In this document: in pieces, positions 1 through 41,230 of the stretch
How positions within the stretch are numbered: position 1 is the first letter of the stretch
How the letters are laid out: every line of letters begins with the position of its first letter
Origin: Psammoneis japonica
Lineage: Eukaryota
DNA: 41,230 nt
Assembly (NCBI GenBank): GCA_008632985.1
Contig: QPGO01000236.1
Location: 62,001 to 103,230 of the forward strand
Direction: 5' to 3'
Notes under the pieces: model-generated
The model's input: only the letters and a program-made list of their open reading frames with translations
Told to the model about the DNA's origin: nothing
Database searches by the model: none
Translations under genes and position numbers: made by a program

Positions 1-1339
1 GCAACCTTGCTTCCCAAACTCGATTTAAGTTGCCATTTCTACATTTTTGAATGACTCACCTCATTTTGTGCATTGTTTGCTGCCTCCAACAGAGTGCAAG
101 TCAGCCAAAAACCTCACCGTCAGAGGATTTGTCAATCGCCAATGTGTCCATTTGATGGTTCAACAAAAGCAGTGGATGTCTAGAAGGGTGCTTCCCCAGA
201 GAAAAATTCTGGATGGTGCAACACAATGTGAAGAGTGCCAAGGTGGTGCCCGATGAACTTCTTTTCAGCATGTTGCTTCACATTGACCACGACTCCTTTC
301 TTCGTGCATGTGGACGATGAGCCAGGAGAAAGATTGAGGAGACTCGCAGTCAGCTCAAGACTGGTGATCTTTGTGGCGCAATCATTGTTAAAATCGTTCC
401 CGAGCACGCAAAGGAGCAATCATGCACTTGTGCCAGTGAATTCCAAGTCGTTCGCAATGACCGAGTTTTGAGACACACAAAACCTGATGAAGTGAAGGCA
501 GCTTTACATTCCACTGACAATGATGAAGAAACTACATTGTCTCCTGACAAAAGCTTGTCATCATCAAGCCATGTGGCTGCCATTTCTCCAGAAAAACACA
601 TCAAGCTGAGTGGCTGCTGACCCCCACAAGACTGTGATCAGACACTTTGAAGACTCAATCAAGAGCCAAAAATCTAGTCCACATGAACTAGCGTCAGTTC
701 TGTCTGACCTGACATTGGAGAGAATGTGTTGGTCCAGGTTTGTCATCTGCAAAGATTCCACCATCTCTTCACTGAAGTCAATTGTGGCGGAGAAGGAGGA
801 GTTGGCATGCGCCTCAGCTGACGCATCAGCTGACAACACCTGTGTGCAATGCAACAAAAACAATGGTGAGTGCAAGGCAGATCATTGACTGCCATGCATG
901 AGTGCAAGCGGTCTTCAAGAAGTTGAGGCACGCGCGCAGCGACGGCCACACAAAGAAACAAAGAAAAGCATGACCCGTCTCCCACAGCAAGGGCCAGAGC
1001 AAACACAGATGTTGCTTGAGATTGACTTGACTGGTGAGTGCTTTGTCCTCTCTGATGAAGAGCCCACTGCAAAGTCTTGGGCACCATTGTGCTTTCTGGC
1101 CACCGACGACAAACCTCCACAATCTTGGTGTCAAGTTTTTCTCAAAGATGAAAGTTTTGGCGAAGAACCGAGAGTCAAGGTTGAGCATTGCAGCAAAGGA
1201 AATTAAAAAAACCAGAGCTGCTGGAAAATTTGCCTTGGTGTTGCAGTCAAATGCAAACAGTCACCCACCCATCACTGCCTCCATTGCAGAATCCATCTCT
1301 CCGATGACAAATGCCACACATCCAGCATTGGAGTCATTG

Positions 1340-1680
1340 CAGGTGCCAATTGTGCCAATGCCAACACCACCCACTCCAACTTTTCCAACTGAATGTTGCC
1401 GGCTGCTCCAATGCCAAACACGACAATGCCGCCTGTGTCAACGATGCTGTCAATGATGACACCTGCACCAACACAAACACCGCTGTGCTGACCACATCTT
1501 GCTCCAACCTCCAATGCCAAGTCCCGCACAGACAGCCACCCAGCACTGCCTGCTCCAACTGCAATGCCACTTGCGCCAACCAATGCCACCGACTGAATCG
1601 CCGGCAGCTCCAATGCAAAAGATGATGCCACCTGCATCAACGACACCATCCATGACACCACCTGTGCCATGCCAAAGACT
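1340..1680 (+). repeat. Degenerate Pro/Thr/Met-rich coding-like repeat
   Basis: Recurring ccaatgcc motifs. 1406-1470 resembles 1609-1670 and translates as PAAPM...MPP.ST..SM.TP. Confidence 0.5.
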
Positions 1681-2791
1681 GCAACATCAAAATGTTGCGA
1701 GTGTCATGCAAATGCAGCTGTCCATCACAGTGTGGTCATTTCACACCCAAAGGAAAAGCCATTGTCATCCATCTGCGAAAGGTGGTCATTGAAAGAAAAA
1801 AATGTGAGGCATTCAAAAAGCTGAAAAGGTCATGGGATGATCACACACAAAGTCTCGCATGATTTTTCTGCAGCGGGTTGAAGAACAGACAATGTGCCAG
1901 GCCTGCGGCCACAATGTCCCACCTTTCACGTGGTGGGGGAGGGACCTGGAGAGGCGTCTTGCAGCCATGTGCATGTCAATGGGAATCTTTTGAAAATGAC
2001 CCGTGATGTGGAGAGCATAAAATGATTGAGGATGCCTGCAGAATCTGCACGTTTTTGTGCTGAAACTGTTGTGTTCACACAATTTGTGCAAAAACAGACT
2101 TGACTGTTGTCGCGTCAGGTGCATTTTTGCAAATGTGTTGAAGAAAAATGCACCTGATCAGAAAACAGTCAAATCCATTTTTCGCAAAGTTAAAATTCAC
2201 TGAGGACAGACAGACCAACTTGTCTTGGCACTGTCCTGCACAATTTGTGTGCAATGACTCTACAGCACAAAAGATTGCCATTGAGCCAAGCATTGTGCAC
2301 CAATCAGGGCCTTGAAGTTTAAGTTGTTTTTTGGAATTTTGAAAAAATGGGACCTCATTGGTCGGCGAAAGGAGGAGCAAACGGAGCGAGATTTTTCAAA
2401 CCTGATGGATGGGTCTTGCTTTTGTGGACCAAGTGCAACACATGAAGGTGGATGAGGAAACACGATGGTTTCAGGGTTCTGTCTGCGTTGCCATGCATGG
2501 AACACCGATTGTGAAGTTGAGACCAAAATTCAGAAAAAGAGCTCGTGACATGCCACACGATTGCACAAAAGCAGAAATGTCTCCAAAATGGTTCTACAGA
2601 TTTTTTTATGATTCGCTCATGTCATGTGGCTGAGTGAAAGAGATGTTTTGGAAATGAGAAAAGTGGGGGGATTCTGACTCATTTTCAAGATGGAAGGCAT
2701 TGAAGTTGTTAAAAAATTGCACAAATGACGTCACTGCCTGAAAAAGCATTCTTTGATGAGAGTGCATGTGAGGAGTTGTAAATTTTTTTTA

Positions 2792-2916
2792 AGAAAATGG
2801 ACATCATGTGGTTGATGCAGTCACACGAACAAGGGGTGGTTGACGCGCGCATTTTTGCAGGCAGTGCGCGTGAATTTTGAGCTGATTCTGGCGCCGTGCT
2901 CCGTTGTGATGGTGGG
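2792..2916 (+). repeat. ~125-bp dispersed repeat, second copy at 38031-38156 (reverse)
   Basis: aaaatggacat...ttgacgcgcgcatttttgcaggcag...gtgatggtggg is shared. Confidence 0.85.
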
Positions 2917-3550
2917 TTTTTGTTGTCTTCCAGGCGTGGTGTCAGCACACTCTGTGGACTGTCGTTTGGCATGCGGTCTGGGCAGGTGGCAGTCGATTGT
3001 GTCCGGGTCTTTCAGCATTTGTGGAGGGACAGACCTGCACCATCTTCCCACTGGGGTCACCTGGAGCTGATCTGAGAGGCGGGAACACGGGATCCCCTGA
3101 GGCAACGGTGGATTGCCCTGACTGTGGTGACACTCATCCTCGCGTTGACGCAGCTGCATGCTTCAGAATGTGGCTTTTGCCACTTGTCTAAAAGTGTTGA
3201 TGCCATCTTGGGATGTCTCTTGAAAAGCCGTGATGATGAGAATGGTGTGTGGTTGTTCCAGACAAGGCTGGAGGTGCTTGCGCTTCTTTTCATGTTCGTG
3301 GCTTGCTGTGGCTTCTTCTGGTGTTTTGGACAGGTGTGGCTTTGCATCCGTGTTGGGGACGCAAACATCCATCACCATGTCTGTCCTTCCATCCCAAAAT
3401 CTCATGCTGAGAAGGTCTCCACGATCACCATCCTTGGACTTGCTGGAGTTGGTGTTTCCTGAAGTGCTGTTGGGGGTGCTTGAGCTTCCCGTGCTGTGAC
3501 CAGCAGGGTTGATTGGGGGTTCGTCGCGCATGCAGGAAGGTTTGCAAGCC
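2917..3550 (-). mobile_element. 3' fragment of an RLE-type (CRE-like) non-LTR retrotransposon
   Basis: RDEPPI...RGDLL..FW...DV.V.NTDAK...EKKRKHLQPCLEQ (3163-3531) and KWQKPHSEACSCVNARMS...RCLRGSRVP (3057-3200) resemble the restriction-like endonuclease C-terminus. Ends in caacaaaaa and is cut at the TIR of B. Confidence 0.75.
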
Positions 3551-4295
3551 CATCAGAGTGCACGAAATGTCAAAAATGTGCAGATTTGCACAATGATGAT
3601 TTGTCGAAATGTTGCAAAAAATTGTTGTCACACAATGACAGGCCAACCTCTGGTCACAAGTTTGCCACACCAGCGTTGCAACAACTTGTTGAGAATTGTG
3701 CACGCCATTTTTCACTGTGCCCACATCACTGCATCTGCCTCATCAGAGGCCGCAATGTGGTGTTGTTCACTTTCCTTTGGAAAATTTGGAACATTTATTT
3801 TGACAATTGTGTGCAAAAATTAGTGACAGTTCATTTGTTTTTTGACAGTCAATTTGCATTTGTTGTTGCCATTTTATGTTGGCAATTGTCGCCGTTTTGT
3901 TTTGCTTTTAAGTTGCCAAAGAATTTCAATGAGCCCTTCATTGTTGAGTGATGCTTTTTGTTTTGATTAATTTTTCACATGTTTGTGGAATCGTCAACTT
4001 TGACAGTGCTTTTCAACAGCTTCACCGCAGCCTTGCATCACCACAGACAATGGCATTTCTCCCTCGCCCCAGTCGGCCATGCAGTTGCCCAGAGGAACAC
4101 TGTCTCATTGTTTCCACCTGCACGCTCCAGTTGTCCAGTCAATGGGCCCCTGCCTGCATTTTGGTGCCTTTTCTACATGCGCAGTTCTCTGCCCATTTCA
4201 CAACAGCACACCCTCTCCCCAAAATGCTTTTGATGAGAGGGTGCACTGTTGTGAATCCTGTGCATTCTACGTGAATCGGCAACTGACTGTTGGCC

Positions 4296-7200
4296 ATGGC
4301 GTCCAACGACTTTGCCCCGTCTGACGACGAGGTCGACCCTGACCCTTCTTTCCAAATTGCCGAGGACTTAAATTTTGATGAAATGGAACATTTCACCAAC
4401 GGTTTCGGATTCAAATTGTTCCAACCCAAGCTCAAAAGCACAATTGCAATGCGTGCCTTGAAAAAGAAGTTTTTGGAGTTGACGAATTGGACCCCCTCTC
4501 CAGAATTCCTCGCTCTTCCCTTCCTTTGTCACAAGCCGAAGTTACGCCGTGTTCCTTGTGTTGCCAAAGTTGTCTGCACCAATGACATTGTAAGGAAAAC
4601 CCTTGGCTGTCCCGACATTTGGTCCCACATCATGACTCGTGGTTGGTCCATTGAGAAATCCCGCCGTGCGAAAGGCGAATGTGTCCTGTGACACAAAAAT
4701 CTCAAGGAGGCTCTGCATTTCTCCAAAACATCCGGAGAGACAGAAAAAGAACAGCGCAACCATGTGCTTCTTCACCGCAACATCCAGGCGATGGTAGAAT
4801 TTGTTCACACGATCGTTGCCGGAGACAACCCAAACAATCCTTTATCCGGTGAGCCTTGTTTCCGATTTTTGCGGTGCAAAAGTCTCCAAAGTTTGATCAA
4901 CGATCGAGCCCAAGACCTCCACAGTGCCCATTTTGTCACTGACATTGTCATGCGTTGCGTTCAGCACAAGCCCAAGGACATGGACTGTTGGTTCTTGAAG
5001 ATTTTCCGTCACGTCAAAGCCCAAAAGGAATGGTGCCTCTTTGTCAATGGCTTTCTGGTTGCATGCAATGCCAACGATCCTGGTGCCCAGGCAGATGAGA
5101 TCAAGGGGTTCCTTGACGACTCAACCGGTGACATGAAGAACACGGTGACAATGCAAGGCGATTCCCTTGCACGCCGTGAGGCTTGTGAAGAAAAAATCAA
5201 TTCCATGTTGAATCACGAATTTGGGAAGCGTTGTCCCAAGGAGCAAATTGGCATCCAACCTGGGTGCAGCAAGCAGCTCACAATGCTCCATTGCAGAATG
5301 CGTGATCAGAGGGCCGACTGCTTGGAAGACGATGACAAACAAATCTACAACTCTGGGACCAAACGCAAAATTGGGAGGACCCGCAAGGATGGCACCTGTT
5401 TGTACGATGGCAAGAACCCCCCCCACCTCCCGCCTTCTGCCTTTCCGCCTGCATCTGTCGCCTCAATGTCTCTTCTCACACCCCATGATTGTTCACGACC
5501 CACCAGAGCCTTCCTTGACCATTCCCAACAAGAAGGCCAAGCCTGCATCTCGCAACAAACAAGCCCCTCCATCGCTTTCTGGTGATGTTCCGTCATCCAG
5601 GGAGGCACACCGGACTCTCACCGCCAACCTTCCGTCACTCTCAGAAATTGTGGAAAACCTAAAACCTGCTTCTACCTCCAAAGGTCCTTCATCCAAACCT
5701 CATTCCTCTCCTCCTTCTGTTTCAGCCAATCCTCCCGTGGTTGCGTCTCCTCCCAGTGACCCTGACGACATGTTGTGGCTGGACCTGTCCACACTCCGTG
5801 ATCGCTTTGACCCATCCAAGTGTCAACCCGTCACCACTGAGGAAGTTTCTTCTCATTTGTCACACCTGCACATCATTGACAAAGCCACCGACACTGATTG
5901 GGTGCTTCATCATTCTGCCGCCAACTTTCACCTGGCGGACAACTTGCGGGAAAACTGGCACACGTTCTCAAACAATGCGCCATCATGTGATTCCGCCACC
6001 GCATCTCGTGTTCAAACCAAGTGCCCTCCCAACCTCGATCACTTCTCCGAGGAACTCTCTGTCGCCCGTCAGGCTAACTCTCTGTACAAGGGGCACTTCG
6101 GGTGCCTTCGTGTGTGCATTCCTGCCCTTCTTCTGTTTATTTTGTTGAAGGGAGAGTCCGATTTGACACGTGACGGACCGGCTGCAGTTCAAAATGGCAA
6201 AGCACGCAGGACAAAGTTTGGTTGTGCTGGGAGAGCGCATCACCCCAAGACGCCTGGTTCTGCCAAACTGGCCAAACCAAAGGCTGCTTGCGGACTTGAT
6301 GTCTTTGAGTCTGATGACAACTTTGATGCCAACGAGACCTCTAAAATTCAAGGCGATGGCAGCCGACATCCTCGACTCGATTCAGCTTTGCGAAAATGAG
6401 GTAGAGCTGAAAAAACTGAGCAATCCACCACCATTTAACTGGTCACTTCGGTGCGAGGAATGCTCGCAAAAGTTGGGCAACGAAATGGGCTGTCTCTTCT
6501 TCAAACGTGAGGACGTTGCCATGCAGGGATTGTGCATTTCCCGGGGTCAAGTCTGTGATGGTCACTGTGACAATAAAAACTGCACCTGGCGTTGACACAG
6601 GAAGACAGCTGCCGGTTGCTTCTTTGTCATGGATGCCTTTGGCAATGTCTGGTCCTTCAAGGTTGTTGCCAACAGCAGAAGGACCATTGGTGAATGCCAC
6701 GATGACCAGTGCGACATGAAGCCTGTGCTTGCTCGCATGCACCACAATCGAGCTCAGCTTGATTTTGCACTTAAAGACTTGGACTTGCAGCACGATGGTC
6801 CCACCCACCCCGATGTGTCACTTTCCAGCATTGCATTCAAGCATCTTTCCCTTGACGACAACAGGCCGTGGGACAATGTTCTTGTTGGTGGAGGTGGCGA
6901 CTCTTCGTGTGTCGAGGTGCACATGGATCGACTCAAGTTCCCGACTTTCCCAGTCAGGGACTTCCACTTGTCTGCCCCAGTCACAGTGATCTGCCATTTC
7001 AAGAACATTGTGCGCCGATCGGGTCCCGACCCAAAACGAGTCATTTGTTTGGCGATCCATGCTGGTTGTCCCACCGGATGTCACCGATTTTACTGCATGG
7101 GGGACAAGCATCTTCCCAACCTTTGTTGCGAAGGTGCTGACCCGTTTGTCAACTTTGCCGATTGCTTGCAGAACACATTTGGGGTGCCACACGGTGACCC

Positions 7201-9279
7201 ACAGGTGGGTGGGATCAGCCCTGCCAATTTGATGTACGAGAAATTTTGCGATGCATTTCTAGACCCTTGTCACGTCGGAACCGCGAATGACCTGGTTGAT
7301 GCAATGGTGGAAGAAATCTGTGCTGCACTTCTCTGGATAAACAACAATGTCGACACCAACGAGTTCTGTCCCAACTTAATGGAACAATGGTGCAAGGCAG
7401 CGTGTGATGCTTGGGAAGACCGGGGAGCAGATTTCAGTGAGATTCGTCTCATGTTGGTGCTGCAATGTCTGGTGCTGGCAGGTGTTGCAGTGAAAGACCA
7501 TCCAAGACTCAACAACATTGTCCATCCTGTCTTCAACTCGGGAGCTGCCGCACAACTGGGGCATGTTCAACCGGAAGAAAGGCCGCTCATGCACCAAAGG
7601 ACATCATCCGAAACAGGAGCCGAAGAGCACGGTTGGAATGGAACCGAGCACAAACTTTGTGAGAATTCAGACAATCGCTGCACCTGTGTTTTTGATTGTG
7701 TTTTCCGAGGACCCTGTTCAGGACAAGACCTGTTTACCTTCTCTCCCTCTGGGCAGCGTCTCCGCAAGCCACATGGGTTGACCGAGTGTGAAATTTTGGA
7801 GTGTGTTGACGACAACCCCAACCTTTGCCAATCACAAGACAACACTGAATCGCGCACATTTGTGTGTGAATCAGCCGTGCAATCAGACGGTGCCAGTGTT
7901 TTCTCTGCTGTTGATGGACCACCCACGGACAATGAACTTAGCTCATTGTCATTGGAGGAGTCTAGACTCGCCGCAAACAATGAACTTAGCTCATTGTCTT
8001 CGGAGGATTGTCGATTTGACGCAGAGAAAGAACCAAGTTCATTGGATTCGGAGGAGTCTCGACTCGCCAAAGACAATGAACTCAGCTCATTGTCTTTGGA
8101 GGAGTCTGTGTTGTCGGAGGACTGCTCGTGTCCTGATTCTGACTGCCGCGTTCCAATTGTCATGGCAGATTCTGTTGTCCTTCAGTCGCAGGATCAAGAA
8201 TCCGATGAAGATGACAAAAGCAACGCAACCGCGCACGATCGACCCGAGCCACCGGTCCTTTTACAAGTGCAAGATTTTGACATGGACAAATGTGTGAATG
8301 CCATTTTTGAGCAAGTCTGTCAACAGCCGAAGAGCTCCTGCAATTGTTTGGTGTCATGTTTTTCACAAATCTCAATCCGCAACATGACTCCTCCTGTGCT
8401 TTTGTTTCACATTGTCATGTCATCCCCAGACAAGACGGAGGTGCAAATGTCCTGTGGCTTTGCATGACGAGGCCCGTCATGGCCGGAAACCTGACATTGG
8501 ATGAGACATGTTCGGACCGTGGCGTGGAGGCTGTCCAATCCACTCAGCAAAGAAGAGATGAGGCAAGGTGTCAAGTCGTTCAGGATCTCTGCACGAACTC
8601 AAATGTTCGTGTGTGCACTGTGTCCCTGCAGGATGGTGGCCCCGCTTGTCACTTGAATTGCAACATGTCCGCCAAGAATTTTGCCCAAAGGGTCAAGACG
8701 CGGTTTGGAACAGTGATTGATTTTAAGAAAAGTGGCTTCATTTAGATCTGCATGGACTGCTGCTGGATGCAAAAAGGGGAGTGGCTGCAGTCGACACTCG
8801 GAAATCGCTTCTTCGGCAAAAACCCAAGGGATGTGATGGAAACGTTGTTTCATCCAAAGCTCCAGAGGTGCCGCATCATAATCCCATGCACCATTTGGTC
8901 ACCAACCCAAACCGCGCGCAATTTGGATGACATTTTGGAGTGCGCACTGGTGCAGGCCATGACACAGGACATGGCATGTGAAACAGTGACGCTCTGCCAG
9001 GCTTCCCAGGAGATTGTGGAGGAGCACCGTGTGGATTGGCTGGGAAAACCATCTGACCAGGAAGCATTGTGTTTGGTTTCACGGAACAGGAAATTCAGGA
9101 AACGCCACCACATGAAGAAGCCAATTCAGTCCTGGAGTTCCTGCGAGAGTGTGGAAATTGCAACCCGAAGGAACCGTTCCCGTTCCTGTCCTTCGAGAGG
9201 AGAATTCCCGATTTTGGGGATGAGTCAAGGAAATGGCCTGGGAGTTATTTGCTGTGCTAGTTCCCAGTCGGATTTGTGA
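4296..9279 (+). pseudogene. Large multidomain cargo gene of element A (candidate DNA-base-modifying protein)
   Basis: Consecutive ORF pieces 4290-4691, 4764-, 5221-6399, 6170-6595, 6629-8467, 8344-8745 and 8752-9279. Collinear homology with the cargo gene of B (NGFG, PSP..AL, GWS; ILD..QLCE; HxD; SW/VW-S.KV; GAA.Q; LCE/LCD; CCWM..GEW). Confidence 0.75.
7931..8106 (+). repeat. 48-bp coding tandem repeat, about 4 copies (NELSSLSLEESRLAAN)
   Basis: Units start at 7931, 7979, 8027 and 8075. Confidence 0.9.
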
Positions 9280-9374
9280 GTAGATTGTCAAAGCAGGTGA
9301 GTGAACGTTGTCTCTGTTGTCCTTGTCGTCCCAATTAAGTTTTCTGCTGCTGTTGTCGGATGCTCACATGCTTT

Positions 9375-12300
9375 TCACCTGCTTTTGTGAAACAGCTCTC
9401 CCCATGCATTTCTGTGGTCTTGAACTGCCCAAACATGCTTTGTCCTGTCGTGTGTCTCAGCAATGCCGGGTTGCTCCTCATGCACCAACAATTTGTCGCC
9501 AACAGCATCGATGGGCACCAAGAAAAGCTTGGGTGAGTGCACTGTTTGTTCAGCAGAGGACAAGTTGTTGTTCTTCACTTGGCCCAATTGCCAGCGACCA
9601 ACCAGGTCGGTGTGTTGCATTCGTTCAACCATGGCACGCTTGTCAGGCTGGTGCATGCAAGGGTGAACGACCGCACACAAGTCTCTGTCGCTTTCCCTTT
9701 GGAAGAAACAGTGAAGTCTTGACAGGAAGCACAATTCCCCCCTGGTTGTGCCAAAGTCAACATTCGCCCAGTCGTGAACCGGTCCTTCACTGTTGCAGTC
9801 TGGGTGTGCGCGGCAAGTGTCTTTCCCATTCTTGTGGTGGAATTCGGTTTTGCAAACAAGGTTGACGGTGAGGTTGCCTCCTGCTCCAACGCATTCCCTC
9901 CACTTCTTTTGAAAGAAATGGAGCAGGACCGGGTGAACCTGACATTGTTTTTGCTTTCCGTGCCAGAGAAAGCTCGCTGCATTGTTTGTCGCACTGCAGG
10001 TGATGGCGAAGGTGCTGCCACCCAGTGTGTGACTGTCGTCACCACGTGTGACGTCCTTTCATCCAACTCTCGATGTGATCCATGGGTTGGCCGACAACGC
10101 ACGGTGCACCGTCATTTGGTCTTGCATGCGCGACGCAACCTGACCTAGGAAGATGTCAAAGCTGCATTGTTGTGCCGTGGCAGAGGGCAATTTGAAAAAA
10201 TCCTTGAGCAAAGATTCTCCAAGACCAGTGTCAAAGTTCATGGCATGACGGAAACAATGTAGAAAGATTGGAAGGTGAAGAAGCTCGTGAAGTTTTTGCA
10301 GCTTCCACCCAGCCCCTTCGTGTCTGGGGGAGCAATGTACAATGCGAGACACCAGCAACCGAATTTTCTTTGTGATTTTGGTCAGGTCAGTTGTGTCGGT
10401 CGGTGGGTCGCCGAGTCGACACCAAGCATGGAAGGCAAGCAGGTCTTCCAGCAACTGGATGCATTGCCTGACACTGCAACTGAGGGGCTTTCTCTTTTTT
10501 TTCCTTTTCCGTTGATTGTGGCTGTTGCCTTCATCCTCGGACTCGTCCGGTTGTTGTTCCACATGATCGTCTTCATCCGTTTTGTACGGATCATCTGTTC
10601 CATTGTTGGAATGATGATCGTTGCCATTGTCGCACTCTTCCGGCATGTGACAGCGATTGATTCGGAACCCAGGCATCCCACACCCTGACGGCAATGGAGG
10701 ATTGTCTTGGTCTTCCTGGAGAAAACAAGATTCGCAGACATCTCTGCCTTCCTTTGTCAGCAGCAACAAACAAAAAACAAAGGCCATCCCCGCCCAATGA
10801 TGTGAGTTGAGGTGGGTGAGTGATGTTGCCCCGCCCTTGAAATTGGTTCGTAAGAAAGAATTGCACGTGGATCGGTGATTGCCAAACATTTTTTCCACTG
10901 ATCTGTCGACCTCGCTTCTCACTGAGTTTGTCATGCTGTCGACAAAAACACCAACCTCCCTTTTTAAAGTTCCGTTTTCAAAAAGGTGCATCATGTCGCT
11001 TGCCGTGGAAATGGTTGCTCCGAACAGCTGTTCTCCGAAATCTGCATTGAGCAAGCTGCTGGTGGGCACATTGTGCTGCTTCATGTGATGAAGCTGCTGC
11101 AGCCAGTGGTTCCTTTCTTGCTCGTCAAGACTGAGATCATTTGCGTGGTTCTGGACTGACAAAATGTCACCAGCCCTGACCAGCTTGCACTCCTTCCAAG
11201 GGTTGTCAAGCTCATTGCATCCGGTCGTGCAAAACCTGGAACAACGTTGGTGACAGTTCTTGGCACCACACCTGCCCACAAGGCAGTCACCACTCTTCGC
11301 ATCTCCGTTGATCAGGACTGTTGTTGGAATGACATGAAGGAAACGCATCTCATCACTGCATCGAACGCAGCAGCAAAAGCCACCGTTTTCCATTGTGTCC
11401 AGCAGAGGCTGGAGCATTGTTGCCAACACCTTGTGACAATCCCGGATGCTTTGGCCCTTCTCCGACTTTCGAGTGTTAGATTGCTGTTTGGCGGCGGAGG
11501 AGGACATTTTTTCCAGGTCGGGAATGCAACCAAGGACACGCCACTTTGCTCTGTCATGCCATTGGTTGCAGGCAACATGAGCCGACGTAACTGTGACAGG
11601 TTCTCCGCAGGAAGACGACATGGAGGCTGTCTTCCCAGTCTTGTCAACGTGAATCATCAAACATTCAAGGAACTCTTTAAGAGGATCTGAGACCCTGGCT
11701 GTGCATGCACTTCTGCACCACTCTCCTGCCAAAACACACTTGTCGTGCTTTCCCTTTGAGACATGCATTCCGCATGGATCGGCAGTGGGGTTGGCCCATG
11801 TGCAAGCATCCAGCATGAACGATTCCCACACATCTTTGAAATTCCATCGCGGAACTCTTGCTGTTGTCTCACCGCGTTCCCCATTGACGCTTTCTAGGTT
11901 GACTGGAATCATCTCGCATTCCGGACCTGCAAAAGATTTGTGCAGGTTCTCCATCAGTTTGGTGTGGCGAGGGATTTGCGTTCCAAGATGGAAGGCACTG
12001 CCACAGTGTCTTTTGATGAACTCGGCGATCTTGTCGCACAGGTGAAGCGGTGCTCTGCAGTTGTCTAAGAGCTTGCACAGCTCTGCACAAGCACTGTTGA
12101 GGTTGCTGAGAGATGGCATGCGCGCAAAGGCATCTTCGGATGGGCTGCGGTGCACCTCACCCAATCGGCTGTCTTCACTCCGCGAATCATCTTCGTCCAA
12201 GCTGTTTGATTCGTCAGGATTTGTAACTTCAGAGCCCTCCATTGTGACATCTGGCAGTGCGTCAAACGAGTCATCTGGTGACAAGCTGGCTTCGGAAGAC

Positions 12301-12758
12301 AAGTCCAGGGACATGTCATGAATTTCCTCATGATGGGATCGCGACCCAAGAGCGGAAATGTCATCATCAAACGGTGGTGACCATGGTTCATCGCTTCTGT
12401 CATTTTCGTTGTCAGTGGACCCAAGCCCAATGTTCGCTGCGGACGCACCTTGTCTGGACCGCCTCAGCCATGGCTGTGACGCGTCATCTGATGAGGAGGA
12501 AATGTCGAGATCAACTGACCCACATCTGCGAGAGAATTTGTTGCTGGCGTTGGAAGATTTAGCCACAACCCTTGCTGACAACTCTGGCATTGGGCAGTTT
12601 GTGACTGCATCGCGACGTGACAAGTTGGGCATCTCTTGAGCAAACAAAAAACACAGTGGGTCATGATGGAAATGGGTGAGCATCCGTTTGAAGGATCGTT
12701 TGCAACGGGGACATGCCACCACACCACCCCCACCCTGCCAACCACCATTTCCTTCCAT
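9375..12758 (-). pseudogene. Plavaka-like transposase of element A (hypermutated, frameshifted C-terminus)
   Basis: 899-aa ORF 10059-12758. N-terminal CPRC..H..C zinc finger, then IHVDKTG, VLGCIPD, RDCHKVL, GDAKSGD, DMMHLFENG and KLHELLH. Downstream pieces CRAHPDCNSEGPVHDW and LVPIDAVGDKLLVHEE. Only one Tyr in 899 aa. Confidence 0.8.
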
Positions 12759-13055
12759 TTGTCATTGCAGCAGGTTTGTGGGCTGCCCAAACACATGTGT
12801 GTTTGAATGGCAGCACCAGCTCAGTTCTTGAAAAGTGAAACAGTTTGGGCGGCAAGGAAGGAAAACATGACATGAATTGGCGCGAAAACATGGGTGCATT
12901 GTGTTCTTCCCATCAATGAAAACATTGACAGGTGAGAATGAATCGAACGCGTTGCGATGATTGATGACTTTGAGCATGAACAACTGACTGCAAATGTTGT
13001 TTTTCTGCGGAAAGGAAAAAATGAGTTGTGACGTGATGAGCCGTGATGCGTTGCA

Positions 13056-14533
13056 GTGAGAAGTCCAGGAGGGGCGCACCCACACCCACTGCAGCACCAG
13101 ACACAAACGTTGCAATCAACAATGAACGCTGTTGTGCAAAATGACCGCTTGACGGCACATTGGCCAAATGACCACTGGAGGAGATTTGAAAGTTTGACAA
13201 TCATGACGGCAGATGGAAGGCGACAAATCATGGAATCGGAGCAGAAGGCGGCTTTTGATGAATTGGGTTGTTTGATGCAAAGTTCACCACAAGGCAGGAT
13301 GGTGCATTCTGATGACACGGGTGTGGCTTTGATCGAGTTTGAGAGCGGTGCACATGCGGTTGACCCGTGCCTGCGCCGTGACGCAATGGACCTGCAACGC
13401 ATGATGAATGAGGACAACATCGAAGGGAGGTGGCGGGAACTGTGGAAAGAGAGGTGCAACCACATGGTTTGGCTGCACGAACATGTGAGTGATTGGAGCA
13501 CAGAAGTGATTGAGCACATGCACGCCAGCACAGGCAGGATCTGAATTCATGACAACCTGAACTGGTTGAATGGCGTCGTCAACCGTGGGATCAATGCTCG
13601 CCATTGCCCGGAGCATTGGGGCTGCATCGCGACTCACCAAGACAGGCAAGGAAGGATGTGCTGTGTCTGCAGCACTCTGCACAATGAAGGAGAGAAAGAG
13701 CTGAGGGATGAATTTGCAGTGGGTGCGTGTGATGATGCAAAACCAGTCATTGACAGGGGAGACGTTTGAGATTGAGACGGAATTCGAGCGTCAGCATGCC
13801 GACCTGTGGCATGGACGAGACAGGCACTTGTGGACCGTTGGGAGAAACATCGGCAAGGGGAGGCACACACGGACTTGCAATGGACAAGAAGGGAATTGTT
13901 TGCGATGCATTAAAACTGGCGAAGTGGTTCCAGCGTGACATCGTGCGAGACAACCATGAAAGACTTTGGTTCTGTGAGCAAATGGAGTTCTTCAGGTTGT
14001 CTCCACGGACAGTCAATGAATGGATGCTGGACATCATCTGGAAGGAGGATGGTGAGCGGGAGAAATTTCAAAGCAGGAGAAAGGAAAAGCGTTGGGTGGA
14101 GAGACGTTGTCGCATTGAAGTTGACGAATTCGTGAGAATGGTCGGAGCGGAGACGAGGGCTTTCACCCACATGACTGACTGTTCCGACATCGGGCGACAC
14201 ATCAAGTTGAGAGTTACAAAGTTAGAGGGTGATGATGAGTTGGGCCAGAGAAAACGATTTGGCACCAAAAAGGATGGATGTGCTCAGGCCCCAACAGCAA
14301 ACCGGAACAACGTCAAAGCAGGTGAGGGGTTTGTTCATTGCAGTAAAAACAACTTTCACAGGTGCACGTTTCACAATGATGTTTTGAACAAAATGCTTTT
14401 GCAAGCAATTTGCACTGTGGAAGTGGATTTCGAAATTGCAGCAAAAGAGAGGTTTGAACTGGAATTCGCAATGATTCAAAATTTTCACAAGATTGCACGG
14501 AGTGGTGAAATGGATGAATTGTGTGCACATTAA
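13056..14533 (+). pseudogene. Extra uncharacterised gene specific to element A
   Basis: Same-strand ORF run 13056-13544, 13566-13769 and 13766-14533 with protein-like composition, broken by stops and a frameshift. No counterpart in B or C. Confidence 0.5.
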
Positions 14534-14686
14534 AAGATTTGGTTGATTCTCAATTGTGTTGCATTTGAGAAAAAGGAATCATTGATGGTGACTGTGAGAT
14601 TTTTGGTGTTAAAGAGAGGTTTGAAAATTTTCCAACGGCGAAAACAACTGGGACACAAGGCATGGAGCCACCCACAATTGGCGACA

Positions 14687-15910
14687 ATGGCAAGGAAGAA
14701 GAAGAAAGGAACTGCAGGGGTGGCTGGAGATCAACCAACAAGCCCAAGGCCAGCCACAGTGTTGGTGCGGGTGGGAGCCACTGGGGATCACCAGCCCACA
14801 AAGAGAGAGGTAGAAGAGGTGGCGCGGAAGGAACTTTTCCCAAAGGCAAAATTCCTTGTCAAGGCGGACATGGCAAGCAGCGGCAAAGTGTCGCAGCTCA
14901 TCAGGAAAAAGACAGCTGGAGGAAATTGCAGCAAGCAAGACTGGGCAGGAGCGTGGGAAGACTGGGCAAAGAAGTGCGTCATGCGTGCAATTAACGCGAA
15001 AAGGAGCACGGTCACTCAGGCGATCAAGAACAATGCAATGGCTGGCAAGTGTTTTGTGGTGCACGGCATGTTGAGTGCAGTTGCACTTGACACAACTGCA
15101 CCTTTGTTTGTTGAAGTCATGTTGACAGAGAATGAAGCAGAGGAGACACGCAGTCAGAAGCTGGCAGCAAAGGGTGGAGGTGGGAAGAAGATCAAGAAGA
15201 GGAAGAAGAACGATCGTACGGAAGAGGAAGAGCCGTTCCTGGCAACTTGGGGGGAGGAGACTGTGACAACGATTGTGGAGGACAAGCGCAAGAACAAGAA
15301 AGCATGTGCTTGGTTCTACGAAAACATCCTGAAATTCACAAAGAGCACCACCACATGGAGAAGGAAGGTGGAGTCGGGTGAGACAAAGGCAACCGGTCTG
15401 GCTGCAGCGAGCAACGAGGCTCCAGCGCTGTTGACATTGGAAAACTGCTGGAAGAGTTGGGAGCACAAGGCACGTCATGACAAGACTGTTGCAGCAGGGG
15501 GGGGTTCGGACGAAGAAGATGAGGAGGAGTCGGAACCAACACCCAAGCACACGGACCCGTCAAGGCAATGAGACTCGTGGAAAGATGCAGGGATCAAGCG
15601 ATTCAACAAACTGCTTGCGGCAGCAAAGAAAGACAGGTTGAGTGAGGAGGGCATGCAGTTCGACACATGGCACAGCGAAGGCAAGAAAAGGAAGAGTGAC
15701 GAAAGAGGCAAGGGATCAAAAAGAAAGAAAAAGCAGGTGGAGGAGGCAAGAACACAGGCAACGATGGAGCTTTCAAGTGACGACAAGGAGAAGGAGGAAG
15801 AGGCAACGGACGAGAACAGAGGAGATGAGGACAGTGACGAAGGGGAGGAGGACAGCGATGCGGAAAGCGATGCGAGTGTAGATGCAGATGGTGAGCGAGC
15901 TGCGGCATGA
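14687..15910 (+). pseudogene. Accessory gene of element A (basic/acidic protein, function unknown, one probable intron)
   Basis: ARKELFPKAKFL...SNEAPALLTLENCW...SWKDAGIKRFNKL. Homologous to the accessory genes of B and C. Probable intron starts at mutated donor GCAAGT, 15045. Confidence 0.7.
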
Positions 15911-16482
15911 AAAGGCAGCGGAGGCTTTTGTCAGTGTGACAATGGAAAGAGGACAAGCAATGTAGCAGGCTTCAATGCCAACAGTTGCAAGCTTTGATGG
16001 GGCATCAAAGGGATCATTGTTTTGTGATCTAACCTTTCGTTTGACAACCAGTGCATGCAACAGAACCAGTGTGTGCAATGGAAGGTTCTCTTGACCAATG
16101 CAACGCAATGATTGGCATTGAATTGTCACTGACCAAAACGTTGTGAACATTGCTTTCAAAAGGTAAAAAGTGACGGAATTCTGATGGTTGAGGGAGGGGT
16201 CCCATGGGCAAAGGAGGGGTCCCATGGTGAAAAATGCAATGCTGTGACACACAACAAAAAATCACGTTCTACACAACTCACTCAATGTGAAACTGTTGCA
16301 CTCATGCCTGTGACAGTGTTGAAAATTGCCTGCAAGAAGGGTGGTCAGGATCACTGTGTTTCACGCTCTGATGCTTCACCTTGTTGCCATGTGCCAATGC
16401 ATGATTGCATTGCCACACAATCCTTGGTTTGTTGATTTTTTCAAACATCATTTTAAACAAGAAAAGCATTTCATCGGTCAAG

Positions 16483-17710
16483 TCAATCCCTTGTTGCGTC
16501 TGCAGTGCAATGACCGAGTGCCGTGTTGACTGTGTGCACATTTTCTTGCTGCAACTCTCTTAAACTGAGCTGATGATCATCATCAGACTGGCCTCCATCG
16601 GACTCGTCTCCTCTGTTGTTCGTTTTGCCTTTTGCACCTTCCTCCTGCTCATCGTCGTCACCATTGTCGTCCCTGCTGCTCTCCACCATTGGGCTGTTCA
16701 TTGCCTTCACGTTCTCCGCATCACCGGTTGGTGCTTTCTTCTTCTTCTTTTTTGCTTCTCCGGACTTCTTGCACTCGCTTTTCTTGATCTCTGCATGCCA
16801 CTTTTCAAACTCCTTGCCCTCGTCACCTCTTTGCACAAATCATTGAGCCGATTGATTCCGTCATCTCCCCAAGACACTCGTTGTTTCTTTGGCTTCATGC
16901 ACCAAGGGGCAGGCCTTGTTTCTTCGGGCTCCATTTCCTCACCCAATTCTTCCGCCGCCTCCTCCTTGTTCCTGCATGCCCACACCTGCCAACAATTCTC
17001 CATGGCCAACAGCGCCAAAGCTTCGTCACCGACCTTAAACAACTGTGAGACCTGTGCATTCCCAGTTTTGATGGTGCCACTCCATGCCTGCTTTTGCTTG
17101 GTGTGAGGCAGGATGTGATCACAGAACCACTTGCGTGCCTGCTTGTTCCTTCGTTTGCCGCCGGCGACAGTGTCCAGGGCAAACGAATCCCATGTCAGCA
17201 CAAACGGGATGTCTTTCTCTTCATTCTTGTCACGGCTTGACTTTTTCCTGCCTTGCTTTTCCTCCTGACTGCCGCCTTGAGTTTCTTTTCTTTTTCCTTT
17301 CCCTCTTCCTTGGCGACAATGCCCACACAGACAAAGCATCGCCATCATCTTCTTGTGAGATGCGCGCAACTCTCGAATCACACACATTGGTCACTTGGCT
17401 TGCGGGCCATTGCCTCCGCCCCAACAGCCGAACACACCGTGTTTCTGCGATTGTCAATTTGCCTTTTTTCCGCCTTTTTTGCCCATTCCTCACAAGTTCC
17501 TGACCAATTTGAAGTGTCCATGTTGCCGCCAGCAATCTGTTTCTTGACAAACATTGAGACGCTCCAATTGCTTGCCAATTCTGATGGACTGAGAAACTTC
17601 ACCTGTGGAAAGAGATCATTTCTGGCCACCTTCTCTGCTTCTGATTTCAATGCACCATGCGCTGCCTGCGCACCTGTTCTCTTCAACACTGCCTGAAGTC
17701 TCGGGCTCAT
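16483..17710 (-). pseudogene. Accessory gene of element B
   Basis: ARNDLFPQVKFL...GDEALALLAMENCW...SWGDDGINRLNDL. Paralog of 14687-15910 and near-identical to 36209-37434. Confidence 0.7.
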
Positions 17711-18600
17711 TGGCTCAACAGTCTCATTTTTTTTCTCTTCTTTGCCGGTGGTGCTGGAGACGACATCTTGATCTTTTCATGTCAACGATGAGAGGAGTGT
17801 TGCTGCTTGACAGTGCAACCATCGTTTGGGTCGTGTTGAGACAGCCAGCCACTCTGTTTTTCTCTGTGACATTGCACAAATCATTGTCAGCAAAATTGAA
17901 ATTTGAAAATGTGTTTGTGTGTGACAACGAACAGCTCAACTTGCTTTTTGATGGGACATTTTCCATTTGTCAGGCTGACTCCTCTGCTGCCGCCTTGAGA
18001 TTCTTTTCTTTTTCCTTTCCCTCTTCCTCAGTGACAACGTCTGTGCAGACAAAGCATCACTGTCATCTTCTTGTGAGACATGCGCAACTCTCGAATCACA
18101 CACATTGGTCACTCAACTTGCGGGCCATTGCCTCTGCCCCAACAGCCGAGCACACCTTGTTTCTGCGATTGTCAATTTGCCTTTTTGCCACCTTTTTTGC
18201 CCATTCCTCACAAGTTCCTGACCAATTTGAAGTGTCCATGTTGCCGCGCAATCTGTTTCTGACAAACATTGAGACGCTCCAATNNNNNNNNNNNNNNNNN
18301 NNNNNNNNNNNNNNNNNNNNNNNNNNNNNNNNNNNNNNNNNNNNNNNNNNNNNNNNNNNNNNNNNNNNNNNNNNNTTTTTTTCTCTTCTTTGCCGGTGGT
18401 GCTGGAGACGACATCTTGATCTTTTCATGTCAACGATGAGAGGAGTGTTGCTGCTTGACAGTGCAACCGTCGTTTGGGTCGTGTTGAGACAGCCAGCCAC
18501 TCTGTTTTTCTCTGTGACATTGCACAAATCATTGTCAGCAAAATTGAAATTTGAAAATGTGTTTGTGTGTGACAACGAACAGCTCAACTTGCTTTTTGAT
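17270..18600. repeat. ~0.7-kb tandem duplication spanning the assembly gap
   Basis: 17985-18283 repeats 17270-17570, and 18376-18600 repeats 17727-17953. Confidence 0.85.
18284..18375. other. Assembly gap (92 N)
   Basis: Run of N. Confidence 1.
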
Positions 18601-21600
18601 GTGGCTGTCATTGCGCTTCAATGGAGACAATGTCCTGCATTTTGATGGCAAATGAAGAGCACAACATCCACTGCAAATGCCAGATAAAAAATCAAAATGC
18701 AGACACGTCACACCCATGAGAATCATCCAAATCTGGAAGACAATGTAATGTTTGCCAATTTCCCGCCATTTTTGCCTGTTGTTCTTCCTTTCCCTTCTCA
18801 TCCACAAGACAAGGACGACAAGCATGAGTCTTGATGAAGGCCCTGTCAATGTTGTCTGATTGACAATGGATGGAAACCCTCTTCTCTGTCCTGGGTGTGG
18901 CAAAAGTTTTTTGTGAATGGCCTGCCATTGGAGATGCTCGCCAATGTGTCACTCAGTTGCCCAAGAGTTGCAAACCCAAGATCAAATCCCAGATCAAAGC
19001 GACATTCCTGCCACAATGGAGGGGCTGCCCAAAGAAAGCGTGGTTCTTCCTCTTCGTCCTCTGATGATGATGAATCCCATCCGAGGCGACATGCTCGCAG
19101 CAGATTCCCAAGATCTTCAACGAGTGATCTGAGCAGCAGCCCCTTGTTCCCCTCCCGGATGATGCACCGCACAGAATGGACGACATGTCCTCTGTTTCAT
19201 CAAACCACAGCATGCATGGAGTTGAGCTTTCAGCAATGAACGATTTGGATGTTGGCGGTGGTCAATCCTTTGCTGCAGTGTTGGACATGACAATGGAGGA
19301 GGAAGAGGACATTCACGATGAGGATCAACGTTTGGGGATCAGGCATCACGCTCCTGCAGAAGAGGCCTTGGCTTCCACTCCCTCTTTGACAAATCTTGAC
19401 GGAGCTTGCGCAGAGTTGTGCAAGAAGCTCATGGACACATGTGGTGCTCCCCTGGAATTGTGCGATTGCATTGTTGATTTCATTGAGAGGCACACTGGGA
19501 ACAGCGACATTGAGCTTGGTGCAGTTCTGCCAAGGAGAAAAGAGTTGATGCGCACCTCAACTGAGCACTTCCCTCTTCCACCCAGCGAGTCCATTCCTGT
19601 CACTCTAGAAACCAAAAATTTCAAAACCGGTTTGCCAAAACGAGTGTCAGTGCCAAGATGGGATTTCACAAAGGTTTGGGAACAGTTTTTGCTCAATCCT
19701 CACCTGTGGCGCAGCAGAGAGAATGTGGCTGATCCAGACAATCCTTTTTTGGAAGCACAAAGTGAAGGGACCGGGCGACAAGTGCCTTTTGGCGGGTGAG
19801 TGGCACAGGCACAGTCGCGAAGAATGGACAACTGACCCGGAGAAACAATTTCTCGAGTGCAATGTCATTTGCCTCGACAAGACTGGCAGGACACAAGGGA
19901 TGGGATCACATTGTGGAGAACCAGTGATCATGACCTCTGCGCATGTTGCCTTCAACAAATGGTCTGACAAGAGTGTCTGGAAACCAATTGGTTGTCTCCC
20001 TGATTTGGAAAAGATGTCATCATCTGCGGCAAGGAATCTCTCAAACAATTGCAAGGCGGAGAAGGGACGCTCGTCAAGAGACTGCCACACTTGCTTGCGT
20101 GTTGTTTTGGAGCCACTTTTGGAAGTCATGAGAAAAGGAGGCATGAAAACATGCGTGCGATGAGGGGATGAGATGCGACACCTCCGCGCAATCCCGCTGA
20201 TTGTTCTGATCACAGGAGATGCAAAAAGCGGCAACTGCGGAGGTCACAACTGTCGCCAATGTTGCTGTCGTTTTTGCCCCATTGGCTTCAACAAACTGGA
20301 CGACCCATGGATTGAATGCGAGTTCATCCGAGGACTGGATCTCCAACAAGTGCAAACTGAGGCCAACAACGACAACAGATCAGACCAAGAAAGGAAGCAC
20401 TGGCTGGGCATCTTGCATCACCTCAAGCAACACAACGCACCTGCCAACTGTCTTTTTGAGGCAGACTTTGGTGCACAACCACATGGCATTGCCCTTGCAA
20501 CAGCAAGCAACATGATGCATCTCTTTGAAAACGGCACCTTGAAAAGGGCAATCAATTCATTTGTGGACAGCATGACACCTGTGGTCGCAAGTGAGGTGGA
20601 CAGCACAGTGGAAAGGATTTTCAGCAATCACCGGTCAACTTGCAAAGCATCCTTTTTGCGAACAAACTTCAAAGGAGGAGCAACGTCACTTGCCTTCCTC
20701 AACTCTCACCACTGGGCTGGAATGGCTTTTGTTTTCCACCTTCTCCTGTCAACCAGCGAGGGACGAAATGCATGTGAGTCATGCTTCCTTGACGAGGACG
20801 CAGACGAACCCATTGTTCCAGAGAATCGCAAGACACCCAAAGCAAACTTTGAGAGTTGCTGCCAACATGGTGAGTGCTTGGACTCTGACGATGAAAGGTC
20901 GGAGGAGTCCGAAGAGGGTGGCTGGGACGAAAATGAGGATGAGAAAGAGGAGAGTGAGGCAGAGGATGGTGACGACAACCAAAAAAAGAAAAAATGCAAG
21001 GGAAAAAGACTCAGCTGCAGCGCCCGGCAATTCATTCAATTGCTTGAGGATCTTCTTGTCTTCCATGCATGGTGCAGGCTGGGCGATCCACCCATCACAA
21101 GCGCAACTCCCAGTTCATCCATTCAGAAAACAAACACGAAAATCCGTCTCCTCATTGACTGGATGTTGCAATTCATCGCGCGAACAGAAGGATGCAGGTG
21201 GAAGCTTCAAAAGCTTCATGAAACACTCCATCTCTTGGTGTTTCTTTGTCATTGCCAACACGCAATGAACTTTGATGCAGGCTTGGGGGAACGCCTCTTG
21301 AAAGACTTTTTCAAGCTGCCATTGTCTGCCACACAACAATGCAACCTTGATGGTTTTCTGAAGCAGGTCGTGTCGCGTGTGGAGGAGGACAGTGCATTTT
21401 GCCAACTGGGAAAAAGGAAACATCAAGAGTCTGGATGGACAATCACACGCTGGGAGGAAGTGCGTTCACTCTCACCTGCAGCTGAGGGATTGGTGCTGTG
21501 ACGTTTGAGTGGACAGCTTGCGCGCTCGTTGCCAAGTTCATCCTGTGTCACTGAACTTCATGTCAGAAAAGTGGGAGGATTGTGTTGGTGAAGACAATGA

Positions 21601-21732
21601 AAACACACGTCTGACTTGCAAGACAGAGTTTTGCCATGCAAGTGGGAGGGATGCGCACCGTGCGCACCCCAGTTGCAAAAGCGAAGGCCCATGGCATGAC
21701 TGTGCCTGTGTGACCTTTGGCACACGAAAGGG

Positions 21733-22178
21733 TGCAGCATGCATGCAGACAAAAGGTCATTTTGTCACGCCCTTTGTGACATTTAAAGGCTGCAACACGT
21801 CGCCGTGATGCATTGGCTCTTGTTGGCAGCTGTGTGTTGCACTCCTCCCCATGTGTCACGCGTCCATGCGGCTCTTTGCTGACGTGTGCTGACACTGCAC
21901 GGTTTTGGCAGAACAGTGTGGGTGCGTGCGAAGGAACACACAGAACTGCACAGAGTTTTGCGCGTTCGACAGTGATCAACGTTGCTGCAGACAACTCCCA
22001 CTCAGGTTTCGAACCCCTGGCCTCCTGCCCAATGGTTGCGAGATGAACCACTCCACCATGAATTCACAACGCAGCATGCATGCAGACAAAAGGTTATTTT
22101 GTCACGCCCTTTGTGACATTTAAAGGCTGCAACACGTCGCCGTGATACATTGACTCTCATTGGCAGCTGCACATTGCA
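21733..22178 (-). mobile_element. TRIM-like miniature LTR retroelement (109-bp LTRs)
   Basis: Direct repeats 21733-21841 and 22070-22178 with TG...CA-type ends and AGGG duplicated on both flanks. Purine tract GGGGAGGAG (21850-21842) abuts the 3' LTR. Excision restores GTRKGDQQFP in frame. Confidence 0.85.
21995..22065 (-). promoter_or_regulatory. tRNA-like Pol III promoter (A box and B box) inside the TRIM
   Basis: TGGTGGAGTGG (22058-22048) and GGTTCGAAACC (22015-22005) at tRNA-like spacing. No clean cloverleaf. Confidence 0.6.
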
Positions 22179-22558
22179 AGGGCGATCAACAGTTTCCCTC
22201 CCGTTTGCTGTGTTTCTTCGAACAGGAAGACACAGGATCAATTTTTGCAGCGGCCCATCCAGCTGCTTGTCAAGCTGACCAGAGAACTGTGGGGCAACGG
22301 CATCAGCACACAAACTTGGTCAGTCGCTGGCAGCTTGATCACAAACAAAACAACTGGCTTTCAATGCCTGAGAAGACTCAGCACTCGCCTGAGTTGCGGG
22401 TTGTCCCCATCAAAGCAATTGGGGACAATGTTTTGGTTCACGAAGAATGTCCAGGAGCAGCAGAAGCGCAAGAAAAGGCCCCATTTGTTTGGGCTGCACA
22501 GGACAGAAGGAAGTGTTGGTCAGATTTGTTTCTAAAATGGGGTGCGCGCATCAATCTG

Positions 22559-25500
22559 TCATTCACTCACAGTGATTTCCCAACTCTTTCTTGCAAACAT
22601 GATGAGTTTGATCCTTTCAGAATTGGCAAAGTCATTGTGGTGCACGTGAAGCAGTGCGGCGTGAGCACCTTCCATTGCTTTTGTTCTGATGTCTTCTTCT
22701 GAAACTCCAAGATGAGCTTCTTCCTGATCGGAAGGCTTTCCCAACCACCGTTCTCGTTGTTCTTGGGTTGTAAGGTTGCTTGCAAAGAACACACTCGCAC
22801 GGCTCTTTGCAGCATCATTGTCCATTGTGCATGTGTCGAACACAGCCGATGATTTCTTCCATTGTTTGACAACCTGGAAGAAGGTTGTGAGAGCAAAGGG
22901 AATCACTGTGTCCCCCCCTTCTCCGTTTTTGGAGAGCAAGGCCCAAAGATCAATTAGATTCTGGAAAAATTGAGTCGTCCCAAAACGAGAATTGTGCCAC
23001 TCTCCATCTGGCATCCAGCAGCAGCCCAACATGATTTGGTCGAACCCATGATCATCAAAATCAACAATTTTCTCAAACTGCTGCTTGACTCTCTTGACGA
23101 AATCTCTTGCTTTCACATTGCAATTTAAGTGCAGATCAGGATGGCCATCTTAGAGAGAAACTGTTGGAACGACGTTTGTGGTTGTTTTGTTGGTTTCCTC
23201 AAATGCCATTGTGTGTGCCTTGTCTTGCCTGTGTTGGTCGGACGACCCTGAGGCCACCCCCTTCTCAGAGCACAATTCTTGAGAAGATGGATGCCTTGCA
23301 TTGAGCAGACGGGTCATCCCCAACCACAGCACATTGTGTGTTTCCCCATTGGTTTCGTCACTTGCGAAACAATCTCCCAAGTCACCATGGTCCTCTTCAC
23401 CCTCGGAGCATTGTGCAACTTGGTTGTGCTCATCATCAATGGGCTCTTTGCTTTTGTCCTCTTCACCCATGCAAGCAGTTGGAAGTTTGCTTGTGTTCTC
23501 GTCAATTGACCCCTCCTCGCAATCGCCAATTTTGTTCATTGCAAATGACAACAAATCACCGGCGGCCTTCTTCCTGTTAGAATGAGAATTCAATGTGACA
23601 ATGTCAGTGAAATCAGACAAAAAACAAATGTGGTTGCCATGAAAAAATGACCTCTCTTTGCCGTTCCAGTTCGGCTCGAACTTCATCAATTGACACGAAT
23701 GGGACTGGCTCCCATCCATGCCTTCCAAACCACTTGATCGTTGATTGCCCATCAGAGAACAAGAGCAACAGATGCTGTCCGCAACAAAAGACATCGCAGA
23801 TTCCCATCTTTTATGAGCTGCACTCAGGTCACACAGCAAAGACGCTGGACCATTCTTTCCACAGTCTTCCAAATCAAAATCACCCACTGTCCGTTCCAAG
23901 AGTGAATCGCGCTCCTCCACCGGGACCTTCATTTCCTCCATTTGCTTTGCCGCTCCCAACTTGGCTGCCGGATGGACAAGATTGCGAAGGTCAGGGTGAG
24001 CATGGATCCCCGTGCCACACAGCATCAACATCTGTGCAGAGTTCATGCATCTGAACTCTCCATGGTCAGCGCCTGTGTGATCCCATGTTTGGACCACGGT
24101 TTTAAACACATCCTCGAACGCCTTGTGGTCAAACGTTGGCTTGCCAACATTGTCCTTGATCCAGTCCATGACAACAACCAGTCCGCCAACAAGCAAGTCC
24201 ATCAAACCATTGAGTTTCATCCCGCACTCTGCCACACGAACCTCCTCGAAATCGAGTCCCGGGCTCTGCATGCGTCGGTTGTTGCGATCCCCCGCAATGC
24301 TGCCGAGTGGCCTTGCAGCTTCTCTGAAGCAATGAAGGACACGATCTCCAGCCATGAAAGGGCACTTCGCAGCATCTGTGTTGCACAACAAGCAGTGAAA
24401 ATGGGAGAATCCGGTTTGACACCCAGCCACAATGGCGCAACAAAAGCAATCGCACACACCAACCTCGTCGATGTTGTCGATGATTGCCGAACAACCGCAC
24501 GAGAAATTAAAGTCCTTCACGATGGCAAACGTAAGACGTTTCCTTGGCATGACAATGACGGGATGCTCAACTGTGTTGGACGGAAGATTTGGCTTGTCAA
24601 TTTCCTCTTCCACCCACACAGAGTGAGGGTCAAGGAAAAAATCTTTGATGTTTCTGTGGGTTGGCTTGCCCGACGGAGGATGACAAGGGCCATGGCATCT
24701 CATCATTTCTGCAGCATGTGACAGATCAAGTTTTGCGAAATGACCATGCACACGCAATCGGAACTTGGCATGCCCATGTGCCGAGCTGACATGGTTTCCA
24801 GCATTGCCTTTGGATGCAGTGATGACCTTCAACGACCAAGAGCGACCAACAGCATCTCGCAGTGATGAGCAAAGAGCACCAGTCTTGGTGCACCCATCCA
24901 TGTCACAATCTTCTTTGTCAATGTGAAGCTCAGTGTTTGAATCAACGGATTTTTTGCCGGACGATGAGATGCACTTCAGACGCGTTCCAGATGTGGGTGG
25001 AAATCCGTGTGACATTGGGCCCGTAGACTTCTACGTGCGAGCTCCACAGCAAAATCATGCGGCAATTAAAATGTCAATGATCGCCAACAGAAAATGAGGC
25101 AATTTTGCGAACGCACAAACTCGCCCATGATTGAAGTGCATCATTTTTTACTTGGCCAGTTGCATTCTTCAGACATTGAAGAATGCAACTGGCGCATTGT
25201 TGTTTCTGCAAACTTGTCACACAAAACGTCTGGGGCTTCGCAAAACAGTGAGTCTGGACAATTTTTTTTAAACATCACACATGGAAAGCTACGTGCGAAA
25301 CATGCGACGGATGACAAAAATCATTTGTGTCACACGTCAGTGCTGCGAGCTCCCACCTGGGGCTGGAACGCGTCTTCACTTGAATTTCCACGCCTTCTCT
25401 TCTAAAATGCTTGGCTCCAACCATCTCATGGAGCTCAGCTGCGAAAAGACCATCACGGTGCGGGTCATGGAAGGAACGCATTTCTTTCAAAGCAACAAGA

Positions 25501-27498
25501 TTGATTTTGTCCTCGCAGAGTTGCGCGGCGTCCAAGATTGAGGCTGTCATCAGCTGCACATCCTTTGGAAGCTTCTCCCACTTGTCCCTGCCAAAGATGG
25601 CACCAGGCTTGTGAGTGGGTCCCACTTCAGCTAACTCACCGTCTGCGACTTCGCAATTCTGGCCACAACAACCAAAACAGATCCGACAATGCAACTTGCA
25701 TTCTGGTCCATCCCTTTTTTCGTTTGGCTTGCCATGTTCCAACACTGCACAGAGTGTCAACGACACACTGAGCTGCAATCCAAAAAAGTGTTTCTGATGC
25801 ATCTTGTCCGTGTGTCGCAAATGAGTGACCACGTTGGAAAAATGAGAGGTTGGCTGGGTCGGGCAAGCAATTGCAACCATCAATTCTTGCGTCGGATTGT
25901 TGGGAGCCAAGCCGTTTTCAAATCCATGCACAAACTTGCGGAGTTGATTCACCAAGCAGAAATCGGAGATGCTGTGGAACAACTGGTGCTTGACACAGCT
26001 CCCCTCAAAGGAACCGGCAATGGGGGTTTCCTCAAAGACGACAAGGTGAGAATGTTGTGACTTCACCTCACCCGGAATTGCAAACGGAGATGGTTCAGGA
26101 AACACTTTCACAAGCTCTTCTTTTGTGAAATTGTCTGGCGGAGGAGGAGGTGACTGATGAGTCATGCCGAGGGTCGGCCACTTTGTTCGGGAATGTTCAA
26201 ATTGTTCCTCGAGAGTCGGCACATCTTGGAGAATCAGCGATTTGTTCTGAGAAACATCAGAAGGTTCATCATCTTTGGGGTTTTTGAGACTGGGGCTTGA
26301 GGAGCAAAGGGAGGCAGCTGAAGAGGTGGCAAGAAGAACAGAAGAATTGGAGACAAGAAGAGGAGGACAAACAACCAATCAAACAATGTGATGGATTCAC
26401 ACCATTTGGATTTTTTTGTTTCCGAGCATTTTTCGTAACAGATGGAACTGCATTGCAGATTTCTTTCTTCTTGCACTGAGTGGCAAAGTCATGAAGCCTG
26501 GCTTTCCACACAGCCTCAAAACGATCCCTTGTGGCCTTGCTTTTGCCGGAATCGTCAGCGGCAGAAACCACACGATCAATTTTCACACATCTTAAAAGAG
26601 TCTCATCGACATGTGTTGCGCGCATTTGTTCTCGCTCGACATCAAGCATCGCTGGTCGCATGGGCTTTGCCCAAGAATTTTTGTGTTGGTGGAACAATGA
26701 CTTCACGAATTCAGGGAAGGACATGGGGCGTTCGTCTTTGGTCGTCTCACAGAGACCAAGAGCCAGGAAATTCTCCAAAAAGTTGATGCAAGTCGATGTC
26801 TCATCACATTCGCCGAACAGGGAGCAAAGCCAATGATCGTCATCACCATTCCTTTCAGGTGCATGCGGTGGAATCTTGTCACAAAGAATCAAAAAACCAA
26901 TGTGAAGGCATTGCGCGCAATGCAAAACCTTCCCTTCAAAACTTCTCAGCTCAGTGTGCTTGACAAGTGGCTCTGCCTTTGGGTTGCACAATCCGGGATC
27001 ATGGAGAAGCTTGCACAACATGGAAATCTTTGCCATCATGTTGGTTGTGATGTCTGTTGATTTTGCCTTGTCGCCGACGACTTTCACATCCTCCACTTTG
27101 GGAGCACGGCGATGCTCCAACGCATGAGGATGTTTGGCGCCTTGACTGGAATGACTCCATCCTTTTGTGGAAAGAAAGTGCAGCAAGCTCTTGCACCCAA
27201 GTTCCTTTGCAACAATGCGGTTCACAGCCATTGGCTCTACAAAAAAATGAGGTCTGCCCTTTGACTTTTGCCACATGTGGGCAAGCGCGATCCAATTTGG
27301 AGAGGGATCACAAGTGGAATCGCAGTGGAACTGAACCTTGGATTTCACCGTCTCGATTGTCGCTTTGACGCGGCTCCGCTCGTTGCTGTCAATCACTCCA
27401 AAACCATTGGCAAAGAGAGATTCAAATGCGGCCTCCTCGAGGTGGGAACCGTTGTTGTCTTGCGACAGAGAGGCAACCGATGGGTCATGTGGCGCCAT
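22559..27498 (-). pseudogene. Large multidomain cargo gene of element B, split by a MITE
   Basis: ORFs 26269-27720 (from MAPHDP), 25275-26378, 23150-25015 and 22559-23116. Removing the MITE plus one TTCA joins EIQVK to CISSSGKK in frame. Paralogous to 4296-9279. Confidence 0.78.
24979..25374 (+). mobile_element. 396-bp MITE, copy 1
   Basis: 12-bp TIR GACGCGTTCCAG / CTGGAACGCGTC with TTCA duplicated on both sides. Interrupts a reading frame. Confidence 0.92.
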
Positions 27499-27735
27499 GG
27501 TTGCTGTTCCAACACCAAAAAATCTGGTTTCTGCAGAAATGTGCCAGAGTGGTGCATGGGAGAAGTCACATGTGCGCCTGGTGGGATTTGGAGTTTTAAA
27601 CACAAAAACCCACCAGACGTGCGTGCAACTTCTCAAGGGGAAATCCTGCGTGAGATCACACCGGGAAAGGGCAATGCGAAGTGCAGAATTGATGAAAGAA
27701 AACACTGTGCATGACAGCATCAGGAGAAAGGGTGT

Positions 27736-28305
27736 GTGTGCTGGAAAACAACATGGATTTCTGCATGTGCGTCAAGGTGCGTGAAGAACACATGGGTGCC
27801 TTCAAGTGACGCATGCGAACAATCACAAAGAAACATTCAGAAATGGAGATGGCACAGAGAGAAGTCAGAAACATGGATCCAAAACAAAGTGACACACAAC
27901 AGAAAAAAAAAACAACAACAAGAGACGATGAAGGTGACGGCAACGGGATTGATGAAAAAGAGGGATTCAGATGGAAAGACGCCGGAGATGGTGAAAACAG
28001 GTGGTGCAAAAATGAAGAAGGAAGAGAAAAACAGGACGGGCAAAATGAAGAAAGAGAAAAAGAAGCCAACAACACGACGTCAAGAGGGGAGCAGCGATGC
28101 GATTTGGCATTTTGAGGGGCCTCTTCCTCTGGATGATGTTCACCCAAATGCAAGACATGCAGTGTGGCTTTTTTGGGACGGTGACGAGGAAACATCCAAC
28201 GCAGCAGCGGCACATTTGGAGTTCTTGCAAGAGAGCGGACAAGACATGTGGAATGAAGAGGACGATGTGGACGACCAGGCAAATTGGAGCACAGTTGTTG
28301 ATTGA
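27736..28305 (+). pseudogene. Small subterminal ORF of element B (Lys/Glu-rich; second copy at ~32850-33374 minus)
   Basis: WHFEGPLPLDDVHPNARHAVWLFWDGDEE is conserved in the element C copy. Function unknown. Confidence 0.4.
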
Positions 28306-30569
28306 ACAACCAGTGCACACTTCACATGATGAAAATTGCATTGCATGCAATTGCAATGTTTGGCTTCCAGTTAAAGATCGTTGGTTGTTGTGAAAAAGGC
28401 AGAGCACAAAAATTAAAAAACATCTGTGTTCAAACATGAAGAACAGCAGGAGATCAATGGTCAACTAAATGACAAAAACTGTCATGTGCAGACAAGCAGG
28501 TTTTATGATGCAGCAGTGCATTTTTGTCATGCGTGCAGATGTTACGATGTTGTGCACTCTGATGATCCAAAAGCACATGAAGTGTGCATGTCAGGAAATG
28601 CCCCTTCTGCCGACTGTTCCAGTTGTCTTTCACATCTGTCAATTGTGCCCTTGTGCCCGCATTGTTGCCCTCCATCTTGGTGTGTGTGAGCAATGCATGC
28701 AGCCCGAGTGCGTGTTCCTTGGCAACAAAGGATGCGCCGCCATTGCTCAAACTTGGTTTGCTGCAATCACGGCAGAGCTCATGAGCCGGGAGCACCTTTC
28801 CAAATTTTGCAGGTTGATGTGTGACCACGTGGGGTGTCACTGTGTGTGGCACAATGTTGCAATTCTGCGCAAGCACCCGTGGGATTGTCCTGTGTGAGAG
28901 TGTGGTGGTGTGCCAACCTCCTCGGGCACTTTGGGACGTCAGGCAGTTGCGCCAATGACAGAGAAACCAAAAGGCATCGGAGGGGATGCTCTGTTGTGTC
29001 CATGTCTGGGGGAGCGGCACCGTCATGGTGTCGCATCTCTTTGCATTTCTTTCCCTGATGTCAGTGTGTTTTCTACGTTAAATTCTGTGTGATTCAGCAG
29101 TTTTCAAGTCAGTTGTTTCAGCGCAAATTTCATGTGCAATTCTGCGCGTTTGGCCAGAATTTCGAGTCGACGACCGTGCAAGGTTTGTCCTCTTGTTCTT
29201 CTCACCAACACACTTCCTTTGAGTTTTCTTTCCAATGTGCTGCAACATGTGATGGACATTCTACGGTGCTGCAAAGTGGGTTGTCACAAGTCTTCCAAGT
29301 GGTTTGCAGTTCCAAGTCTCGGCGTTGCTTCTTCATGCTCTTCGATGTTGCAACTTCAGCACACAATTTCTGTGCAATTCTGTGCATGACAGAAATTTCA
29401 TCCAACAGCTCCGATCATCATTTCCTTTTCCTTCGTTGGGGTCTGTGTTGGACTTTCTTGGGTGTTTTTCATCCCAGGAATCTCTCTCACATCTCTTCAA
29501 GCATGTCATCTTTGGAGACAGACACGTGTTCAGTTTTTCTGCAGTGTTCATTTTGGTGTCTCCCAAGTGGTGTGGCTGGGCTTGTCCATTCTTCGAGGCA
29601 CAGCAACTGTGGCTGCCGTGTGACAAGCATCCGGTCAGCTGCCATTCTGACTTAAAACAAACAGCCTCTTTCTGATGGTGCATTGATGGCATTGCCTTCA
29701 GACGATGTGTCAATGGCACTGTCTTTCTGACAATGTTCAATGGTGTTTAAATTGTCCCTGCTGCCCCATGTGGGTGCTGGGGAACGTGGGTCTGCCATGG
29801 TTGGTGTTGGTGTGGGCGGCAGCGAGGCAGCGGTAAAATGGATTTTGAGTTTTTTTTGTGTGTGTGGCACAATGTTGAGTGATTTGCTGGAAAGCCCATG
29901 TGCACTCTGCAAAGTCCCCACATGGTTCTTGTCGGAGACAGGCGCCAGTGGGTTGCAATCTGGGCTGCAGATCTTTTCATTGTTGGCATGCCTTTGGTTG
30001 ACATCTGGTTGACTGAGAGGACACATGGCTGCAACATCATGGTTTCTTGCACAAGTCACCCCCGCCAACAGAGAGATGACCACCGGACTGATGTCTGCAT
30101 TGACCCTGTGGAAGTGATGGCCCATGTCTGCTCCCTTTTTATTTGTTCTTTTGACAACTCATCAGTTTTTCCCAATCTTTGTTGGTGATTTCATCCAGTT
30201 TGCAGGGGCACCTTTCGACAGGGGACATGATGGTGGCTTCAATTTCTTGAAGCATCCACCATCTGATTTCACATCCCCCATCAGATTCTTTGGCACTGTT
30301 GCATCCTCCACGATCACTTTGCCACAAATGACCCTGAAAATGGTGTGCACCTGCTCCACTGTCAATTCTTTGTCAATCGGTGAGATTCTGTTGTGCGCTG
30401 CTGCCACACACCCCAGACTGCCCATCTCTTGAAATGTCAAGGTTCCCTCCAAATTTCCAATTGCACATTCTTCGCCGATTGGGTCTTTCATCATTGCCCT
30501 GTTGTCATGGTTGACAGCTTTGTGGAATCTCAGTGCCTGTTTGTTGTTCAGCAACTCTTGTCATGCAGG

Positions 30570-30820
30570 TGCGAAATGGAGATGGCGTCGTCTCCATTTT
30601 TCACAACACGCTGTGTTGGACAGACATTGTCACGCCGGCCGCATGATCAATGTGGGCACGTGTGAATTTTTCCAAACAAACTTGGTGCCGGACAGACCGT
30701 GCAAAATGATTGATGCGGGCACGTGTCAATTTTTCCAAACAAACTTGGTGCCAGACAGACCATGCGAAATGGAGACGGCATCGTCTCCATCTCGCATGAC
30801 ACACAATGTCAGACAGACAC
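30570..30820. repeat. Two 63-bp tandem units bracketed by two copies of a hairpin-containing repeat
   Basis: Units at 30643 and 30706. Hairpins ATGGAGATGGCGTCGTCTCCAT (30576-30597) and ATGGAGACGGCATCGTCTCCAT (30769-30790). Confidence 0.85.
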
Positions 30821-31724
30821 TTTTCAAAACTGGGCACAGTGCACGATGCTTTTGGGCCACGTTTGCATGGCCATCACTGTGATTTTTGTTAAAAGCTCAT
30901 GACCTGTCATTTTTGCCCATTTTTCTCACAACACACACACCTCATCACATCGACTCAACCATGACGACATCTTGGAAATTGGTGCCAACCACTTTCCAGG
31001 ACACTGATCCCACTGACACTGTCACTTGTGTCCCTGGTGCAAGTGGCAAGGCCGTTGCTCCAGCTGTTGTGTGATGAATGCAGCCCAAATGGCATCACAC
31101 ACACTCACGCCATTGGTTTGATGCTCCATTGCCTCCCACAGGTGCTGTCACTCACAACAACGCTGTTCATGAAGTTGCCAACAATGCAGCACTGTTTTTC
31201 ATTGACAACGACCCTGACGTGACAGGTGAAAACTTTTCTGTTCTGCAGTTGGCATCTGCAGAGGTTGCTTGCACAGTCCGCTGATGGGTTGAGAGTTGAG
31301 AGTCAGCATGTGAACGATCCTCGGAGCCTGTGGTGTCGTTGCTGGTGGTTTCATCCATTTGGGCCAACACACCATTCATTTGTGGTGATGCAGAAACTAG
31401 ACCAGCCAATCTGGTCAAGATTGGATGTTGCTTCGACTGTTTTTCTGGCATGACAGCTTCGGATGCGGCGATTGTCCATCCTGTTGGTTGTGTTCTGCAA
31501 CTCCTTGAGCTGGTGCTGTGTCAATCCTGGATGCAACCACCCAGTTCAAACACTTTTTCAGACAACTTCATCACATCGGCAATCAATCAAAGCTGTTCCA
31601 GTCATTGCAGCAATCATTTCTCAGTGGGGATCATTCGGGTCCTGAGAGTCATCACGTGGAAATTGTGTGGGAGAGCACTGGACATCATTGTTGTCAGTCT
31701 GTCCATCTGTCCACACACGAATGT

Positions 31725-31837
31725 CAACTTCTCGGGAAATCAATTGAAATGCCATCTGATTGACGGCATTTTGATTCACATGGTGAAGGCCAATGCCGTC
31801 AATCAGACAGCATTTCAGCTCAGTTCCCAAAAAGTTG
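31725..31837. repeat. 46-bp imperfect inverted repeat with 21-nt spacer
   Basis: 31725-31770 pairs with 31792-31837. The inner 16 bp TCTGATTGACGGCATT are perfect. Confidence 0.85.
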
Positions 31838-32437
31838 TTGGCTCTGATCACTCTCTCGCATGACATTGTGCACATTTCCACATGATTTTGTGTTTTGCCT
31901 TGTGCTGCAAAACACCAATTGTGACCCATGCGGCATTTTCGAATGACTCCCATTGAGCCCTTGGAACAAGGCAGAGCTGCCGCTGGCGCGGGCACCAAAC
32001 TCTTGATTCCCACCCATTTCGGTGCTTTCACGCTGCCTGTGTTTGTTGTTGGTTTCTTCTGCAGCTCACAGTCAGCACGTTTGTGTGTGGCAGACACTTT
32101 CTAGACTGTCGCAAATCATCTTATCTGTGTTGTGAACAAATTGTGCATCGAGTCGCCATCACAAGGGAAAGCTGCATCAGAGTGCACGACATCGTAATGT
32201 CTGCACACATGATGAAAACACATTGCTGTGTTGTAAAATCTGCTTGTCTGCACATGATGGTTTTTGTCATTTGGTTGATTGTCAATTTCCTGCTGTTCTT
32301 CATGTTTGAACACAGGTGCTTTTTAATTTTTGTGCTCAGCCTTTTTCACAACAACTGACGATCTTTAACGACAAGCCAAACATTGCAATTGCATGCAATG
32401 AAATTTTCATCATGTGAAGTGTGCGCTGATTGTTTGA

Positions 32438-32833
32438 GATGCGTTCCAGCCCTGGGTGGGAGCTCGCAGTGCTGACGTGTGACAACAACAATTTTTGTCA
32501 TCCGTCGCATGTTTCGCACGTAGATTTCTGCGTGTGACATTAAAAAAAAAATGTCCAGACTCGCTGTTTTGCGAAGCCCCAGATGTTTCATGTGACAAAT
32601 TTGTGGAAACAACAATGCGCCAGTTGCATTCTTCAATGTCTGAAGAATGTAGCTGGCCAAGTAAAAAATGATGTGCTTCAATCATGTGCGAGTTTGTGCG
32701 TTCGCAAAATTGCCTCATTTTCTGTTGGCAATCATTGACATTTTAATTGCTGCACAATTTCACTGTGGAGCTCACACGCAGAAGTCTGCGGGCCCAATGT
32801 CACACGGATTCCCACCTGCGTCTGGAATGCGTC
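32438..32833 (-). mobile_element. 396-bp MITE, copy 2
   Basis: Same TIR with one mismatch at each end and TTGA duplicated. The empty site is in element B at ~28290-28320. Confidence 0.92.
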
Positions 32834-33670
32834 TTGATCAACAACTGTGCTCCAATTGGCCTGTTCATCCACATCATCCTCTTCATTCCAGGTGTCTTGT
32901 CTGCTCTCTTGCAAGAATTTCAAATGTGCCGCTGCCGCGTTGGATGTTTCCTCATCACCATTCCAAAAAAGCCACACTGCATTTCTTGCATTTGGGCGAA
33001 CATCATCGAGAGGAAGAGGTCCCTCAAAAAGCAGAATCGTGTCGCTGCTCCCCTCTTGACATCGTGTCATCTGCTTCTTTTTCTCTTTCTTCATTTTTCC
33101 CATCCTGTTTTTCTCTTCCTTCTTCGTCTTGGTGCCGCCTGTTTTCACCGTCTCCGGCATCTTTCCATCCGAATCCTTCTTTTTCATCGATCCCGTCGCC
33201 ATTGCCTTCATCGTGTGTCACTTTGTTTTGGTTCCATGTTTCTGACTTCTCTCTGTGCTGTCCCCATTTCCGAATGTTTCTTTGTGATTGTTCGCATGCG
33301 TCACTTGAAGGCACCCATGTGTTCTTCATGTGCCTCAACGTGCATGTAGAAATCCATGTTGTTTTCCAGCACACACACCCTTTCTCCTGATGCTGTCATG
33401 CACAGTGTTTTCTTTCATCAACTCTGCACTCCGCATTGCCCTTTCCCGGTGTGATCTCACGTGGGATTTCTCTGGGAGAAGTCACACATCGCATCTGGCA
33501 GGTTTTTGTGTGCAAAACTCCAAATCCTGCCAGGCACGCATGTGACTTCTCCAACGCACCACTCTGGCACATTTCCACAGAAACCAGAATTTTGTGACTG
33601 ACGCATGACCAATCTGGTGAATGCAATGGTGGACCCATGACCACAACAATCAGAGCATCAGAAGAAAACC

Positions 33671-34660
33671 ATGTCAGATGAACTCTGTCTGTCTGCTGCT
33701 GAGGATTTCCATCGCCGGATGATGGAGACAGTTGATGGTTTTGTTCACACTGACGCTGCTCATTGTTCGGAGGAACAGAGAGCAAAGGATGCAAAGGCTG
33801 CGTTGTCAAGATCGGCAGCAGCAACAGCAGAAGCCCATTGTGCCGTTGTGGCTGCAATGACCGCACTTGACAGTGCTTTGTTAAATCAAGCAACAACCAC
33901 TTGCGAATTCAAGCACATCCATGCGCAGTTCATTGAGTCATTGATCAAGACACACTGTTCAGACAACGACTGTGTTGTTGCAGTGGAAAATTGCAGCAAA
34001 GCGGAAATGAGTTTCCAACGCTTTCTTCACGGCAACGCATTTGACGCAAAAGAATTGGGGCTCCCAATCTCCGTTGCGGGACATCAAAAATCAGAATGTG
34101 GGCTAAACATGCTGCGCAGCTGTGACTCGACGTTGCTTCTGAGAAGCCTCAGGGCAAATTCTGACACAGATGCCAACAGAGTGGCAGAGAGGGAGTTTTC
34201 TGCGATTGACAGCATTGACAAATCCATCCACTGCCGTGCCGTGCCACTCCTTCGATGGCGACATCTGACACAGCCGCAGCGCGTCCTGAAGGACACAATC
34301 ACATTGCTCCACGAGGCCCTCGACGATTTGAGAAGGAAAGACGTTGCCTTGCAGCGACAGTGGCAAGCTTTGTGTGATCTGAGGCCAGGCACAGATCAAA
34401 TGCGGGGAGGGACATGGACCGCGATCCGGGCTGTGGACGAAGAAGCCGTGGCAAGAGAAAGGGTCCTGCAGTTGGCATTGCAAATCGAGGCACAATTTGT
34501 GGCTGTCAACCAGCCTGACCACAGCGCCAACTTTCAGCAGGCAATTGTGGCTGCCAGGGAACATTTCATGGCGCAGGATGACCAAATGGACCGTGCAAGT
34601 GGACACTGCACAGAATCTGTGAGGAAGCAATTGCTCCAAAAATGCACACACTGTGAGTGA
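33671..34660 (+). CDS. 329-aa predicted helical protein occupying the cargo slot of element C
   Basis: Uninterrupted ORF rich in Ala/Leu/Glu/Gln/Arg with no Tyr. Lies between the same flanks that bracket the 5-kb cargo gene in B. Confidence 0.6.
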   Translation: MSDELCLSAAEDFHRRMMETVDGFVHTDAAHCSEEQRAKDAKAALSRSAAATAEAHCAVVAAMTALDSALLNQATTTCEFKHIHAQFIESLIKTHCSDNDCVVAVENCSKAEMSFQRFLHGNAFDAKELGLPISVAGHQKSECGLNMLRSCDSTLLLRSLRANSDTDANRVAEREFSAIDSIDKSIHCRAVPLLRWRHLTQPQRVLKDTITLLHEALDDLRRKDVALQRQWQALCDLRPGTDQMRGGTWTAIRAVDEEAVARERVLQLALQIEAQFVAVNQPDHSANFQQAIVAAREHFMAQDDQMDRASGHCTESVRKQLLQKCTHCE

Positions 34661-35175
34661 ATGACAGATTGATGCACGCATCCTGTTTTAGAAACAAATC
34701 TGACCAACACTTCCTTCTGTCCTGTGCAGCCCAAACAAGTGGGGCCTTTTCTTGTGCTTCTGCTGCTCCTGGACATTCTTCGCAAACCAAAACATTGTCC
34801 CCAATTGCTTCGATGGGGACAACACGCAACTCAGGTGAGTGCTGAGTCTTCTCAGGCATTGAAAGCCAGTTGTTTCGTTTGTGATCAAGCTGCCAGAGAC
34901 CAACCAAGTCTGCATGCTGATGAAGATCTTGGGAATCTGCTGCAAGTTGATCGCCTCGGATGGGACTCATCATCATCAAAGGACGAGGAGGAAGAACCAC
35001 CGCTTTCTTTGGGTGGCCCCTCTGTTGTGGCAGGAATGTTGCTTTGATCTGGGGTTGGATCTTGGGTTTGCAACTCTTGGGCAACTGAGCAACACGTCGG
35101 CGAGCATCTCCAATGGCAGGCCACTCGCAAAAAACTTTGGCCACAACCGGGACAGAGAAGAGGGTTTCCGTCCAT
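34655..35175 (-). pseudogene. Internally deleted transposase of element C
   Basis: The 5' part (matches 18866-19118) is fused at ~34920 to the 3' part (matches 22300-22570). About 3.2 kb of B, including the catalytic core, is missing. Confidence 0.85.
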
Positions 35176-35430
35176 TGCAAATCAGACAACATTGACAGGG
35201 CCTTCATCAAGACTCACACTCGTCGTCCTTGTCTTGTGGGTGAGAAGGGAAAAAAAGAACAACACAAAAAAAATGGCAGGAAAGTGGCAAACATCACATT
35301 GTCTTCCAGATTGGGACGATTCTTGTGGGTGTGACGCACCTGCATTTTGATTTTTTGTCTGGCATCCACAATGAATGTTGTGCTTTTCACTTGCTGTCAA
35401 AATGCAGGATGTCATCTCCATTGAAACGCA

Positions 35431-35952
35431 GACGCGTTCCAGACGTGGGTGGGAATCCGTGTGACATTGGGCCCGCAGACTTCTGCGTGCGAGCTCCGCA
35501 GTAAAATCACGCGGCAACCAAAATGTCAGGCCAATTGGAGCACAGTTGTTGATCAAGACGCGTTCCAGATGCAGGTGGGAATCCGTGTGACATTGGGCCC
35601 GCAGACTTCTACGTGCGAGCTCCGCAGCAAAATTGTGCAGCAATTAAAATGTCAATGATTGCCAACAGAAAATGAGGCAATTTTGCGAACGCACAAACTC
35701 GCACATGATTGAAGTGCATCATTTTTTACTTGGCCAGTTACATTCTTCAGACATTGAAGAATGTAACTGGCGCATTGTAGTTTCTATAAATTTGTCACAT
35801 AAAACGTCTGGGGCTTCGCAAAACAGCGAGTCTGGACAATTTTTTTTAAATGTCACACGTAGAAATCTACGTACGAAACATACGACGGATGATAAAAATC
35901 ATTGTTGTCACACGTCAGTGCTGCGAGCTCCCACCTGGGGCTGGAACGCGTC
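35431..35952 (+). mobile_element. MITE copy 3 (98-bp partial copy + 28-bp foreign flank + full 396-bp copy 35557-35952)
   Basis: TIR at 35431, 35557 and 35941-35952, with CGCA duplicated outside. The empty site is in element B at ~18605-18625. Confidence 0.9.
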
Positions 35953-36208
35953 CGCAATGACAGCCATGTCAAAAAGCAAGTTGGACTGTTTGTTGTTGTG
36001 CACAAATGTGTTTTCAAATTTCAGTGTTGCTGACAACAACCCATGCAATGTTGCAGAGAAAAACAGAGTGCCTGGCTGTCTCAACATGACCCAAACGACG
36101 GTTGCACTGTCGAACAGTGCCGCTCCTCTCATTGTTGCCGTGAAAAGATCAAGATGTCATCTCCAGCACAACTGGCAAAGAAGAGAAAAAAATGAGACTG
36201 TTGAGCCA

Positions 36209-37434
36209 ATGAGCCCGAGACTTCAGGCAGTGTTGAAGAGAACAGGTGCGCAGGCAGCGCATGGTGCATTGAAATCAGAAGCAGAGAAGGTGGCCAGAAA
36301 TGATCTCTTTCCACAGGTGAAGTTTCTCAGTCCATCAGAGTTGGCAAGCAATGGGAGCGTCTCAATGTTTGTCAAGAAACAGATTGCTGGCGGCAACATG
36401 GACACTTCAAATTGGTCAGGAACTTGTGAGGAATGGGCAAAAAAGGTGGCAAAAAGGCAAATTGACAATCGCAGAAACAAGGTGTGCTCGGCTGTTGGGG
36501 CGGAGGCAATGGCCCGCAAGTTGAGTGACCAATGTGTGTGATTCGAGAGTTGCGCATGTCTCACAAGAAGATGACAGTGATGCTTTGTCTGCACAGACGT
36601 TGTCACTGAGGAAGAGGGAAAGGAAAAAGAAAAGAATCTCAAGGCGGCAGACAGGAGGAAAAAGAGGAAAAAGTCAAGCCGTGACAAGAATGAAGAGAAT
36701 GATGTCCCGTTTGTGCCAACATGGATCCGTTTGGCCCAGACACTGTCACCGGCGGCAAACAAAGGAACAAGCAGGCACGCAAGTGGTTCTGTGATCACAT
36801 CCTGCCTCAAACCAAGCAAAAGCAGGCATGGAGTGGCGCCGTCAAAACTGGGAACACACAGGTCTCACAGTTGTTTGCGGTCGGTGACAAAGCTTTGGCG
36901 CTGTCAGCTGTGGAGAGTTGTTGGCAGGTGTGGGCATGCAGGAACAAGGAGGAGGCGGTGGAAGAATTGGGTGAGGAAATGGAGCCCGAAGAAACAAGGC
37001 CTGCCCCTCGGCACACAAAGCCAAACAAACAATGAGTGTCTTGGGGAGATGACGGAATCAATCGGTTCAACGATTTGTGCAAAGAGGTGACGAAAGACAG
37101 AGACTCCAAGGAGGGCAAGGAGTTTGAAAAGTGGCACGCGGAGATCAAGAAAAGCGAGTGCGAGAAGTCCAGGGAAGCAAAAAAGAAGAAAAAGAAAGCA
37201 CCGACCGGTGATGCGGATGAGGTGAAGGCAATGAACAGCCCAATGGTGGAGAGCAGCAGGGGCAACAATGGCAACGACGATGAGCAGGAGGAAGGCGCAA
37301 AAGGCAAAACGGACGATGGAGGAGACGAGTCCGATGATGATCGTCAGCTTAGTTTGAGAGAGTTGCAGCAAGAAAATGTGCACACAGTTGACATGGCACT
37401 CGGTCATTGCACTGCAGATGCAACAAGGGATTGA
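36209..37434 (+). pseudogene. Accessory gene of element C
   Basis: Reverse-complement copy of 16483-17710 (ORF pieces in 35672-36541, 36721-37035, 37036-37434). Confidence 0.72.
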
Positions 37435-39422
37435 CTCAACCGATGAATGGCTTTTCTTGTTTGTGACAATGTTTGCAAAAATTGACAAACCAAGGATTGT
37501 GTGGAAATGCAACCATGCATTGGCACATGGCAACAAGGTGGAGGCAGATGTGGTGATGTGGATGCAGTGAAAAACAGCATGCATGATTCTCAACAAGTTG
37601 TTGCAACATTGGCGTGGCAAACTTGCAACCAGAGGTTGGCCTTTCATTGTGTGACAACAATGTTTTGCAACATTTTGACAAATCATCATCATGCAAATCT
37701 GCACATTTTTAACATTTCGTGCACTCTGATGTGTGTGATGTTCGCCGCTGCTCGGAAGACAAGATGGCGCGTCAATCGATGATGACAACACCTTCTTGTC
37801 ATTGTTTGAAAGCACTCAAACCAACCATTGACAGCTTCGTGTTGGGCGCGAGCGACGGTTTTCATGTGTTGGTCGGCATTCCGCAGGCCGGTTGGTGCCA
37901 CACAATGCTGGTGTCTGTTGCTGTGTGCCCCATCAGCTGGGTGATGCTCTCCATGTTGAAGTTCACAATTGGTTGCCTCTTGAGCTGCACTCAAATCAGG
38001 CAAACCAGCTGGGCAGGGGCCATTCACCCACCCACCATCACAGAGGAACACGGCACCACAATCAGTTCAAAATTCATGTGCGCTGCCTGCAAAAATGCGC
38101 GCGTCAACTGCCCCTTGTTTGTGCAACTGCATTGATCACACAATGTCCATTTTTCTGTCTGTGATGGGATTGTGGCGAGTCAAATGTCAGCACATTGATT
38201 TTCAAAAAGAAGCTGGAGTTGTGGCGCGCACCAAGTTTAAATTCACAGTTGGCTCTGTCCCAACCCACGCCCATTGTCTCAACGCATCTTCATGCATGCC
38301 ATCACAGATTCCAGCCATTGTTGTTTCAGGATCATGCAGTTTGAGAAAACAAGGGGTGTGCAACAAATGAGTGGGCAGAAACCCATGTGGCACATTGCCA
38401 TCATCTTCAAGAAGGCCTCACAACTCGCACACCACGTCTCGCGGAGAGCAGAAGTGAGGTGCAAACCTGTGGTTCCAAATCCGTTCCGACCCCATTGGCC
38501 TCTGGACAATGCCCTGCGCAAGACAATCCACTGTGGCTTTGGGCAGTTGGGCGGTCATGGCGGGCGATGCATGCTTGTCTGAATCGTGTGTTTGATGTTT
38601 GTCATGCTGTGACGGTGCACTGCTGCTGCTGCTGTCATTGTCGTGCATGCCACGCAGAAGTTTTTGGTGCAGCAGGTTGGGTTCTCATCAAGTTGAGAGT
38701 GTGGTCAAATTTTGTTTCGGGGATGCCACCTGCAGGCCATTTTCTAAGATTCCCTTTGGGCGCGGTTCGGGAACGATTTGGGAACGCTTTTGGAGCGTTC
38801 CGGGAGCAGCGGAAATGCGGGAATGACGAAATGCCCATTTCGTCGAATGGCATTTCCATGATGGAGCCATTGGCGGTTGTCACAGTTCTTGTTTGGTGCC
38901 AAGCAATGCCAGCAGTTACAGTGCATCCTGACAGCTCAACTTGTGGCCACTGCAACTCAAAATCATTGAGACTGCCAACAGCCATTTTTTTCTTAGAAAA
39001 AACAGAAACCTGTTTTGACGGGTGCACCTTTTGGCAACAAAGCCATCAAATCAATTTGACTTTTGCAATTGCGCGTGTCACATGGACAGTTGGAAAAATG
39101 GTGCACTTCACAATGATGCACTGTCCATTTCATCAGCTGATTGACAGGCTCCAAAGATGGCTCTGCACGTGAATTGGTGTGGTTGAGAACGTTCTCGGTG
39201 CATTCTCGGAACGCTTTCGGAATGCTTTTGGCACAACATGCAAGGGAATCTTGAAGCCCAACACTTCACAACAGTCCCCCCCGAGAGGCCTTTTTTGATT
39301 TGGGGGTTGGAGCAACTTGGCGGGATTTGAATTTGAAACCAACTGTCCCACAAAAAGAGGGTGTCAAGATGGTTGTGAATTGTTCCGGGATCGCGATGCG
39401 AACCTCCAAGTCGTGTTGTGCT

Positions 39423-39554
39423 GCAACTCGACATCATCACTCCTTCATGCCACAGCACACAAAAAAACACACACGATGCCAAAAATGTGCAGCAACTCGA
39501 TCATCACTCCTTCATGCCACAGCACACAAAAAAACACACACGATGCCAAAAATG
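39423..39554 (+). repeat. ~65-bp direct tandem duplication including a start codon
   Basis: gcaactcga..tcatcactccttcatgccacagcacacaaaaaaacacacacgatgccaaaaatg occurs twice. Confidence 0.9.
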
Positions 39555-40605
39555 AACACCAGAAGCAAGTCAGCGCTTGGTGCTGACTTGAAACCTCCCC
39601 CCAATTTTTGCAAGGGATCCCCTGACCACATGCTGCTCAGGGATCTCCTGTTGCAAAACAGGGTCAATCCTGGAGCATGCCAAAGGAGGTTCAGGCCATG
39701 CATGCTGAGTTCACGAGGCATCCACTTGCCAAGTTTTGCACTCAGCTGTGCAAGCTGAAGACAGAAGCTGGCTTCAACCTGCGTCAATGAAGCATCAATG
39801 AAAGCACCGCACCACTGGCAGATGATGGTGCCAGTGGAAGCAAGTGTCGCCTCATGCTGCACAATGTCAAATGAAAGACAATGCACTCTCATGTTGCTCT
39901 TTTTTTCTCTTGACTCTTGTCCACTTGTTTCAAAAGGGAAGACCTTGAAATGGACAAGGACGAGCTCTCAGCCAACGCTGGCCTGCTGTCAGCCAAGGAA
40001 ACCATCAGTTGTGCAGCCGTCGCCCCCCCACTGCTGAGGACCCCCCAGCATTTGAGGATGAAAAAACATTCAAGCCCGTGGTTTTGCAGGCAACCTGAAA
40101 GGATTCTGTCAACAAGACAGACCATGTGGTGCCAGTGATTGCAGCTCCCTCAGGAGTGTGCACTGAGGACCTTTCTGGCTTCAAGCTCACCATGACGGGT
40201 GGCAGTTGGTTTTTACAGCGCACCTCCAAGTGGCCAGGTCACAGCATGGACATGGACTCACTCCATGCTGTGCTGGTGGAGGAGGCACAATCCCAAGAAG
40301 AACAAGAGCTCAGGGATGTGCGCAAGCACCCAGAGGCACTTTCGGACAAGTTGTCCTTGATGAGGCTGTTGGACAGTGATGCACTGGCATCAACGGCCAC
40401 CACTCCTTTGCCCATCAAAGTGTCAAAAAAGATCAACAAGGTCAATCTTTTGGGAGGCAAGGATGGTTCAAGAATTGCACATGCTCACCTCAAAGCCAAG
40501 GACTCAACACACTGCTCTGTGGAGAGCCCCAAGGTCATGTTGATTGATGGCACTTGTGTGGAGAAGTGGGGTGGCATGGCGGTTTCTTTTCGTTTTGCGT
40601 TTTAG
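39543..40605 (+). pseudogene. Probable second (DNA-binding partner) gene of the Harbinger-like element
   Basis: Divergent from the transposase. Frameshifted pieces PKEVQAMHAEFTRHPLAKF..QL.KLK and VIAAPSGV...KWP...DMDSLH. Two-gene organisation is typical of PIF/Harbinger. Confidence 0.45.
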
Positions 40606-41140
40606 TTTTCACAGCAGCAACAAGGACAAGTGTGGCGGCTGCCATTGGAAATGCCAGCAGTTCAGAACATTGGCTCGGCTGCATTGTTGTGCTTCTTGTG
40701 GCAGCACAACAGCGTCTTTGCATCTTGTTTCAATCCATGACATTGTTGACAATGGCGCCGCGTGCCGGTGCCAGCAGCAGGCCACCGGCACAGCACATCG
40801 ATGCAGTGTGCATGGCGGCACAGTCGGCAGCATCGGCTGTGGGCACGTGTGCTGTCAGAGCACGAATCCTTTAAAATGCGAGAAAAAAAGGGGGGAATGA
40901 AAATTTCCATTTTTCATGCAACTCCCCGATCAGGATGGTGAAAATGAGTGAAAATGTTGCACCCCCAACAAGCAATGTTGACTTCAATCTGGAGTGTGGT
41001 CGGCCAATGTTTGCGCGCGTGTGCACACCACAAGATGGTGGGGTTCGATGATTTGTGACTTGCGGCCTTTTCCACGGGTCTCTGATGTTGGCTGTTCATT
41101 TGGTGTTGAAGACAAATGTGCCCATCTGTCAAACTCTTGT

Positions 41141-41212
41141 GCTGCGGAGCTCGCACACAGAATTCTGTGGGTCCAATGTCACACAGATCCCCGCCTTGGA
41201 CTGGAGTCCATC
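41141..41212 (-). mobile_element. Single terminus of a diverged relative of the 396-bp MITE
   Basis: Aligns without gaps to 32762-32833 (ggagctc...ccaatgtcacac...ctgga). No matching second end found. Confidence 0.6.
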
Positions 41213-41230
41213 TTTGATGCCATTTTTGCC

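Follow-up and report, generated by a model that had tools for sequence, protein, structure and literature searches.

A footprint of TpA-specific T:A to C:G mutation on mobile-element DNA

The stretch of DNA analysed here (41,230 nucleotides, referred to as the window) has lost almost all of its TA dinucleotides. This loss is a mutational footprint rather than a preference in composition, since repeat copies differ most often by CA against TG, some sites show TA, TG and CA in different copies, and tyrosines have been replaced by histidine or cysteine. The comparison of copies supports that T:A to C:G change at TpA struck both strands of mobile-element DNA, and did so once the copies existed separately. 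The data described below show in which direction and sequence context the change runs, when it happened relative to the divergence of the copies, that it is symmetric between strands, how it alters proteins and that it is also seen in reads. We consider it probable that the window consists of mobile-element copies nested in one another, namely two inverted Plavaka-like transposons and unclassified repeats, which would have been hypermutated in the genome after insertion.

Loss of TA and differences between repeat copies

While about 2,660 TA dinucleotides are expected from the base composition of the whole window (GC 49%), only 174 are observed (O/E 0.07). The ratios for CA and TG are 1.62 and 1.61, and that for CG is 0.59. 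Depletion extends to each of the 42 bins of 1 kb (O/E 0.00-0.23), and the scarcity of TA with an excess of CA and TG that the first-pass annotation had described thus holds throughout. The same annotation took the surviving sites to be mostly YTAR. This context does have the largest share, but "mostly" is too strong for 86 of 174 sites, or about half (TTAA 49, TTAG 14, CTAA 12, CTAG 11); outside it we find CTAC/GTAG (30) and GTAA/TTAC (29). TA/(TA+TG) ranges from 0.010 for TAT to 0.082 for TAA. A strict rule of TAY to TGY, as proposed before, has to be given up, since all 16 NTAN contexts are strongly depleted and TAY is merely the most complete. We were not able to find any tRNA or to match any Rfam family in the window.

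To compare copies we used 14 of the 25 repeat pairs of the window, those of at least 190 bp, which gave 6,150 dinucleotide columns. The most frequent difference is CA against TG (112 sites), while any other double change occurs at most 8 times and CG against TA never. At 34 sites one copy has TA and the other TG or CA, and transitions make up 497 of the 616 mismatches. In a family of three copies of about 400 bp, 30 of the 50 variable columns lie within TA/TG/CA sites and all three states are seen at 3 sites; together with the 112 CA/TG sites this bears out the earlier claim of a double-stranded, context-specific T:A to C:G mutation. The least-mutated of the three copies has a rho of 0.47 beside sisters of 0.17-0.21, which indicates that TA-rich DNA keeps entering. 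The high-copy repeat at 16374 and its inverted partner show 28 CA/TG discordant sites, none with TA in both copies and 4 with TA against TG or CA. The counts of TG and CA are balanced per kb (chi2 58.7, df 41), the least heterogeneous among complementary pairs, and no runs of one state are found along the copies (lowest P 0.084 among 9 pairs).

Differences of CG against TG or CA are also present between copies, and the change of CpG to TpG/CpA is a second, weaker process on this DNA. Its occurrence here suggests that the targeted DNA is, in addition, silent chromatin with methylated cytosines.

Next, the TA-poor state was looked up in reads. In the public run X1, 51% of the sampled window 31-mers are present, and its contigs show the same TA-poor sequence; note that X1 is possibly the data from which the window itself was assembled, so that it is not independent. 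Single contigs of 290-337 nt differ from the window at 0-1 positions, with a word depth of 72-99, and 1,399 of the 6,707 contigs placed on the window are at least 99% alike. The differences of read contigs to other copies are transitions by about 10:1, with adjacent CA/TG pairs among them. Contig word depth adds up to 14,000-21,000 for the repeat at 16374-17951, against roughly 60-100 for single contigs. Six consensus sequences of X1 loose ends, out of more than 600, have no TA when counted by eye, and run X2 from the same sample gave one low-depth contig, a single one, with TA at normal density in its flanks.

The transposon copies and their proteins

As carriers we identified only a multigene DNA transposon of the Plavaka-like type, present in two inverted copies (Table 1). 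The other repeats of the window are best explained as unclassified ones present in tens to hundreds of copies, which we hold to be probable as part of the explanation as a whole. Among 136 ORFs of at least 110 aa, Pfam revealed no reverse transcriptase, integrase or other transposable-element domain, the only hint being a Plavaka match below cut-off (ORF 19609-20160 of copy B, E 0.0015, 18.3 bits against a curated 26.3). The earlier statement that every class of transposable element had been hit was therefore too broad, as Pfam and homologues identify Plavaka-like DNA transposons alone.

Table 1. Features of the window (positions in nucleotides; a dot marks features without strand)
Feature	Position	Strand	Remarks
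Whole window	1..41230	.	TpA-depleted, CpA+TpG-enriched, nested repeats; 92-N gap 18284-18375
Accessory gene, copy A	4692-5582	+	tblastn to L017 462-aa/780-aa ORFs, E 3.9e-11
Accessory gene, copy A	5212-6396	+	tblastn to L017 462-aa/780-aa ORFs, E 1.5e-20
Accessory gene P0002, copy A	6596-8467	+	tblastn to L017 462-aa/780-aa ORFs, E 1.4e-50
Plavaka-like transposase, copy A	9378..12761	-	900-aa open frame 10059-12761 (P0001)
C-terminal piece of transposase A, with CRAHP	9378-10058	-	separated from the 900-aa frame by a stop
ORFs divergent from and upstream of transposase A	13754-14533, 14534-15571	+	paralogous fragment 35648-36541
High-copy repeat, unclassified	16374..17951	.	inverted partner 35969-37543, 88.9% identity
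Plavaka-like transposase, copy B	19609..21700	+	broken frames 19609-20160, 20164-21498; HRAHP piece at about 21656
Accessory gene P0003, copy B	23150-25030	-	tblastn to L017, E 4.4e-27; 0 Tyr in 626 aa
Accessory gene, copy B	25275-26378	-	tblastn to L017, E 6.4e-21; 0 Tyr in 367 aa
Accessory gene, copy B	26269-27771	-	tblastn to L017, E 1.6e-14; 0 Tyr in 500 aa
Repeat of about 400 bp, least-mutated copy	35527..35952	.	15 TA, rho 0.47
Repeat of about 400 bp, sister copies	24978-25375, 32437-32834	.	6 and 5 TA, rho 0.21 and 0.17

For the transposase of copy A (P0001), 1,004 homologues are found at E<=1e-3, the best at 3.9e-157; of the 10 family members aligned with it, 8 match the Plavaka transposase family of Pfam (PF18759) at E<=1e-3. 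P0001 itself has no Pfam match, even at E<=10. The transposases of the two copies share 71% DNA identity over 354 bp, and their accessory proteins P0002 and P0003 are 26% identical (E 8e-21). In both copies the accessory genes (4692..8467, + and 23150..27771, -) are convergent with the transposase; those of copy A matched no Pfam family, and for comparison we used the 462-aa and 780-aa ORFs of L017, an unmutated metagenome locus. The ORF at 14534 matches ORFs upstream of the transposase in three other loci, L006, L012 and L014 (E 1e-13 to 8e-11); note that the paralogy of the 13754..15571 ORFs with 35648-36541 was called by eye from the translations.

As the first-pass annotation had noticed, the ORFs are poor in tyrosine and rich in cysteine and histidine. 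The 900-, 623- and 626-aa ORFs have 1, 2 and 0 Tyr, with 5.0-6.1% Cys and 3.9-5.3% His; the transposase frames of copy B have none in 184 + 445 aa, and 11 of 15 other long ORFs of the window are without Tyr. The pairs of motifs reported for the paralogues are present: at matching sites we find IHVDKTG (11651, -) against ICLDKTG (19870, +), and CRAHP (9815, -) against HRAHP (21656, +). That tyrosine is ancestral at these sites, as was claimed before, is supported by three comparisons. Of the 53 Tyr in the unmutated L017 homologues, 15 face His, 15 Cys, 2 Tyr, 6 Phe and 15 other residues in the alignment, while of the control residues 34 of 88 Phe and 13 of 20 Trp are retained. Against four close transposase homologues, Tyr changed to Cys or His 35 times and the reverse was never seen. 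At 7 aligned columns of conserved Tyr, the copy A transposase has His (2), Cys (3), Ser (1) and Arg (1).

A change of TpA to TpG or CpA is unable to create an in-frame stop, as TAA becomes TGA or CAA and TAG becomes TGG or CAG; its other effects on codons are NTA to NTG or NCA and ANN to GNN. Since no stop is made, frames would remain open while each Tyr becomes Cys or His, and the genes would thus be wrecked by missense instead of nonsense.

Possible origins of the footprint

The probable process is a TpA-specific T:A to C:G hypermutation of inserted copies. Its chemistry may be adenine deamination in DNA, with A turned to inosine and read as G, and a TadA/ADAT2-like enzyme preferring a 5' T is the candidate. 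A changed A in the top strand would turn TA into TG and one in the bottom strand would turn it into CA, and equal, interleaved strikes on both strands would have removed more than 90% of TA. An unlikely alternative keeps footprint and targeting and differs in chemistry: the T in TpA would be modified, for instance by oxidation to 5hmU or 5fU through an enzyme of TET/JBP type, and would then mispair with G and yield T to C. As TA to CA on one strand is TA to TG on the other, symmetric data fit equally well, and sequence alone cannot separate the two chemistries, whose signature is identical. TET/JBP genes are associated with KDZ/Plavaka-type transposons in basidiomycetes, and 5hmU of dinoflagellates lies preferentially in TpA, both of which count for oxidation. 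On the other hand, there is no TET/JBP domain in the 136 window ORFs or in the unmutated L017 accessory proteins, and for the sole experimental precedent, in the alga Bigelowiella natans, adenine deamination is proposed (itself a candidate chemistry).

A targeting of the hypermutation to foreign or silenced DNA, as opposed to the entire genome, is something we infer, because the window holds neither a host gene nor a boundary to normal-TA DNA (1-kb bins; Pfam on 136 ORFs). TpA could be lost genome-wide and be kept only under selection, with repeats not singled out; the depletion of all 41 kb without a boundary and the TA-free loose ends of X1 are in line with this, but we regard it as improbable, given the repeat copy that has kept more TA than its sisters and the normal flanks of the single X2 contig. 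TA is mildly under-represented in most genomes, and the related loci of other origin show a median rho of 0.66, which would agree with selection against TA, e.g. to evade a TA-cutting nuclease or UA-cleaving RNases. We disfavour this reading as the least credible: dead, divergent copies differ by CA and TG at the same site, with some three-state sites, essential Tyr residues are lost, and selection should remove TA without the observed gain of CA and TG. It is highly improbable, too, that a modified base in TpA was read as C or G in sequencing, base calling or assembly. A random choice of CA or TG between copies is the pattern expected of such an artefact, and X1 may be the assembly's own data, with no library type on record. 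However, exact 31-mer contigs at depth 72-99 with 0-1 differences over about 300 nt indicate that sites are read consistently, 1,399 of 6,707 contigs are at least 99% alike, three Tyr-less relatives exist in other public assemblies, and in B. natans the same changes were called from Illumina data. A-to-I editing of element dsRNA by an ADAR-like enzyme, fixed in DNA via reverse transcription, would bring the 5' U preference and the editing of both dsRNA strands, as the Discussion of the preprint notes (bioRxiv 10.64898/2026.01.13.699255). We give it hardly any credence, since a single-copy, transcriptionally silent B. natans insert is reported there to mutate in DNA, and near-complete TA loss in non-coding repeats would require passage of every copy through RNA. 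Replication of the elements through RNA and reverse transcription finds no counterpart in the 136 ORFs, which hold no reverse transcriptase or integrase domain, and the identified carriers are all DNA transposons.

RIP changes C:G to T:A at CpA, enriches TpA and leaves AT-rich products with stop codons. The window resembles ascomycete RIP in its dinucleotide-specific transitions on both strands of repeated mobile DNA, with copies differing at the target dinucleotide. In contrast to RIP, TpA has gone to CpA/TpG, GC has risen and no stop can arise; with TpA at 0.07, CpA at 1.62, 49% GC and a polarity of TA to CA/TG, fungal RIP is ruled out. Deamination of 5mC likewise feeds TpG/CpA, seen here in the low CpG ratio, but leaves TpA alone and cannot yield Tyr to Cys/His. 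The earlier view that neither process accounts for the TA loss is thus confirmed by the dinucleotide ratios and the polarity in the three-copy family. ADAR and TadA/ADAT2-type deaminases, including engineered DNA adenine base editors, also change A to G with a preferred 5' T/U; the natural substrates of these enzymes are RNA, unlike the DNA of the window. No natural enzyme is known to act on chromosomal repeat DNA at such a scale, and none came to light in this analysis.

The first-pass annotation considered that the process could be undescribed. Yet the same signature, TpA to TpG/CpA hypermutation of integrated NCLDV and virophage DNA, was reported for B. natans in a preprint (Mettrop et al. 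2026, bioRxiv 10.64898/2026.01.13.699255), where two viral inserts of mutation-accumulation lines had 231 mutations, of which 230 were A>G or T>C, all of these at TpA. The same source names an ADAT2 homologue as candidate enzyme, finds TpA-depleted CDS enriched for DDE and reverse-transcriptase domains, and gives 124 depleted clusters of at least 3 kb (defined at Rho <=0.43), an NCLDV insert with Rho TpA 0.45 and for some lineages, a live excess rate of about 1e-7 to 1e-6 per site and generation. In the window, too, the T:A to C:G transitions fall on TpA alone and leave TpG or CpA according to the strand, and mobile DNA carries the signature in TpA-poor, CpA+TpG-rich blocks with CDS of transposon type. 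By analogy with what the preprint reports, the process may well be of the same kind as that of the B. natans lines. Whereas the preprint measured a live rate, on two viral inserts, the footprint in the window is close to saturation (0.07) and runs through 41 kb or more of transposon DNA in many copies, and its direction is known from the differences between the copies themselves.

Relatives and implications

TA is at normal levels (rho 0.27-0.87) in each of the 44 related loci found elsewhere, and 147 of the best 150 homologues contain 1.1-4.7% Tyr. The three Tyr-less Plavaka transposase relatives represent three further, mutually distant clusters from other public environmental assemblies, and because of them TpA editing may be widespread in uncultured microbial eukaryotes. 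It is conceivable, with the chances somewhat below even, that this is a second organism besides B. natans, one whose transposons mostly end up TpA-edited, near-saturated over hundreds of copies, and that such editing is widespread.

Fungal RIP (C to T) and the APOBEC enzymes are known examples of programmed mutation directed at invading DNA. A natural editor of chromosomal DNA from A:T to G:C has been proposed only recently, for one alga and chiefly for viral inserts (bioRxiv 10.64898/2026.01.13.699255). The window would show the end state on transposons, almost run to completion on both strands: each copy mutated independently after insertion, and nearly all Tyr replaced with frames left open. 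It suggests a simple genomic screen that combines long Tyr-free ORFs, copies discordant for CA/TG and Rho TpA <0.1, and it is a caution to annotators, since long ORFs of this sort are ghosts which escape domain searches. The window may also serve as material in the search for the enzyme, as a natural 5'-TA-specific DNA adenine editor would be of practical interest. If there is indeed a second organism and the process is widespread, TpA editing would be a general eukaryotic genome defence, the mirror image of RIP.

Loss of TA and its direction

The window contains 174 TA dinucleotides; from its 41,138 called bases, 10,475 of them T and 10,447 A, about 2,660 are predicted, which gives an observed/expected ratio (O/E, or rho) of 0.07. 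The ratios for CA and TG are 1.62 and 1.61, that for CG is 0.59, and all others are near 1. The deficit is found in each 1-kb bin (O/E 0.00-0.23), with GC content steady at 41-52%, and the scarcity of TA across the window that the first-pass annotation had noticed is thus borne out.

That annotation had also placed the loss in the context TAY. With the strands pooled, TA/(TA+TG) is 0.010 for TAT, 0.031 for TAC, 0.042 for TAG and 0.082 for TAA; the loss is therefore heavy in all contexts. TAY (or RTA) is indeed where it is most complete, but all other contexts are heavily depleted too. In a tetranucleotide count of the window, YTAR accounts for 86 of the 174 surviving TA (TTAA alone for 49), and none of them lies in ATAT, ATAG or GTAT. 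A 48-bp tandem repeat of 3.8 copies (7928-8107), which lies within the 623-aa ORF and codes for an acidic peptide repeat rich in Ser (…NELSSLS.EES…), has kept several CTTAGC sites that form part of the surviving TA of its bin.

Self-comparison of the window gave 25 repeat pairs with an identity of 71-99.6%, and we compared the copies in the 14 pairs of at least 190 bp (6,150 aligned dinucleotide columns). Transitions make up 497 of the 616 mismatches. CA facing TG is the commonest difference between copies (112 sites); each of the other double differences occurs at 8 sites or fewer, and CG versus TA at none. At a further 34 sites, one copy has TA and the other TG or CA. Since CA/TG sites need one step per lineage from TA, and two steps from CA or TG, they are ancestral TA that mutated separately in each copy. 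The polarity TA to TG/CA is made explicit by a family of three sister copies, where 30 of the 50 variable columns fall within 19 TA/TG/CA sites and all three states are present at 3 sites; one copy has kept 15 TA (rho 0.47), the others 6 (rho 0.21) and 5 (rho 0.17). The loss of TA is a mutational footprint produced after the copies separated, and the copies themselves prove that mutation came later than insertion. TG and CA counts are balanced in every kb of the window, and the CA/TG states alternate along 9 repeat pairs without clustering (lowest P = 0.084), so both strands are affected alike. The order of states in these 9 pairs gives no sign of strand-coordinated mutation events.

The polarised comparisons back the earlier proposal that a double-stranded T:A to C:G mutator, specific for TA, acts on mobile DNA, and the polarity of the repeat copies likewise upholds its rejection of RIP and 5mC decay as the cause. 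Selection as the cause is rejected as well, given a CA/TG discordance that is polarised between copies. CpG decay is nonetheless a second, weaker process acting on the same DNA: half or more of the non-TA-type variable columns of the three-copy family are CG versus TG or CA. These differences, with the CpG O/E of 0.59, make it probable that this DNA also carries cytosine methylation. Two related metagenome loci, L027 and L015, have the classical 5mC-decay footprint (CpG rho 0.02 and 0.11, CA and TG 1.4-1.7) and, in contrast to the window, normal TA.

A sequencing or assembly artefact is most likely excluded, because single contigs of the public read run X1 (290-337 nt, word depth 72-99) match the window with 0-1 differences, although X1, whose library type is unrecorded, may be the assembly's own data. 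This run contains 51% of the 31-mers sampled from positions 6001-16000, and 1,399 of the 6,707 X1 contigs placed on positions 1-18000 are at least 99% alike. Most differences of the other X1 copies are transitions (A>G 192, T>C 202, G>A 248, C>T 217; 13-36 for each transversion), and several of the differences are adjacent CA/TG pairs. The summed X1 word depth (190-21,000) suggests anything from several to a few hundred copies. In X2 and X3, two other runs, window words are next to absent, and among the runs listed as carrying window sequence none is of RNA. One low-depth X2 contig (1,049 nt; record 9, from the same sample) aligns with 77 nt at 2882-2960 of the window; its flanks, where TA has an ordinary density, may show unmutated DNA adjoining a repeat fragment.

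A Plavaka-like transposon and its accessory genes

A search with the 900-aa frame gave 1,004 homologues (E<=1e-3; best 3.9e-157). The frame itself has no Pfam match; 8 of 10 sequences aligned with it match PF18759 (Plavaka transposase). In the unmutated metagenome locus L017 (rho TA 0.56), ORFs of 780 and 462 aa adjoin the transposase end and are convergent on the transposase. Both window copies share the gene order of L017; the window therefore contains a multigene Plavaka-like DNA transposon in two copies, inverted relative to each other.

Features of the window
Feature	Position	Strand	Remark
Plavaka-like transposase, copy A (900-aa frame)	10059-12761	-	homology
Transposase, copy B, broken	19609-21700	+	
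Accessory genes, copy A	4692-8467	+	gene content and order of L017
Accessory genes, copy B	23150-27771	-	gene content and order of L017
Three-copy repeat family	24978-25375, 32437-32834, 35556-35952		sister copies in window

A further ORF (14534-15571) is divergent from the transposase and has counterparts in the related loci L006, L012 and L014. Conserved accessory genes of no known family accompany the Plavaka-like transposase, in an order shared by both window copies and the metagenome loci, in the window (4692-15571 and 19609-27771), in L017 (1-5469) and in L006 (301-5000); the unmutated set comprises the two convergent ORFs and one upstream ORF divergent from the transposase. For their products, a word-index search with P0003 (the 626-aa ORF) found no match, an atlas search gave no usable match for P0002 (the 623-aa ORF) and leads only (<=0.77) for P0164, and a PDB sequence search gave nothing (E 0.055).

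Pfam searches of 22 and then 136 window ORFs gave no match over the curated cut-off, and the 136 contained no TE domain, whether reverse transcriptase, integrase or another. The claim that every TE class had been hit is therefore not supported: the Plavaka-like DNA transposon alone is identified, and the remaining repeats are unclassified. Scans of the window for tRNA and Rfam families found none.

Tyrosine loss and open reading frames

Tyr is almost absent from the long window ORFs (one residue in 900 aa, two in 623 aa, none in 626 aa), with Cys at 5.0-6.1% and His at 3.9-5.3%; the means of 147 normal homologues are 2.25% and 3.21%. The paralogue motifs quoted in the first-pass annotation were found where it had put them. 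Half or more of 120 normal homologues have Tyr at 10 alignment columns; in the 900-aa frame, these columns hold Cys (3), His (2), Ser (1) and Arg (1), and the other 3 are gaps. Conserved Phe, Trp, Cys and His are mostly retained in that frame. When six window ORFs were aligned with the L017 proteins, 53 Tyr of the latter faced 15 His, 15 Cys, 2 Tyr, 6 Phe and 15 other residues; as controls, Phe was retained at 34 of 88 positions and Trp at 13 of 20. Compared with four close homologues, the transposase shows 35 changes of Tyr to Cys/His and none in the opposite direction, and 20 of Val to Ala (GTA to GCA) versus 6 in reverse. That Tyr is ancestral at the Cys/His sites, as had been supposed, is supported by the 35:0 direction and by the 30 of 53 L017 Tyr that are His or Cys in the window.

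A change of TA to TG/CA is unable to create an in-frame stop, and it removes TAA and TAG (six-frame stops in the window: TAA 172, TAG 79, TGA 1,932). Because stops are deleted and none created, the 41-kb window has 136 ORFs of at least 110 aa, and a long ORF in such DNA does not indicate a functional gene. On the other hand, at the stop density of about 0.027 per codon computed from these counts, 900 codons are far beyond chance, and this frame is therefore a genuine former gene, ruined by missense changes.

Relatives and the process in Bigelowiella natans

In all 44 related loci (38 metagenome and 6 MAG contigs), rho TA is 0.27-0.87 (median 0.66). Metagenome and genome scans with the 900-aa protein alone found no relatives, nor did a scan of viral contigs with alignment A1. 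Among the best 150 homologues, three from environmental assemblies (P0056, P0087 and P0106) are almost Tyr-free (0.08-0.09%, about 1 Tyr in 1,100-1,300 aa), with Cys and His raised and 26-42% identity to each other and to the window protein. Their composition suggests that the same erasure of TpA may have occurred in other contigs, possibly of other organisms. An apparent bias at the conserved Tyr columns, to Cys alone in P0056 and to His alone in P0106, faded with more columns (P = 0.39 and 0.58 with the threshold at 20%).

In full-text searches of the literature, we found a single report of a loss specific to TpA in foreign or mobile DNA, a preprint on B. natans (Mettrop et al., bioRxiv 10.64898/2026.01.13.699255). 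Of the 302 nuclear mutations in its mutation-accumulation lines, 231 were located in the DNA of an integrated NCLDV (186 kb) and a virophage (25 kb). All but one of these, 230 in number, were A>G or T>C changes at TpA, and the rate was about 6e-7 per site and generation. The same preprint describes a low-TpA subgroup of 324 CDS enriched in DDE endonuclease and reverse-transcriptase domains, and 124 clusters made up of three or more TpA-poor 1-kb windows each. Its authors propose an ADAT2 homologue as a DNA adenine deaminase and describe a role against transposons as "potential". The window signature matches the B. natans process, and for this reason it can no longer be called undescribed, as it had been. 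What the window adds is an end state close to saturation on DNA transposons present in many copies, a copy-based proof of mutation after insertion, the consequence for proteins and ORFs, and a hint of Tyr-less transposases in other environmental genomes.

Follow-up and report, generated by a model that had tools for sequence, protein, structure and literature searches.

Nested Plavaka-like transposons with accessory and cargo genes in a contig of Psammoneis japonica

We analysed a 41,230-nucleotide stretch of Psammoneis japonica DNA (contig QPGO01000236.1, positions 62,001 to 103,230; hereafter the window), where the original prediction had placed multigene Plavaka-like transposons with defined ends at 3551..28564. 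Such transposons were indeed found, and the interval covers two of them, one nested in the other, which the prediction had left implicit. Element B (3551-28564), of Plavaka type, is interrupted at 3740/16376 by the inverted element A (3741-16373, 12,633 bp); a third element, C, lies further along. The features are as follows.

3551..3740, plus strand: left arm of B, its accessory-side end, with a perfect 13-bp terminal inverted repeat (TIR), CATCAGAGTGCAC, at 3551-3563; matches C 37541-37731 in reverse complement at 89% identity.
3739-3740: target site of A within the left arm of B; CT, the last two bases of the arm.
3741..16373, minus strand: element A, with ends CATCAGAG (3741-3748) and CTCTGATG (16366-16373); its empty site is seen in C.
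4296..7825, plus strand: cargo gene of A, HxD family, about 1,100 amino acids, in three frames in the window; tblastn matches to P0162 and P0006.
8311..9276, plus strand: fourth ORF of A, with one in-frame stop; conserved in A and B alone, at 35% over 191 amino acids.
9384..12761, minus strand: transposase of A, 1,126 codons; a single tblastn HSP to P0007 residues 132-1151.
13754..16099, plus strand: accessory gene region of A, divergent from the transposase; conserved core 14732-15690, with tblastn matches to B and C.
16376..28564, plus strand: right arm of B, with TIR GTGCACTCTGATG at 28552-28564.
16980..17716, minus strand: conserved core of the B accessory gene, 45% identical to A over 106 amino acids and 37% over 100.
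19179..22537, plus strand: transposase of B, in several frames (tblastn); the piece 19609-20163 matches PF18759 below threshold.
22562..27498, minus strand: convergent cargo region of B, with the fourth ORF at 22562-23313 and, at 23720-27414, the HxD cargo gene.
24978-25375: MITE-like insert of about 400 bp, interrupting the cargo region of B.
32175..37731, minus strand: element C, from self-alignment with B; TG duplication at 32173-32174 and 37732-37733.

In self-alignment, the reverse complement of C is colinear with 3551-3741 plus 16377-28564 (piecewise identity 84-100%). The arms of B are thus colinear with C across 3741-16373, which makes A an insertion inside B. CT flanks A on both sides (3739-3740 and 16374-16375), and the unoccupied site in C shows a single CT. 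The 2-bp duplications noted for A (CT) and C (TG) were read from the flanks themselves; the flanks of B, for which the prediction had named no duplication, gave no match (CC versus AT). All three elements start with CATCAGAG and finish with CTCTGATG. The 8-bp sequence CATCAGAG occurs 11 times in the window (in 100 shuffles, 2.78 times on average and never more than 8), and six of these occurrences are element ends (3551+, 3741+, 16373-, 28564-, 32175+ and 37731-). In A the TIR spans 8 bp, followed by AATGTGGTG at one end versus AACACAGTG at the other. The proposal that this TIR extends once TATA is restored fits the TA erasure described below; the homologous end of the distant intact relative L055 is GCCGCAATAT, in favour of TA at only one of the two variable positions, the first. 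The termini of EnSpm/CACTA proper, CAC(TA)..(TA)GTG with 3-bp duplications, were also considered and set aside, the ends here being CATCAGAG and the duplications 2 bp.

A and B had been described as strongly diverged, with common termini and gene order, and this description holds. As DNA they are alignable over only ~290 bp (75-83%), and the ORFs of A find colinear tblastn matches in B, in inverted order: accessory gene (A 14732-15568, plus; B 17716-16980, minus), transposase (A 12365-9384, minus; B 19179-22537, plus; 56% over 555 amino acids) and cargo (A 4296-9105, plus; B 27498-22679, minus). The shared protein order is accessory gene, divergent transposase, then convergent cargo. Without A, element B measures 12,379 bp, counting a gap of 92 Ns (18284-18375); this gap is bordered by a duplicated 0.6-0.7 kb, and the duplication may be an assembly artefact. 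C is a 5,557-bp internal-deletion derivative of B: both ends and the accessory gene survive in it, and the greater part of the transposase (B 19119-22301) and of the cargo (B 22574-27518) is missing. Read contigs gave 8,632 pieces lying within 3300-23299, and their joints include 18849>22276 and 6132>13689; pieces and joints together indicate that the family is multicopy and has deletion derivatives. Of the two nested elements, B (about 12 kb) landed first, and A (12.6 kb), from a diverged sister family, later entered its accessory-side arm, making the CT duplication; C is a non-autonomous derivative of B.

The observed/expected ratio of TpA in the window is 0.07, and the commonest dinucleotide mismatch between copies is TG versus CA (115 cases). 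The A transposase has one in-frame stop (codon 901) and a single Tyr, where intact relatives have 31; of the 18 columns in which Tyr is conserved, 13 have Cys or His in A. All copies in the window were inactivated by erasure of TA to TG/CA (Tyr to Cys/His), rather than by frame decay.

We then compared the transposases with known families. A profile including A and B matched 2,871 representative proteins at E<=0.001. The A transposase ORF aligns over 1,038 amino acids to the relative P0007, which scores 28.4 bits against PF18759 (cut-off 26.3). We scanned 38 intact relatives, mostly full-length, taken from 150 listed: 23 matched PF18759 (E<=0.001), of which 20 reached or exceeded the Pfam cut-off, and 15 gave no PF18759 row. 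Among 22 ORFs of the window the sole Pfam row was the B piece 19609-20163 (PF18759, E 0.0015, 18.3 bits against the same cut-off of 26.3); the A transposase gave no PF18759 row. These sub-threshold scores may plausibly stem from the loss of Tyr and of other codons that contain TA. The nearest Atlas clusters carry PF18759. An HxxxH motif (H838/H842 of P0004) and candidate catalytic residues D389, D502 and E862, assigned by conservation alone, are shared by A, B and six relatives; no consistent C(2)C motif was identified in the transposases. The zinc finger once attributed to both transposases stands for A, where an N-terminal CxxC..H..C motif is present (as in 1 of 13 relatives checked), and was not found in B.

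PlavakaB elements have 5'-CATCA..TGATG-3' termini and 2-3 bp target duplications, according to passages of Kojima 2025 (PMC12730594), and the window elements share these termini, with duplications of 2 bp. Together, these observations support the predicted Plavaka/CMC affinity. We put at roughly 80% the probability that the window contains three dead copies, all from a single lineage of Plavaka-group DNA transposons of the cut-and-paste kind, with PlavakaB-like ends. It seems very unlikely that the elements belong to EnSpm/CACTA proper or another CMCT lineage, with the Plavaka label an artefact of weak matches to the profile. The window copies do fall below the Pfam threshold, and fungal families with Plavaka-resembling transposases are classed as EnSpm on termini and duplications in part of the same paper (PMC12730594). 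However, the ends here are CATCA..TGATG and not CAC(TA)..GTG, the duplications are 2 bp and not 3, the Atlas neighbours are Plavaka clusters, and 20 intact relatives lie above the PF18759 gathering score.

Sixty-six metagenome relatives were examined (383 kb of loci). CATCAGAG occurs 34 times in these loci against about 11.7 expected, and marks the accessory-side boundary in 13 of them; many elements are bounded by this end. L011 and L012 are identical at 100/100 positions inside the boundary and at 29/100 outside. L019 is a complete element of 12,237 bp, with the 8-bp end at both termini and an AC/AC duplication; no other metagenome contig carried both ends. Enrichment of subterminal motifs was weak (GTGCAC, about 4-fold).

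Of 30 informative loci, 21 carry the accessory gene upstream of the transposase and on the strand opposite to it, with transposases only 23-45% identical to A; an upstream match was absent in the other nine. All 34 phmmer accessory rows (19 loci) fell on the minus strand, opposite to the transposase. Both the accessory gene and the 8-bp end persist throughout a broad marine/environmental lineage, and the accessory gene is supported as a stable part of the element family. Since a partner gene of this type accompanies the transposase almost everywhere, it is a candidate second transposition protein. In En/Spm (CACTA), the transposase TnpD acts with a second element-encoded protein, TnpA; that element has CACTA termini and 3-bp duplications, and a single transcript, through alternative splicing, yields both proteins. 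Here, in contrast, there are two divergent genes, and the two-protein likeness serves as a working analogy: the all-helical accessory protein may be a DNA-binding cofactor or regulator of transposition, as TnpA is beside TnpD. No known domain links the accessory or cargo protein to transposition, and cargo content varies among sub-lineages, as one might expect if both ORFs were host genes or chance captures near a transposase, without a role in the element. We consider this extremely improbable, because in A and in B alike the two genes sit within the TIRs and in one order, the accessory gene keeps place and strand across the 21 loci and persists in the non-autonomous C, and a link between the HxD cargo and this lineage of transposases is seen in four separate settings (A, B, L002+L014 and L055).

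The A cargo gene is matched in tblastn by P0162 at 4389-5363, 5779-6321 and 6350-7777, and by P0006 at 6205-7825 (53%); intact relatives terminate at ~7790 in A coordinates. One base at 6347 is absent from the read contigs, and its absence would join two of the cargo frames. For the fourth ORF of A, the lone Pfam row was PIN_10 (E 0.044, not significant). Of 18 informative metagenome loci, 16 have a long convergent ORF after the transposase. The A/B cargo family, however, was detected in only two of the metagenome loci, L014 (same arrangement) and L055 (different arrangement); L002 and L014 overlap with 100% identity over 902 bp, and combined they read accessory gene, transposase, convergent HxD cargo. 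The slot of the close transposase relatives L003/L006 and L004+L005 holds unrelated genes. In L036, L038 and L039 the cargo matches HhH-GPD (E 3e-10 to 1e-8) and endonuclease III (TIGR01083, E 3e-24; PDB 1p59, E 8e-19). The differing genes in close relatives, and the restriction of the A/B cargo to L014 and L055, make the cargo a recurrent but exchangeable module rather than a fixed part of the family. Of the predicted stable cargo and accessory genes, the accessory gene and the cargo slot were thus upheld, and constancy of cargo content was not; stability of the cargo is only partly supported.

It is also possible, although rather unlikely, that the slot genes descend from one ancestral cargo, all with a DNA-glycosylase-type core, that diverged past recognition without independent replacement. 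Cargo does evolve faster than transposase (A/B identity ~28% versus 56%), the slot keeps position, strand and size in the same 16 of 18 loci, and there are hints of a glycosylase-type fold in the A/B cargo, while the L036 type shows one clearly. Yet the L055 transposase is only ~26% identical to A and its HxD cargo is evident (E 2e-36 to L014; HMM E 3e-82), whereas the far closer L003, L006 and L005 (36-41% to A) show no HxD cargo. Comparison of cargo clusters by hhalign gave at most 8.5% probability (<=8.5%), with shallow alignments.

The HxD motif is present in 9/9 aligned cargo sequences covering that position; no conserved distal His was found in the alignment or model. The structure model of the P0006 cargo has a pLDDT of 70.6, below 50 in the HxD loop. 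Searches of the A/B cargo against Pfam, NCBIfam and PHROG gave no family match, Foldseek against PDB and BFVD returned nothing at E<=0.001, and no partner kinase or conserved Walker A motif was found. The model faintly resembles a TET enzyme plus a phage thymidine-hypermodification transferase. With HxD conserved, the closest likeness is to TET/JBP dioxygenases and PUGT (PaMx11 gp46, PDB 8z2m/8z2n; described in part of PMC11472151); there is no sequence-level similarity to either, and the A/B cargo, unlike PUGT, is eukaryotic and transposon-borne.

A full element comprises a CATCAGAG end, ~3 kb with the accessory gene, an opposite-strand transposase of ~1,130 amino acids and putative DDE type, one or two convergent cargo genes and a CTCTGATG end, with cargo position conserved and content differing between sub-lineages. 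The transposase would cut at the CATCA ends and paste with a 2-bp staggered cut. The cargo may act on DNA bases and counter silencing: in A/B, a putative TET/JBP-like oxygenase module would be followed by a base-flipping DNA-glycosylase-fold module, and in a related sub-lineage the cargo would be an endonuclease III-type glycosylase. Such cargo would be a parallel to the TET/JBP genes of fungal Plavaka. A further reading, which we regard as unlikely, is a three-module platform of transposase, conserved DNA-binding partner and swappable base-enzyme slot, the A/B cargo being a new eukaryotic TET/JBP-like oxygenase fused to a homologue of the phage thymidine-hypermodification transferase. If so, the fused cargo could, in the DNA of its own element, write modified thymine (via 5-hydroxymethyluracil) or process 5-methylcytosine and so evade silencing. 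More speculatively still, oxidised thymine made in cis could lie behind the T-to-C changes at TpA through which precisely these repeat blocks lost their TA.

The elements resemble PlavakaB of Agaricomycotina fungi, as covered in passages of PMC12730594, in termini and 2-3 bp duplications, and perhaps, to judge by our candidate residues, in a DDE transposase with H(3-4)H before the last E. Some of those fungal elements carry DNA-modifying TET/JBP cargo (same passages), whereas the cargo here is a different, unannotated, modular family; the host is not a fungus, the conserved end reaches 8 bp (CATCAGAG), and, relative to those passages, the conserved divergent accessory gene is described only here. 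The giant Plavaka of the red alga Bostrychia moritziana, in the parts of a preprint that concern it (bioRxiv 10.1101/2025.02.11.637652), are multigene elements of 17-19 kb, against 12-13 kb here. Their accessory genes PAG1-3 are thought to act on DNA/chromatin, PAG3 having a putative 2OG oxygenase domain, and are mobile between transposon families (same preprint). Gene number and order differ here, and the PAG2 signature, an N6-adenine DNA methylase (PF01555) plus SET (PF00856), was absent from Pfam scans of 22 + 12 ORFs of A/B. A 2026 paper extends Plavaka to Archaeplastida; the literature searched yielded no description of Plavaka in diatoms, and a Plavaka passage in that literature concerns a green alga.

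Cargo-bearing Plavaka have been reported from fungi (TET/JBP, in print) and red algae (PAG1-3, preprint). This locus and its relatives add the complete anatomy of a widespread environmental lineage, with an 8-bp end that has persisted through deep divergence, a partner gene without family assignment, and a cargo slot that would be filled by different DNA-base-acting enzymes in different sub-lineages. Counter-silencing by transposons through DNA repair or modification enzymes thereby becomes testable outside fungi and plants, and intact sequences for this purpose are supplied by L014, L019, L036, L044 and P0162.

Two of the three Plavaka-type transposon copies in the window are nested. In a self-alignment, 3551-3741 and 16377-28564 are together colinear with the reverse complement of the third copy (pieces 84-100% identical), and 3551-28564 is thus a single element, B, split by element A. 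An A spanning 3551-16373 was dropped because of this self-alignment and because of the empty site in C, where the unoccupied A target is visible with one CT only.

Plavaka-type elements in the window
3741-16373: A; first bases CATCAGAG, last bases CTCTGATG, CT at either flank
3551-28564 minus A (12,379 bp): B; perfect 13-bp TIR CATCAGAGTGCAC
32175-37731 (5,557 bp): C; derivative of B by internal deletion, TG/TG flanks

There are 11 copies of the 8-mer CATCAGAG in the window, whereas 100 shuffles gave 2.78 on average and 8 at most. No target duplication was seen for B, whose flanks differ (CC versus AT). Its 12,379 bp take in a gap of 92 N (18284-18375), around which ~0.6-0.7 kb of the region of the accessory gene (divergent from the transposase) is doubled (17260-17953 versus 17980-18601, 91-99.6% identity); the segment is single in C, and its doubling probably arose in scaffolding or as a haplotype duplication. 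In C, both ends and the accessory gene are retained; missing are the bulk of the transposase (B 19119-22301) and that of the cargo (B 22574-27518), the latter being convergent with the transposase. At the deletion junction of C, about 1 kb (33594-34648) without nucleotide match to A or B is either filler DNA or what remains of a strongly diverged cargo. Beyond the three elements, two more CTCTGATG sites on the minus strand (1050-1057 and 41080-41087) could be the ends of other elements running off the window. A 124-bp inverted repeat (2794-2917 and 38030-38153, 85%) lies outside the homologous B and C ends, 634 and 299 bp away, and may mark a favoured target or belong to a further family of small repeats. 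A search for subterminal binding-site repeats in the elements gave weak k-mer enrichment only, and no Pfam family was found among 18 ORFs of the flanks (1-3550, 28565-32174 and 37732-41230).

As DNA, A and B align over ~290 bp only (75-83%). The open frames of A nevertheless find a colinear, inverted series in B.

Genes matched between A and B (tblastn)
A 4296-9105 (+) to B 27498-22679 (-): cargo, ~28-43% identity by piece
A 12365-9384 (-) to B 19179-22537 (+): transposase, 56% over 555 aa
A 14732-15568 (+) to B 17716-16980 (-): accessory gene, 37-45%

This series bears out the gene order common to A and B in the original prediction. The cargo of about 5 kb claimed there stands as a convergent region and not as one gene: the cargo protein of intact relatives stops at ~A 7790, so that the ~5 kb comprise a ~3.5-kb gene and a fourth ORF (A 8311-9276), which is conserved between A and B only (35% over 191 aa). 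Between the end of the A cargo and the fourth ORF lie three to four 48-bp tandem repeats (7928-8107) encoding ...NELSSLS.EES..., and their number is different in one read contig (joint 8107>8044). At position 6347, one base is absent in two read contigs, which would merge two frames of the A cargo. Gene models throughout are stop-to-stop frames.

We analysed the family membership of the transposase. PF18759, the Pfam Plavaka transposase domain, matched a single fragment of B among 22 ORFs of the window (E 0.0015, 18.3 bits, under the 26.3 cut-off), and the A transposase ORF and the two closest intact relatives had no Pfam row at E<=1. Searching with a profile built from A, B and these two relatives yielded 2,871 representative proteins (E<=0.001), 492 of them at E<=1e-30. 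When 38 of 150 profile matches listed, mostly full-length picks, were scanned against Pfam, 23 had PF18759 at E<=0.001 (20 reached the cut-off) and 15 were without a row. The nearest Atlas clusters bear PF18759, and one Atlas cluster with the label Bacillariophyta gives indirect support for a diatom host. A and B both retain candidate catalytic D, D and E residues and an HxxxH, and the A protein starts with a CxxC..H..C motif. In the accessible passages of Kojima 2025 (PMC12730594), families of the PlavakaB group have 5'-CATCA..TGATG-3' termini and duplications of 2 or 3 bp, which are those of A, C and the metagenome locus L019. Transposase trees placed A and B as sisters within a clade holding the metagenome loci L001-L006, L009 and L014/L002. 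No cargo or transposase relatives were found in the viral contigs searched. In one of the papers listed for Plavaka and diatom, the passage on Plavaka concerns a green alga; the Spirogyra paper extends the range to Archaeplastida, its available passages leaving stramenopiles unmentioned. The present analysis adds the complete anatomy and nesting of the elements, an 8-bp end that is conserved, an accessory gene found across the lineage and a cargo slot that is modular, all of them new.

The copies bear the marks of TA loss. Across the whole window, element flanks included, observed/expected ratios are 0.07 for TpA (174 TA), 1.6 for TG and CA and 0.59 for CpG; 49 of the 174 remaining TA are within TTAA and 14 are clustered at 35727-35893. 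TG versus CA is the commonest dinucleotide mismatch among repeat copies (115 cases, against 44 of TA versus TG or CA), which gives ~91% TA loss per copy, in agreement with the depletion of the window. The A transposase remains one frame, its 1,126 codons interrupted by one stop, and has 1 Tyr versus 31 in intact relatives; in 18 columns where three or more of 6 intact relatives have Tyr, A shows Cys at 10, His at 3 and Tyr at none. The same TA-poor sequence is present in read-derived contigs of the single run that contains the stretch (53% of sampled words, 2,136 pieces at least 99% alike); this run may be the assembly's own source. TpA-restricted hypermutation is described for Bigelowiella natans in the available part of a 2026 preprint.

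A metagenome scan with a transposase alignment gave 66 loci, in which TA content was normal (0.43-0.82 of expectation). In their 383 kb, CATCAGAG occurs 34 times versus ~11.7 under uniform expectation, and in 13 loci it marks the outer boundary on the upstream side of the accessory gene. L011 and L012 are identical at 100/100 positions inward of CATCAGAG, versus 29/100 outward. L019 contains the sole complete relative found (53-12289, 12,237 bp), which has both ends and is flanked by an AC/AC duplication; it was detected through the 8-mer alone. In a scan for both ends within single metagenome contigs, CATCA/TGATG pairs with extended TIRs scored at chance level only.

The accessory protein was found in 19 loci by phmmer, with 34 of 34 rows opposite in strand to the transposase. 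By HMM, the gene is upstream of the transposase in 21 of 30 loci whose upstream sequence reaches 1.5 kb or more; 12 of the 21 positive loci had contributed to the HMM. The other nine (L017, L019, L020, L022, L043, L046, L047, L049 and L055) had no upstream match; the L019 ORF groups with the accessory family by blastp despite the HMM miss, and in L055 the gene is downstream of the transposase. Neither the accessory gene nor the fourth ORF had a significant match in Pfam, PHROGs, NCBIfam or a PDB profile search, and Foldseek found nothing in PDB for the accessory protein. A PIN_10 row for the fourth ORF (E 0.044) and XPG/FEN1-like families hinted at by Atlas (scores 0.82-0.85) did not hold up and were set aside.

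In 16 of 18 examined loci with at least 1.8 kb downstream, the transposase is followed by a convergent ORF of 180 aa or more, counted as stop-to-stop ORFs and not gene models. The A/B cargo HMM matched only two metagenome loci, L014 (convergent, E 1.5e-250) and L055 (upstream, on the transposase strand, E 3e-82). L014 and L002 overlap by 902 bp at 100%, and the joined contigs hold accessory gene, transposase and the A/B cargo family (HxD cargo) in the A/B arrangement. In the same clade as A and B, L003 and L006 share one unrelated convergent gene and L004 and L005 another, whereas L055, with a distant transposase, has a recognisable HxD cargo. These cargo sequences make replacement more likely than the alternative, that the slot genes are one cargo diverged past recognition; hhalign among the cargo clusters, using shallow alignments, found no link. 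L055 (739-13479) has cargo, transposase and accessory gene on one strand, the transposase being inverted relative to A and B, and an extra 589-aa minus-strand ORF (5764-7530) between cargo and transposase.

The A/B cargo family comprises the protein relatives P0006 and P0156-P0162 together with L014 and L055; a cargo relative that its source gives as Attheya sp. is further indirect support for a diatom host. The family had no match in Pfam, PHROGs or NCBIfam and nothing significant in a PDB profile search, and the P0006 model (pLDDT 70.6, pTM 0.66) gave nothing at E<=0.001 against PDB and BFVD with Foldseek. An HxD motif is present in 9 of 9 aligned cargo sequences covering its position, in a poorly modelled loop; no conserved distal His was found. 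A kinase that could act with it in thymidine hypermodification was also looked for, and no conserved Walker A motif was found. In the sub-lineage of L036, L038 and L039, an HhH-GPD domain of endonuclease III type is clear in the convergent gene. Given the A/B cargo features and this independent cargo, the slot is read as holding putative DNA-base-acting enzymes, most plausibly counter-silencing factors, the fold evidence being moderate at best. Parallels to such a role are the TET/JBP genes of fungal Plavaka and the PAG genes of red-algal Plavaka, as reported in the available parts of Kojima 2025 (PMC12730594) and of bioRxiv 10.1101/2025.02.11.637652, respectively.

The region 3300-23299 was matched by 8,632 read-contig pieces at >=88% identity. 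Summed contig depth ranges from ~1,000 inside A to 36,000 at B 21309-22642 and is uncalibrated, hence gives no copy number. Read-contig joints (18849>22276 at depth 889, 6132>13689 and 9668>15437) point to further C-like internal-deletion derivatives. Differences are mostly transitions, paired CA/TG swaps among them.

The window also contains a MITE-like element of ~400 bp that has TIRs of 13 bp (AGACGCGTTCCAG) and encloses a palindrome.

MITE-like copies in the window
24978-25375: copy
32435-32836: copy
35527-35952: copy
35429-35528: partial copy
41137-41218: partial copy

The insert in C has TG/TG flanks and the empty site in B is CA, pointing to a duplication that was originally TA. Since 27 bp of inverted flank of the 32.8-kb copy are included in the one at 35527-35952, the latter seems to have arisen by inverted duplication within C.

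What the first reader, a model, noticed from the sequence alone, without database searches (positions are those of the whole stretch)
33592..34660. Precise cargo swap: an unrelated 329-aa ORF replaces the 5-kb gene in element C
Seen: C matches B on both sides (32175-33592 with 28564-27517; 34655 onward with 22570 downward). Between them B has the 5-kb cargo gene and C has a different intact ORF in the same orientation behind the same upstream region. Homology stops about 20 bp before the B start codon and resumes right at the C stop codon. Inference: a modular cargo slot allowing gene exchange under a fixed promoter.
Basis: partly seen in the sequence, partly recalled or inferred. Interest (0 to 1): 0.7.

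Follow-up and report, generated by a model that had tools for sequence, protein, structure and literature searches.

The report
Transposon offshoot with swapped orphan gene
An apparently many-copy, non-autonomous offshoot of a cut-and-paste (Plavaka-type) transposon has had its large accessory gene replaced, almost exactly from start to stop codon, by an unrelated protein-coding gene with no detectable relatives; gene capture by transposons is well known, and a reusable cargo slot is not shown.

Summary
Element C (32175-37731; 15-bp TIR starting CATCA, 2-bp TSD) matches B on both sides of a 1,055-bp segment (33594-34648) that replaces 4,943 bp of B. That segment holds a genuine coding frame: codon bias is like the neighbouring genes, it is predicted all-helical, and no homologue was found. 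Corrections: (1) the right flank is the antisense 3' end of the element's own Plavaka transposase, most of which C also lost (3,181-bp deletion). (2) C's last three codons and stop are borrowed, out of frame, from B's gene tail. (3) The '5-kb cargo' is a lineage-wide accessory gene: all 8 other elements examined at this position carry a large HxD-motif gene, and none resembles C's. Contig depth suggests C-type and B-type are about equally multi-copy. There are no TIRs, TSD or recombination sites at the junctions. This copy is TpA-hypermutated (0 Tyr), so its open frame does not show function. Best reading: one Pack-type replacement followed by amplification. The near codon-precise borders behind a retained hairpin remain unexplained. 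The scan noted Pack-type elements elsewhere in this genome before, but not this ORF.

The parts
32175..37731 (+). Element C: complete non-autonomous PlavakaB-type DNA transposon, 5,557 bp including two MITE-like insertions
   Evidence: TIRs and TG/TG 2-bp TSD; colinear with B
32175..32189 (+). Left TIR (15 bp, begins CATCA)
   Evidence: PlavakaB termini CATCA..TGATG per PMC12730594
37717..37731 (-). Right TIR (perfect 15-bp inverse of the left TIR), followed by the TG target duplication
32437..32834 (-). MITE-like 398-bp insertion in C's left arm, absent from B at this site
32835..33329 (-). Candidate small divergent gene shared by B and C (lysine-rich, then acidic); absent from A; no family hit; gene status not established
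   Evidence: no hit in fetched loci
33475..33552 (+). Imperfect hairpin/palindrome about 40 nt before the left junction; candidate (bidirectional) promoter element. Equivalent hairpins precede the accessory gene ATG in B (27560-27634) and, with a different sequence, in A (4197-4255)
   Evidence: DNA fold z about -6, -5, -9 against dinucleotide-block shuffles of a stretch chosen because it held the hairpin; promoter role inferred
33594..34648 (+). C-specific 1,055-bp segment replacing 4,943 bp of B; no own TIR, TSD or junction repeat beyond chance (5-6 bp)
33605..34660 (+). Orphan ORF: 329 aa from ATG 33671; probably began at ATG 33605 (in-frame TGA at 33638); predicted all-alpha with a helical hairpin at residues ~200-280; 0 Tyr (hypermutated)
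   Evidence: no homologue
34649..34664 (+). Retained last 4 codons and stop of B's accessory gene; supplies C's last 3 codons and stop in another frame
34683..34922 (-). 3' remnant (79 codons) of the element's own Plavaka transposase; its stop codon position reads CAG in C and TGG in B, consistent with an erased TAG
   Evidence: C-termini of homologues P0001-P0004
34921..34922 (.). Junction of a 3,181-bp internal deletion of the transposase (B 19120-22300), with about 2 bp of microhomology (CA)
34923..35200 (-). 5' remnant of the transposase (CxxC...HxxxxxxC start), out of frame with the 3' remnant
   Evidence: homologue N-termini
35430..35952 (+). Composite second MITE insertion (99-bp partial end, ~27-bp copy of the first insertion's flank, full copy)
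36209..37431 (+). Second element-encoded gene (TnpA-like position, label recalled), conserved in A, B and relatives
22559..27498 (-). B accessory gene (the '5-kb cargo'), broken into pieces; homologous to A's and to L005/L008; HxD motif; TET/JBP-like identity is a lead, not confirmed here
   Evidence: inconclusive
19176..22540 (+). B's Plavaka transposase (main part), convergent with the accessory gene
   Evidence: Pfam PF18759 E 7.7e-4, below the curated cut-off; 56% identity to A's
3741..16373 (+). Element A: divergent sister family with the same gene order (accessory gene 4296-9279 +, transposase to 12758 -, second gene 14585-15571 +), CT/CT TSD, nested in a B/C-type right end

Best explanation
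C is a non-autonomous, Pack-type derivative of the B family of PlavakaB (EnSpm/CMC-like) transposons. Shown: A and B share the layout TIR - hairpin - large accessory gene -> <- transposase - second gene -> TIR. In C the accessory coding sequence is replaced by an unrelated 1,055-bp coding fragment, and most of the transposase is deleted. Both TIRs and a TSD are intact, so C moved as a unit. Inferred: the replacement was one illegitimate event, most likely a template switch during repair or replication of a B copy that copied a gene (host or other TE) into the element. The derivative was then amplified in trans by B's transposase to a copy number similar to B's. Because the insert landed just behind the hairpin with its ATG 12 nt inside, it was probably transcribed from B's accessory-gene promoter, and this may have helped the lineage. 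Nothing shows a dedicated or repeatedly used slot. This copy was later inactivated, like its neighbours, by TpA->TG/CA hypermutation.
For: TIR/TSD match PlavakaB as described in PMC12730594. Transposase homologues at E 7e-159 to 4e-57, 2 of 8 with PF18759. The right flank translates antisense to the homologues' C-terminus. A second deletion with 2-bp microhomology lies 270 bp away. B-type polarity: A, L005 and L008 carry B-gene homologues at 24-42% identity. Summed contig depth in run X1: C ORF bin 5,662; six B-gene bins 4,091-6,621 (mean 5,338); three transposase bins mean 5,238; single listed contigs 35-123. The flanks sum to about 13,400 over their two places, nearer B+C (11,000) than B alone (5,300). 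B-versus-C differences outside TA/CG contexts are 1.8-5.7% in six segments and show no purifying selection in shared genes (13 nonsynonymous, 3 synonymous; pN/pS 1.17). So C branched from B late and without a long selected history. No junction repeats. Precedent: multicopy Pack-TIRs made by template switching plus transposition, with 2-bp microhomology (PMC8277862).
Against: The donor was not found, so capture and microhomology at the donor side are unshown. The borders are more precise than random capture predicts: crude chance about 8e-5 for both within 20 nt of B's start and stop (post hoc, uniform breakpoints assumed), and the ORF also fills the insert end to end. The tool warns that summed contig depth is no copy number. 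It comes from one sample (X1; X2 and X3 are the same sample, with 3 and 0 contigs laid), and no listed contig spans either junction (most of table 8 was not shown). The depth budget assumes each contig is counted at one place. The pN/pS rests on 16 differences.
Confidence: 0.6

Rival explanations
1. Reusable slot. Plavaka families share a cassette: hairpin promoter, accessory gene, transposase end. Genes are exchanged between sister families by recombination in the flanks and kept by selection. The C ORF is a functional accessory gene of another family.
For: Near codon-precise borders. The hairpin is retained at a similar distance from the ATG (about 53 nt in C, 62 in B). At this position relatives hold at least two sequence groups that align only around HxD (hhalign E 0.47). 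Accessory genes move between TE families in fungi (PMC12730594 section 4.1) and red algae (bioRxiv 2025.02.11.637652).
Against: One event only. All 8 other elements have a large HxD gene, which may be one diverged family (L010 vs the L001 group: E 0.0018, probability 15%). C's stop is borrowed from B's tail. No sign of selection between B and C. Transposase depth equals B-gene depth, leaving little room for autonomous C-type copies.
Confidence: 0.15
2. Tandem-excision hybrid (the Pack-CACTA route). Two B copies inserted close together lost complementary ends, and the genomic DNA between them, holding the ORF, was carried off between the outer TIRs.
For: Gives exactly left arm + foreign DNA + right arm. 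Described for Pack-CACTA (PMC6379663 abstract; PMC13317346 passage). Elements here cluster and nest.
Against: Would not by itself place borders at B's start and stop. No TSD relic at the junctions. Both arms differ from B by similar amounts, which is uninformative rather than supportive.
Confidence: 0.12
3. Reversed polarity: a C-like element was ancestral for this backbone and B acquired the large accessory gene.
For: B and C share an upstream small gene that A lacks.
Against: A, L005 and L008 have B-type genes in the same place. C keeps the last codons of B's gene and only stubs of the transposase.
Confidence: 0.05
4. The ORF segment is an independent mobile element that inserted and caused an adjacent deletion.
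For: The segment is repeated. Its ends can be read as TG...CA.
Against: No TIR beyond 5-6 matched bases and no TSD; no transposase or other family hit. TG and CA are 1.6-fold enriched here.
Confidence: 0.04
5. Assembly chimera.
For: The window has an N gap (18284-18375) with duplicated ends. No listed contig spans the junctions.
Against: The gap is 15 kb away, inside B. C has matching TIRs and TSD. The depth budget fits linkage. The ATG and hairpin fit the junction.
Confidence: 0.04

Closest known systems
PlavakaB transposons (CMCT clade) with accessory TET/JBP genes in fungi (Kojima 2025, PMC12730594; passages and section 4.1 read, supplements not read)
   Same: CATCA..TGATG termini, 2-bp TSD, Plavaka transposase, an accessory gene without its own TIR/TSD; the paper reports passive transfer of such genes between families and notes possible parallel capture at similar positions.
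   Different: Here the incoming gene is an unrelated all-helical orphan that displaces the HxD accessory gene, in a non-autonomous derivative, in a non-fungal-looking TpA-erased genome.
Giant Plavaka elements of red algae with accessory genes PAG1-3 (bioRxiv 10.1101/2025.02.11.637652; passages read, supplements closed)
   Same: Multi-gene Plavaka elements whose accessory genes move among TE families.
   Different: No one-for-one coding-sequence replacement appears in the passages read (Supplemental Table 6 was not visible and may bear on this); similarity of the C ORF to PAG1-3 was not tested.
Pack-TYPE / Pack-CACTA / multicopy Pack-TIR elements (PMC6379663 abstract; PMC8277862 abstract and one results section; PMC13317346 passages)
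   Same: A non-autonomous TIR element carrying foreign coding DNA, amplified by transposition; nearly whole genes can be captured (Ssk-FB4).
   Different: The donor is unidentified here. C keeps two of the parent's other genes and the putative promoter, and the capture sits almost exactly in place of the parent's own accessory coding sequence.
TpA hypermutation of integrated DNA in Bigelowiella natans (bioRxiv 10.64898/2026.01.13.699255; abstract read)
   Same: T/A->C/G transitions at TpA; explains the loss of Tyr and of TAA/TAG in this window.
   Different: Background process here, acting on transposons; not part of the swap.

Membership tests
PlavakaB (CMCT clade) | Termini 5'-CATCA..TGATG-3' | tested here: met
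   C 32175/37731, A 3741/16373, B left end 28564; definition
PlavakaB (CMCT clade) | 2- or 3-bp TSD | tested here: met
   C: TG/TG; A: CT/CT. B's two apparent ends do not match (AT vs GG), but an N gap lies between them
PlavakaB (CMCT clade) | Plavaka transposase | tested here: met
   A's transposase hits 8 proteins at E 7e-159 to 4e-57, 2 of 8 annotated PF18759; B piece PF18759 E 7.7e-4, below the cut-off; C keeps only stubs
PlavakaB (CMCT clade) | Placement in the PlavakaB clade of a transposase phylogeny | not tested
   No reference PlavakaA/B sequences were on hand
Pack-TYPE element | Non-autonomous, with parental TIRs and TSD | tested here: met
   3,181-bp transposase deletion; TIR and TSD intact
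Pack-TYPE element | Internal DNA foreign to the parent element and protein-coding | tested here: met
Pack-TYPE element | Captured DNA traced to a host gene | not testable with these tools
   No genome is held for this window; no donor in the window or in the protein collections
Pack-TYPE element | Multiple copies with distinct TSDs | tested here: inconclusive
   Depth suggests tens of copies or more, but no second copy was seen as sequence
Dedicated cassette slot (integron-like) | Recombination sites or repeats at both borders | tested here: not met
   Best direct repeat across the junctions 5 bp, best inverted repeat 6 matches with 1 mismatch
Dedicated cassette slot (integron-like) | Several different cargoes between the same flanks | tested here: inconclusive
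   Two states only (B, C) in this family; 6 of 17 distant relatives informative, all with large HxD genes; other copies in this genome could not be listed
TET/JBP 2OG-Fe(II) dioxygenase (for B's displaced gene) | HxD motif | tested here: met
   Present in A, B, L001, L003, L005, L006, L008, L010; absent in C (the pattern was written after seeing the motif)
TET/JBP 2OG-Fe(II) dioxygenase (for B's displaced gene) | Double-stranded beta-helix fold or profile match | tested here: inconclusive
   Model of the L005 homologue pLDDT 42.8, best Z 7.1 to a helical bundle only; no Pfam or PDB-sequence hit

The most novel reading that the evidence does not exclude
The orphan helical ORF was a working accessory gene that took over the promoter of the TET-like gene by a selected, coding-sequence-precise exchange, and it let a transposase-less family reach its parent's copy number, for example by countering silencing or the TpA mutator, or by aiding transposition. 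The hairpin-to-transposase interval would then be a real exchange slot of these Plavaka elements, holding a new protein family.
Probability: 0.12. Interest if true: 0.7.

Novelty: new member of a known kind. Interest (0 to 1): 0.38.

Why it matters
It is a clean, datable case of a DNA transposon exchanging its accessory gene, with parent (B), outgroup (A) and derivative (C) in one window. That makes it directly testable, once all copies are collected, whether such exchanges are selected for expression. If the ORF shows purifying selection across copies, it would be a new transposon accessory protein in a genome under strong repeat-directed mutation. If not, it is an ordinary Pack-type capture. 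Six literature searches listed no paper describing this element or a coding-sequence-precise accessory-gene swap in Plavaka elements; the library lacks most subscription papers and Repbase.

Tried and rejected
1) Intron/shared-exon idea: the right junction reads like a splice donor followed by a branch point and acceptor. I dropped it when the antisense frame proved to be the transposase C-terminus. 2) B 19120-22300 as a nested insertion: rejected; it is B's own transposase, in the same place as in A, with no TIRs. 3) Homologue searches for the C ORF, all blank: word-seeded search of 180-576-aa proteins, phmmer over 1.84 billion representatives (0 hits at E 0.001), ESM Atlas whole and residues 1-190, Pfam, PHROGs, PDB sequences (best E 2.6), viral contigs (3 pattern matches, 1 passing tblastn in a tiny search space, 0 loci returned; not counted as evidence), earlier scan notes by sequence. 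Eukaryotic proteins are thinly held and this copy is hypermutated; B's 621-aa piece also found nothing, so the blanks do not prove novelty. 4) Structure: single-sequence model pLDDT 42.7; Foldseek no match at E 0.001; VIA best Z 11.4, generic helical hairpins. 5) TET/JBP identity of B's gene: not confirmed. 6) Expression: no RNA holder listed. 7) No whole genome is held, so family copies could not be listed. 8) The transposase profile found nothing in viral contigs. 9) 11 of 17 loci lacked enough DNA beyond the transposase end and were left out of the slot count. 10) The first codon-bias run had one mis-framed training gene and crashed; it was redone.

Full report
Observation. Self-comparison of the window and base-level alignments confirm that C and B are inverted relative to each other and colinear on both sides of a non-homologous interval. 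The last shared base on the left is C 33593 / B 27518, 20 nt before B's ATG at 27498. That ATG is supported as the start by alignment with A's gene from residue 1. The first shared base on the right is C 34649 / B 22574. C holds 1,055 bp and B 4,943 bp between these points. C keeps the last four codons and the stop of B's gene, and C's ORF takes its last three codons and its TGA from that tail in another frame. Its own end is therefore either cut off or an erased TAA/TAG; Gln codons lie at positions 320 and 323.

Is the ORF real? The window has almost no TpA (O/E 0.07; 0.03 in the insert), so two of three stop codons are depleted and long frames come more easily. Even so, a stop-free frame of 329 codons or more arose in only 0.08-0.16% of 5,000 simulations per Markov order. 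A codon-usage score trained on 10 coding stretches of A and B gave C 0.058 bits/codon in this frame and negative values in the other five. The leave-one-out range was 0.044-0.101; 0 of 1,500 null sequences and 0 of 70 outside-element windows reached C's value. The first 50-codon block from the in-frame ATG at 33605 scores 0.122, so the gene probably began there, 12 nt inside the junction, and the TGA at 33638 is a later lesion (inference). One block (34355-34504) scores negative. The ORF has 0 Tyr in 329 codons against 2.8% in unmutated transposase homologues (P about 7e-5). This copy has been through the TpA mutator described for Bigelowiella (abstract read), which creates no stops, so 'intact' does not mean functional. 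The protein is predicted all-helical at low confidence (pLDDT 42.7) and has no detectable relative in any search, nor any similarity to B's gene or to the genes of related elements.

What the elements are. C runs from 32175 to 37731 with a perfect 15-bp TIR beginning CATCA and a TG/TG target duplication; A runs from 3741 to 16373 with CT/CT. PlavakaB families are defined by CATCA..TGATG termini and 2-3-bp TSDs (PMC12730594 passage). A's transposase finds 8 homologues at E 7e-159 to 4e-57, 2 of them annotated as PF18759. A and B share one layout along their length: accessory gene, convergent transposase, then a second gene. The shared right flank of the 'slot' translates on the opposite strand to the transposase C-terminus, matching the homologues' last residues. 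Its stop position reads CAG in C and TGG in B, as expected from an erased TAG. C lacks 3,181 bp of that transposase, with about 2 bp of microhomology at the join. C is therefore a non-autonomous derivative with two rearrangements 270 bp apart. A hairpin lies 40-60 nt upstream of the accessory ATG in B and C and, with a different sequence, in A. Its role as a promoter is an inference.

Is it a slot? The transposase profile retrieved 17 metagenome loci with far less TpA depletion (O/E 0.42-0.74). Six of the 17 have enough DNA beyond the transposase end, and all six have a large convergent gene. L005 and L008 are homologous to the A/B gene (24-42%). L001, L003 and L006 form a second group, and L010 is weakly related to that group (E 0.0018, probability 15%). 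The two groups align only around an HxD motif (E 0.47), which all 8 of these genes have and C's ORF lacks. Earlier scan notes on other pieces of this genome call such genes TET/JBP-like fusions. My tests of that were inconclusive. So the position normally holds a conserved type of accessory gene, B's state is ancestral, and C is the one exception seen. The insert has no TIR, TSD or border repeat beyond chance.

Copy number and age. One public DNA sample holds the region. Laid at 85% likeness, summed contig depth is 5,662 over the bin wholly inside the C ORF, 4,091-6,621 over six B-gene bins, and 5,057-5,476 over three transposase bins, while individually listed contigs have depth 35-123. The tool warns that this is no copy number. 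Read only as ratios, C-type and B-type are about equally repeated, on the order of tens of copies or more. The shared flanks sum to about 13,400 over their two places, closer to B plus C (11,000) than to B alone (5,300), which fits most inserts lying between these flanks if each contig is counted once. No listed contig spans a junction. B and C differ by 1.8-5.7% outside TA/CG contexts, and in three shared coding stretches these differences are 13 nonsynonymous and 3 synonymous (pN/pS 1.17). On these few sites there is no sign of a long selected C lineage.

How it most likely arose. Shown: replacement, deletion, intact ends, coding insert, retained hairpin. Inferred: a template switch during repair or replication of a B copy brought in a gene from the host or another element, and B's transposase then spread the derivative. 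This matches the route proposed for multicopy Pack-TIRs (PMC8277862 section read). The tandem-excision route of Pack-CACTA (abstract; review passage) would give the same anatomy and cannot be excluded without the donor. Against a purely random capture stands the precision: both borders fall within 20 nt of B's start and stop (crude, post hoc P about 8e-5) and the ORF fills the insert. That leaves room for selection on expression or for exchange with a sister family's cassette. Passive transfer of accessory genes between families, with possible constraint on position, is already reported in fungi and red algae (its supplements were closed and may bear on this).

Verdict. This is a new member of known kinds (PlavakaB derivative; Pack-type or accessory-gene exchange). 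The host being diatom-like comes from earlier scan notes and was not tested here. Interest 0.38; it would rise to about 0.7 if the copies show purifying selection on the orphan ORF or further cargoes share the borders.

Noticed in passing
window 1-41230: TpA is almost absent (O/E 0.07) and TG/CA are 1.6-fold enriched across the whole window; the genes have essentially no Tyr codons.
   Followed up: partly
window 3551-3740, 3741-16373, 16374-28564: Element A is nested in the right end of a B/C-type element (2-bp TSD). B's apparent ends give no matching TSD, and an N gap (18284-18375) with duplicated ends lies inside B, so B may be two copies joined by the assembly.
   Followed up: partly
window 24978-25375, 32437-32834, 35430-35952, 41137-41214: A ~400-bp high-copy MITE-like repeat inserted once in B (just before the HxD motif) and twice in C. 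The second C insertion carries ~27-29 bp of the first insertion's flank, suggesting a local hop that dragged flanking DNA.
   Followed up: no
window 21727-22178: A ~450-bp very high-depth insertion with 99-bp direct repeats interrupts B's transposase; run contigs skip it.
   Followed up: no
window 32835-33329 (-) and 27810-28305 (+): Possible small gene divergent from the hairpin in B and C, absent from A; no family hit.
   Followed up: partly
L010:9-6922: Looks like a complete ~6.9-kb CATCA..TGATG element with a 5'-truncated transposase, an HxD accessory gene and a divergent ankyrin-repeat gene (5586-6608) where B has its small gene.
   Followed up: no
L014:3-992: PIF1-like helicase fragment (Pfam E 1e-4, below the cut-off) next to a Plavaka element.
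   Followed up: no
window 36307-37588: Depth over the second gene (18,000-24,000) is about twice B plus C, suggesting further derivative families that share the right end.
   Followed up: no
window 13122-14533: A has extra ORFs between its transposase and second gene that B and C lack; no Pfam hit for the one tested (13796-14533).
   Followed up: no
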